Assembly (NCBI RefSeq): GCF_030684315.1
Contig: NC_081372.1
Coordinates: 31,511,481 to 31,575,480, forward strand
Source of the DNA: Stegostoma tigrinum
Taxonomy: Eukaryota
Direction of reading: 5' to 3'
DNA: 64,000 nucleotides
Positions 1 to 64,000 of the stretch are shown one piece after another. The first letter of the stretch is position 1. Each line of letters begins with the position of its first letter. The translations under genes and the position numbers were made by a program. The notes under the pieces were generated by a model, which was not told the DNA's origin, did no database searches, and saw only the letters and a list, made by a program, of their open reading frames with translations.

Positions 1-865
1 TTGGCTAGGAAGGTGAATTGCTATTGAAGGGGACTGTTAGCGGCTAACACTGGGTTGTGTATAATAGGGTTATGTGATAGCAAGGCCGAGTGGTGAGATT
101 TGGGTTAAGGACATGGGAGAGCTCAAGCCCTAAAGTTATTGAACTTGATATTGATTCTAGAAGGCTGCATGTTCCTGAGGCAGAAAATGAGGTGCTGTTT
201 TTCCAGCTTGTGCTGAGCTTCACGAGAACACTGCAGCAAGCCTGAGACAGAGATATTGTCCAGGGAACAGGGGGGCGTGATGAAGTGGCAGGCAACTGGA
301 TGCTCATGGTCTTTTTTGAAGACAGAACATGGATCTTCAGCGAAGCGGTCACCCAATTTACACCTTGTTTCCCCAGTGTAGAGGAGATCACATTGCGAGC
401 AGCAAATGTAGTAGCCTAGATTGTGTGAAGCGCAGGTAATGCCCTGCTTCACCCAGAAGATGGGCTCCAGCCCTTGGATACTGAGCAGGGGGGAAATAAA
501 CAGACAGCAGTTACACCTTCCACAGTTTCAGGGGAAGGTGCCATGAGGCTGTTGGGAGTGAAGGAAGAGTGGACCAGTGTGTTCCAGAGGGAATAGTCAC
601 TGTAGCCCTTAGCTATTCACCCTCCTAGCCAGATTGCTATCCATTTTTATGTCTGTCCAACTGTTCTACTCTCTCTTTGGGCTCTATCCTCACCTATTGT
701 TTACTCTTTACCCCTTTCACCCCATCTTCTGCGTATCAACTGACATTTTCTTAGCTACCGTTAGTTCTGAGCATAGGTCACTCAACCCAAAATGTCAACT
801 TTGATTTCTCTCACAACTGCTGCCAGACCTGTTGAGCTTTTTTGTTTTAGCAATTTCTGTTCTAC
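1..865 (-). mobile_element. Decayed Penelope-like element (family A): GIY-YIG endonuclease on the minus strand plus an inverted pLTR copy (about 605-865, plus)
   Basis: ORF 123-452(-) reads ...YYICCSQCDLLYTGETRCKLGDRFAE...HLIFCLRNMQP, homologous to the GIY-YIG at 54.2-54.5 kb. 605-632 matches the reverse complement of 1-25. A degenerate HHR lies at 764-800. The element runs off the left edge. Confidence 0.85.
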
Positions 866-1214
866 TTCAGTTGTTGATCAATGACAAACCCCAGGATGTT
901 GGTAATAGGGAATATGTTAAGGAAGGTACATTTATTTTCAGTTTTTGGAGACGATAATTGCCCAACACTTGAAAAGTGCAAATGTACCTTCCCATTATCA
1001 GCCAAGTCTGAGGGTCATCCAGTTCTTGCTGGATATGAACACGAGCTATTTTAGTGTTTGAGAAATTTGTGAATGGTGCTGAATAATGAAAAATCAGAAA
1101 ACAACTTCCATACCTCTGACCTTATAATGGAAGAAGCACATTAATGAAACAACTGAAGATATTTGGCCAAGCACACCGCTCTGAGGAAATAAAGGTACGA
1201 TCGCCAAAGTCCTA

Positions 1215-1405
1215 TTGGACCTTAAGGCTGCTTTCTCATGAGGGAGAGACAACTGGTGATGGTTTAACCTGAGGAACACCAAACCTCAGGTGAGGGGAGA
1301 AGGTAAGAGGGAGAGTCTTTCATGGTAACTTCAGCCAGTGCAGGAATGGTACCAAAATGTTGACCTCACTCTGCATTGCACATTGGCGATCCAGCCAACT
1401 GAATA
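1215..1405 (-). mobile_element. tRNA-derived SINE fragment (same family as 42575-42750)
   Basis: The reverse complement shares TGCAGAGTGA...CACTGGCTGAAGTTACCATGA...CTCAGGTTAA with the copy at 42.6 kb. It is inserted in a decayed minus-strand LINE. Confidence 0.55.
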
Positions 1406-1744
1406 GTACAACCCTGCACTGTTACAATGTCATTGGACTGAGATAATTAAGCTCCAACAACTGGACCTATCTACCTTTGCGCTAGTATGACTCCAGACAG
1501 TTAGGAACTTTCATCCTGATTCCCACTGACTTTAGTTTTGCTGGAGTTTTTTTAATGTCAAACTCAACCAAATGCTGTCTTGATGTCAAGAGTGGTCCCC
1601 TTTACCTTAAACATAAGAAAAATAAACTGACTTGTGGCAGCCCATGCTGAAACCAACAGGCTAACAAATAGGGAATAAAGAATTAAATTGTAAGACACAG
1701 TTTTAGTTTGCTTGTTGGATAGAGTCAAACTCCGATATTTGTCT

Positions 1745-1959
1745 AAAAATTGAAAGAACTGTGGATGCTGTAAAACAGAAACAAAAGTAGATTGCTGGAA
1801 AAGCTGAGCAGGTCTGGCAGCATCTGTGAAGAGAAGTCAGAGTTTTGGGACCGGTGAGTTCTGGGGAAGGGGTGCTGGTCCCAAAATGTTGAATCTGATT
1901 TCTCTTCACAGATGCTGCCAGACCTGCTCAGCTTTTCCAGCAATCTCTACTTTTGTTTC
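1745..1959. mobile_element. Non-autonomous hairpin element built from two inverted PLE family-A pLTR ends
   Basis: Arms 1778-1841 and 1894-1959 are near-perfect reverse complements, and inner 1843-1852 pairs with 1877-1886. The loop holds a decayed HHR. An unpaired tail (1745-1777) is present on one side. Confidence 0.85.
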
Positions 1960-2879
1960 CAGCGTTTGCTTGTTTCTGATATGCTACTGTACAGAAGCAA
2001 ACCGCGTTTATATGAAGATATTTTTCTGAATAAAGTATATTTTTGAAATTAAAAAGAAATTGGTGACACACAGCAAGTAACACAGAATTTGCATTGAGGG
2101 AAATGTCACTGATCTTTCACCAGAACTTGGAGATTAATGGCAGTGTGTACTGTTTTTGCAAAGTGAGTGGGTTCCCCCTGCAGGATGAGACACAGCTAAT
2201 CGGTTGGCTGGGATGTGTAATTTGATCTTGCTTGCTGTGGTTCTCTCAGAAGTGTGGTTTGATCCAATAATGCTGAGTTCAATCAAAACACAGTGTTAAC
2301 ACTACTAACAGGGAATACAAGCTCATTAGAAGTAGGCACAGCACTAATGAGTTCAAAGAATGCACAGCATTTGCAAGTTAGAAGTGCACATAGTGCGCAC
2401 TTCAGAGCTCAGAGATCATTCAATGAATGCACAGCACTTACATTACAAACTTCAGAGAACACAAAATGCTCACACCATGGGTTCACGGAATGGAAGGGGT
2501 GAGCTGATGCAGAAATTTAATGAGAATGTTCCAACTGAGGTGTGGACGGACCATGGATAGAAGGGTCTTGTGCGCAGTGGTGCAACTCTATGTTTGGGTT
2601 TGATGTTCTATATTCATTTGCTACCTCAGGACTTATGGTCATGGAAGGTGTATCGTATAATGGCCCAAAAGGTCAAGTGTCAAAATTTAAACCTGTTCAA
2701 TACACTTATTGCATGGCTTAAGAACAGAACAGTCTCCTGCTTCTGAGAAGCACATGGTAACTGCAAGACAAGAGCGTCCCCATGTTAAACGTCTCCAAGT
2801 GCAGCTTCTTGCCATGAAACAACGTAATTATGGTTCTGTGCAACTTTCACGCACATACACACTCCATGAACCTACAGCA

Positions 2880-3635
2880 CTGTAAATGTTATTATTCAAG
2901 AAAGGAGAGCAGTACAAACCTGATAACTACAGGCCAATAATTCTAAAGTAAATGGTGGAAAAGATCACAAGAAACCAATGTCAAAGAAAATAATTAATTC
3001 TCACTCTGATTCAAATTGACATTCAGCATGAATTTTTGAGGTAAAATCATGTTTGAACAACTGAGTAATTTGATTAAGTAACTGAGAGTGTTATTGCAAT
3101 ATGGGAAATGTTTCTATGGACTTTCAAAAGGCATTTGATAAAAAGTACTTCATAACAGATTTCTTCAGAAAATAGGATCACATGGAATTAAAGGGACCGT
3201 GGTAGCCTAGTATAAAATTAACAGACATTTGTGTTAAATAGCTGTTGTTTTGACTGGAGAGAAGCAGTCTGTATCCCCACAGGTCAGTATTTGACCAATG
3301 ATTGCCTTGTAATATATAAGTGACTGGGCTTGGGTATACAGAGTACAAATTCAAAGTCTGCAAGTGAAACAAAACTGGCTAAACTAGTAAATAGTGAACA
3401 GGTTAGCAAAAGATTTCAGGAACTGACATATCCAGGTGAAATGGGCAGATATATGTCTGGGGCTATTTCATTCAAGTGAGTCAATTTCAGAAAAACTACA
3501 TGCAGAGTGTGATATAAAAGTGTACTATTTTGACCCCAGTTCAAGAACAGAAGAAACTGAAGGTACAAATTTAAAACAAAACTGAAGATGGCAGGGCGAT
3601 GGTTAATAAAGCATAAGGCAACATAGTTCTGATTA
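2880..3635 (+). mobile_element. Highly decayed CR1 LINE ORF2 (RT) fragment
   Basis: Remnants of NYRPI (aactacaggccaat), QHGF (cagcatgaatttt) and YMDFQKAFDK (tatggactttcaaaaggcatttgataa). Confidence 0.7.
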
Positions 3636-4131
3636 GGCACCAACTTGGAGTGTTGTACCTAACTCTGAGTCCTTGCCCACCCTGCATGGTTCCTCCTCAT
3701 CTGCCTCAGAGTTGGTAGAGGTGCAGAGCTGACTTAACCCAGCAGCAATTTGATCTGGGACCAATATACTGTCATTAGTCAAATGCTGGCCTCCACGCAC
3801 TCCACAACGGTGAAGCCCATCCTGATGAGTTGTTATGATGTTCACATGGCCATGAGCATGGATATGGGAGTATTGACCCGGGAACTGAAAGCTACGTCCA
3901 TGCAGCCTCCTTAATTCATTACGAAGCTTCAGTTGGTTTATTGAAGGATGACAGTCAAGTACATTTAACATTAGTAAGCTAGATTTGGAGACAAAGACAA
4001 TTGGGAGACCTAATGTGTACCATCTACAAGATGCATTGCATAATGCACCGAGGGTCGTCTAACAATACACCTTCCAAATCTGCAACCTCCACCTCAAGAG
4101 TGTAAGAACAGCAGATGTATGGGATGTATGG

Positions 4132-4200
4132 GTATGGCCAGCACAATGGTTAGCACTGCTGCCTCACAGCACCAGGGACCCAGGTTCAATTCCAGCCTGG
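4132..4200 (+). mobile_element. 5' tRNA-like head of an HE1/V-SINE (fragment)
   Basis: ggttagcactgctgcctcacagcaccagggacccaggttcaattcc matches the head of the SINE at 8859-9210 and includes a Pol III B box. Confidence 0.7.
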
Positions 4201-6395
4201 AAGAAATTTTAAATGACAAAAATCAGCAAGTTTATAAGTGAAGACAAATGATGAGAAAGAAAATGAGAAATGAGAGACTAAATTCTATTTTTTTTGATAG
4301 AAGTGGGACATTTATTTATTGGAACAGCATATCATTAGAATCTTGTCTTACTTGCGAATAGTTACTCGTTAGAAGGGATTTATTTGCTTCATTATTATTG
4401 TGGTTAATTTGTTCAATGTTAAGAGTTAGATAAATAAATTGTTACTTGATGAAGTGAATTTCAGAGATTCGTTTTATTTTACTACTAGAAGTTGTTGAAA
4501 GGCAGGTCACACCACTTTTCACATTTCTTTTACAGATTATAGGGTGAGGTGCCTCTCTTTGGGTATTTCAGTTTTAATTCTCAGAGGAGGGTCAACTTCC
4601 GCTTTATAACAGATTGGAGGATCATCCGGGTTTTGAACCAAGGACCTTCCTCTGTTATAAAGTGGAGGTTGACACCAACTCTGAGAATTTAGTCCCTCAA
4701 AATTACAGCCAGTTTATCTGTCTTCCAGAATGCTCCATGCCTTCTCTGTCAAATTTTCCATTAGGAATGCCTAGTCCGTGGATTCTTCCGTATGGAATGC
4801 TAACTGCTTATGCCATTCACACCTTTAATATTTAGACAGTGTTTTCTCTAAGAATTATGGGAGTCTGTGAAGGCAGCGATTCTCTCTTGAGAGCCAAGAG
4901 CAGTTACCTCTGACAAATGGCAGTTAGCTCTCCTGTCTTTGTCCAACTGCCCTTTCATACCCTTGATGACATATCAATTTCTTACAATAGGATTGGTTCT
5001 ACATTGTCAAAACCATCAGATTTAAATTTAATTGGTTTTTGGTGTCTAATTGCCTGGTCCAAATTGATTGGCTAAATTCAAAAACTTGTTCTGTTGGTAA
5101 TAAAACAAACAAATGCTTGGCCTAGTAGCTGTATAGCCTTTCAATACAAGTGTTTCAAATTGGGTGCTTTTTGTGTACTTGTAAACCTTCAAGCTGCTAC
5201 TTGCAGACTTCCATTTTACATCTCTAAGCATAGAAAAAAACACATCACCTTTTAAAAGGACCATGTACTACTTTCCCCCCCAGCATTCTACAAACACAAA
5301 ATTCTAACTTCCTGCTTCCCAATCCATAATACTCTACCCAAGTTCACAACACAGATCTGTGTTCTTTGAGGCGGTAATGAGCAAGTTAAACAAAAAAGAG
5401 CCAGTCTACATAATCTGTTTGGATTTCCAGAAAGGTGCTGCTAAATAAGATAAGAATCCATGGCGCTAGGGACAAGGTACTGGCATGGATATAGGCTTGG
5501 CCGACCAGAAGTAGGCAGCCAGTAGGGATAAAGGTGTCGTTTGCAGGATGCAGCCAATTACTAGTGGAGTTTTGCAGGACTAGTGTTAAGACCACAACTG
5601 TTCATGGTAAACATTAATGATCTGGACAAAGAAGCTGAGGGTATTGTTACTACATTTGCAGATGACATAAAGTTAGTTGGGCAGGTAATGTTGAGGAAAT
5701 GGGAAGGTCGCGGTAGGACTTGGACAGGCTAAGAGAGTGGTTAAGGAAATGGCTGATGGAATGCAATGTGAGTAAGTGTAAGTTTATGTACTTTGCTAGG
5801 AAGAATGGAGAGGTAGATGATTTTCTGGAAGGGGAAAGGCTTTGGGAATCTGGAGCACAAAGTGAATTGGGTGTCCTAGTTCAGGATTCTCAGAACAAAC
5901 AGGTTCAGTTGTCTCCTGGGAAAGTAGCTAGACAGCTAGAATACAATAGCAGAAATGCATTGCTTAGGATGTATGAGGTTCTGGTCAGACTATATTTGGA
6001 ATATTGACCACAATTTTAGCCTCATATCTACAGAAGACTGCACTGGCATTGGTAGGAGTCCAGAGGAGATTTGAAGTAATGATCCTGGGAGTGAGGGTCT
6101 TGTCAATATGAGGAGTGGTTGAAGATACCGAGTCTGTACTTCATGGAGTTTAGAAGAATAAGGGGGATCTCACTGAAACTTACAGAATACTGATATGCCA
6201 GAGTGGTGAGGAAAAGATGTTGCCAATAATAGGAGAGACAAGGGCTCAAGGGAAAAGCTTCAAAGTGAAGGAATGTCTCTTTAGAACTGAGGTGAGGAGG
6301 AATTTCTTCAGGTGGTTAGTCTGGGGAACTCATTGCCGCAAAGGGCTCAAGGCCAATTCTTTGTGTGTGTTTAAGGCAAACATAGATAGGTTCTT

Positions 6396-6664
6396 AGATA
6401 ACAAAGTGTGGGGCTGGATGAACACAGCAGGCCAAGCAGTATCTTAGGAGCACAAAAGCTGATGTTTCGGGCCTAGACCCTTCATCAGAAAAGTCAGTTT
6501 TTTGTGTTCCTAAGATGCTGCTTGGCCTGCTGTGTTCATCCAGCCCCACACTTTGTTGTCTTGCATTCTCCAGCATCTGCAGTTCCCATTATGAATTAGA
6601 TTAGATTCCCTACAGTGTGGAAACAGGCCCTTTGGCCCAACAAGTCCACACCGCCCTATCTCTG
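6396..6664. mobile_element. Non-autonomous hairpin element from PLE family B pLTRs, with HHR motif and 14-bp TSD
   Basis: Arms 6397-6462 and 6494-6560 are inverted. The minus strand of 6458-6490 reads CTGATGA-A-GGGTCTAGGCCC-GAAAC-ATC. TSD atagataggttctt (6382-6395) / ataggtaggttctt (6665-6678). Confidence 0.88.
6593..6656 (-). mobile_element. 5'-truncated HE1 SINE/HER1 LINE 3' tail nested in the hairpin element
   Basis: Minus strand gggcctgtttccacactgtagggaatctaatctaattc matches the tail of the SINE at 8859-8900. It splits the host sequence cccattat|ctctg. Confidence 0.8.
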
Positions 6665-8024
6665 ATAGGTAGGTTCTTGATTAGTGAGGGATCAAAGGTT
6701 ATGCCAAAAAATTAAGAAAATGAGGTTGAGAAACATATCAGCCATGATCAAAAGATGAATCAGACATGATGGGCTGAATAGCCTAATTCTGCTCCTATGT
6801 CATATTGTCTTATGGGCACTGCCATTCAGCACATTCTTTACTCCAGTTCCTCAGCTTACTAAGATCTTATTGGCAGGAGAACCATGAGTTGCTTGACTGC
6901 CGAGACGAGCGTACACTTGAGCATCGCCTTAGCTAGTTGACTTGTTATATTAGCATACTCCTTTAGTCAGCCCATTGTGGACAACAGTAACTCCTCCTTT
7001 CATCAAGATGATCTGGAGTGAGGATCAATCATACAGAAAGAACTTAATTCCTACATTTCATCCCTTTATCGGGAGATTGAATTTTGGCCTGTTCCACAAT
7101 AAAATTTCTTTTCCTCCCTTACTTCCCTCTCCGTGAGCATTACAAGAGTTGTCCATTATTTAAATTATATTAATCACTGTGTCAAGAAATTTATAAACGC
7201 CCCATTTCAAACATTGAGATCAATAATCTTAAATGATCGAACCATTAAAAAATTTAAGTAAAAATAGTTTAAGAGTTAGTTAAGGCTGGATAGACATTCT
7301 TGAAAGTTACAGATTAAAGACTGCTGTTCTAAAGTAATTTAAGTGGTGTATGTAGAAAAATGTGTTGAGATTGGTGGTGAAATATTTGTTGTACTTTAAC
7401 TATGTGCTAGTTTCGTACACTAGGTAACAAAATGGGTATTGAATAATACTTTAGCAGTTGGACTTTAACTATGTACTAGTTTTATATACAAACTAACAAA
7501 TTGAATGCATCATCCTAGACTTTTTTCTCTGTATTATATATGATAGAAAACTGTCTTTTTATATACTGAGTGGGAGAGAAATGCTTATCTTACATCATGA
7601 TTTTAAAAATTATTTCTTGTTTTATAATATTTCTACTGAAATCAATAAAAACAAATGCTTGCACTTTTGAGGGAACATATTTAGAGGACCCTAGAAGGAA
7701 TTTTTATTACTCTCTTTTAGTTATGCCGTTAGAGTAGAACACTGGTTTTTCATAAGATTCGGGATTAAATCAATGCAAACTAATGGAACTGACTAATGAC
7801 CGATTATAAAAGTCCTATGTCAAACCTTATTTGCACAACGTTTGACCACTTTCTCAATTGTGCAAGAACTTTGTACAAAATGACACATGTACTGAGTCTG
7901 AAACTGATACAGGAGCAGGCAAGGTGAGATCAGCCAGTCAGCATCATCAAGAGGAGCAAGCGAAATAAGGTTCCTATGACAAAGGGTAAGACAAAGTGAC
8001 CCAACAGGCCACTTCTCTCTCTGC

Positions 8025-8043
8025 CTCTCTCTCTCTCTCTCTC
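8025..8043 (+). repeat. (CT)n microsatellite
   Basis: ctctctctctctctctctc seen directly. Confidence 0.9.
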
Positions 8044-8139
8044 CCTTCCGTTCCGCCCCTCCCACCCTCCCCAAAAGCAGGATTTCTGTTACTACTGAAT
8101 GCAGTGAAAGGCAAGCCCAAGGCACCAGGAATAGCTCAG

Positions 8140-8320
8140 CTGCCCAGGAAAGGAGAACAAAAAATAACAGCAGCAGTGACAAGGGTTTCCAACATAAGAG
8201 AAGAAGATAGATGTTTCTGCAGTCACAGACAGGGTGCCAGGATGGCTTGTTGCCTCTCTAGTGTGGAGGTCAAGGATATCACTGAGCAACTGCAAGCATT
8301 CTGAGAGGGGAGGGGGAATA
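8140..8320 (+). mobile_element. CR1 ORF1 (SGNH esterase-like) fragment
   Basis: Translates ...DRCFCSHRQGARMACCLSSVEVKDITEQL, homologous to the ORF1 remnants at 16.5 kb and 50.3 kb. Confidence 0.7.
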
Positions 8321-8321
8321 G

Positions 8322-8552
8322 AACAAAAACAGAAGTTGTTGGAAAAGCTCAGCAGGCCTGGCAGCATCTGTGAAGAAAAAGATCAGAGTTAACCTTTCAG
8401 GTCCGGTGTCCCTTCCTCAGAATTGATGGTGGCAGAGAAAACATCAGTTTATATGCAGAAAATAAGGAGAGACGTGGAGTAGGGAGTAATCGATAGGGTA
8501 CAGCCTAAAGAGAGAGAACAGTTAGACAGACAAAGGAGTTGATAACGATCAG
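8322..8552 (-). mobile_element. Solo PLE family-A pLTR with HHR motif
   Basis: The reverse complement aligns to about 630-865. The minus strand of 8386-8423 reads AATT-CTGAGGA-A-GGGACACCGGACCT-GAAAGGTT-AACT. Confidence 0.8.
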
Positions 8553-8858
8553 GGTTGGGTGTTTCAGTTTTAATTCTCAGAGCGGGGGTTAACTTCTGCT
8601 TTATTTCAAAGGGCTTTGGAGTATAAGGATAGGGAAGTCTTACAGCAATTTTACAAGGTGCTGATGCGACCACATCTGGAGTAGTGTGAGCTGTTTGGTC
8701 CCCTTATTTAAGGAATGATATCATTTCACTAGAGGCAGTTCAGAGAAGGTTCACTCGGATGATCCCAAGTATGGAGGGATTGTCTTATGAACAAAGGCTA
8801 AACAGGCTGGGGGTCTATTCAGTGAAATTTAGAAGAATGAGATGTGATCTCATTGAGA

Positions 8859-9210
8859 TTATAGAATGGAATCCCTACAATGTGGAAGCAGGCCATTCAG
8901 CCCATTGAGTCCATAACAACCTTCCAAGAGCATCTCATCCAGACCCACCCTATCCCTGTAACCCTACATGACTCATGGCTAACCCACCTAGCCTGCATAT
9001 CCCTAGACATTACGGGTAATTTAGCATGGCCAATCCACCTAACTTGCATATCTTTGGACTGTGGGAAGAAATCGGAGCACCCGGAGGAAACCCACACAGA
9101 CATGGGAGAATGTGCAAACTCATTACAACAGTCACCTGAGGGAGGAATTGAACCCGGTTCCCTGGCACTGTGAGGCAACAGTGTTAACAACTGAGCCACT
9201 GTGCCACCCC
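8859..9210 (-). mobile_element. Full-length HE1-type V-SINE
   Basis: tRNA-like head with A box (TGGCTCAGTTG) and B box (GGTTCAATTCC, 9144-9154). Central V-domain GAGTTTGCACATTCTCCC...GGGTTTCCTCCGGGTGCTCCG...CCACAGTCCAAAGA and a CR1/HER1-derived tail. It splits the host CR1 at cattgag|acgtacag. Confidence 0.88.
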
Positions 9211-9562
9211 AGACGTACAGAATTCTTAAGGAACTTGACAGGGTAAATGCTGAGAGGATGTTTCCACTCATGGAAGACTAGAGGGCACTGTCTCTGAATT
9301 GAGGGGTGCCAATTTAAGACTAAGTTCAGGAGAAATTTCTTCTCTAAGGATGCTGTGAGTCTTTGGAAACCCTTTACACATAGAACTGTGGGAGCAGAGA
9401 CTTGGAGTATATTTAAGGCTTACATAGATAGATTCTTAATCAGGAGGGGAATCAAGGGTTATAGGAAAAGGCCAGGGAAGTGGAAGTGAGGAGTGTCAGA
9501 TCAGCCTTGATCTTATTGCATGGTGGAACAGGTTTAAGGGCCAAACAACCTACTCCTTTTCC

Positions 9563-9656
9563 TGAAAAAGGGTCTAGGCCTGAAACATCAGCCTTCCTGC
9601 TCCTCTGATGCTGCTTGGCCTGTTGTGTTCATCCAGCTCTACACCGTTTTATCTCT
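9563..9656 (+). mobile_element. 94-bp PLE family-B pLTR insertion with a perfect 13-bp TSD
   Basis: TSD ctactccttttcc at 9550-9562 and 9657-9669. The insert starts at a decayed HHR core (c)tgaaaaagggtctaggcctgaaacatcag. Confidence 0.88.
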
Positions 9657-9759
9657 CTACTCCTTTTCCAATTTCTTATGGTCTTTAGGGAGCAAATGCA
9701 TTTGATGCAGCAGTTAAACATTCCTTTCAGGTGAACGAAATAACAGAAAAAGTGACACA

Positions 9760-11625
9760 ACCCAAGGCTTTCAAAAGTAATTAAGGATAGTATTAGACCC
9801 TAACAGAATTCATATACAGTTGCTCAAAAAAGCAGAATACCTGACGATTAGGTCAAGTTTAGAATTCACCAAAGGAGGACCATAATATTGAATGAGAGGG
9901 AAGATAAAATACGAGATTAAATTTTCAAGGGACATAAAAGCAAACTGTAAAAGCTTCTATAATTTTATTAGTGGAGACAAAAATAGGATCTTTGCAATCT
10001 GAAATTGGAGAATTGATAATGGAGATCAAATAAATGGCAGCACAATTAACCAAGTACTTTGGCCTGTCTTCATAGAAGACACAAAAAAACTTTGTACAAG
10101 TACTAGGGAAACAAAGATTTTTTGGGAAGTAGCAATTAAAGGAAAATATTATTAGAAAAATATTGTACCAGAGAAATTAATGGGATTGAAAGCTAATAAA
10201 AATGCAAGGCCTGGAAATCTACTTCCCAGAAGCCGAAGGAAGTGGCCAAGGAAATAGTGGATGTGCTGGCTGTAATCTTCCAAAATTTTGTAGATTGTGG
10301 AGTAGTCCTAGAAGACTGAAAAGTGTGAAAATTAACACACTATTTAAAAAAAGGAGGAAGAAAGCGCGAAATGAAAATCAGTAAACCCACTACCAGTAAT
10401 AGGGAAAATGCTGAAATCTATTTTTAAGCATGTGATAAAATGGAAACTTAAAATATACCAAAGACATTACATAAAGTAACACAGGTTTATGATGCTATTG
10501 TACAAGGTCAAAGCACATGGATTGGGGTTATGCGCTGAGGTGGTTTGAGAATTGGTTAGGAGGCAGGAAACATAGAGAAGGAATAAATGGATCATTCCCC
10601 AAGTTGACATCAGTGACCATGTGGAAGACCATAGGGATAAGTACATGGCCTCCAAATATTTGTAAAATACATCAACAGTTTGGATGAGGGAATCAAATAG
10701 AATATTTCCAAGGTCAATGATGAAATAAAACTAGGTGAGAAGTAGGAGTAATAGGGATGATGTAAAGTGGCTTCAGGTTGATTTAGACAAGTTAAGTGAA
10801 TGGGAAATTACATGGTAGATGCTGTGAAACGTGGATAAATTTGATTTTGTCCATTTCGATTAGAAAAACAGAATGGCTGTTATACTACTTAAGTGGTCAA
10901 AAAGATTGGGAAATGTTGATGTTAAAAGGGACCTGGACGTTCCTTTACACCAGTTATTGACAGCAAGCATGTAGATGCTGCTAACAGCTCAGAAGGCAAA
11001 TGGTCAATGGCCTTCATTGCAAGAAGGTTTGAGTGCTGTAACCAGGAAATCCTACTGCAATTGTACAAGGTCTTAGTTAGGCCACATCTGGAGTATTGCA
11101 TGCAGTTTTGGTCTCTTTGTCTACAAAAATGGCATACTTGATATAGAGGGAGAGCAGCAAAGGTTCTCAAGATGCATAGTTCCAGTTGCAAGTCTGTTGT
11201 ATCAGGAAAGATTGGGTCGACTTGGCTTGTATTCTCTGGAACTTAAATGAGAGGGATCTCATTGAAACATACAGAATTCTGATAGGGATGCAGAGTTTGG
11301 ATGTAGGGATAACATTTCTCCAGGCCAGGTTTCCAGAAAAAGAGGTCATAGTCTCAGGTGCGCTGTAGGCTATTTTAAACTGAGATGAGAAGTTTCTTCA
11401 CTCAAGGTAGTGGACCTGGGAAATTAACCACCATAGAATGCTGAGAAGGTGAAATAACTGAATAGATTTAAGACAGAAACAGATAGACTTGTAGAAGTAA
11501 AAGATGTTGCAGGGTAAAGTGTAACAGAGAAGGCATATGGTATTGACATAACCGATCAACTGTGGTCATGTTCGCATGGTAAATCAGGCTTGATGGGCCA
11601 AATGCTCCTATTCTCTGTGGTTTTA
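9760..11625 (+). mobile_element. Decayed CR1 LINE ORF2 fragment with 3' end
   Basis: Remnants of KSFY, PEDWK/PLFKKG and LYKVLVRPHLEYC, with many stops and frameshifts. Confidence 0.8.
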
Positions 11626-11894
11626 TGTGTTGCATCACATTGTTGATGATAAATCAGGGAAAACATTCCAGTATAGTTGTGGAATACCGGCACTCAATCT
11701 GCTAAACTTGGTACAGCCCCAGCGTTTAGCTGCTTTCGGCAGGTGCCTAACACAGGATGAGGCATTTGGAATGTCATTTTGGAGACTAATTCCTTTAAAA
11801 GTCCTTTTCAGAAATTAGTTCCCAATGAGGATCTGTCAATGGTCTCTGTGGTCTCCAACAAAAAGTAAGTATTTTTATAGATCAAGTTTCCTAG

Positions 11895-12030
11895 ACGATG
11901 GAGATAGTACGAACTGCAGATGCTGGAAAATCTGAGATAAGAAGGTGCAGAACTGGATGAACACAGCATGCCAAGCAGCATCAGAGGAGCAGGATAGCTG
12001 ACATTTTGGGCCTGGACCCGTCTTCAGAAA
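11895..12030 (-). mobile_element. PLE family-B pLTR end (tail plus HHR remnant)
   Basis: Matches 52800-52932. The minus strand has CTGAAGA-C-GGGTCCAGGCCC-AAAATGTC. Possible short TSD gtttcct/gttttcct. Confidence 0.8.
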
Positions 12031-13304
12031 AATGTTTTCCTTGCCCTACACTCAGTAGGATTGTTCTTTCCCCAGATAGCCTGCTGTGGCCTCTTTCTTT
12101 GGAATTCTGCCAGCAAAGCAAATGTTCCAATTCTGCTGTTTTCCCACAGGCAAGCCATTTATGAAAGTATGGCAACTGCTGTCAGTTCATCCCTTTTGTT
12201 CAGATGTGGCTTGAGAACTAGTTTCTCTCGATACTCAGGCCTTTTTCTTCAAACTTGTGTTGTCTCACCTGCAGTAATAGGTCTCAGACCAAAACCAGGC
12301 ACAAATTTTTACCCCATTATCACTGTACCATCTAACATTAAATTTACATCAAATTCAGACAACTTACAATAAAGATTTATCTGATAAAGGAAGAGTCATA
12401 CAGGTACAATAGAAAACTTGTCTGGAAGTTAAGTTTCTGCTAAACTAATGGGTTCTGAAGATCTACACCTATCTTGTGCTGTACATGTGACCTGGGAATG
12501 TTTAATACCAATACTAGGTAAGTTTCTCAGCATCACCAACCTCCGTTCAATAAGCTCAATAATGATTGACAATTAAATCACTGTAATTTTAATATAAATT
12601 GATTTATCAACATCTTGCAATAAAACAAGAAACTTATAAAAACTGAATGAAAAGCTAGAAATGAAGTTAGTAGTAAATCTTGTCATGGTAAAGTATAACA
12701 AAAAAGCTTGGCACAGTTTAACCAATAAAAGATTTCCTGTCTGAGTAAGTTAATATCTGGAATTTTTACCAATCTTGAGTATGCGCACAATGAGGTGTGG
12801 AAGATGCAGCCCTGACCTTTACCCTCTCTTGTTATGCACTGATGCAGGACTATCTAGTTTTTTTTATCTTTATCCTGAGATAGAGTAAAATAAACAAGAT
12901 TACAATTAACATGCCTTGAGTCGCCATCTGTGAATGCAGAAATTTTCCATGCTCTTAATACCAGTGTCAGGGTTTGCCATTGTTAATTATTGTTTTATCG
13001 ATGTGTGATAATGATAATCCCTCCTCCCCCACTTCCTCACATCAATCACTTATATTTTGTGCAATATTGTATTAGTTACCAACCTAAAAGATTTTTGCCC
13101 CAGAAAAAACATGGCAACAGTAATAGAAAGTGCTTGTTTGTGATCAGTCAATTCCTCTCTCAGTATGCTACATTCTTGTTGAGGAAACTTTATCTAAAAT
13201 ATGCTGAAGTACGTATTCTGATCATATGCTTACCTCCTGGTCTGCTTCTTCTCTCATAGCCTGCATATTCTAGTGTTGGTGACTTGTTACAACAAAGGCA
13301 GAGG

Positions 13305-13495
13305 GACATTACGAGCAGGAGTACACCTCATTCCGGCCCTGGCATCGGCTCCACCATTCAATTAGATTTAGGCTGATCCACTTCAACACAATTTTCCTAT
13401 CTCTAGTCCACATGCTATCTACCCCTATCTATCAAAAATCTATCAATCATGTCTCAAATGTTCATATTGTCCCACAGACTTTTGGGGTTGACAGC
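13305..13495 (-). mobile_element. CR1 3' end fragment
   Basis: gagcaggagta...ctccaccattcaattagatttaggctgatc is the reverse complement of a CR1 3' terminus. Confidence 0.65.
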
Positions 13496-14909
13496 TGGTG
13501 AATATATCACTGTTAAGTAGTTACCAAAAGGAATTTAAGATGCTTGCTCAAATTAGTGGATGTCTATACAAAAGTGCATTCAGATGTTACGATTTTAGGA
13601 TCTCAGTTTCATGTTTTTTATAAATTCTACCACCATTTACCGCACGTGTACGCGAAGAATGGCAAAAGTTGTGGTGTGCCATAAAGTCAAGGCACAGGTA
13701 TTTTGTTTAATTGCTAATCTGTCTGAGAAAACATGTACTGGTGACTGCAACCATATAAGAGATTGCTGAGAAAATGGCAGTTGAAAGCACTTGTAAATTT
13801 CAGTCTCCAATTTAATGCCTGCTTTTCATAATTTTTCAGGTTGTTTCATGTTTGTATCAACTGTTCTGCCTTAATTATTCAGCACATCGGTTTTGCACCA
13901 AATTTCCATTAGAATTGCTGACATGAGTCATCTGCTTTATATTCAGTAATAATTATTATATAACAAATGAGTTCCTGTTTTGAAAGCTAACCTTACTGTA
14001 CTTAGACTAGAGATCTTCATGTTTTTGGAATTGTCTCAGTGCTTATAGGTTGACTGAAAGTTAAAAGTCATGATACGTTCACAGGATTTATGGAAAACAT
14101 GTCTTCTATTTTTAACTCTGCATTCTTGCAAGTGGCACAGTACCTGTGCTGCAAAGACAATTAAGCACCAAAGCGATGTAAACACATATGAATATATGCT
14201 GACATTCAAGAAGAGTTGGCCCATTTTTTAAAATCAATTATTCTCAAGTGTAAATCTTTAAAAAAATGAGCAAATTCTCTTACAAGGTGATTATGCAGAA
14301 CAGAGGAGTCAGGGGCTAATATCAATGCCGTAAGTCATACACCAAGAGAAAAGCAACATAAGGTTTTCATCTAATTTCAGCCGAGTTTCACACACACTAG
14401 CTACAGGCTGTCAAATGAATACTGATGAATATCGTGATTTGCAAAATGGCTTTGGAATTGCAGCAAGTGCTCCTTTACTGGCAACGGTTGTAGTATTTTG
14501 CATTAAATCTTAAACCTCCAGCTATGTCTGGAGAATCACTGAAATTTTCTGCAAATTCTTTGTTGCATGAGTCAGTAGTATTTACACTGTGTTTATAACT
14601 AAACATCAAAGAACCTGTATCAGGAACATTCAAAAAGAAAAAAAAGTATTTAATTTTAAATTAAAGCTGAACAAGAACATCAAATGGAACTGGCATAGAC
14701 TGGTAGGTACTATGTCAGGAACTGGACTGTAGGAAATAACACTCTAGTTTTGTTCATGGCCCGTTGATCACATTTGCTGATGAAGTGCCTGGAATTCAGC
14801 ACCTGCTGTTAGTGGCAGGAAAGCAAATTGGGTAAAAACTCAATAAGACATTAACATTAACCTGACAGGCCTTCTAAGTACTGTATATGCAAATTCAGGC
14901 ATGATCCAT

Positions 14910-15125
14910 GTTTGATTTGATTTGATTTATTACTGTCACATGTAGCGAGGTAGAGTGAAAAGTCTTGTCTTATGTGCTTTATAGGCAGTTCGTACTATAC
15001 ATGTGCATCAGAGTAACAAAACAGAGTGCAGGATACAGTGTTACAGCTGCCGAGAAGGTGCAGAGAGCGATCAATATCAACATTAAAGAGGTCCATTTCA
15101 AAATTCTGATAACAGCAGGAAGAAA
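14910..15125 (-). mobile_element. LINE 3' end with (TCAAA)n tail (Rex1/Babar-like, family uncertain)
   Basis: The minus strand ends ...catgtgacagtaataaatcaaatcaaatcaaa. The same tail type occurs at 56310-56365. Confidence 0.6.
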
Positions 15126-16494
15126 GTAGAGATTAAAATAACTGCAAAGTTTTCAAATGTAGTTTATGGAATGTCACTGGAAGCAACAAATTTTATGATG
15201 ATTATATCTTTTATAATGATTTGTGCTTCTTCAAACGTATGTTGTTCATCTTTTCTGCAACTGTGACAGTTTAAGTGATACAGCTCTTACAGTTTTACAC
15301 AGGTAAAATTCACAGATAATCAGGGTGCCAAAATTGTTACTGACTGGCAACTTAGTTGCATGACTGGGTGTAAGGGAAAAGATAATCCACACATGAACCC
15401 AGGAACAAGCTGGGTCCAATCCATGAGAGATAATAGTCAGAGCTGGGAACGCTTATGACTTTACAAACTGGGAGAATAAAAGAAAATATAACAATGGAAA
15501 GATTGGGCTGAAAGAGGAAGAAAGTCATAGGATGCAGAGGAACAATTTGGCATCAGGAAATGAAAATTAGCTGATCTGAAGGAAAAAGCAAACACAAGAA
15601 AGTCAGCTGGAGTCAGGATGTTATGCCCCAAGGAAAGCACTCAAGCTATGTAAGGAAACTCTTGGGGAAAACAAAACACTTAGGACAGGCCACAAAATAC
15701 TAAGGGCTGCAAGGAGCACTTAGGGTCAGGAAGCACTTGAAACAGTAGATCATACTAGGGAGCACTCAGAAAATGTTGCCAGGCCACAAAACAATTATCA
15801 ATGTTGACTTGTGTGTTCCCTAATTACTCAGTTGATTGATTTGCTGGACTTTAATGAAATACATATTTAAGCCACGTTCCCTATTTGGTCAGCAATAATT
15901 TGTGGGAAATTATTGGGTTGAACATTTATTTTAATCAGGTGCAAACTTGACATTCTGAAGTGTGACAGATGTACAATGCTATGTGCATTATGCACAAATA
16001 AGTCTGGAGCAGCCTTAATCATGGTGAGATAAGGAACACACTGTTTATAAAAAGAAGAGTGTTACGCAATGCATTACAGCATAGGTTGGATCTAGCTCCA
16101 ACAGGGAATTTCACAAGACAAACCATAAGCCTTTCTCCTACACTGTTCAGCTCAAAGGTTTTGGGCCTTTAGTTTGCTGGAAGTGTGAACCAACAACAAA
16201 GTGCCAAAAAAGAGAAGGAATGAAAAAATACATTAAGATAGAGGGAGAAAAGGGACAGAAAAGAATATTAAGGTTTTGCTTTTGGATTGACATCCTTAAA
16301 AGCCAACAACTATTTGACAAATGCAGGAATGACACTGAAAAGTTTAAGTTCTTATTTTTTCTGAGGCAGAAAGGCTGATTTACATAATATGAACAATAAC
16401 ATCACTAAAAGGATGCTTAATGACCATCTATATCTTTCTGTGTGAATCTGGCGTGTTCTTAAACATAATAAGTGAGAAGTAATAATAAAAAAAA

Positions 16495-19400
16495 TTTCTG
16501 CAGCTGATAGTGAGAGATCAGAATGGTGTGTTGCCTCGTTGGTAACAGGATCAAGGATGTCTCAGAGAAATATTCTCAAAGGGGAGAGTGACCAGCAGAA
16601 GGTCATTGTCCACATTGGAACTAATGACAAAAGAAGAGAAAAGGACAAGGTTCTGAGGAGAGAACATTAGAGATTAGGTTAAATTGTAGGCCCGCGAGGG
16701 CATTAATATCTGGAGTACTCCTGGTGCCATGTGCTATTGTGAGTAGGAATAGGAGGTTAGGGCAGATGAGTGTGTGGCTGAGGAGGATACATATTTTTGG
16801 ATCATTGGAATCTCTTCTGGTGTAGAAGTGACCTGTATAAGAGGGATGAATTGCACCTACATTGGAAGGGGACTAATATAGTCTTGGGAAGATTTATTAG
16901 AGCTGCTTGGGAGGGTTTAAATTAGTAAGGGAGGGGAGGTGGGACCCAGAAAGATACTGAGAAAAGAGATCAGTTGAGGCTGGTGCAATTGAGGAAAGGA
17001 GCAAGTCAAACAATCAAGGGTGGGCATAGCAAGGCAGAAAATGAGCTGATTAATTAACTGCATTTATTTCAATGCAAGGGGCCTGATAAGTAAAGAAGAT
17101 GAACTCAGGGCATGGTGGGAACATGGAACTGGGATATCATAGCTATGACAGAGATGTAGCGAGGGGGTGAACAGGACTGGCAGCTTAATGTTCCATGGCA
17201 CAGATGCTATAGGAAGGACAGAAAGTGGGGCAAGCGAGGAGGGGGAATTGCAGTTTTGGTGAGGGATAACATTACAGCTGAACTTAGGGAGGATACTCTG
17301 GGGACCACATACACTTAAATTATGTGGGTGGAATTGAGAAATAAGAAAGAGATGATCGCCTTATTGGGGTTGTGCTATAGACCCCCCAATAGTCAGCAGG
17401 AAATTAAGAAACTGATTTGTAAGGAGATTTCAGTTATCTGTAAGAGTAATAGGGTTGCAATGGTGGAAATTTTTTACTTTTCAAGGTGTTAAGGGCTTGG
17501 ATAGAAAGGAATTTGTTAAGCGTGTACAAGAACATTTTCTTATTCAGTATATTGATGTACCTATTGGAAAAGGAGCAAAACTTGACCTTATCTTGGGAAA
17601 TAAGGTAGGGCCAGGGACTGAAGTGTCAGTGGGGGAGCATTTAGGGCCAGTGATCATAATTTTTTTAGTTTTAACATAGTTATGATAAAGGATAGATCTG
17701 ATCTAAAAGTTAAAGTTCTAAATTGGAGAAATGTCAATTTTGATGCTCTAGTTGATTGGGAGTGAATATTTGCAGGTTAAGGCACGGCTGGACAGTTGGA
17801 ACTCTTCAAAAATAAGAGAATCAGAATCCAGAGACTGTATGTTCCTGTTAATGGGAAGGGCAAGGCTAGTAGGTGCGGGGAATATTGGATGACTCGAGAA
17901 ATTGAGACCATTGTCAATAAAAAGAAGGAAGCATATGTCAGGTATAGACAGCTAGGACTGAATGAATCCTCAGAGGAGTATAAAGACAGGAGGAATATAC
18001 TGAAAAGGGAAATCAGGAAGGCAAAAAGGGGACATGAGATGGCTTTGGGAAGTAGGGTTAAGAAGAATCCAAAGAGATTCTACAAATACATTAAGGACAA
18101 AAAAGAGTAATGAGGGAGACAATAGAGCCACTTGAAGATCAGTAAGGCCACCTATGTGTGGAACCGCAGGAGATGGGTGAGATACTAAATGAATATTTTG
18201 CATCAGTGTTTACTGTAGAGAAAGATATGGAAGTTATGAACTTTGGGAAATAAATAGTGATATCTTGGGAGGTGGCCATAATAAAGAGGAGGAAGTGTTG
18301 GGCATCTTAAAATGCATAAATCTGGATAAATCCCTGGCGCCTGAGCAGATGTAGCCCAGATTTTTGTGGGAAGCTAGGGAAGTGACTGCTGGGCCCCTTG
18401 ATGAGATATTTGTATCATTGATAGCTACAGGTGAGGTGCTGGAAGACTGAAGGTTGGTTAATATGGTGCCATTATTTAAGAATGGTGATAAGGAAAAGCC
18501 AGAGAGCTAAGGACCAGTGAGCCTAATGTCAGTGGAGGGTAAGTTGTTGGAGAGGACTCTGAGGGACAGGATTTAAATGTATTTGGAAAGACAAGGATTG
18601 ATTAGAGATAGACAACATGGCTTTGTGTGTGGTAAATCATGTCTCACTAACTTGATTGAGCTTTTTGCAGGAGTGACAAAGAAGATTGATTAAGGAAGTG
18701 TGGTGAACATTGTCTATATGAACTTCAGTAAGGTGTTCAACAAGATTCCAGTTGCTAGACTGGTTGGCAAGGTTAGGTCACTTGGAATACAGAGAGAGCT
18801 AGCCATTTGCATGCAAAATTGGCTTGAAGGTAGCAGACAGACAGTGGTGGTGGAGGGTTGCTTTTTGAGCTGGAGAGCTGCATCCAGCAGTGTACTACAA
18901 GGATCGGTGCTGGGTCTAATGCTTTTCGTCATTTATATAAATGATTTGTTTGTGAATACAGATGGTATGGTTATTAAATTTGCAGATGACACTAAAATTG
19001 ATGGTGTAACGAACGGCCAAGAAGCTTAATTCAGAGTACAACAGGATCTTGATCAAATGGGCAAATGGGTCAAAGTGTGGCAGACAGAGTGTAATTTAGA
19101 TAATGTCAGGAGCTGCATCTTGGAAAGGCAAATCAGGGCAGGATTTATACACTTAATGGTAAAGTCCTGGAGAGTGTTGCTGAACAAAGAAACCTTGGAG
19201 TGCAAATTCAAAGTTCCTCAAAAGTGAAGTCACAGGCAAACAGGATGGTGACAATAGTATTTGGTATACTTGTCTTTTTTGGTTGGTGCATTGAGTACAG
19301 GAGTTGGGAAGTCATGTCATGACTGTACAGGACATTGATTAGGCCAGTTTTGGAATATCGCATCAGTTCTGGGCTCCCTGCTAATAGGAATGATGTTGTG

Positions 19401-19895
19401 AAACTTGCAAGGGTTCAGAAAATATTTACAAGAATATTGCCAGAGTTGGTGGGTTTGAGCCGTACTACGAAGTTGAATAGGCTGGGGCTATTTTCCCTGG
19501 AGCATCAGAGGCTGAGGGGCGACCTTATAGAAGTTTATAAAATCATGAGGGGCATGGATAGGGTGAAGAGCCATGGTCTTTTTCCCAGGGTAGGCAAGTC
19601 CAAAACTCAAGGACAAAGGTTTAAGATGAGAGGGCAAGATTTAGAAGGGACCCAAGAGGCAATCTTTTCATGCAGAGGGTGGTGTGTATATGGAATGAGC
19701 TGCCAGAAGAGGTGCTGGTGACCGGTATACTTACAACATTGAGAAGGCATCCAGATCAGTACATGAATAGGAAGGGTTTAGAGGGATATGGGCCAAATGC
19801 TGGCAAATGGGACTAGATTAATTTAGGATATCTGGTCAGCATAGACAAGTTGAACTGAAGGGTCTGCTTCTGTGCTCTATGTCTCTATGATTCTC
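16495..19895 (+). mobile_element. Near-full-length but inactivated CR1 (HER1-like) LINE: ORF1 esterase, ORF2 APE plus RT, 3' tail
   Basis: ORF1 motifs (VHIGTND, DELHLH); APE start (CIYFNARG, YRPPN); RT (QGSVLG, IKFADDTK in ORF 18700-19029); C-terminal RLRGDLIEVYKIMRG; tail ctatgtctctatgattct. Multiple stops and frameshifts. Confidence 0.92.
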
Positions 19896-19964
19896 TGCCT
19901 ATAATGATGTTAAGTTTTGCGCAAAGCGAACTGCAGACAGTGTAAATCGACAAGCAAATTTTAA

Positions 19965-20112
19965 ATAAAATGAAAACAAAAACAAAATACTGTGGATGTT
20001 TGAAATCTGAAATATAATGACAAAATTCTGGAGCAACTCAGCAGGCCTGGCTGCATCTGTGAAAAAAGAAACAGTTAAAATGTTTCATGTCCAAAATGAC
20101 TTTCCTTCACAG
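19965..20112 (-). mobile_element. PLE family-A pLTR end
   Basis: ctggagcaactcagcaggcctggctgcatctgtg matches 1795-1830 and 8340-8372. It ends at a decayed HHR. Confidence 0.7.
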
Positions 20113-21419
20113 CTTCAGTAAAGTTTGGACATTTGCAACTCAATATTTATCTCTTAAACCTTAATACACCACAATTTTCCATAATGTTCTAACCAAACGT
20201 ATTATATAATACAAGAAATAGAATGTATATTTTAATAGATGACTTATTAAGTACCTTGCTTCTCTCTTTCCACATTCCGAAGAAAAGACCTTTATCCAAG
20301 TTCATGTAACAAAACTTTTTTTTTGCTATTTGCACTTCAACAGATCATTATCATTACTTATTAAACCCCAAGTAACTGGAGCATGCATTGACCACTGAAA
20401 CCCACAAATATATGCTGCATTTCAATTTTTTATAAATTCATTTGGTGCATGATTATATGACTGCTCTGAGATTAGCTTCCATCCCAACATTTACTTCATT
20501 GACAATGTTATTCCACTTCCATTACGATGCCCACGTCTACCCTAAGTACCCTTTCTACTTCTGAAATTGTTAAAATATTAAATTCTTCAATTTGCTTTTC
20601 TGTAGAAATCCTGCATTTCAACAAATCCAAAATACTGTAATCTTAGTTATTTTTAATTTGAAAAACGAACATCTTAGTTTCTGTCTTAATAGGTCTTTGA
20701 AGATAGAAGTCATTGCAATCTTTTCCAAAGGTTTTTACATTAGGAACACAGAATGTCTGAGAGATGCCACATTCCTCAGATTGCTCTTTTCACCACACCC
20801 TGAGATCCACACTCAGTCATAGTGCCACCTCTCTCTCCATCAACACTGACTCACCCTATGTCAAAGCATCCTGGTCCCAATTTTCACCTTAATTTTCTTT
20901 CACACCAAAAGCCTTAACTAAAAAGTTCTGTTTTGTCTCTTGTCAAGGGTTAACGAATGCAAGCTCCAACAATTTTGATTCTTGATACCCTCCTCAATAC
21001 TCTTCCCCTCCTGGTCCCAGTCATTCCTCTAATCACACCTCTCATTGTGTAATCATTCTACCTTCTGACCTTTCACTTTCTGGCACTGAGTGTTCAGTGG
21101 TCAGCAAAAGATTTAGTTTCATCTTGTTGCCATGACATCAGCCACCTCAATTTCTCTGCAACTCTTACCCACTCTAACCTGTCTTCCTCTGAACTTCCAG
21201 CACTCCTTTATCTCAGGTAACCTTGACTTTGCTAGCAAACTTGCTGGCAAGTGTGATGCTGGTATCATCTGGCCTACTGATCTCTATGCTGAATGCCAAC
21301 TCTTGGGAGACTCCTTAGTAACTCTGCTTGACTATTAGCCACCACTGAAAATCATGCAATTGATTTCAGAACTGTCATCAGCCTCATTTCCTCCAGAAAT
21401 CTCCACTCTATAGCTTCCC

Positions 21420-22310
21420 ACCACAACTGTTTACAATATATATTAATGATTTGGAGGAAGAAAGTGAATGTATTGTAGCCAAATTTGTCGATGACACAAA
21501 TATAGGTGGAAAGACAGGTTGCGAGAGATTGATAGGTTAAGTAAGTCACCAAAAAATTGACAAATGAAGTGTAAAATGGGAAAATGTGAAGTTGTTTAAT
21601 TTGCAAGGGAGAACAAAATAACTATTATTAAGAGTAGGGAAGTCTTTCTGCGACTATACAAGGTGCTGGTGAGACTGCATCAGGAGCGCTGTGAGCAGTT
21701 TGGTCCCCTTATCTAAGGAATGATATCATTTCATTGGAGGCAGTCCGGAGAAGATTCATGAGGGTGTTCTCCAGTATGGAGGGATTGTCTTATGAGCAAA
21801 GGTTAAACAGGTTGAGTTTCAAAGAAAGAGAGGACATCTCATTGAAACATGCAGGATTCTTAAGGGGCTCAACAAGGTAAGTGCTGAAAGAAAATTTCCC
21901 CTCATGGGGGACTCTAGGACCAGGGTGCGCAGTCTCAGGATATAGGGGTGCCAATTTAAGACTGAGATGAGACATTCTGTGTGCCTAATGTAAAAACCTT
22001 TGGAAAAGATTGTGATGACTTCTATCTTCGAAGACCTTTTAAAACAGAAACTAAGATGTTCTTCTCTTGGAGGTTTGAGAATCTTTTGAGCTTCTTGTCA
22101 CTGAGAGCTGTGGGGCTGAGTCTTTCTGTATATTTAAGTTTGATATAGATTCCTGATCAGTAGGGGAGTCCAGGGTTACAGGGAAAATGCAGGAAATTGC
22201 ATGTAAGGAATATTGGATGATCCCATGATCCCATTGAATGCTGCTGCAGGCTTGAAGGGCCATATAGCCGACTCCTGTTCCAATTCCTTATGATCTTATT
22301 ATGGTCTTAT
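21420..22310 (+). mobile_element. CR1 LINE 3' fragments
   Basis: Remnants of KFVDDT and LYKVLVR, plus a tail ccttatgatcttattatggtctt. Confidence 0.8.
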
Positions 22311-22459
22311 AGAGCAACACTGGTAATGACTCAGCCAGTCATTAAATCCTACCTCTCTACTTTCCTCCACCTTGTCTTGCAATGATGTCAAAAACTCATA
22401 ACACTCCCTCTGATCCAGTATTCCAGCCTTTTTGTTACTTCCCCTGTTCTCCCCATTGT

Positions 22460-25400
22460 AACTTATATTGTAAAATAGGTGGGAAAGTAAACTGTAATGA
22501 AGACATCAGAAATTTACAAATGGATATGGATTGATTGGGTGAATGAGCCAAAATCTGGCGTATGAAGTTTATCATGGTTAAGTGCATGGTTATTCATTTT
22601 GGTTGGAGGGATAGAAAAGCAATTTTTACCTAAATGGACAAAAACTTCAGAGTGCTTTGATGCAAGAGGATCTGTGTGTTCTCGTGCATGTATGAAGAAA
22701 TATTTTTTGACCTCCACTCCTGAAAGATCAGCTCTAACTTTTAAAATTTTCCCTTCAATAGACTCCCACATCAATGGCAATAGTTTCTATCTACCCCATT
22801 CTCTTCCTCTTATTATCATGAAAACTTCAGACAATTCACCCCACAATTTTTAATTCCAAGGAATACAACAGTAATTTGTGTATGTAATGTAACTCTTGGA
22901 CTTCAGATATCACTCTGATTAAATCCTTCAAGATCAATAAACTCCTTCAAAAGTATCATGCCTAGAACAGCTTGCAGTACTTCTGATATAGTCTAATAAG
23001 GGCTTTGTGCAGCTAACATATGACTTCTACTGTCTTGTATCCCTTTGGGTGTAAAGGCCAGCGTTCCATTAACTTTTTAAATTATTAACTATTTGTGACA
23101 TTTGAATGATTTATATATATACAGACTGTTAAGTCTTTTTGGATCCCAGTTGTGTAGATTTTCATCTTTCAGAAAGTATCCTGTTTTGTAAAACTACCTG
23201 GCGCATTCAAAAAACATCTTGCTTGAAGCTGATCAACCAGCATTGTGGTGACCTCATATGACATTGGATAAAGCTAATATAGAAGGAAAAGGAAGAATGC
23301 ATCCTGTTTTATCCTTTTTTTTCAGCCCAAAGTAGATTACATCACATTTATCTACTTTGAAATCCATTTGCCAGTTCTTCCTGTTCACTTAATCCATCAG
23401 CATCTGCTTGTAATTTTATGCTTCTATCGATAATACTACCTATCATTGTGTTATAGGCAAATTTGGCTTTCCAATCCATCATTTAAGTAGTTAACAAATG
23501 CAGTGAATAGTTGAATCCCCAACACAGATCACAAAGAACCATTAATGATCACATTGTGCCAACTAGAGTATTTGCACATTAATTATACACCTAAGAGCTA
23601 GATTTTCGTGCCCTGCTGGGAGAGGAAGTAAAAGCAGGAGGTACCAACAATTCCAGTGGCCTGTATGCCGTTATCCTGATGCCAGCATTGGCTATTTTAA
23701 GGGAGTTTGGATTATAACCAGTGGGACTGCATTGCCCCATGTGGCAGGTAGTGGATTTGGGTTGTAAAAAGCCATGCCCACTACAACTAAACGAGTTGTT
23801 CTTTTCCAGTCAGCCTCCAGTTTCCTGCTCAACGTATGTCTTTCATGATCTACCTTTACAAATCCATCCTGGCCTTCCCTCATAAGTTGAGCGTGCTTAG
23901 CTAATTCATAATTTTCTAATGACTGGTCTGCAATTCCCTGTTTCACCCTGTCACCTTTTATACATACCAGAGTGACAGGAGCAATTTTCCAGTCTAAACG
24001 AACAGGTCTTGAAACACAAAAGACTTTAGGAGATTTTGGTTAGGGCATCTGCATTGTTCTCAACAACTCCCTTTACATTCCAGTGTTGGAAACCATCTTG
24101 TGCTAAGGGTTTTCCACTCCTTTGTGCCATTATTTTCTTCATTATAATTAACTTATTTTTGTTGAGACCCTGTCGTTGATTCAGTAATAGTTGTTTGGAA
24201 TGTCTATCATGCTGACCTCAACCTATATGGTAAATGTTGACACAAAGTATTACTCAGCTTTTTTGTTTTCTCCTTATTTTCATTTACAATAGTTACTTTA
24301 CCATTAGGTTTTTATTGGGACCCAGCTTGCTCTTCACTAACCTCTTTTTTACAGCACATCACGAAACGGCTTGTGTTGATATTGATATCACTTGAAAGTT
24401 TCTTTTCATACTCTTTTTTTGTAGATTTTTCCACTCTTTGTTGCTTTTGTATCTTGCCGATATGCCAAGATCTGTGGTTTTTTTACTATTTTTGCATAAT
24501 TTACTTTAGCTTTATAGATCACATACCTCATCAGATGTCCATGGTGGTATTTTCGGCAAATACAGATCTTGCCTTACATGGGTACAGGTTAGCTCTGTAT
24601 GGCATTTTTAATACTTGCCACTGATCTTTTGTCACTTTATGGGGAGGTGATGGCCAAGTGGTATTATTGCTGGACTGTTAATCCAGAGACCCAGGTAGTG
24701 TTCTGGGGACCTGGGTTCAAATCCCGCCGTGGCAGATGGTTAAATTTGAATTCAATAAATATCCGGAATCAAGAGTCTTATGATGACCGTGAATCCATCG
24801 TCAATTGTTAGAAACACCCATCTGGTTCACTAATGTCCTTTAAGGAAAGAAACTGCCATCCTCACCTGGTCTGGCCTATATGTGACTCCAGATGCATAGC
24901 AATGTAGTTGACTCTTAACTGTCCACTGGATAATTAGGCATGGGCAATAAATGCTGCCGAGCCAGCAACACCCTCATCAAGTGAATGATTAAAGAATTAT
25001 CCATTAACAAATTTACTCACTTTATTGCAGACAGTCTCAATCTCATCACATTAAAATCAATTACATCCAAATCTAGAATTCTTGTAGCTCTTTTACACAT
25101 GTTGCTGCAGGAAATGATCCTTGTTTTGACACACGAGATTCATAAGTGCTAGTCTCTTATTTAAATCTACATAGAAGTTAAAACCTCCCATTAAAAACAC
25201 TTTGTCTTTGATAACTGCTTATCTAATCTCTGCATGCATATAAACTATCACTTCACAAAAGCTACCAAACATAACTTTGTAATATCGTCTTAAATTTCAT
25301 TTTATCTCCTAATTATCCCATAAAAATCTCCATTGCTTGCTTACCTTGTGTTACATCATTTTTTATAATTGAAATTACTCCATTCATAATCAGTAAAGCT

Positions 25401-26730
25401 AGTTTCCACACAAACCATTCCCTTCTTTTGTGCAGATCTTATTTCTGGTTCCCAGTCATGACTGCCTTGTAACCATATCACAGTATTTTATCTCCCAATA
25501 ACCAGCATTAAAAATTATGGGAAAACTGTTTTAAATGTCACTATAGTTGTAGCCTGCCATACTCTACAAGTTGAATTTGCAGCTGCAATTCATTCATATT
25601 GGCTCTGCTGCATAAAGTATGCTCATAATATGAAATTCTATTCTGATGTCTTATTCACTCATGAAAATATTTCCTTTTCATTATTTAACTACTTTACTTC
25701 TTTTAGTTTTATTAATTTACTTGTAGCTTGAAAGGGCAGTTTCTACTCCGTTTGCTTCCGTTTATTTTCAAGCTATTATTGATGCTCCCTTTTCGATGTG
25801 ATCCCTCCTTCCCACTTGTAGATTAAATTCCTTGCCGTTGACCTATTTATATTTTCTAAGGCTGTGGTCTCAGGCTGATTTTTGTGGAGTCAATTCGAAC
25901 AATTCATTCCTTTTTTTTCAGAATACTAGTGTCAGTGCCCTGTGAAATGGAACCCCCTTCTACACACTATTATTTTAGCTATTTTACTAACCTGTTTATC
26001 CCTGTGCTAATTTGCACATTGCTCAGGTAAAAATCTAAAAGCTATAACCTTGTTCTTTAATTTAGCTCCTAGTTATTAGTACTTTTCAAGCAGGACCCCA
26101 GGCCTACACTTCCTGATATTACTGCTCCCATTATGAAATGCACTGACCGAGTTCCCACCCTTTCTCTAATTTTGGTTCAAACTGGGTTAAGGTGTCACTT
26201 TCACTGGTGCCAGGTAAGCAACTTACAATGTGGAATTCTCAATCTTATGGCCAAACATGGCATCTCTTCCCTTTAAATTTGAATGCCCTACAACCAATAC
26301 ATTATAATTCACGCACTCCATCTTGTTACAAGTTGCTATGGTCCCCATTCTGATGGATCTTCTGACTGTCTTTATCATTATCCTCACAGGTAGCAAGCAT
26401 ATTGTACTTTGGACAAGATCAGTTTCGATGGATCCTCTTTCTCCATTTCATCTCGGTGCCTCTGACTGGACACACTATCAGTCACACCATCCCTATTTTG
26501 AACCATTACTTTTCCACAAGGTGTGACTGAAGTCTGCATCTAACTTTTCAGGTGCTGCATTCCCTGTCTTAAGTGTCCAAGTGGGGTCACCTCACACAGC
26601 ACTCCCCAGCTTAACGATTCAGAGTCAGAGAGATAAGAGATATTGCATATCTGGGGGCTCAGGACAGTCAGGACAGCCGACCACAAAATCCCACACACTG
26701 CAATCTTGAAACATAACCAGCTCTGCAATT
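22460..26730 (-). mobile_element. Old, highly decayed CR1 LINE (mostly minus strand; short plus-strand piece at 22460-22690)
   Basis: Reverse-complement remnants of CR1 ORF2 (3' end near 22.7 kb) and ORF1-like sequence toward 26 kb. Boundaries are uncertain. Confidence 0.55.
24640..24997 (+). mobile_element. Full-length tRNA-derived SINE with CR1-type 3' tail
   Basis: A box tggccaagtgg and B box ggttcaaatccc (24714-24725). The tail gggcaataaatgctg...gtgaatgattaaagaa is shared with the LINE 3' end at 60910-61200(-). Confidence 0.8.
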
Positions 26731-28504
26731 AGAAAAAAGAAGCAGTCACTTTGTATAGTACTATGAATTCTTTCCTATTCATCTGAGAAGGTGTCCTTCA
26801 ACTAAAGAAGAGCACCTGCAATGGTCAGCAGTCACTCAGTGCACAATTGTTAAACAGAGTTTGAAAGCTTAATTGTTCAGAGCTTGCATTCTGACTTATC
26901 TGAGACAGTATTCCCTCAATAAAAGAAAACAATGCAGCAGACTTTTACTTTTAACAGGTCAAATATGATAAACAAAATGGTTCTCTCAGGCAGTAAGAAC
27001 TTAATGTGAAAAGTAAAGGTGAAGCTCAGACAAGTTCTAGGAGTGGGCACATCAACAACATTGTCAGAGGCAACAATAATGGACAAAAATTACAACGTGT
27101 GCACAAACCACGATGATGGGCAAAAACACAATGTTCACAATATTCTCACTCTGTATCTGTGCATCTTCATTCATTGCATCATATAAATACAACGCTGTCA
27201 AAGTTGCAACTAGCATCAAAGGCTGACTGAATATTTGAATTCACAAGACAGAAAATCCATTCCAGCAGTTCAGAGATGCATTTCATTACAATTATAGCGA
27301 ATTCGGCTACAACTATAGCAACATTTAAAACAATTTTCCCATACCTTTTAATGCTGATTTTTAAGAGATAAAACACTGATGTACACTGTACATAGTAAAG
27401 AAGCACGTTGTAAAACTGTGTGGGTAGACGGAAATGGCATTACTCAAAGCGTTCAAACTGGCCTTTCCTTTTGGTAAAATGTGTGCATGTACAGTACTGT
27501 GTAGAATGAAACCTGCAGTAACTCCCAGGAGTTGTACTTCTATTACTCAGCAGAAATTTAAGGCCCATCTGATTTAAATATTATGGTCTAGAGATTCCTG
27601 TTTTCTTTCAAATCAATCTTTTGCTTACAGGACACGTTACGATCCAGCTCCATGGCAGCTGAGACTTACTAGGCCTTCAGAGTTTGGGACACTACCACAA
27701 CAGCCGGAAGAGCCCCAAAATTTCCTACTTACTTGAACTCAAACAACCAATTGTAATGCCAATTTTTGACACAGACAATCAAAGAATCTTAAGTGTGAAT
27801 TGTCAGTTGCATTTAATTGCATATCAATAGTGGATATTAACTGTAGATTCACCTATCCCCTCTATATAAGGACAAATTGAAACTGTGGTGTTTGGGTAAA
27901 GATGTTCATGTGTGTAAAATGCATTGAAAAGTGTATATAGATTTGATCCAGTTCTATCCTTCACAACTTGATTTTTGGTGCACACTATAGGTACCTTAAA
28001 CTTATTTTATGCTACATTCAAATTTCCCCAACCTTTTCTACCAATTCAGTGATATCTTTCCCAAAAACCTCCTTTTCTTATTAACATATTTCTGTCACAT
28101 GCAAAGGCTATAAAATGTGAGTTTGAAACATTTACTTCTCAACCTTCAGGCATATGATGATTCAAGTGTTATATTTAATGGCAATGTATAATTGACTTTT
28201 AAATAATTCTCTTCACTGAGATATGAAATTCACGTCAGTGCATTTTTGAGTGTGCATTTACAGTATCAAATGAGTCGAAATTTAAAAGCTGAATTGTATT
28301 CATGATTATCATTTGGTAAACATGTGTGATTAATGCATATAAGTATGGTTCAATGGCACTAAATTGTTTATTTCCTACATAAAAGCAACATGTCAGCACA
28401 AGCTGAAAAGATTGCAAGAAAATTTCAACATTGGCAAAACTGCTGTAAATTTTTGCTTAACTTGCTGGTTAAGCTGCATTAGGAAGTAGCATCGCCACTA
28501 GTGA

Positions 28505-28736
28505 AAGATTTAAAAGAGATCGGAGGGGCAACTTTTTCCACACGGAGAGTGATTTGTATGTGGAATGAACGGCCAGAGGAAGTGGTGGATGCAGGTACAA
28601 TTCCTACATTTAAAAGGTGTAAAGGGATATGGGCCAAACGCATTCAAGTGTGACTAGTTTAATTTGGGAAACTTGGTCAGCATGGACGAGTTGGACCAAA
28701 GGATCAGTTTCCATACTGTCTGACTTTATGACTGTA
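28505..28736 (+). mobile_element. CR1/HER1 3' end fragment
   Basis: Matches 19640-19890 (gggatatgggccaaa...gttggaccaaaggatc...tatgact). Confidence 0.85.
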
Positions 28737-31700
28737 CGGATCTAGTAGGTGAAACAGTTTTAGGCAGAACCCGTTTATCCATCAAAACACATTTAACTTT
28801 ATGAATTTCATTGTCATGCCTGGTGTGGAATTACATAAAAATGATTATCTTTCATAATAATTGTAACTTATTACTAGACTGAAAGCAATATTCAAGACAT
28901 ATAGTGTTATCCCTCAGATCCTACACCCCACACTCAGCAAAGTCAGTCAGTCACCTGTTAGGTTGGATTGGACAAATTCTCCGCACTAACTCACCCACCC
29001 TGTGCAAGAAGCATTCCTGTTTTTAATAAATTTTATTTTAGAACATTAGACTTATTGCCAAAAATACTACAACAATACACTTGAAGTATCCTTTATATAA
29101 CTAATACACTTAGTCATTTTATCCATTTTAATGTGAAAAAATTTACAAAAAATAATATGTAGTTAATAACATTCAATTTGAATCGATTTCTGTGGAAACA
29201 TGTAGTTTGTCATCAGCATAGCTCACAGCATTGATAGTAAGCTTTTCTTTGGGTGGGGGGGAAGTGGGCATGACAGTTTCTTTTGTCAATACTCTCCCAA
29301 TCTGCTAGCTGAACTGGGGATAGGGGCAGACAGCTGTAACCAGGATCCAATTGATGTATGGAATAATAGCCTTGTATGTGAGGCAGATCAATTGAATAAA
29401 ATGGCACCAACTTTTTACCTAAGAAAAACTATTTGACTTCTTAACAAACAGTTTTCAACAGTTTTCTGACGTTGCACCATTCTCCGCTGTCGAGAACAAA
29501 CTCAATGTGTTTCTTCTTATAGTGCAACAACCTAACGACCTATAAACCTTTCAGCTATGGCTCACTAGTAAGAAACCAACAGGATTTCTCCATGCTGGTT
29601 GTTGTTGGATTTTACAAAGGTTTCAAGGGCAGGTGAAAAACACATATTAAAACACACATTCATAACATACTAACTATCCCAATTTGACAAAATCTACCTT
29701 CTGAATAAACATTTCACCTTTTTATTTTGTTTTAACTCCCCAATATCTACTACTTTATATTTCTACATTTATGCAATATACTATGCGCACGATGGGTTCC
29801 CTTAGAAATGTTTTGCAAGTGCTTCTTCAGATGCATTCATCTAAACCAGCCTTAAAAGACCAGTCTGGAATAGACAGAGAATAATAGAGAGAAATGGCAG
29901 ATAAGTGCAGTTTTTGCACTGGTCACACATCTAATACCGCTTAGTTAGTAAGGTTAGCACAAATAACCTATACTTAATAAGGAATATGGTATTATGGTCT
30001 ACCTAATAAATGTCTATAAGTTTATCCAAACAATGCACAAGCTTAAACATTTGACAAGATAAGTAGATCAGTTTCTGCAAAGGCCTGTGGTCACTGATTG
30101 TAGAAATGATGTTTTGCCAAAAGTAGAGTACGTTGAACCTTGGAGTATACAATGCACTCTAATGTCATCACTAGTGAAGAGCATTTCCATTATAGATATT
30201 ACTAGGTTTTCTAGAACTTGGCTTCTTTACGTATGTTGCAGTCAACTTACCAAAGCGCAGGCAAACACTGTAGGAATTATTTCAGACAAACTGATAGTAG
30301 CATTTCAAAGTTTAAAAATTTGGATCATGAGATCCTCCCAATCTATTGGATGCAATTATTTTTTTAAAAAACAATTTTTTCAGAATTTTTTCTTTGAAGA
30401 CCATAGGTCTTTCTCATGCAAATGACTATGTTCTGCAGTGGAAAATCATGATATTTAAACTGACGAATAGTCTCAGAACAAATAATAGCTTTGCTTATTT
30501 TAATAAGCGTAGATATTATTCAAAATGCATTTAGGTGGGAGTACTGATTGGGATTGGCTTGGTAGAACTCTATAAACTGTGCTTCTTCTGTGAAATATCA
30601 GCATGACTAAATAAGTGCTACTATCTGTATTATTAGCATTTTCTAAAAATTCCTGTTTACAATCATTTACAGGAAGTCTGTAGATGAATAATAATTTTAT
30701 GATCTGTGGAATTGTTGTCTCCCATCTCAATAGATTAACATTACCAAATAATTTAACAAAGACCGAAAGGGAAAGAAAAAACACAAGAATTTTTGTGTTC
30801 ATCCTTTTTAAAGCAATTTCCATTTGAAAATATGCTTGCTTCAAAGACTCTTACAGGTATATTTTGTATAGCTTGAGAAGGAATCTACAAGGGCTCTGCA
30901 AGTTTTAATGCACAATCTTCTACAATAGATCAGTAGATAATGAATAATTTGATTTAACTTACACCAGTGGGCCTTAGCACATGAATTTCAGAAGTATTTG
31001 AGAGCTGTTGGAGAAAATGCAGGGTGGTAAACTCTACATCTACTTGTCATGTATCATAATGCAGAATATTGCTGGGCACAGGCTTGGATATCGATTAAAG
31101 TCAGCAGGGGTAGAATTTTATTTGGTTCAAATCACAATACAGGTTACTAATTAGTAAACTGGTGAACCATCTCTTGTTCTGATCCAACTGTATTTCACTG
31201 TTGTACTGCTAACTGCTATTGCCTGCTACTATAACTTGAATCTACATATTATGATGGATGAGCTCCTAAGATACACACATGTGTATATATAATATATATC
31301 TTCTATCAAGCACTTATGTGTATAACATAAATTTGTATAAAAAACAAAGAATCTGGTACACTATGCCAAAAATCATTTTCAATATCCATTTTTATACAAA
31401 AGTCGGTATTTCATATGCATTAAAACTATACAGTCTGAGGTTTATGAAAAATGGTGCTCATTTTTTTAAAAGAACAGCACTCCATAAAAATTTGGGAGGA
31501 ATTTGATTGTGTTTATACATAATTGACTGTCAACCTTGACACATAGCAAAACCAGAAGGGTTGGAGGTCTGATTAAATTTAAAGTCCAAGATTACTTCCG
31601 CATTAACTTCTAGATTTGGGAATTATGTTTGCCAAGAGAATGCCAGCAGCTCAACAAAATCTAAAGGAAGACTGGGGTGAAGTTTATGATTTTCGGTGAA

Positions 31701-33848
31701 AGCTGTCAATAATGAAAGCTGCAGGACAAAGATCAAAGAATAGGCAACCAAGAGATTTTAGCTTGAGGTAGCAAGTCAGGTGCTGGGGTGGGGGTACAGA
31801 TAATGAGATGATGGGCAAAGAGTAATGCAAGTGTGATATACAGAGCTCAAAAAATTCTTTTTTAAAAAATCTGCAAATTAAACAAGCAGTAGGGGACTCA
31901 AGAAGGGATTCGGGAAGAAGTGCACAGAAGAAAAGATTCTACATTGCTCAAAGGGTCAATGATTGAAAGAGCCTCGAAGTCATGTGCAAAATTGATTAAT
32001 TAAGAAGATATCATTGTAAGTGAGATCTGAAAACAAGTGCTAGGTTCATTACAGCAAAGAAAGTTAAGACGTTGAAGTCTTGAAAACGTGCGAGAAGCAA
32101 AATATTGATTTGCTATTTGTAAGTTAGTAGTAATGACTATGATAAGAAGGTTTGAAATTAGAATAATCTTTTTGTGTGAACAGTTACTAGAGTGGAATGC
32201 ATTACCTCCATGAGTAGTTAAACAAGATCAATCATAGCATTCTGAAGGGCATTAAATAACATCACAAAGAAGATGAAAATTAGAGTAGAAAAAAAAATGA
32301 CAACTTATATAGCTAGCACTGGTTTTAGCTCTCAGCTTCAATTCTTGATTTTGTTAAATCAGCTGAGAAAGTAATTGGAGTGCTACAGTTAAACTATATC
32401 CCTTAAGTAAGGAGACAAAAACAAAAGCCAGAATTCTTACGCCTGTTGCAATTGGATGTTGAACAGTTTGTGTGTGTAGAAGCATGAAAAGGGCATCTGA
32501 GTTCAGGTATGATGATTCCATAATTAGCTGACCAACAATCTTTCAAGATATATAAAACCTAGCTAGGTTTGCAAGAGGGCTATGTAAAAGGCTACCTTCT
32601 GTACATAGGGTTGAGCATTGCCTTGATAATAAGTAGAAGTGGCGAAAGAGGTGAAGAATAAATTTAATTTACTGCTGATGGTATGGAAGAACTGAAATTT
32701 ATAGAACTAGGACAAAAGTGACAGGAAAATATAAAAGTCAGCATCTGAAAAGGAAAACTTAAGACAAAGAAGTGTTCACTACAAAAAAAACACTAAAAAC
32801 TTTAGAAATCCTTTTGATTCTTCCTCAAAATTGAGGAGCAAAGCAAGACAGTTACATAGATAGGAATGAATTATATGAGGTGGACCAGAACTATGAGGGG
32901 GTTGTCAAGTAAGATACAGTATTTATAAAAATACAAAAAGTTGTTTCAAAATAACAATGTGTTGAAACAGTTAAGTAGGGTGAATGGAAACTGAAGAAAG
33001 AGCTGACTTGAATTGAGTTAGTGAATTAAACCAGAGAAGAATTGCAACAGTGAAAGAAAACAGTGTTAACTGAAGAAATAAGAGGAAAGAATGAAAGGTC
33101 AATCATAATCAGTAGGCAAATGAACTGACCTATACTTTAGACTTGTTTTGCTGCAATTGTTCACAACCTTCACAGAGGAAATAAAGGTCACAAAAATAAG
33201 AGGCTGGAACTAGAAGTTTCAGGATACAAGGGGAACAGACGCCAATGAAAAATAAACTAAAGCAGTGAAGGAAAGCACCCTCTTGTTGGCTCAGTTGTTA
33301 AATGCAAAGTAAATCTGTGTTGTAAATACAAGAAGGCAAGTGTTTTGATTCCAGTCTGTGCTGCAATCACTGACATCAGTTCGAATGTCATTGAGATTCT
33401 ATGCCTGGTCCCAGTGACCACTGGCCAGGAAGGTAAGTTGGCAAATTGGACAGGGTTCCTGCTGCTTAGCAATAAGTGCCTTCTGTCAGTATATGGGGTG
33501 GGTGGGAAGTGAAGGTACTAGGGGTAATTGAGTTGGCTGAGTTCTTAATGAGTTGAATAGTTTCACTTCAAGATGATGACAGGATTTGGCATGAATGTGA
33601 GTTCCCCTCCCCATGCTGTTAAACAACCTGTCAACATTCATTATACTAGTGTTCACATTAAGAATAGTGTGTTTGTGGAATATTTAAGAAGATCTCATGA
33701 AACTGTACCATTTGGGAAGGAGGGAGAAAAGGTGAGAACTTTGACAAAGCTATGGATTTGGATCAAAATAAAACTGAAACAAAAATTGCTGGAAAATAAT
33801 TTACCGCAGGAAATTACTGAACACTCTTGATCATTGTGTTTGAACAAC

Positions 33849-33854
33849 TTTATT
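33849..33854 (-). terminator. Candidate polyadenylation signal (AATAAA) of Rhp2
   Basis: First AATAAA seen on the minus strand, about 640 nt after the stop, with a U-rich tract further downstream (about 33765-33787). A weaker ATTAAA lies at 34354-34359. Confidence 0.55.
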
Positions 33855-34492
33855 TGAATTTCTTAAAACTATTCATGACCTTAACCAGAGTAAATAAAAT
33901 TCTTTTCATTATTATCTTGTCTAAAATTCTTCATTAAAATCTTATAGTGTGCAGTTTAGAAAAAGGAAAAATAAAAACTCACTCTTACACAAGTACTGGC
34001 TGAATGGCTCATCTGTGTAGACTTGACCTGGCTGGTAGACAGAGACTGACATTAATGATTAGCATGTCACTGTGTGTTAACAGGCAGGTACCCGAGACTT
34101 GTGAATTTGTATCTCATTCGCCGAAAAGTTGTAGGTGGAAAAATACAGTAATCATTTTTAAACAAGTGTGATAAATATGTTCTGATTCACATTCCGAGTA
34201 ATGTGTTATTTGCAAAGCTCATAGAATGTGCAGGAGTTGTGAATGATTTTGGAGGAATGGGGCACATCCTGATTTTCAATCACTTATAAGAAGTTAGGGC
34301 GTTGTGGATCCTGAAACAGTAATTTGCAACTCAATTCAGGTTAAAGGCTTCTCTTTAATAAGTATATCTGGTAAAGTATTTGACAATTAGCATAACGTAT
34401 GCTAACCACAAGGTGTTTTTCTAAATTCAGGCACGTCCTGGAAACTGATGTACAGACACGACGTTCGGGCGCACAACAAAAGCAGTTTGGAA

Positions 34493-35923
34493 TCAAACCG
34501 GAAGTTTAAGGCGCTGGTTATTGTTCGCGCTGTTTTTATTGGTAAATTCGAATTCTTCTTTCCCTTCCACCTCGGGCACTTCAAAGTAAGCGTCGTCATT
34601 GAAACAATACTCGTCTTTGGGCTGAGCCAGAAAGGGGAGTTTTAGTATGAAGCCAGTGACGGTCCCTCCTAAGACAGCGATGCCCAAACAGACCCCGATA
34701 GCTGCCGCCTGGTACTGTGCCTGATCCCAAGCGCTGCGGCCACCTCCAGCCTTCAGGTAAGGCAGCACCCCGACCAGCTCGGCCAGCTTGATATCTCCTT
34801 CCTTGGGGACCCGCTCCGGGAAGGTGTCATACAAGCCGTGGCCGTATCTCTCATCGGTTGTCAACAGGATAGTGGCAATTCCGGCAATAGCTCCGACAAA
34901 GCCAGGGATCCCGTGCAAATTATTGATGCCGCAAACGTCTTGGATTTTGAGTTTTTTGGCCAGGAAGGGAGTCAAGTATTTAAATCCCACGGTGCAGAGC
35001 ACCGAGGCGATGCAGCCCAGGGCGAATGCCCCGGCTGGAGTCACCATCATATCGGCTGCAGAGCCCACAGCCACACCGCCTGCCAGGGCAGCGTTCTGGA
35101 TGTGAGCGATGTTGATCTTACCCCGTTTGTCCAACAGGCTGGAGATGGCGAACGTGGTCAAGGTACAAGAGCTAAGGCCGATGTAGGTGTGGATCACCGC
35201 CCGGTGCTGGCCGTGTCCATTCGCAGCGAAAACTGAGTTAAAGCTGGGCCAGAAGACCCACAGCAACAAAGTGCCCAACATGGCCAGCTTGTCCGAGTTA
35301 TAGTCCGCCCCCTCGTCCTTGTGCCCATCTTTTAAGCCGGGTCTGTAAAGCACCGTGGTGACGCTGAGACCAAAGTAGCAAGCAAACAAGTGGATGGTTA
35401 TAGACCCTCCGACGTCCTTGATTTTGAGCAGCTCCATAATAATCCACTCGGTTGCAGTAAAGATGGGCACTTCCAGCAGAGACAGAATGAGGATCTGCAC
35501 AGGACTGGTCTTGCCAAGCACGGCTCCGAATGAGATCATGACAGTGGCACAAGCGGTTTCGGCGGTCAGCAAGTTGTAAACTCCGATGTGAATCCTGCCG
35601 TCGTGGAAGTGATAGAACCAGCCTTGCACCAGCAGAGCCCACTGCACGGAAAACACTGCAATCATAAAATTGAAGGCAATCCCTCCGTACCCGTACTTTT
35701 TCAGGAAGCCCATCAGGAGTCCAAAGCCCACAAAAATCATCACCTGGACGTCCTGAAAAACTGGGAAGATGGAATACAGCTGATTGTATTGGTGATCTGT
35801 CTCATTGCTGTGCGCTGCAGAATCAGTGTGCTCATCATAAGTCACGAAAAGCGCAATCAGCACGAGTAAGATCCCTTCCAGGAAGATGACAAGGAAGGGC
35901 AACCGGCAGCGTATAGCGGACAT
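34493..35923 (-). CDS. rhp2: Rh glycoprotein Rhp2 (Amt/Mep/Rh ammonia channel), single coding exon, 476 aa
   Basis: Uninterrupted ORF from ATG 35923 (gagATG). Rh signatures FQDVQVMIFVGFGLLMGFLKKY, SFGAVLGK, DVGGSITIHLF, LWVFWPSFNS, HIQNAALAGGVAVG and DVCGINNLHGIPG; twin His H178/H337; N-glycosylation sequon N40. An intronless CDS and 476 aa agree with what I recall of shark kidney Rhp2, whereas RhAG/RhBG/RhCG are multi-exon. Confidence 0.93.
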   Translation of the reverse strand: MSAIRCRLPFLVIFLEGILLVLIALFVTYDEHTDSAAHSNETDHQYNQLYSIFPVFQDVQVMIFVGFGLLMGFLKKYGYGGIAFNFMIAVFSVQWALLVQGWFYHFHDGRIHIGVYNLLTAETACATVMISFGAVLGKTSPVQILILSLLEVPIFTATEWIIMELLKIKDVGGSITIHLFACYFGLSVTTVLYRPGLKDGHKDEGADYNSDKLAMLGTLLLWVFWPSFNSVFAANGHGQHRAVIHTYIGLSSCTLTTFAISSLLDKRGKINIAHIQNAALAGGVAVGSAADMMVTPAGAFALGCIASVLCTVGFKYLTPFLAKKLKIQDVCGINNLHGIPGFVGAIAGIATILLTTDERYGHGLYDTFPERVPKEGDIKLAELVGVLPYLKAGGGRSAWDQAQYQAAAIGVCLGIAVLGGTVTGFILKLPFLAQPKDEYCFNDDAYFEVPEVEGKEEFEFTNKNSANNNQRLKLPV

Positions 35924-36066
35924 CTCCCTCCCTGACGTGCCACTGTCAGAGCTCCACGGACTTTGCAGCGGCTTAGCTGCTGTGTACTGGACACGTTGCA
36001 CCAGCTTGGTTGGGGTTGTCTCTCACTCCGAGCGCTAACTGGCTGCAAAGGGCACTTCAAAAGGCA

Positions 36067-36167
36067 CTTTTATATATTGAATGAAGCACGTGACTTGAAC
36101 TTTGAGCATTCAGTGCACCCGCTTATCTCTTATAAGCCGGGGAGTCGAAATAATCAATTATTTGCAT
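36067..36167 (-). promoter_or_regulatory. Rhp2 core/proximal promoter: TATA box plus E-box, HNF4-like, GATA and octamer motifs
   Basis: On the minus strand: TATATAAAAG 36067-36076, GTCACGTG 36087-36094, CAAAGTTCA 36096-36104, AGATAAG 36122-36128 and ATGCAAAT 36160-36167. Predicted transcription start about 36040. Confidence 0.7.
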
Positions 36168-37640
36168 TTTTTTCGCTTAAGTTCTCTGCAAATTACTTTC
36201 TAAAGAGGGATCGAAGACCAACCTTCGAGTGGTGTCTTGTGCAACACTCGAATTCACAAAGCACTTTTCAGAAGATTATTTCTGCCTGGTTTCCACACCC
36301 GGGGCTGGCTGTTCCCTATTCACGGGGCGAGAGGTTTGCAGAGGCGCTTTGAAGCGGACGGTGCAGAAGTCCCGCACTCAGAGCTAACCGGATATGTCTG
36401 TGGAATCGCCGCGCAGTCTCTCCCTGTCAACTTGCGCCCTGCCATCCCTTCTGGAGGATTTCAGTCAATCAGGCTGAAACGCCGGGTGAAGTGGAAGTGC
36501 ATTGTAACAGCTGACAGCTGAAGTTGACCACAGTAAGTCCGAAGCCTCCGGAATGTATCGCTGTTGGTTACTTGGAGCATTGCAAGGATTTGACAAATCT
36601 CTGTGGTGTACTGCCAGGTTCCCATCACGTAACGCATGCTAGAACTGGCCTCGTTGCACAAGGGGAATAATAATGTCATGCAATCACAATAACTCGGGAG
36701 ATTTCCACAGGGAGTGTCTAAAAGTCTGGCTGGGTGTTTCTTGCAGACTTCTGCCCTTAATTTAAAATGCTGAGGTACAGTGGGTACATTGGGTAGGGTT
36801 CAACCTTGGCAGCTGGATGGGGTGCTGTTCAGAATCCGGAGCAGGCAAATCAAAGCCACAGATTTCCAGGGCCTCACTGAGGACAGCAGTGGAAGAACGT
36901 GCATTAATGTAGCACCTTTCACAATTTAAGGATGTCGGGGACCCCTTCGCGGCCAATGAAGGTCTTTTGAGAGTGGTTTAGGGAGATTCGGCGACCAGTT
37001 TGGGGGAATATTTCTTTTGTCGCTTACTGTCCAGTCTAGAGAACGCCAAAGTTTAAGGAATCTCACAGTATTTTTGCTAATTCCATTCACCAGGTCAGTG
37101 CAGATCAGTTGAATACATACGCTGTTCAGTGCACGCAAGTTTTCTAGTCGTGCTGAGAAACCACGTGCTTTCTACCTGCCTTGAGTTTGTTTCAAAGTAA
37201 CATTCATGTCCAGCATGTGTTGCTAAGTCTGACTGCTAGGGTTGCAGCATCACGTCACTGAATCTTGAAATACCATAAATTACATCCAATTTACTCTTGG
37301 CGAAAGGGTCTAGGCTTTTTAATTTGTATGACAACAAAGGATTGTTCCCTACTATGACGATCTTCAGGGCTCCTGATCGCTGACTCCATTTGTTGCATTG
37401 CTCATCTTTTCATTTCCAAAAGGGTCCATTTCGATAGCTATATGATAACATCAAACTATCCCGCTGCCTTCACTTTTCTAGATCTCATCATTTCTGTCTG
37501 GTTAGACCCACATAATGTGACAGACAAATCGGGACCACAAGTCCCTCCTCCAATACGAAGTTTGCATCAACGAATTTCAGTTCCAATCGAAATCGCTCCC
37601 CTCTCTCTCCCTTTCCCGTGCGAGCCAGACTATTGTAAAC

Positions 37641-37712
37641 TTGAAACACAAACAGAAATCGCTGGAGTCACTCAGCAGATCTGGCGGCATTTGCAGACAG
37701 AGAAGCAGATTC
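37641..37712 (-). mobile_element. PLE family-A pLTR fragment
   Basis: aaacagaaatcgctggagtcactcagcagatctggcggcatttg matches the family-A arm. Confidence 0.65.
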
Positions 37713-38897
37713 CGCGATTCTTTGTTTTACTTAATTATAAACTTCAGCATCCTGTTAATCTCGATATCAATTTCAGAGCCCACAAGAATAATTTTCCCAT
37801 TACGCCCGAATGTTGGGAAGCCACAGGTATGGAGCGTACTGTACATATATGGCGACGGCAATTGTGCGTGGGATCTCCGTTGCTTTATAGCTATTAATTT
37901 TAGTGGACTGGTATTGTTCCTGCTGGGTAAAACGCCAGACTATGAGCAAATTAAGAATAATTAGTCTTTATTGCCTACATCATCAAAATTACTTCCTTTC
38001 TGTCTTACCTTCCTCTACCGTGACGTAAATCCCACCTGCCGTCCACAGACATACCCATAATTTGTTTCAACTCCCTACATGTCTCATCATCCTTCTCACC
38101 TCCACCTTTCCCAAATTTCAACGTATCCAAGAGCCCGCATCAGCCAGTAGCCCACCATATTCTATTAATTGGTTACTTCTACCCTCGTTCGTTTGCACAG
38201 GCTCTGTCCTCCAACACCTGTACGTTAAAATTCTCTCCAGGGCTAAGAGGAGCAACCACCTCCCACCACCCCCGACTAAAAAAAACCCTCCTGCCCTTAC
38301 TGCGTTTCACTTTGACTCAGTTGATGGCGTTCTTAGGGTTAGAAAGCTGTGGGTTCAAGACTGCACATTATAAACAGATACACTAAGGTGTATACAACAG
38401 TAACAAATGTTGCATTATAGAGCCGCCACCATTCGGTGCGGTCTGAGAACTCTACGTACAAACTGGCCACTCCCTCTGGCTATCGCACACACCGCTGACT
38501 GCGCTTCAAAAAATAATCCATTCACATATACAGAAGCCGGTAATGTGATAAGGTGCCACATAAATGCAACAGAATTCTTCGACTACTGATGACAGTCAAG
38601 TGTCCGCAAAACAGCAATGAGGTGACTAATGCTACTAATCATAGAAAAACTAGAATAAGGACAGATCTTCCATTTTGTAACTAATGAAAGAAAATGGTGC
38701 TCATTTTTACGGTTCTTTATTATCTCTAACGTTTAAAAACGCAGTATTCCCTTAGTATTCCACTGCTATGCTACTATTTGGATTAATTGCTTTAAAACTT
38801 TCCACTTGTTTCTTCTTCTGTATCCCCGTTTGCCTTAAAACTCACCATTTTGACCTCGGAGACAGCAAGAACTAGTATTGGAGTTACAGTCCACACA

Positions 38898-39046
38898 GTG
38901 CGGAACTGGAGGAATACAGCAGGTCAGGCAGCATCAGAGGAGCAGGAAAGTCGAAGTTCTGTAGAAGGGTCCCTACCCGAAACCCTGACCTTGCTATTCC
39001 CTTGACGCTGGCTGACCAGCATGCTGTATTCTTCCAGCTCCACACC
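38898..39046. mobile_element. Older hairpin element from PLE family-B-like pLTRs
   Basis: Inverted arms (ctggaggaatacagca / tgctgtattcttccag) flank agttctgtagaagggtccctacccgaaac, a decayed HHR. Confidence 0.75.
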
Positions 39047-39074
39047 ATTTAGTAGTACCTAGCTACTCATAAAA

Positions 39075-39212
39075 GTTAAACTAAGAATTATTGATGCTGG
39101 AATCTGAAACAAAAGTTAAAAACAACTCTAAAGAGCATCACTGGACTGGAAACTGTGCTTTTTCTCCACAGATGCTGCCAGAACTGCTCAGTTTCTCCAG
39201 CAGTTTCTGTAA
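39075..39212. mobile_element. PLE family-A pLTR-derived fragment
   Basis: ctccacagatgctgccagaactgctcagtttctccagcagtttctgt, preceded by a decayed HHR and an inverted tail. Confidence 0.65.
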
Positions 39213-39839
39213 ACCATAAAGTTTGTTGTCTTTTCATCTGTTCCTCTGTTGCGTGTCTCAGGATTTACTTCTGCACTAAAGCCAACGTGTTATTGCAAAT
39301 ATAGTTCATTGCTTCTGCTCCCACAAGCATGCACAGTTCAGCAGAGGTAAGCAGATGGTGATTAATACTGTAGAACCCAGTTATTTATGCTTCCCCAAAC
39401 TAAGCAAGTGAATGATTGTTGAATAAGTATAATATGCTCTGGCTAAGATCCACTAATTTAGTGCAGATCAGGGATCAAACCTAACTTATTCTGCGCTGCA
39501 TGGCAGTTGGATAATTCACCAAGTCATTGAAAGAGACAGAATTAATCCCTCAAGAACCTGGATGCTGTTCTTAATTAAGAAATGCTGGGGATTATTACAG
39601 TAACCCCTGACTAGGCATCAAAAGGATTGCTGCTGGACTTAGTGTGCAAAAAGCCACAGGTGAGCTGATTGGTTCGTGATGATGAACCTATGATACATGG
39701 CTCTAACTGAGGCTATGAAACAAAATACCATTCTCTGTATTCTTGATAAGAAAAATAACCTAAATTTTACCAGCGTTTGTTGCTAGGTTCCCCATAGTGC
39801 AAAGGTGCCACGAAATTCCATTCCCTCCTGGGCATTGTT

Positions 39840-40716
39840 TCATAATGAACTGAATTGACTGACATTATTCCGCCTAGAGCAAAGCTTCTAGTCTATATCT
39901 TCTCCATCAGAAAACCCATTCACCTCTGAAATACGACGTTCCATTCCTGCTTTAGTTCATCTGTTGCCAAAAACCTTCATTCATATTTCTGTTGTCTTCA
40001 AATACAAATATTTCACTGTGGACCTGGTCGTCTCACACTTATCTACCCTCCACAAACTAAAGCTCATTCAAAATTCTGCTTCCCATATCCTAACAAGTGC
40101 CAAATTCCAATCATCCAATTAAAATGTTCTTGCTGATATACATTTGTTCTTGGTTGACTAGTGGCTTGATTTTGAAATTCCGATCCTTACATTCAAATTG
40201 TCCTTAGCTCTCTCCCTCTCTATCTCTAAAGACTCATACAACTCTATTATTAATGTTGCTGCTAAGTTGTGCAAATTTGTGGTACACAACAGCCTAGATG
40301 GTACAATTGCAGGTCTTATTATATGATAATGTGGTTGATGGCCGCAAAAATAATTTAAAGGATCACTCACTAACAAAACTGGCCCCTTACAATAACTACG
40401 TTTTGAAGGAACATGTTCTATAGATCTCCAAGAATTCTGCTCCTCTAATCTGGCTTCTTGTGCAAACCCCATTTCTTACATTTAAATATTGGCACATGTT
40501 TCTTCAAGCTGTGAAGCCAACAAGTTTCTGGAACATTTGTGATTCTTTTCCCAAACCTCTCTGCCTTTGCTCCTTCAAGACATTCCTTAAATCTAGCTAT
40601 CCAAATGTCTCCTTCTTCTTTGGCTTGATGTTCCTTTTTGTCTGATTACACTTCTGTGAAACATCCTGAACCATTTCAGTAAATTAATAGTGCTATATAA
40701 ATGCAAGTTATTGTTA
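39840..40716 (+). mobile_element. L2-type LINE 3' region
   Basis: Remnants of KLKLIQNSA and an L2-like terminus gtgctatataaatgcaagttattgtt. Confidence 0.6.
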
Positions 40717-42574
40717 TATTAATTGCCTCCATTTGATATCAATACAGAGTTAAACTTTTGCGCATAATTATTCACAGATATATATTTTACTATTGGAAGA
40801 TTTCAGCATCAATGCTTAAATTGTTATTGTCCAAGTTTACAAATGACGGTTTACATGTACATGGTACTCTTTTGATTTTGGTGTGAACTCACTGTAGATT
40901 GTGTAAATCATTTCAGGTCATTTGAAGAAGAGCCAGAATTCCCTAAATGGCCTTTGGCATATAATCATTGGATAATTATCTGTCCTAATTCACATACAGA
41001 CTGTTTGGAAACATCTAATCTATAATTCAACAGATCCATTTGGGCTTGCAATTCCTGAAGGAACTTGCCAGCTAGTCATCTTTTTTCATCATTGAACAAT
41101 AATGACCTTTGAGACCAAAGACTGCTTTGGTTCATTGGATGTGTTCAGATGGCTTAGATGATTAAACATTGACAGGGAATTCAATTGTTGAAAAGGAAAG
41201 CTTCATGGTTGATAACAAAAAAAAAGTTTCAAATACCAGGATAGAACTTCTGTATCGACAAATAAAAAGAACTCATGTATAATAACACAGAAGGTAATTC
41301 CAGCATCCTAGATCATACTGAAATTACTGTTTAATCTCTAATTGTATTTTCATATTTTTAGCAGTTTTCTCCTTGTACCTGTGTGGTTGATTGAGTAAAT
41401 ATTAAAAGGAATCCAACGAGTTAAAAGATACAACATATTTCATTTGCATACTTAAGAGAGCAATATCAGCTCTTAATGCTAAGATACACAACTTTAGATA
41501 TAGGCGGGCTGTTATAGTTTTCTCTTTAAGGTATTTGGTTTGACTCGAGGGCAAATATCTATAAAATATTAAAATCAAATACATTGAATTAGGCAATTCC
41601 CAGTTAAATGAATAATCAATTACTTGTTAAATACATCAAGGTACATAGAGGCAGTGTAGGAAAATGGCCTTGAGGTAGAAGATCAGCCATGACCTCTTTA
41701 AATAGTGGTGCCAGTGTAAAGGGCCAAACAACCCACACCTGCACCATTTTCAATGTTCCAACCTACTCATTTTATATTCATTTCTCAGAAACACAGTAAA
41801 ATTCATGGAGCACATCAGTTATACAGGTCTTGTTCATTTGATGTTATAATGGAAAAGGCTTAATGGAAAAGTTTCAGTTCACTTTATCTGTCATGCTTTT
41901 ACCTGATGTGGCTTTGTAGCTGGTGTAAATAATATGTCTGGCAAGATTCACCAATCAAATCCATCAGATGCTGTTTAGTTCCAGCCTTTTCTGTTTTTAT
42001 TTAAATGATGGCACCCATCATAGTGAAGACACCTGTGTGTGCTTTGGCATTTACAATAGGGAGAATTGTAATCTGATTTACACCAAATTGTCTAGTTAAT
42101 GCAAAACAGCTATGAAATTTATATTTATTTGTTAACACCATAAGATGTCAAATGTCAAATAATGAAATTGAAAAATTTCATCAAGTTTAAGATGCTATTT
42201 TTCAGCATCCAGTTTAAAGTTCTAGTTTCTAATGTGAACACTTAATGAAGTCGCACTGCACAGTGTCAATACACAAAAATGTTAAAACATGCAGTATTCA
42301 AACTCGTAAATGCTTATTCCTAGAGAAACAATGAGAATAGGCACATTACAATCCCATCACCATTGTGTTTCCCTTCAAGACAACACCATTGTGATTTGAA
42401 AGTAAATCACAGTTTGGTCAAACCCCGAGAATGCACCACCCCACAGCACCACCTGGGTTTACCACTTACACTGCAGTGGTTCAAGAACGCAACTCACCTT
42501 TTCATGGGCATTTTCGGGATGGGCATCATATGTTGGCTTTACTAGTGGAATCCATATTTCATCAGGGGTTGATT

Positions 42575-42750
42575 TCCTCAATTGGCTGAAAGGCTGATTT
42601 GTCATGCAGAGTGATCCCAACAACACTGGCTGAAGTTACCATGAGGACTTGCCTTCTTAACCTCTTCCCCTTAAACTGAGGCATTGTGACGCTCAGGTTA
42701 AGCCACCCTAATAAGACAGCAACCCTACTGTATGGTAGGAAATGCCCCAT
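42575..42750 (+). mobile_element. tRNA-derived SINE (family of 1215-1405), within a CR1-type 3' end
   Basis: Shares sequence with the reverse complement of 1215-1405. Confidence 0.55.
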
Positions 42751-44476
42751 TACTTTACCTTTACCTTTATATCCCATGTGTGAACAAAAAGAAAATTGCA
42801 GCCTATTATTTTAGCAAAGTTGTCTATTAATTTAAAAATACTCTTTTTAACATAGTCAATGGAGGAAATTTTCTTTAATGTATTTCTAGGTCAATGTCAC
42901 ATTGTATAACTTTATTCTATAGCTTCCTTTCTAACATGACCTATGTAAACAAAACAGCCACTTACAAAAGGAAATACTAAACAGATCTGAGCTGATTCAA
43001 ATGAAGGAAAGTTTTGAACCAATGTGATTTATCTTTATATGAGTACTTTACACAATAAATCTTGCTGAACAATATTCACATGTATTAACTAGTTCAATTC
43101 GTAAACTGATTAATACTTTCAGCGGTCTTCAAGAAACCTGCCAGAACTTTCTCATGATCTGGAACAAAAACAAAAGCTACTGTAACTACTCAGCAGGTCA
43201 GGCACAATCTGTGAAGAGGGAAACCTAAGGCATATTTTAATGGTATGAGACAAGAACTTTCAAAAGTTAATTGGAATAGACTGCTCGCAGGTAAAGGGAC
43301 GAGTGACAAGTGGGAAGCTTTTAAAAGTGTGATGATGAGAGTTCAGAGGCATTACGTTCTTATTAGTCTGAAAGGTAAGGCCGGTAAAATTAGGGAACAA
43401 TGGATGAATAAAGATATTCAGGTTCTAGTCAAGAATAAAGAAGAATCATATATTGGATATAGACAACTGGGATCGAATGAATCTCTTTAAGAGTACAATC
43501 TTTTGAAGAGTATAAAGAGCATGAGGGGGCATTCTTAAAAGGGAGATCAGGAAGGCAAATAGGGGATATGAGATAGCTTTGGCAAATAAGGTTCAAGATA
43601 ATCCAAAGACATTCTACAAGCAAATTAACAGCAAAAGAGCTACTAGAGAGAGAGTACGGCCCCTTAAAGATCAATGAGGTTGCCTTTGTAGTGAACTTCA
43701 GGAGAAGGGAGAGATATTAAATGAATATTTCATGTCAGTTTTTACTGTGGATAAAGAAATGGAGGCTACAGGACTCAGGGAAATAAATATTGATATTTTG
43801 AAAACAGTTCACATTACAGACAAGGAAGTACTGGAGTTCTTAGAAAACATAAAAGGTAGATAAATCTCCGGGATCTGATCAAGTGTATCCCAGGATGTAA
43901 GAGAGGAAATCGCAGAGCCCCTAACAAATGTATTTTCACCTATGACACGCGCGAGGTGCTGGAGCACTGGAGAGTGGCTTTTGTTGTGCCTTTATTTAAG
44001 AAAGGCTGTAAGGAGAAGCCAAAAAAGATTGATGCGAGCAAAGCAGTAGATGTTGTTTACTTGGACTTTAGTAAAGCTTTTGATAAGGATTTCCATATGG
44101 TAGACTAATTGATAACATCATAACAGGGATTCAGGGTGACCTTACCAATTGGACATAAAATTGGCTTGACGGTACGAGATAGCCGGTGGTAATGGAGGAT
44201 TGATTTTCAGACTGAAGGCCTATGACAAGCAGTGTTCCAAAGGGATTGGTACTGGATCCACTTTTGTTGTCATTTATAAAAATGATTTAGATCAGCATAT
44301 AGGAGGTATGGTTACTAAGTTTGCTGATGACACCAAAATTAGTAATGTAGTGGACAGTGGAGAAAGTTATCTAAGATTACAAAGAAATCTTGATCAATTG
44401 GGTTAACGGGCTAAGGAGAGATGTATTGCATTTTGGTAAAACCAACAACGGCAGAACTTATACAATTAAAAGTAGG

Positions 44477-44974
44477 TTTTTGAGGTTGGTTAGCTCACCG
44501 AGCTGGTTTGTTGTTCAGCAGACATTTCGTTACCGTGCTTGGTAACATCCTCAGTGCAGCCTACGATGAAGCACCGGTCTGCTTTTCCACCTGGTTTTTA
44601 AACTCTGGGGTCGATTGTGATGGATTGCCTCACTTCCAGGTTTCCTCCTTACTGGAACGTATATAGGGTCGAGTTCAATGTGTTTATTAATAGCCTGTTT
44701 CGTGGAATGCCATGCTTCCAGGAATTCTTGTACTTGTCTCTGCCTAGCCTGTCCCAAGATCTTTGTGTTGTCCCAGTTGAAGTTGTGGTTCTCCTTGTCC
44801 AAGTCAATTGAGATGAGTGAGTATTGGTCCGACACACCGACGCTTCATCAGCAGCTGCACTGATGATATTGCCAAGCATGGTGACGAAACATCTACGGAA
44901 CAACAAACCAGCTCGGCGAACCACCCAACCTCAGCATCCACAACCCAAGCTACAGATCTACTCCAAAATCTTAG
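44477..44974 (-). mobile_element. Truncated Penelope/Poseidon-type PLE (family C) with inverted pLTRs, two HHR motifs and a 13-bp TSD
   Basis: ORF 44551-44835(-) NHNFNWDNTKILGQ...EFLEAWHS..AINKHIELDPIY resembles a PLE endonuclease C-terminus. Inverted repeat at about 44481-44572 versus 44842-44933. TSD aattaaaagtagg (44464-44476) / aattaaaggtagg (44975-44987). Confidence 0.85.
44518..44557 (-). ncRNA. Minimal type I hammerhead ribozyme motif (PLE family C)
   Basis: GCA-CUGAGGA-U-GUUACC(AAGCAC)GGUAAC-GAAAU-GUC-UGC: stem I GCA/UGC, 6-bp stem II and a GUC triplet. A second copy at 44857-44896(+) reads CUGAUGA...GAAAC-AUC. Confidence 0.72.
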
Positions 44975-47900
44975 AATTAAAGGTAGGGCCTTGGGCAGTG
45001 TTGTAGAACAGAGAGACCTAGGAGTTCAGGTACATAATTCTTTGAAATGTGTATCAGAGGTAGACAGGGTGGTTAAGAGAGCATATAACATGCTTTTCTT
45101 CATTGTTTAGATCTTTAAGTAAATGAGTTGGGATCTTCATGTTGAGGTTACAGAGTACGTTGGTGAGGCCTCTTCTGGAGTACTGCACACAGTTCTGGTC
45201 ACCCTGTTATAGGAAGGATATTATTAAATTGGATAGGGTTCAGAAAAGATTTACCAGGATGTTGCTGGGAATAGAGGTTTTGAGTTATAAAAAATAGATA
45301 GGAAAGACTGAGATGTTTTTTCATTGGAGCATAGAAGGTTGAGGGGTGACCTTATACCGGTTTATAAAATCATGAGGGGCATAGATGCAGTGACTTAGCA
45401 AAGGCCTTTTCCCTAAGGTGGGGAAGTTCAAAACTAAGGGGCATATTTTTAAGGTGTGAAAAGAAAGGTTTAAAAAGGACAAGAGGGGGCAATTTTTATT
45501 TAGTGGTAAGTATGTGAAATTAACCGCCAGAGGAAGTGGTAGATGCTGGTACAGTTGCAACATTTAAAAGTCTTTTGGACAGTACATGAAAAGGCTTGGA
45601 AGAATATGGGCCAAAAGCAGAAACACGAAACTAGTTTAGTTTGTGAACATGGTCAGTGTGGACTAATCGGACCAAAGGATCTGTTTCCACGCTGTATGAT
45701 TCTATGAAACACTGTCTAATTTCAGACTTGGCACCTCAGCAAAAGTCAAGTGGAGGTCCAAGCAAATGCTGGACCACTTCACTGGCAGCATTTTCTGAAC
45801 TGTCTAGTGAATAGCAAGGATGAGGTACCTGTTTAGGTTCCTTAAAGAAAGCTCTAATCGAAGGTGGGAAGAATTGGACTGATCGTACAAACAGTGCATG
45901 AATCCAATAACGTAGGAAATATCCTTCTGAAACTGAGCAATAAGATTTTGTTTCATTCAAACATCCCATTGATATTCTGGATTACAATTAAGGGACCAAA
46001 AAAAACTTCAATACTGTTGGAAATGTAAGGATGTACTGCGTACCTAGACATCTTGGGAATTGCAGTGATAAGACACAAGACTTAAATAGATCTGTGGATC
46101 TCATTTTGAATTTGATATTTTAATGGCTATATTTCCGCCAATTTTATTTCAATTACATTTCAATGAAATTTCTAGTTTGGGTGGGAATTTCATCTTCTAC
46201 TTTCATAGCATTGAGAGTTATTCATTTATTTGGCTGAAGTTCTCTCCTTTGAAACTCAAGGCTATTACAAAATTGCAATCTTCCTGTTAACTGCAAACAT
46301 TACATAGTGTAAATGTCTTTTCAAATACCTTGAACAAAAATATCACACTGAGGACAGATGATAACTTCTGCAATATCATACTGATTTTACAGAAGTATTT
46401 TTATTGCTGCATTTTCCTAGGGGAAATGTGTGCTTTACTATTTTCTAATTTGATGCTGTGTCTGAGTACTGAAAAAGGGTCAGTGTTGTGAAGAAGTTGG
46501 CTGTTGGTTTGGTACAATGGGCTGTTGCAACTCAGATGGCCTTCATCCCTAAACAGTCATGACCTGGAAAGCACCCACTGTGGGTTCAATCTCAAGAATT
46601 CTCATGAGTGTGCAAACCAGCCCAAACATTGAGCATCAGAATGCAGGCCTTTTTAATCATATATTGTTGGCTGTTAGGGTTACAGACTGTGTTGCTGAAG
46701 AGCAGAAAGATTAAACACTTAATTATCCTGGGCTTTGCAAGCGGTAAATTAAGAAGCATAAAGACTCCAATGAAACTGCCTTATAATCTGTTTACATCTG
46801 AAATAAGAGAGCATCTTTTTTCAAAGTTGCTGCAGTTGAAGGTAGTGAATTCTTTGGATAGTTCAGTAAATATCCATGAGATTGGAAATTGACTTCCCTG
46901 CAGCCTGTACAAGGGAATGGGGACGTACTTTTCCATTCCATTTGAATTTTTTTGTGTCAACTGGTGCAATATCTTCATCCACACTGGTAACAGGCTCTGA
47001 GTTAGTGTGTCGTGAAGGGTTCAATTGACAGTGGTAACAGGGTGCCATTGGAGTGAGATAGTGCTTGCAAATAACTAAGAAGAAAATGAAAAGGAGATAA
47101 CTCCTGAAATGGTGAAAAAGCTAGATGAAGGCCACAATAATAAATAAAGAATGAAATAAATAAACTATGCTAAAGGAGGGACAAAATATGGAATTTGAGG
47201 AAACTGGCAAAAGATATGTCAGAGGCCCTAGAAATTATTAGCTGAGTATCCCGCGTGCTTTGGGGTTCTGATGTTCGAACCAAAATGGAGTCTTGAGTTC
47301 ACACTTGCTGGTGGTACAGGCACCGAGATGTTCCAGCCAGGCAGATCCTTCTGATCACAGAGACATTTTCCATGATCTTTTGGGGCTGCCTTCATGTGGC
47401 TACCTCTTTGCTCCATGGAACTATTAAATATAACTACATAAAAGGAGGCTTAGACCCATCATACCTGCATTACTTTCAGGTAGAACAATCTAATTTATTG
47501 AGATCTTTTTCCTCAAATATTTATGCAGTTTCTTCTAAAAGCTTTCATGTACTTTGCTTCCTCCACTCTTCAGACAATGCCTTCCATTTGCTAATAATCC
47601 TTCAGCCACCAAAAAAAATTCTAACTTCTCTTTATTCCCTTGATAATAAAAAGTTAATTTATATGAGAAGAGTCATCATCATCTGTAATTTTTTTTATCA
47701 ATCTTCTCTCCTTGATGCTGCTGGCTAGTTATCTCCAGCAGCTTTTTTTAAATATTTCAAATTTACAGCATCTGCAGTGTTTATTTTTGTGTTAAGTTTA
47801 TGCCGGCCAGTTACAGAATCACTGAATATGAAAATAGTTTTTCCTATGTACCTAATCAATGCAACTCACAATTTTGAACAATGCTGTTACAGTTCTTCTG

Positions 47901-49069
47901 AATTTTTTCAGTTCTAATAAAAATCCTCATTACCCATTAGCTCACATTATAAATAAAGCTCAACAGCTCTGTTATCATTTTTGTTAATCTTGTATGTACC
48001 CTCCTGATGGTCTCGATACCTTTCCAAAGTTGAACACCCAAAACCACACAATAATTAACCCATACTGTAACCAACAATATATAGAATCATACAGTCCCAC
48101 AGCACACAAACAGACCCTTCTAATATATTGTTTAGCATTTTCTCTTTGCTGTCATACGTTGTTCTCTATGAAATATAAAATTGTATGTATAATTTTTTAC
48201 GGCTGTTTTTGCTCTCTCACTTAAAAAGGCTTGTGCATTTGAATGCTAAGCCTCTCTGCTCTTTTTCTCTGGATTAGGCAACACACTTTTCTCTCTAAAT
48301 TTATCAGGAGCTTTGTTTAGAGTCTTTTAATGAGGTTTGCAGGAGACTCTAAACGAGAGTCAAAAACAAAATAGTGGATACTACACAAAGTAGCTAATTT
48401 AACAAAGTGCAAACTGTTCTATTGAATTGAATGCAAGTGAATTATGTTATCATTAACAGCAGATTGATAGCAAACATTGCATAGAATAACAGATTTAACA
48501 AGGTAGCAAATGATGTGATTAATTTAAGGTAGCTATATCATTTACAATTGTGTCAATTGTTGATACATTAAAATTGATCTCCTGAAATAAACCCACTATG
48601 GAATGGAGACTTGACAAGGTTAGCCTGCTTAGCCATAAACAAAAAGTTTTGGTAACAACTTTAAAATTGAAAGACAGCGAAAAATACCATGAGCTGCTCC
48701 TGATCTCTCACCATACATTTGGTGGCTGTTTTAAGGAATCAACATGAACGGCATTGTTTTTGTCATATCATTAAGGGTTCTGCCAATGCATAACCCCAAA
48801 CAAAAGTTACAGATGATTGACTATAAAATGAGAACAAAATACAATATATTTATGTCAAAAAATTAAGAAAGGTGTAGTTTATTGAGGAAAATAAGATCAA
48901 AAGTAAGCCATCAAATCTATTTTGCTATTTAACAAGTATGTTACAGAGCTGGATCTTAAATCCATCTACCCATCTTGATTTGCTATCCCTTAACACTCTT
49001 GGCTAACAGAAGTCTTTGATCTCTGATTTAATTGAACTAGGACAAAGTTGATTAAATCCTAAACATACA

Positions 49070-49930
49070 AATAATGAACAAAGAACAACAGTAAGCCACT
49101 CAGCCCTTCGACCTTATTTCACCATTCAGTAAGATCATGGCTGATATTATTTTAAATTCACATCTACATTTCTGCTTCACCAGATGATCATTCATCAATA
49201 ACCTATTTGCCGCTGTCTTGAAAATATTTAAAGGATCTGCATCCAATGCCTTTTGCAGAAGGGAATTCCAAAGGTTCCCAACCTTCTGATAGATTTTTTT
49301 CTCCCTATCTCTGTTTTAAATCTCTGCAGCAGCAGAACAGGCAGCTATGGGCTCACAGGCCTGGGCTTGTCTTCTTCATCTTCATTTTGTTTTCCTTCTT
49401 CTTTCTCGAACTTACCTGATAAAGAGAGTTCTTTGGCAAGAGGTGGCTTCAATGGGCTCGGGAGCAGCGGCAGCGGTGGCACCGGCAGCATCTTCAGAGA
49501 CAGTGCAGCTACCGAGTCGGTCAGTCAGCCTGTGAAGCCTGCAGCTGGAATGGAAAGGCCTGGCGTGGACTGGGAAGCCCAGAGTGGGACACTCTCAGCA
49601 GCATGGCGTGGGTTGGGAAGGCCTGGAACGGCACTCTGGCGGCAGCATGGAGAAGGAAAAGTTGGACTCTCTTTAAATTATCTTTCTTTAAAATTTCATT
49701 CCAAGTTAATGTGAATGGGGTCTATGCACGGTGGCAGTACACACTTTTCACTGCATTTTATGTTGAATACACATGACAATAAAGAGTATTCTACTCTATT
49801 CTAAATGTGTGATGCTCTTTTTTTAAAATTATGATTTAAATTAATTCTAGATTCTGCAACAAGAGGAAATACACTTTACACATCCACCCAGACATGTCCC
49901 CTCAGGATCCCGTACATTTCAACTAGGTCA
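49070..49930 (-). mobile_element. CR1 3' end interrupted by a plus-strand retroelement 3' end (about 49322-49803)
   Basis: CR1 reverse-complement motifs lie on both sides. The insert ends ttttcactgc...catgacaataaagagtattctactctattcta. Confidence 0.6.
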
Positions 49931-49939
49931 ACTCATGTG

Positions 49940-51882
49940 GGAGGCTGGGCACTTTTCCAGTGCCTGGAGCCAGCATGTGTGCAGGAAGTGTGTCCAGCTG
50001 CAGCTCCCAAAAGCTTCAACAGCATTGTGGAGCATCTGTGAGTCTCAGAGCATTGTGGCTTGAATGTTTAGGGAGGTGGTCACACCATAGATAAAGGGAC
50101 CTGAAGAAGGAAGGGAATGGGTGACCACTTGGCAATCCAAGATAAATAGGCATATAGTTCTCTAGGGTCCTGTTCACAAACTGCAATTCCACTTTAGAGG
50201 CTGATGAGGTGTAGGCGCCTCCAAAGAGTAAAGACATAGCCAAGCAGTGTATCTGCACTAGAGGGGAGGTAGAAAGAAAGGGCAAGAGTAATAGGGGATT
50301 CTATAGTCAGGGGAACAGATAGATGCTACTGTGGCCATCAGTGTGACTCCAGGATGGTGTGTTGCCTCCCTGGTGCTAGAGTGTGGAATGGTACAGAATG
50401 CCTGCAGGCCATCCAGAAGAGGGTGATGATAAGGCAGAGGTCGTAAATTTTGGTACCAATGACATAGGTAGAAAGAGGGATGAGATCTTGCATCAAGAAT
50501 TCCGAGAACCAGGTGGTGGACTAAAAAGCAGCACCTTTCAGGTCGTAATCTCTGGATTACTTCCACTGCAACATTCTAGCGAGGACAGAAATAGGAGAAT
50601 GGTGAAGAAGAATGTGTGGCTAAACAGATGGTGCAGGAGGTGCAATTTAGATTCTTGGATCACTGCTACCATTTCTGGGGAAGATGGGATGTGTACAAGT
50701 GGGACAATCTACACCTGAACCAGAGTGGGACTAATATGCTTGCAGGAGTGTTTGCTGGTGTTATTGGGAGGAGTTTAAACTAATTTGGCTGGGAAGGGTG
50801 GCACAGAATGTTAGCAGAATAAGGGCAAAGCACAATAACAGTGAAACAATTAAGTTACAGGGAGTGCAGCTGTATTAATTTTCAAGGGAGTAAAGCAAGG
50901 CTAGATGGTCTTTAATGCCAGGAATATCACAGGTAAATGAAGAGAAAAAGGCAACAATTGATACGTGAATGTGTGCTATCGTAGCCACTAGAGAGATATG
51001 GTTGAGAGAAGGGCAGGATTGACAAATCAACTTTCTGGGAGATAGAATCTTCAGGTGAGACACAGGAGGGGGTAAAAGAGGAGCTGCCATTGCATTATTA
51101 GTTAAGGTTTCAGTTACTACAGTAAGGAGAGATATAGGGCTTCAAATGAAGCTTATGGGTAGAGTTTAGGAATAAAAAAAGTGTGAGCCACATTGCTAGC
51201 TGTTTACTATTGACCCCCAGAAAGGTCATAGTAGTACAATAGTGAAGAAGGTCTATTGGACACATCTTTATCAATGGAGCACAGATGACAAAAGCAGGGA
51301 AGTCATGTTGGGGTTGTATAAAACTTTGATGAGACCACAGTTGGAGTGCTGCATAGTTCTGGTTGCCACATTACAGGAATGATGTGATTGTACTGTAGCG
51401 GGTGCAGAGGAGTTTCATTAGGATGCTGGCTGGGATGGAAAATTTAAGTTGTGGGGAGATGTTGGATAGGCTTAGGTTATTTTCCTTGGAGCAGAGAAGA
51501 CTGAGGGGTGATGTGGTTGAGGTGTACAAGGTTATGAGAGGTGTGGATAAGGTAAATAAGGAGCACCTGTTCCCCTTCATTGAAGTGTCAATCACAAGGG
51601 GATGTAGGTTCAAGGTAAGGGCAAGAGGTTTATCATGAATGTGAGGAAAAGCTTTTTTACTGAGAGGGTCTGGAATGCACTGTCTGGGAGGCTGGTATAG
51701 GGGAGTTGCCTCACGTCCTTTAAAATTTATCTGGATGAGTACTTGGCACGTCATAACATTCAAGGCTATGTGCCGAGTGCTGGTAAATAGGATTAGGTTG
51801 ACGGTCAGGTGTTCTCACTTGTTAGTGCGGACTCAACGGGCCAAAGGGCTTCTTCTGCACTGTATGATTCCAAGTCTCTTTT
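49940..51882 (+). mobile_element. CR1 LINE with a large internal deletion (ORF1, APE start, then RT C-terminus)
   Basis: CRKCVQLQL at about 49978; esterase NFGTNDIG (ORF 50383-50718); APE remnants to about 51220, then a jump to RLRGDVVEVYKVMRG (ORF 51402-51638) and the tail. Confidence 0.85.
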
Positions 51883-52770
51883 AAGCTCCAGAGGATATAG
51901 GTCCAGCCTGTCTAACCTTACCATATAAGGCAATGCTTATTCCAGGTACTCAGCAACTGAATTGTCTCTGAACTGCTTCCGAAGCATTAACATCCTTTTT
52001 AAAAAGCGTGGTGACCAGTATTGTACACAATATGCCAGATGCAGTTTCACCAGTGCTTTGTACAACTGAACATTATTTCCCTACTCTTGCATTCAATTTC
52101 TATCACAATTAAATATGATATTCTATTCGCTTTCCTGATTACTTGTTATACTTGCAGACTAACCTTCTGCAATTCACAGACAAGGACACCCAGATCCCTT
52201 CACATCTGAAAGCTCTGAAACTTCTCACCATTTGGACAATATGCTTCTTTTTATTCTCTGTCAAATGGATAAATATTCAGTTTCCCACATTATATTCCAT
52301 TTGACAGATCTTTATTGTCTCCCTTCATCTAACTATATCATTGTGTAGGCTGCTTATGTCAGTTTCACAACTGACTTTCCTAATCATCTCTGTGTCATCA
52401 GCAAAATACCTTTGGTCCCTAAATCCAAAGCATTAGTATAAATTATAAAGAGCTGAGGACTAAGCACCTACTCTTGTCACATACCATTCACAACATCCTG
52501 TTAACCTGAAAAATACCCATTAATTCCTATTCTCTGCTTCTTGTTAGAAACAAACTTTCTATCCATGCCAATATGTTATACCCTACAGAATACGCTTTTA
52601 TTTTCTGCAGTAACTGCTGATGTGGCACCCACCTTCTGGAAATCTAAGTACATTAAATCCATTGGTTCTTCTTTATCCACAACATAAGTTATTTATTCTA
52701 ATAAGTATAATAGTCCAAGTGCCCTATTATAACATCTTTAATAATAGTTTTTAATATTGTCCCAATGACA
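51883..52770 (-). mobile_element. Decayed CR1 RT fragment
   Basis: gtgtcatcagcaaa (FADDT on the minus strand) at about 52392, plus other CR1 remnants. Confidence 0.75.
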
Positions 52771-52789
52771 TATATAAAGGACATTGTGG

Positions 52790-54978
52790 TTAAAATTGTA
52801 TCAGTGATAATGGGAACTGCAGATGCTGGAGAATCCAAGATAATAAAATGTGAGGCTGGATGAACACAGCAGGCCCAGCAGCATCTCAGGAGCACAAAAG
52901 CTGACGTTTCGGGCCTAGACCCTTCATCAGAGAGGGGGATGGGGTGAGGGTTCTGGAATAAATAGGGAGAGAGGGGGAGGCAGACCAAAGATGGAGAGGA
53001 AAGAAGATAGGTGGAGAGGAGAGCGTAGGTGGGGAGGGGATAGGTCAGTCCAGGGAAGACGGACAGGTCAAGGAGGTGGGATGAGGTTAGTAGGTAGGAG
53101 ACGGAGGTGCGGCTTGGGGTGGGAGGAAGGGATGGGTGAGAGTAAGAACAGGTTAGGAATGCAGTGGGTGGAGGGGAAGAGCTGCGCTGGATGTGTGGTG
53201 CAGTGGGGGGAGGGGATGAACTGGGCTGGTTTTGGGATGCGGTGGGCGAAGGGAAGATTTTGAAGCTGGTGAAGTCCACATTGATACCATTGGGCCGCAG
53301 GGTTCCCAAGCGGAATATGAGTTGCTGTTCCTGCAACCTTTGGGTGGCATCATTGTGGCACTGCAGGAGGCCCATGATGGACATGTCATCTAAAGAATGG
53401 GAGGGGGAGTGTAAATGGTTTGCGACTGGGAGGTGCAGTTGTTTATTGCGAACTGAGCCCCACCTCTTCCTCCGTTACATTGATGACTGTATCGGCGCCG
53501 CCTCTTGCTCCCCAGAGGAGCTCGAACAGTTCATCCACTTCACCAACACCTTCCACTCCAACCTTCAGTTCACCTGGGCCATCTCCAGCACATTCCTCAC
53601 CTTCCTGGACCTCTCAGTCTCCATCTCAGGCAACCAGTTTGTAACTGATGTCCATTTCAAGTCCACCGACTCCCACAGCTACCTAGAATACACTTCCTCC
53701 TACCCACCCTCCTGCAAAAATTCCATCCCCTATTCCCAATTCCTCCACCTCCGCCCCCAGGATGAGGCGTTCCACTCCCGCACATCCCAGATGTCCAAGT
53801 TCTTCAAGGACCGCAACTTCCCCCCACAATGGTCGAAAACACCCTTGACCGCGTCTCCCGCATTTCCCGCAACACATCCCTCACACCCCGCCCCCGCCAC
53901 AACCGCCCAAAGAGAATCTCCCTTGTTCTCACACACCACCCCACCAACCTCCGGATACAACGCATCATCCTCCGACACTTCCGCCATCTACAATCCGACC
54001 CCACCACCCAAGACATTTTTCCATCCCCACCCTTGTCCGCTTTCCAGAGAGACCACTCTCTCCGTGACTCCCTTGTTCGCTCCACACTGCCCGACAAACC
54101 CCACCACACCCGGCACGTTCCCCTGCAACCGCAGGAAATGCTACACTTGCCCCCACACCTCCTCCCTCACCCCTATCCCAGGCCCCAAGATGACTTTCCA
54201 TATTGAGCAGAGGTTCACCTGCACATCTGCCAATGTGGTATACTGCATCCATTGTACCCAGTGTGGCTCCCTCTACATTGGGGAAACCAAACGGAGGCTT
54301 GGGGACTGCTTTGCAGAACACCTCCGCTCGGTTCACAATAAACAACTGCACCTCCCAGTCGCAAACCATTTCCACTCCCCCTCCCATTCTTTAGATGACA
54401 TGTCCATCATGGGCCTCCTGCAGTGCCACAATGATGCCACCCGAAGGTTGCAGGAACAGCAACTCATATTCCGCTTGGGAACCCTGCAGCCCAATGGTAT
54501 CAATGTGGACTTCACCAGCTTCAAAATCTCCCCTTCCCCCACCGCATCCCAAAACCAGCCCAGTTCGCCCCCTCCCCCCACTGCACCACACAAGCAGCCC
54601 AGCTCTTTCCCTCCACCCACTGCATCCCAAAACCAGTCCAACCTGTCTCTGCCTCCCTAACCTGTTCTTCCTCTCACCCATCCCTTCCTCCCACCCCAAG
54701 CCGCACCTCCATCTCCTACCTACTAACCTCATCCCACCCCCTTGACCTGTCCGTCTTCCCTGGACTGACCTATCCCCTCCCTACCTCCCCGCCTACACTC
54801 TCCTCTCCACCTATCTTCTTTTCTCTCCATCTTCGGTCCGCCTCCCCCTCTCTCCCTATTTATTCCAGAACCCTCACCCCATCCCCCTCTCTGTTGAAGG
54901 GTCTAGGCCCGAAATGTCAGCTTTTGTGCTCCTGAGATGCTGCTGGGCCTGCTGTATTCATCCAGCCTCACATTTTAT
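52790..54978 (+). mobile_element. Young 5'-truncated Neptune-like PLE (family B) with about 620-bp inverted arms and a 17-bp TSD
   Basis: RT motif FLRYIDD at about 53467; Cys linker CNRRKCYTC; GIY-YIG NVVYCIHC..C..LYIGETKR. 52840-53458 is the reverse complement of 54326-54981. Perfect TSD tataaaggacattgtgg at 52773-52789 and 54979-54995. An extra tail (52790-52839) is present on the inverted arm only. Confidence 0.95.
52901..52932 (-). ncRNA. Minimal type I hammerhead ribozyme motif (PLE family B), intact core
   Basis: CU-CUGAUGA-A-GGGU(CUAG)GCCC-GAAAC-GUC-AG. The plus-strand copy at 54889-54920 is mutated (CUGUUGA, GAAAU). Confidence 0.72.
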
Positions 54979-54995
54979 TATAAAGGACATTGTGG

Positions 54996-55900
54996 CTAGA
55001 TTGCAGCAGTTGGTGAGGGAACCAACAAGAGGGAAAAACACATTATCTCATCCTTACCAATCTGCCAGTTCTATGACAGTACTGATAGGAGTGACCACTG
55101 CACACAGTCCTTGTGTAGACAAAAGCTAGTCTTCACATTAAGGATACCTTCCAGTTGCGAAAAAGGGTCACTGGACGCGAAATGTTAACTCTGTTTTCGG
55201 TACACAGATGCTGCCAGACCTGCTGAGATTTTCCAGCAATTTCTGTTTTTGTACCCAGCATGCTGCGTTCAATGAGATACATTTTGAAAGTATCTATTCA
55301 CTCAAAAATAGACATCCATGATTTGATGGCTTACTTTTGATCCATATCCAAACACAACCTGTAATGTCACGACCCGACATATCCCCACTCTAACAGAACC
55401 ATCAAGCCAAGGGGTCAATGCAGGTTCATGAAAAGTGTAAGAGGGTACATGAAGGTCAGAGCAGGTATGCACAAAAATGAACTGGCAACCTGGTGAAGCT
55501 AAAAAACGGACCACCCGTGTACCAAACAACACATATGGCAAGTGAAAGACAGGACTGAAGATTCCACAACCAATGGATCAGATCTGCCGTCCTGCCCCAT
55601 TTGCTTATGTATGGCAGTAGACATTTAAACAAATAACTGGGGGAGGGAGCTTCACAAATATCTCCATTCTCATTGATTGGAGAGTCCCACAGAAAATGTA
55701 CAAGATAAAGTTGAACATCCCCAGCAATCCTCAGCTTGAAAAGCCAAGTAGATTTACATTCCAGATGACAATTTTCAGTCAAACTGATTCTCTCCATGTA
55801 ATTGCAAAAAATGGCTGGAGACACTGGCTACTACAAATGCTTTGGTACTGACAAAATTCCTACACCAGTTCTGAAACCGTGCTCCAACATTTGCACCTTG
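54996..55900 (+). mobile_element. Decayed CR1-clade LINE (second family) ORF2 fragment
   Basis: QLVREPTRGKN (APE end) and downstream remnants collinear with 57570-58100. Confidence 0.65.
55150..55252 (+). mobile_element. PLE family-A pLTR end
   Basis: agttgcgaaaaagggtcactggacgcgaaatgttaactctg...cagatgctgccagacctgctgag. Confidence 0.8.
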
Positions 55901-57569
55901 CAACATTCTCCAAGCCACTCCAAGGCTCTGTGCATGGCAATTAGTGCATAAACACAGAGTGTAGCATTGACTCCTGGTTCCAGAATTCAGCTCTGATTTT
56001 AAGGATATATCCCAGTATCCTTCACAGTCAAAAAAAGATTCTATCTACCCCATCAATTCCTTTCAATTTTTTTTAAAAAGAAAAATAACCTACTGTTTTT
56101 CAGAAGGAAGACTCCCAGTTTATGCAATCTTTCCCGATAACTCTGGGAGCCCTGGTGACATTCTGGTGAATTTGCACAACAGACCACTATATATTTTTCT
56201 AAATTGTGATAGCCAAACTGTAAACAATACTCCAAATGCAGTCTAACTGAGGCTGTTCTAGCTGTTCAAAAATACTTGATTGACTTGATGAGCTGTAGGA
56301 TGTCTGTACAACACTTTGCACTGTGTTTTGTAACAAAATATACGTGACAATAAATCAAATCAAATTTTTATGTGGGGATAGGTGAGAAGAAGTGCAAGTA
56401 TTTATTAATTTATGTAGATAAGGTTCCTTTCCTTTACAGTCTCAAACACATGTAGTAAAGGCTAACATTTCACAGGATTTTTGATTTGTTTGCACTTTAC
56501 TGCAATATTTCAGTGATATATGTATATAGCTGAATTTCTTTGGGTTTTTATTGTTCTAAGCTTGTCAACTTATAAAAGTGCTGAGGTCAATTATCAAGTT
56601 GGTCCAAAATGTTTTACATGTTATTGTCATATTAAAGAAAACCACATTGTTGAATTATTTAGTTTATGCCATCTTTACCACGATGTTCTGTACAGAAGTG
56701 CAATTACACATTCCATGATGTCTCAGCTTTCATCTTCCTGTGAGCGCATCTTGTTGGAACTTTACAACTGCTACTGAGATTATAAAACTAGTGCCCAAAT
56801 CATTGTGTTTTCCAATTAGCTTAATTAGACCTTTTGAAAGCAACTTGCAGGTTTTATTAAATTGTAGCCATGTTCTAAATAATTATTTGGCTTATTTGTT
56901 TCACCAGATTTGGCATTTTAATGTTTGGATTTTTCATCTTGCATTTCAGCATTGAAAATAGGCACCGGAAAACATTTCAACATCCCAGGTTTTTATATCG
57001 ACAGAACCAACTGATATTAATGAGCTTAAGTCAGCAATAACACAACCTTCATTTACTATACCATTGTATTTGAAATTATCTTCCTAAATTCCAACAAAAA
57101 TTAAAATCTAAGTCATTAGTCACCTTTTCTGATGCTACTCCCAAAGTATTCACTAGTCTCGTGAAAGTCAATGGGATATTTCACTGTTTTAAAGTGTTAC
57201 GTAGGTGCAGATTGCTTGAATGCAAGGGAACAGTTAAACTCATAATATCCACCTCTAACTTTCCACCTCCTTTCAACTCTTCTGTTATCCCTGTTCTTAT
57301 CAGACAATTTATCTAATGTTACATCTTTGATTAACTATAATTCTATCTATGTCATACCAATCCCCCATTTAAATTTCATAACACTAAGCTAATGATGTTG
57401 AGTCCCTACTACATACTGCATACCAATATTTTGACCCTGAATTGGGCTTCCAATCCGTGATTTTCTCTCTTTGTCATGTGGCACTAACATCATTGTAAAT
57501 GGGAAGAACTTAAATACATCTAACAGCACAAAACAGGGAATCCATTAGACACTGTGGGCCATCAGTGGA

Positions 57570-59105
57570 ATGATATTTTATGTCACAGTACATAAACCTA
57601 TGGCCTGGCATATTACACATACTACCATTATTATCAAGCTAGGGACCAACTGCAGTTCAATGAGGACCGTAGCAGGCATCCAGAGGAGCACCAGGCATTC
57701 TTAAGAATGAGACACCAGTTTTGCAAAGCTACAATACCTGCATACTAAACAGAAACAGTAAAACCCAGTGACTCCAGTCAACTGCTCAGATCAAATTCTG
57801 CATTCTGAACAAATTCAGTTTGGAATGATTCAGGGAATCCAGTTGGGATAAGGCTCTATAAACAGTTCCATCTTCAAAAATGGCAGAGGCCAGCACTTCA
57901 GTGCAAAAGACAAATCTGTACTACTTACAGCCATCTTCAGCCAAAAGTGCAAAGTAGATGTGCCATCTCATCTTCATCTCAATTACTAGCATTGTAGATG
58001 TCAGGAATGGTTTAATACACCAAAGGCACTTGGCCTGACAATATGCCAGCTGTATTACTGAAAATTTGAGACAAGAAATAGCTGTGCCCTAGCCATGCTG
58101 TTCCTGTATAACTTCAATACAGGGACCTACCTGGCAATGTACAAAGTTATCCAGTTATGTTCTGGCTACAAAAAAAAAGTCAGGACAGTTCCAATCCCGT
58201 CAACTACTGTCCTTTCAGTATGCTTTCAAACATCAGGACAGTGATGTCTTTTATCGATAGTGTTATCAAGTGAAATTTATTCAGCAATAATCTGCATGTC
58301 AGCGCTCAGTTAGGGCTCTGTTAAGGCTGGTTGGCTCCAAACCTCATTATAGCCTTGTTCCAAACGTGACAAGAAAAATGAACTCCTGAGGTGAGGTGAC
58401 AGCGACTGCCCTTGATATCAAAAAATTATTTGACTGAGTGTAGCATCAAGGAGGCTGAGCAAAATTGAACTCAGTGGGGATCTGGGGCAAAACTAAGTGG
58501 AATGATAGCTGATATAGGAGAGACTGGTTTTGGTATTGGATCAATCATCTTCCTTCCAAAACACTGCTGCAGCAATTCTTCAAGGTAATGGCCAGACAGA
58601 AGCATCTTCAGCAATACTTTCCCACAATCTTAAGATCAGAAGTAGGGAATTATAGTGATTAGTCTTTAGTCTCTTTTGTAGCTCCCCAGAAAATGAATCA
58701 AGTGCATGCCCACAAGCAACAAGAGCCAGACAATATTAGAGTTTAGGCTGATGAATGGCAAGTAGCATTTGCACCATAACAAATGTCTAAGTGACCATCT
58801 CCAACAAGGAAAAATACAACCATTTCCTTTTGATTTCAATGGGACAATTAATGTTTAATCTCTACAATCAAAATCCTGGGAGATTGCCATTGACCAGAAT
58901 CTTAGTTGAACCAACTATATAAATATTATAGGTAACTCATGTTCTTCATTGAGGTCTATCCACCAACTTCAAGGCAAACGTCAGGAGTGCGATGGAATAT
59001 TCTCCACTTCCTGAGACGAATACAACTCCTAAAACACCCATGAAGCCTGATTCCATCCTAGGTAAAGCATTCTGCAAGACTGGCACCTTAAACATTCACT
59101 CTTTA
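57570..59105 (+). mobile_element. Decayed CR1-clade LINE (second family) RT region; its 3' end resumes at about 60420-60660
   Basis: Remnants of KALGPDN, NYCPFS, ALDIK and AQVRSAMEYSPL. Confidence 0.7.
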
Positions 59106-59160
59106 CACCAGTGTGCACTCTTTCCACTGTTGCATTTAGTCTTCATCTACTCCACTAGGT

Positions 59161-59262
59161 ACAAAAACAGACGTGCTGGAAAAGCTCAGCAGGTCTGGCA
59201 GCATCTGTGACGAAAAAAATTCACAGTTGACGTTTCGGGTCCAGTGACCCTTCCTCAGGACT
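59161..59262 (-). mobile_element. PLE family-A pLTR end carrying the best-preserved family-A HHR (59225-59262)
   Basis: Minus strand AGUC-CUGAGGA-A-GGGUC(ACUG)GACCC-GAAAC-GUC-AACU. Approximate TSD ctccactaggt/ctctattaggt. Confidence 0.85.
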
Positions 59263-59274
59263 CAGTGCTCTATT

Positions 59275-60425
59275 AGGTTATGTTCAAAGCGGTCAGTGCC
59301 TTTGAAGATGTTTCTTCAGTTTGAGAGTTTTGGGGCTAACAATTCCCATGTGTCAGTGGGGATGGTGCACTTTTTCAGTGAGGCCTTCAGGCTGTCCTTG
59401 TACTGTTTCCTCTATGCTCCTAGTGACTGCTTACCGTTGTGGAGCTCAGTGTACAGCACTCATTTAGGGGGACTTGGGTTGGATATGTGGACAATGTGGC
59501 CTGTTTGTCACAGATTGGGTAACCTGTGCCATCACACTGTGGATATTGGCCTAGGAGAGGATGCTCACTGCCCATCCTGCCAGTGGATTTGCAAGATTTT
59601 GCAAAGGCAGCATTGGTGATAATTCTCAGGCTCTTAGTTTCATCTTGTCCTTCAATCATCTTTACACTTCCTTCCTCTCACTCAAGTTTTGGTAGAGCTG
59701 CCAGTCCAGGAACCCTTATGTTTGCAATTTAGGAGATTCTGGATCTCTTGATCATTCATTAGTCTTAGTGTTTCCTGTTCAACAGGCCGAGTGGCCTCAA
59801 GCAGATGTGACCATGGTGGCTTTTAGGGTGGACCAGGCACTGTGGGCACCCTGTGAATCTGTTGATCACCTCCAGTTTGGATGTGAGGCGCTGCCTGGGT
59901 ACATCTTTATTCTCAAGGTCTTTGAGACCAGCAATATTGAGTACTCTGTGGTAGAGATTTTTTTGTTGCCTTTGATGGTTTGGGGCCAGGTTGGTGGAGA
60001 TGGTAAGGGGGTTAGTCAGTGGTTTGTCCAGCAGTCATTAGCTCTGGTCTTGGTGCAGGTGATGCAGACACCTTTGCAGCCTCTTGCTCAAATTATGATA
60101 TGGTCTATCAAGTGTCAGTGTTTGGAGTGTGGGGTGGGTTGCCAAGAAATCTTGGAATCTTGAAGTCATTCCTCTGGTGGTACAGGGTATTTGTTATGAC
60201 AATGTCACATTCCATGCATTTCATCAGGAATAGGACTCTGTTGGAGTTTATTTTCCTTATGTTTTCCTTATCAAACATGCCTCTCCAAAGGTTGGTATCA
60301 CGCCTGATTCTGGCATTGAAGTTCCCACGGAGAATCAACCTGTCTTCCTTGGGGATGCAGGACAGCAATTGGTGAAGACTGGTGTGGAATGCCTCATTTG
60401 TCTCACATATGCAGTGAACTATAGC
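59275..60425 (-). mobile_element. Internally deleted RTE (BovB-like) LINE
   Basis: ORF 60108-60434(-) IPKEDRLILRGNFNAR...NSNRVLFL..C...DIVITNT is an RTE-type APE. 59275-59620 encodes C-terminal remnants (CKILQIHWQD, GHIVH, YKDSLKASLK). Confidence 0.8.
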
Positions 60426-60719
60426 ACTTTGCAAAACTGTTACCTCAGCTACCTACAGAAACAAGGAACATATAACCTGCTAGTTCTCCCCAAGCCACTC
60501 ACCATTGTGGGGTGGAGTATATATATATATATTGCTGTTTCTTTCCTGTTATTAAAATTCTGGAACTCCTTTGTTAACAGTACGAAGGATATTTTAACAC
60601 TATACACACTGCAGTGGTTTAAGAAGGAAGCTGACCAACACCTTTTCAATAATAGTTAAGTTAAATTTGCCTTACCTTGCTCCCACTCTTCTGCACCATC
60701 ACCAGCAAAACTTCTCAAT

Positions 60720-60895
60720 GGATATTTTGTACGTTATATTGGGTGCCCACTGTGCAATAATGACAGAGAGTTATACTGCCAGAGACGCCTTTGTTCCAAT
60801 GAGATATCACGCTAAAGCCCCATGTACTTGTTGAGGTGCACGTGAATGATTCTACAGCAGTAATTTACAAATTGAGCATTACTTCCTTGCTAATT
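60720..60895 (+). mobile_element. Decayed DeuSINE (SacSINE1/AmnSINE-like) fragment
   Basis: atgagatatcacgctaaagccccatgtacttgttgaggtgcacgtgaatgattc resembles the Deu-domain consensus as I recall it. A similar decayed copy lies at about 38310-38570. Confidence 0.4.
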
Positions 60896-60909
60896 TTTCA
60901 AAATTTCTG

Positions 60910-61215
60910 TTTCTTTTTTTTTTCCTCATCGGATGTGGGCTTCGCTTGCTGGCCAGCATTTACTGCCCATACCTAGCTGCCCTTGAGAGGTGGTAGTAAG
61001 CTGCCTTCTTGAACCACTGCAGTACACGCGCTGTAGTTTAATTCACAATGCCCTTAGGGAGAGAATTCCAGGATTTTAATCCAGCCATAGTGGAACAGTG
61101 ATATTCTTCCAATTCAGGACGGTGAGTGGTTTAGAGGGGAACTTGAAGCCATAGTTGCCATGTACCCGCTACCTCACTCCTCCTCGAAAATGATAATGAA
61201 TTTGGGAGGTCCTGC
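60910..61215 (-). mobile_element. CR1-clade LINE 3' end
   Basis: Minus strand ctgcagtggttcaagaaggcagct...gggcagtaaatgctggcc...aaaaaaaa. Confidence 0.75.
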
Positions 61216-62099
61216 CTAAGCCAGGTATAAGGTCAAAAGTTCAACAACAATAAAGTGGCTGAGGAAGAAGGGAAAATCTTGTTTCTAAGAAACAGAGTTT
61301 GTAACTTCACCTACCATGTTAGTAAGCAGTTAACCATATTTAATGGATAGAATATCTGGTCTTCCAAAACTGTCAAATTTCAAAATTAGGACAAAGGTGA
61401 AGTTTAGCTTGGTGGGAACGATAGATGGATGGAAGTGGCATTAAATGTTGGTCTCAATTTTAGTGATCTTGTAGCCAAGATGGGTGATAAATTTCTGGAA
61501 CTCTGGTCAATTTCCATTCCTTCACAAACTCTGCTTTGCAAGGGCGATACCTCAGACTACCTTGTTATTTTTAAGAACTGTTCTGGATTTTTACATGATG
61601 TGCTCATTAAACTAGCTACAGAAAGTTAGAAGTGGTAATTGACAGTGGAGATACTATTTTCAACTGCTTCAATCAACATCTGGGCAGAAGGAGAACAATT
61701 TATATGGTACTATCACATTCTTGCAGGCTGTAAATTATTGTGATTTCTAAAATTTCAATTTTTAAAAATGTTTATGTTACTTTTCCTTTCTCTTTAAACA
61801 GGTGTTTTTTCACTCCCTTTTTTCTATACCTGATTTAACTTTATTCCAGCCATTTTAGTCACACTTCTTCCCTTCTATGCTCTTTCCTTCTGAATTCTTA
61901 AATCATTTTGGACTTTTGCCACAAACTCTGCATGCCAGTCAGTGACTTCATCCCTCTCTGGATATTATTTCAATCAAACATGCCTAACTTTGATTTCCTA
62001 TTTGACCGAAATGAATTTCCAATCTCATATATATTCCATCACCAAAATCAGCTACTTTTACCTCCAATAACATAATTTGTCTCCACCCTTGTTTCAGGT

Positions 62100-62595
62100 T
62101 ATCTGCTGCTGAGATATTCACCTGGTACCTCTAGGCTTGATTGCGTCAATGATTTGCTGGTTGGTTTTCCACTTTGCACTCTTTGTAAACCAATTCTCAC
62201 AAATCAACATTGACTGAAAAGTCTGGCAATTCATCAATATCAAGGTGCTTATACTTCCTTGCAAATCTTTCCATGGCCTTGCCCAGACCTGTAACCTCCT
62301 CTAGCCTTACAACCCTTCAAGATCTCTGTACTCCAGCTAATCATCCTAATATGGCTCTCTTGCACACTTCTGATTATGTACGCCTAAGCTTTATTGTGAA
62401 ATCTCTCACTAAATCTCTCTTCTCTACATTCCTAATCTTATTAAAACCCACCACTTTGTTTAAATTTTCAGTCACTTGATTAAAAATGCATTTTGCAGCT
62501 TGGAAGTCAAATTTTGCTTGGAAACGCTCCCCGCCAACATCTCAAGATAGCCCAATGTAGGTGTTAAATAGAAATGCCATCTCGTATTTTTGTTA
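62100..62595 (+). mobile_element. L2-type LINE 3' region, decayed
   Basis: Collinear with 40.0-40.7 kb. Confidence 0.5.
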
Positions 62596-63089
62596 AGCAG
62601 GCAGACCAAGTCCAATATTTCATGTTGCCCTCATTGCGCTGTTATTAGTGCGCACCTACAGCAAGTTACTGTATTCATATTTTTCAACATAGCTGAAAAA
62701 GTAAAATGCTGTACACCTGGCTACAACAAGGTATGAACCATTTTTAACCCTTATATTCTGGCCACAGATGCTGAATGGGTGTGCTGGATATCTTTTGTTT
62801 TCAAGCAATTTTTTGTTTTCAAGATTTACAATTTCTAGCTCTTTATTCATATGAGCCAAAATGAATTGGTTCATTAAGCTACCATGGAAGTATCCTAGGA
62901 GAGGGGGATTGATGGCAAAAGTGGTGAAGTTGGGACAAGGAGGAGCCAATGGAGGTATTAATACACCGGTATGCATTATGCGATATGTTATGCTCTCATC
63001 ATTGATACCTCATACACACCTCCACCCAGTTTCACACATCATCACTCAACACTGTGCAGAGGCCACTTTACCCAAAAGCCTCTTGTAAA

Positions 63090-63490
63090 TGCAACGTCGT
63101 CAAAGATGGCGGCCGCCTGTTCCTGAGGTGGTTGGTGTCGGACTGACTAGCGGGTTTCACTCGCTGTTCTTTTTCGCACCGAGGCTGAACGCGCCTTTCT
63201 TTTGAAGGGGACCTAGTGTCAACCGAAGCGGCGACCTTGGAGAGGTGAGTAGGCGGCTGCGAGCCTGTCCGTCCGTCGCCGGGATGAAAAAGCCGGTAAA
63301 TGAGTCAGTCAACCTAAGGGTGATGGCGGCTGTGTCCCGCCCTCCTCCCCGGCAGCTGATTGGCCGGAGGGAGGTTAGCGGCCTCTGGGATTGGTCCAGA
63401 CCTCTTGTCAGTCAGTGAGTCGTGATGAGTAAGTTAAGGTGTGTGTTTGCCGGCTGAGGCCTCGTTGTTGTTCCTGTCCCCGTCCCCTTG
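63090..63490 (+). promoter_or_regulatory. CpG-island promoter and probable non-coding first exon (about 63100-63244) of an unidentified gene
   Basis: CpG-rich. YY1 motif AAGATGGCGGC at 63103-63113; strong donor AG|GTGAGT at 63244/63245; AP-1 TGAGTCA at 63301-63307; a GC box; inverted CCAAT boxes at 63359-63363 and 63390-63394. Confidence 0.7.
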
Positions 63491-64000
63491 TCTGCAAATC
63501 ATCCTGAAGGGGAGCTAGTGGTTGGACAGCTGCAGCGGTGTACAGCTATGTTGGCCATTCAGTGATTTCATTTCATTATAAACAGTGGACTCCAGTCGTT
63601 TGGTTTGTGCCTAACCAAACCTTCACCTCATAGAGACTGTTGCTTCCTCCCTCTCTCTTTCATGCACTCACTTCTATAAACCCAACGCTCATATTGTTCT
63701 GCCACGTTAGCGCCGGAGCAGAGACTATTTGAAAAAAGAGTAATATTAGTTGAATGCTGAAGAGTGCATTGCAGCTTCATGGACATTTATACATCTGTCT
63801 AGCCGGATCTTTAGATTACGATGATGTAGGAGATTCGTTCTGATGAAATGTCGATCCGTCATTTGTTTCTTTACAGATTGTGAATGGACTATGTATTTTC
63901 CCCGTTTTGTGTTGTAAAATTTAGAAATGATTCCCAGAGTGAACCCCTTACAATTAAACAGAAACTTTGTGATTTACTACCTATTATTAACATGCCAGTA

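What the first reader, a model, noticed from the sequence alone, without database searches (positions are those of the whole stretch)
1745..59262. Three families of Penelope-linked minimal hammerhead ribozymes scattered through one shark locus
Seen: about a dozen copies of CUGA(U/G)GA-N-stem II-GAAAC-GU(C/U) with three unrelated stem II sequences. Family A has GGGUC-ACUG-GACCC (764, 8386, 55153, 59225); family B has GGGU-CUAG-GCCC (6458, 9563, 11997, 52901, 54889); family C has GUUACC-AAGCAC-GGUAAC (44518, 44857). The catalytic core is constant while stems I and II differ but stay paired. Each family is physically linked to its own GIY-YIG remnant. Established: PLE pLTRs carry minimal type I HHRs thought to cleave as dimers. 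Inference: stem III is only the loopless palindrome ACGU, so these must be obligate dimers, and at this density the genome may hold very many copies. I do not know whether these shark families are described.
Basis: partly seen in the sequence, partly recalled or inferred. Interest (0 to 1): 0.72.

Follow-up and report, generated by a model that had tools for sequence, protein, structure and literature searches.

The report
Shark Penelope hammerheads, enormous copy number
These motifs are mostly decayed copies of the small, likely self-cutting "hammerhead" RNA already known from the end repeats of Penelope-like jumping genes; what stands out is about 190,000 intact cores in this genome and many copies starting just in front of the motif, likely where the element's RNA begins.

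Summary
[quoted passage not shown] All 12 listed copies exist, plus one more. Only 2 of 13 keep an intact core, and only 52903(-) also keeps both helices; decay is neutral (core 3.5%, tail 3.6%). A and B are homologous Neptune-type lineages, not unrelated; C is Poseidon-type. A mostly has a GUU site; B's helix I is only 2 bp. A full-length B element exists (pLTR, 1,076-aa RT/GIY-YIG ORF, pLTR). Genome-wide there are 192,288 strict cores against 1,243 control matches, 96,611 of them exact B. Many copies start 0-6 nt before CUGA, likely the RNA 5' end. Starts at the cut site (984) exceed +1 (311) but not +7 (1,214), so there is no clear cleavage footprint. B's monomer is predicted to fold as an inactive hairpin, so cleavage likely needs a dimer plus protein. 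Cleavage was not tested. The scan noted this motif before (259 notes, at least 25 genomes).

The parts
52903..52930 (-). Family B minimal hammerhead; the only window copy with intact core, helix II (4 bp) and helix I (2 bp)
   Evidence: identical to the 96,611-copy pattern
52789..54981 (.). One inverted Neptune-type (B) insertion: minus arm 52789-53458 (EN end, 3' UTR, HHR, long tail) and plus arm 53458-54981 (RT end with YIDD, linker, GIY-YIG, 3' UTR, HHR, short tail), flanked by a 15-17 nt target duplication
54891..54918 (+). Family B hammerhead, decayed (A6U, C15.2U)
6388..6592 (.). Family B fold-back stub; HHR at 6461-6488(-) with G16.2A, arm starts 1 nt before CUGA
9562..9654 (+). Older family B stub; HHR 9562-9589 decayed (G8A, G16.2A)
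11901..12028 (-). Older family B stub; HHR 12000-12027 decayed (G12A, C15.2U)
38898..39045 (.).
3..841 (.). Inverted family A (Neptune-type) insertion: GIY-YIG remnant 123-542(-), whose own HHR lies just left of the window, and plus arm 617-841 with decayed HHR 767-796
1753..1957 (.). Family A fold-back stub; HHR 1861-1890(+) decayed
8321..8553 (-). Family A fragment; HHR 8391-8420 with C15.2G
55153..55255 (+). Family A stub; HHR 55157-55186 with four core changes
59157..59262 (-). Family A stub starting 4 nt before CUGA; HHR 59229-59258 with intact core and helix II but broken helix I
44480..44975 (.). Inverted family C (Poseidon-type) insertion: EN C-terminal remnant 44551-44830(-) running into HHR 44521-44554(-) (C15.2U), and plus arm with HHR 44860-44893 (G16.2A)

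Best explanation
These are minimal type I hammerhead motifs in the pseudo-LTRs of three Penelope-like retrotransposon lineages (A and B Neptune-type, C Poseidon-type), left as mostly decayed, 5'-truncated insertions, and in the active element the motif likely cuts only as a protein-assisted dimer, likely about 30 nt from the 5' end of the element's RNA. Shown: the pLTR-ORF-pLTR layout, fixed tail ends, a pile-up of copy starts just 5' of the core, neutral decay after insertion. Inferred steps: (1) the unit RNA starts at the 5' strand of helix I, which would explain why helix I is only 2-4 bp; (2) reverse transcription starts internally at two sites about 64 and 100 nt past the cut site, as shown in vitro for the Anolis element, so a unit RNA yields 95-135 nt HHR-plus-tail stubs and only read-through RNA yields long copies; (3) the motif cannot close helix III alone and in family B sits in an inactive hairpin, so cutting needs a second HHR (ACGU:ACGU) and probably the element's protein; (4) cutting is not required for insertion, since most copies keep both sides of the cut site. 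The scattered genomic copies are passengers, not a host regulatory system.
For: Full-length B element in L082(-): 634-nt pLTRs 98.7% identical, period 3,621 nt, HHR 138 nt before the ATG and again after the ORF. Its ORF is 1,076 aa with RVT_1 and GIY-YIG matches (E 3e-5 and 0.0015, both under Pfam's cut-off). CxxxCxxC linker in A and B, none in C. 192,288 strict cores against 1,243 reversed-control matches. Compatible changes between lineages: helix I pair 2.2-1.2 is U-A in 3, C-G in 2 and U-G in 2 of 7 hand-picked copies, and 118 of 119 cells pair. C subfamilies show G-C versus U-A at helix I pair 3. Starts: 53 of 174 random B-type copies begin 6 nt before to 1 nt inside the core, and 43 of 90 hits with the A reference do the same, about 9 of them cross-matches. 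Genome-wide, 20,397 starts over 4 positions against 6,584 over 15 positions around the cut. Tail ends cluster at +62-68 (40 of 123) and +97-105 (33 of 123). 156 of 174 copies span the cut site. B monomer: hairpin -11.0 against HHR fold -3.1 kcal/mol, frequency 0.84. Core 3.5%, tail 3.6%, CpG 23.7% substitution in 115 copies. PMC4209133 and PMC11167929 (parts 1-2 of 4 read, each).
Against: No cleavage, transcription start or protein binding was measured. The covariation is thin: one double change, reached by 134 of 500 shuffles. The start pile-up could be an RT stall or template-switch hot spot at a stable hairpin. It was not seen in family C (8 copies, 6 long). Clades were assigned by motif, not by a tree. 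A 2-bp helix I may mean that the young B hammerhead no longer cuts at all. In PMC11167929 no RNA reads ended at the cut site, and in bioRxiv 2026.07.22.740005 eight of nine Xenopus dimers did not cleave.
Confidence: 0.62

Rival explanations
1. Same elements, but the hammerheads work as protein-free obligate dimers that cut tandem or read-through RNA into unit lengths.
For: Loopless palindromic ACGU in all three families. Full-length elements carry two HHRs 3.6 kb apart, and short tandem arrays exist (L179, 440-448 nt units, 97.5% alike). Starts at the cut site are three times those at +1 (984 against 311).
Against: The ACGU duplex is worth only -1.7 kcal/mol, and B prefers an inactive hairpin. 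3 of 37 intact motifs have a same-strand neighbour within 1 kb. Starts at +7 (1,214) exceed those at the cut. Published dimers cleave weakly (PMC4209133).
Confidence: 0.15
2. In the young family B the motif is no longer a working ribozyme. It is kept as a structured 5' leader, promoter-proximal element or protein-binding site, with cleavage lost or irrelevant.
For: Helix I is 2 bp in young and old B against 4 bp in A. The inactive hairpin dominates. There is no unique cut-site footprint. HHR-less Naiads proliferate, and HHR mutants do not affect insertion in vitro (PMC8557442 passages; PMC11167929).
Against: All catalytic positions are kept across A, B and C masters, whose ORFs are about 55-60% (A/B) and about 24% (B/C) identical. 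The remaining helix I pair changes compatibly. D. virilis Penelope also has a 2-bp helix I (PMC4209133).
Confidence: 0.18
3. The dispersed copies are selected, host-used ribozymes, or an independent retrozyme/SINE family that spreads through circular RNA.
For: Very high density (one strict core per 17 kb), many short copies with a fixed start, and occasional tandem arrays.
Against: The core decays like the tail. 11 of 13 window motifs are broken. The stubs are continuous in sequence with autonomous elements and share their tails and inverted arrangements. Tandem units are rare.
Confidence: 0.05

Closest known systems
[quoted passage not shown]
   Same: Type I core, extra nucleotide between A9 and G10.1, G10.1-C11.1 pair, palindromic 15.2-16.2 with no loop 3, location in both pLTRs, most copies single or in inverted pairs, several families per genome; reported in Neptune, Poseidon and Xena elements of fishes.
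   Different: No shark entry in the searched table. Counts there are about 9,000 (Xenopus) and 4,000 (coelacanth) against 192,288 strict cores here, though their descriptor also required helices, so the numbers are not like for like. Family B has a shorter helix II (4 bp) and helix I (2 bp) than their usual 7-8 and 4-5 bp in Schistosoma, and one sequence is present 96,611 times.
PAc, Poseidon element of Anolis carolinensis (PMC11167929; parts 1-2 of 4 read)
   Same: HHR at the pLTR-ORF junction; two adjacent tail ends matching internal RT starts; insertion from uncut RNA.
   Different: In PAc the ORF starts inside the HHR; in family B the ATG lies 138 nt past the cut site. A and B are Neptune-type. 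Protein-assisted cleavage is shown for PAc and only inferred here.
Neptune and Penelope/Poseidon clades of EN+ PLEs (PMC8557442, passages)
   Same: Single ORF with RT, DKG motif and C-terminal GIY-YIG with CCHH; Zn-finger-like linker in A and B, absent in C; 5' truncation, partial tandems, inverted copies, 30-40 bp optional tail.
   Different: No tree was built and Repbase/Dfam could not be consulted; Nematis also has a linker motif. A pile-up of starts at the HHR's 5' edge was not found in the papers searched.
Non-LTR retrozymes (PMC7229834, passages; bioRxiv 10.64898/2026.07.22.740005, parts 1 and 3 of 5 and passages)
   Same: Type I HHRs in very high number (axolotl 126,247); derivation from PLE pLTRs proposed; one chondrichthyan genome was surveyed and had them.
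   Different: Retrozymes are tandem repeats, in axolotl with a 1-bp helix III plus loop. Here tandem copies are about 8% of intact motifs, none lies in the window, and the genome is about a ninth of the axolotl's size.

Membership tests
min-HHR of metazoan PLEs | Core CUGANGA...GAAA-C-G-U-H with an extra nucleotide before helix II and a G10.1-C11.1 pair | tested here: met
   for the common A, B and C forms; only 2 of 13 window motifs are still intact
min-HHR of metazoan PLEs | No helix III loop; palindromic 15.1-16.1 (ACGU) | tested here: met
min-HHR of metazoan PLEs | Helices I and II paired, with compensatory changes between families | tested here: inconclusive
   Helix II always pairs; helix I is 2 bp in B; one double change, 134 of 500 shuffles as high; a second one between C subfamilies
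min-HHR of metazoan PLEs | Located in both pLTRs flanking an RT-EN ORF | tested here: met
   Both pLTRs shown for B only (L082). For A and C only the copy downstream of the EN is shown
min-HHR of metazoan PLEs | Self-cleavage at NUH (as a dimer or with protein) | not testable with these tools
   No assay; the genomic footprint is ambiguous
EN+ Penelope-like elements | One ORF with RT and C-terminal GIY-YIG with CCHH; pLTRs, inverted copies, optional tail | tested here: met
   (Pfam scores are below the gathering cut-offs)
Neptune clade (families A, B) | CX2-5CxxC linker between RT and EN | tested here: met
   CNRRKCYTC in B, CNRRRCNTC in A; Nematis is not excluded by this alone
Penelope/Poseidon clade (family C) | No Zn-finger linker between RT and EN | tested here: met
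   L131 543-aa frame; RVT_1 E 2e-4
Neptune / Poseidon clades | RT phylogeny groups with reference members | not tested
   No reference PLE proteins were on hand; no PDB match for the B ORF
Non-LTR retrozymes | Tandem repeats of at least two HHR units | tested here: not met
   None in the window; 3 of 37 intact motifs in the random sample, all in one array
Non-LTR retrozymes | Expressed as linear and circular unit RNAs | not testable with these tools
   Only contigs were available

The most novel reading that the evidence does not exclude
This genome holds one of the densest loads of hammerhead cores on record (about 190,000, one per 17 kb, half from one young Neptune family with intact 1,076-aa ORFs). 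Its fossils map the PLE cycle: the element's RNA starts at the first bases of helix I, so the minimal hammerhead is a 5'-leader-removal switch, locked in an inactive hairpin until the element's own RT-EN dimer pairs two of them and clips off the first ~30 nt.
Probability: 0.25. Interest if true: 0.62.

Novelty: new member of a known kind. Interest (0 to 1): 0.3.

Why it matters
What PLE hammerheads do is still open (PMC8557442, PMC11167929). A young Neptune family with intact ORFs and about 100,000 identical motifs gives both a protein-RNA pair for assays and a large fossil record of where RNA templates start and stop. If the RNA starts at helix I, the short helix, the many 100-130 nt stubs and the role of cleavage are explained together. 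For the host, over 100,000 cores with paired helix II raise a testable question of whether pre-mRNAs are ever cut; neutral decay suggests mostly not. As a class the motif is known, and this window adds little by itself.

Tried and rejected
Rfam: no hammerhead model matched the window at E<=5; two unrelated sub-threshold hits, of which mir-577 is the fold-back stub at 1819-1917. Pfam on the window's own PLE remnants: no RT or GIY-YIG match; domains were seen only in longer copies elsewhere. PDB: no match for the B ORF. Expression: no RNA holder listed. Five runs were laid, all contigs, four guessed to be RNA and from another organism; they hold a related family but cannot show ends, splicing or cleavage. 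Cleavage footprint (a lead from earlier notes): 984 starts at the cut, 311 at +1, 1,214 at +7 with the same design. Among the first 100 listed of 6,584 truncated copies, counted by eye, 12 start at 0, 17 at +7, 11 at +6, 10 at +9 and 2 each at -1, +1 and +2. At least 5 of the 30 position-0 loci inspected were internal indels or deletions, and many others were fold-back joints. I call this inconclusive. Two window A copies that seemed to start at the cut (1844(-), 39151(+)) are 6-nt internal deletions between AAC repeats. Selection on dispersed cores: rejected. Folding z-scores of the HHR-plus-tail stretches were mostly weak (0.4 to -2.8). One search used misplaced columns for the two tail helices and is superseded. 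An intron ending near the HHR was considered (AG after a pyrimidine tract 22 nt upstream of the B core; YAG-ATG in the tail) but no read evidence was available. A Pfam scan of the window's other short ORFs was completed for only 2 of about 27. Literature searches found no paper describing shark PLE hammerhead families. Repbase, Dfam, the 2014 supplement figures and the bioRxiv supplements were not seen and may hold them.
Full report
Observation. A scan with one window copy per family as reference found all 12 listed motifs plus an A copy at 1861(+) and a B-like copy at 38959(+); 5 Markov shuffles per family gave 0, 1 and 0 matches. Scored base by base, 2 of 13 motifs have an unchanged core: 52903-52930(-) (B) and 59229-59258(-) (A). 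The second has no helix I. The others carry changes at C3, U4, A6, G8, G12, C15.2, G16.2 or U16.1, mostly CpG decay. Rfam has no hammerhead match here. Each family has one copy joined to a GIY-YIG remnant: A 123-542(-), B 54127-54525(+), C 44551-44830(-). The rest are short stubs, several of them fold-backs. The two B copies at 52903 and 54891 are arms of one inverted insertion with a 15-17 nt target duplication.

What the elements are. A search with the window's RT piece gave 81,530 first-look candidates, 150 scored, three with frames over 1,000 aa. L082(-) holds a full element: 634-nt pLTR, ORF, pLTR, period 3,621 nt, pLTRs 98.7% identical, one HHR in each, the ATG 138 nt past the predicted cut. 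The ORF is 1,076 aa with RVT_1 and GIY-YIG matches below Pfam's cut-offs. A-family pieces are about 45-77% identical to it per segment and C pieces about 24-28%. A and B have the CxxxCxxC linker that marks Neptune (and Nematis); C lacks it, as Poseidon does (PMC8557442, passages). A and B ends align collinearly over the HHR and a 100-nt tail, so their helices II are homologous. No full-length A or C copy was fetched and no tree was built.

Copy number. Exact patterns give 96,611 B, 762 A and 417 C matches, with 0 in each reversed control. The generic core CTGANGA-N11-22-GAAACGTH gives 192,288 against 1,243. In 92 evenly placed 10-kb stretches (920 kb), 51 strict cores were found, 37 with helix II of at least 4 bp, control 0; this extrapolates to about 130,000. 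Published counts are about 9,000 in Xenopus and 4,000 in coelacanth (PMC4209133) and 126,247 canonical motifs in axolotl (PMC7229834, passages). The descriptors differ, so this is a rough comparison.

Anatomy. A: helix I AGUU/AACU, helix II 5 bp, site usually GUU. B: helix I 2 bp, helix II 4 bp with a CUAG loop, site GUC. C: helix I 3-5 bp, helix II 6 bp, site GUC (357 core-like motifs from all loci, a set biased towards intact ones, 45 unassigned). In 7 hand-picked A and B copies the second pair of helix I is U-A (3), C-G (2) or U-G (2) and 118 of 119 cells pair, but 134 of 500 shuffles reach the same covariation score. Two C subfamilies differ by G-C against U-A in helix I. Helix III is ACGU with no loop, so only two molecules can form it; that duplex is worth -1.7 kcal/mol. 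The B monomer is predicted to pair CUGAUG with CGUCAG: -11.0 against -3.1 kcal/mol for the hammerhead fold, frequency 0.84. In 115 random B-type copies, non-CpG core positions differ by 3.5%, tail positions by 3.6% and CpG positions by 23.7%, so copies decay neutrally once inserted. Of 37 intact motifs, 3 have a same-strand and 4 an opposite-strand neighbour within 1 kb.

Fossil boundaries. Of 174 random B-type copies, 66 extend more than 60 nt upstream of the cut, 6 start at -50 to -35, 53 start at -34 to -27 (the core begins at -28) and 49 start between -25 and +14. With the A reference, 43 of 90 hits start at -36 to -29 (core at -30), about 9 being cross-matches; C gave 8 copies, 6 long. 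Genome-wide, 20,397 B copies start within -32 to -29 against 6,584 within -4 to +10, about eightfold more per position after allowing for base composition. Tail ends fall at +62-68 (40 of 123) and +97-105 (33 of 123); the clusters at +48 and +71 are artefacts of ungapped extension. This matches the two internal RT starts shown for the Anolis element (PMC11167929). 156 of 174 copies span the cut site, so their template was uncut there. Starts exactly at the cut number 984, against 311 at +1 and 1,214 at +7; some are indels or fold-back joints. I therefore do not confirm the cleavage footprint claimed in some earlier notes, nor exclude a small one.

Mechanism. Most likely the unit RNA starts at the 5' strand of helix I (inferred). 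The RT primes internally in the tail, which yields HHR-plus-tail stubs from unit RNA and long copies from read-through RNA (inferred and PMC11167929). The hammerhead cuts only when two are brought together, probably by the element's protein (inferred; shown for PAc only), trimming about 30 nt or cutting multimers, and this is not needed for insertion. The rivals are protein-free dimers, a non-cutting B motif and host use.

Comparison and verdict. This is a new member of the min-HHR class of PMC4209133 (parts 1-2 of 4 read; table searched, no shark row; supplement figures not available). PMC6155905, PMC12602865 and PMC5568229 were seen as passages only. RNA evidence was not obtainable. The scan already holds 259 notes with these words in at least 25 genomes and many on this genome. 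The reading of the fixed start as a transcription start was prompted by those notes and is tested here only as a boundary pile-up. Interest 0.30.

Noticed in passing
window 34493-36022(-): Uninterrupted 509-codon frame (Met at codon 35) of the Rh/ammonium transporter family (Pfam PF00909, E 1.5e-70). A single-exon Rh gene fits shark Rhp2 (recalled; PMC5568229 passages confirm only that Rhp2 exists in sharks). Orthology not tested.
   Followed up: partly
L082:6030-6137(-); L019:1531-1640(+): A and B tails share two potential helices downstream of the HHR, GAUGCUG/CAGCAUC (49 of 49 cells paired) and GCUG/CAGC (27 of 28), in 7 copies, without double changes. Candidate binding site for the element's protein.
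   Followed up: partly
L082(-) and L019(+), 15-25 nt past the cut site: Both A and B have a pyrimidine tract, AG, then ATGCTG. In B this ATG opens a 27-codon upstream frame in phase with the main ORF and closed by TGA. In A it looks like a branch point and 3' splice site overlapping the cut site. B also has a conserved TTTATTYCAG 22 nt upstream of the core. Possible pLTR intron or uORF.
   Followed up: no
L179:7452-8370(+): Tandem array of 440-448 nt units (pLTR end, HHR, ORF start), three intact B HHRs in a row, units 97.5% alike: a retrozyme-like derivative and a natural dimer substrate.
   Followed up: partly
window 52912-52923(-) (family B helix II): GGGUCUAGGCCC is self-complementary; two copies can form a 12-bp duplex of -22.6 kcal/mol, an alternative way for B RNAs to pair.
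   Followed up: partly
window 1840-1856(-) and 39135-39157(+): Two A copies carry the same kind of 6-nt deletion between AAC repeats that removes the cleavage triplet.
   Followed up: no
L243, L261, L157, L224, L233: Several B-type copies have 1-3 nt insertions or a 2-nt deletion right at the cut site. No positional control was run beyond, where insertions at 0 (2 of 158) were not above other sites.
   Followed up: partly
L195, L172, L173; G000:C1:1398153: Further Neptune-like HHR families with helix II GAGUC/GACUC-type arms and longer loops; the genome has more than three families.
   Followed up: no
L082:6020-6200 laid on runs X1, X2, X4, X5: Contigs of another organism (organism A; RNA is a guess) hold a related family across the ORF and HHR, 80-99% alike, with C to U at helix I position 2.2.
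   Followed up: partly
window 5591-6447, 8624-8809, 17781-19890, 21420-21814, 43215-45707, 51371-51814: Many LINE fragments (RVT_1 at 18694-19026; CR1-like by recall) and SINE-like pieces at 4141-4198 and 9139-9196. The C insertion sits inside one LINE fragment.
   Followed up: no
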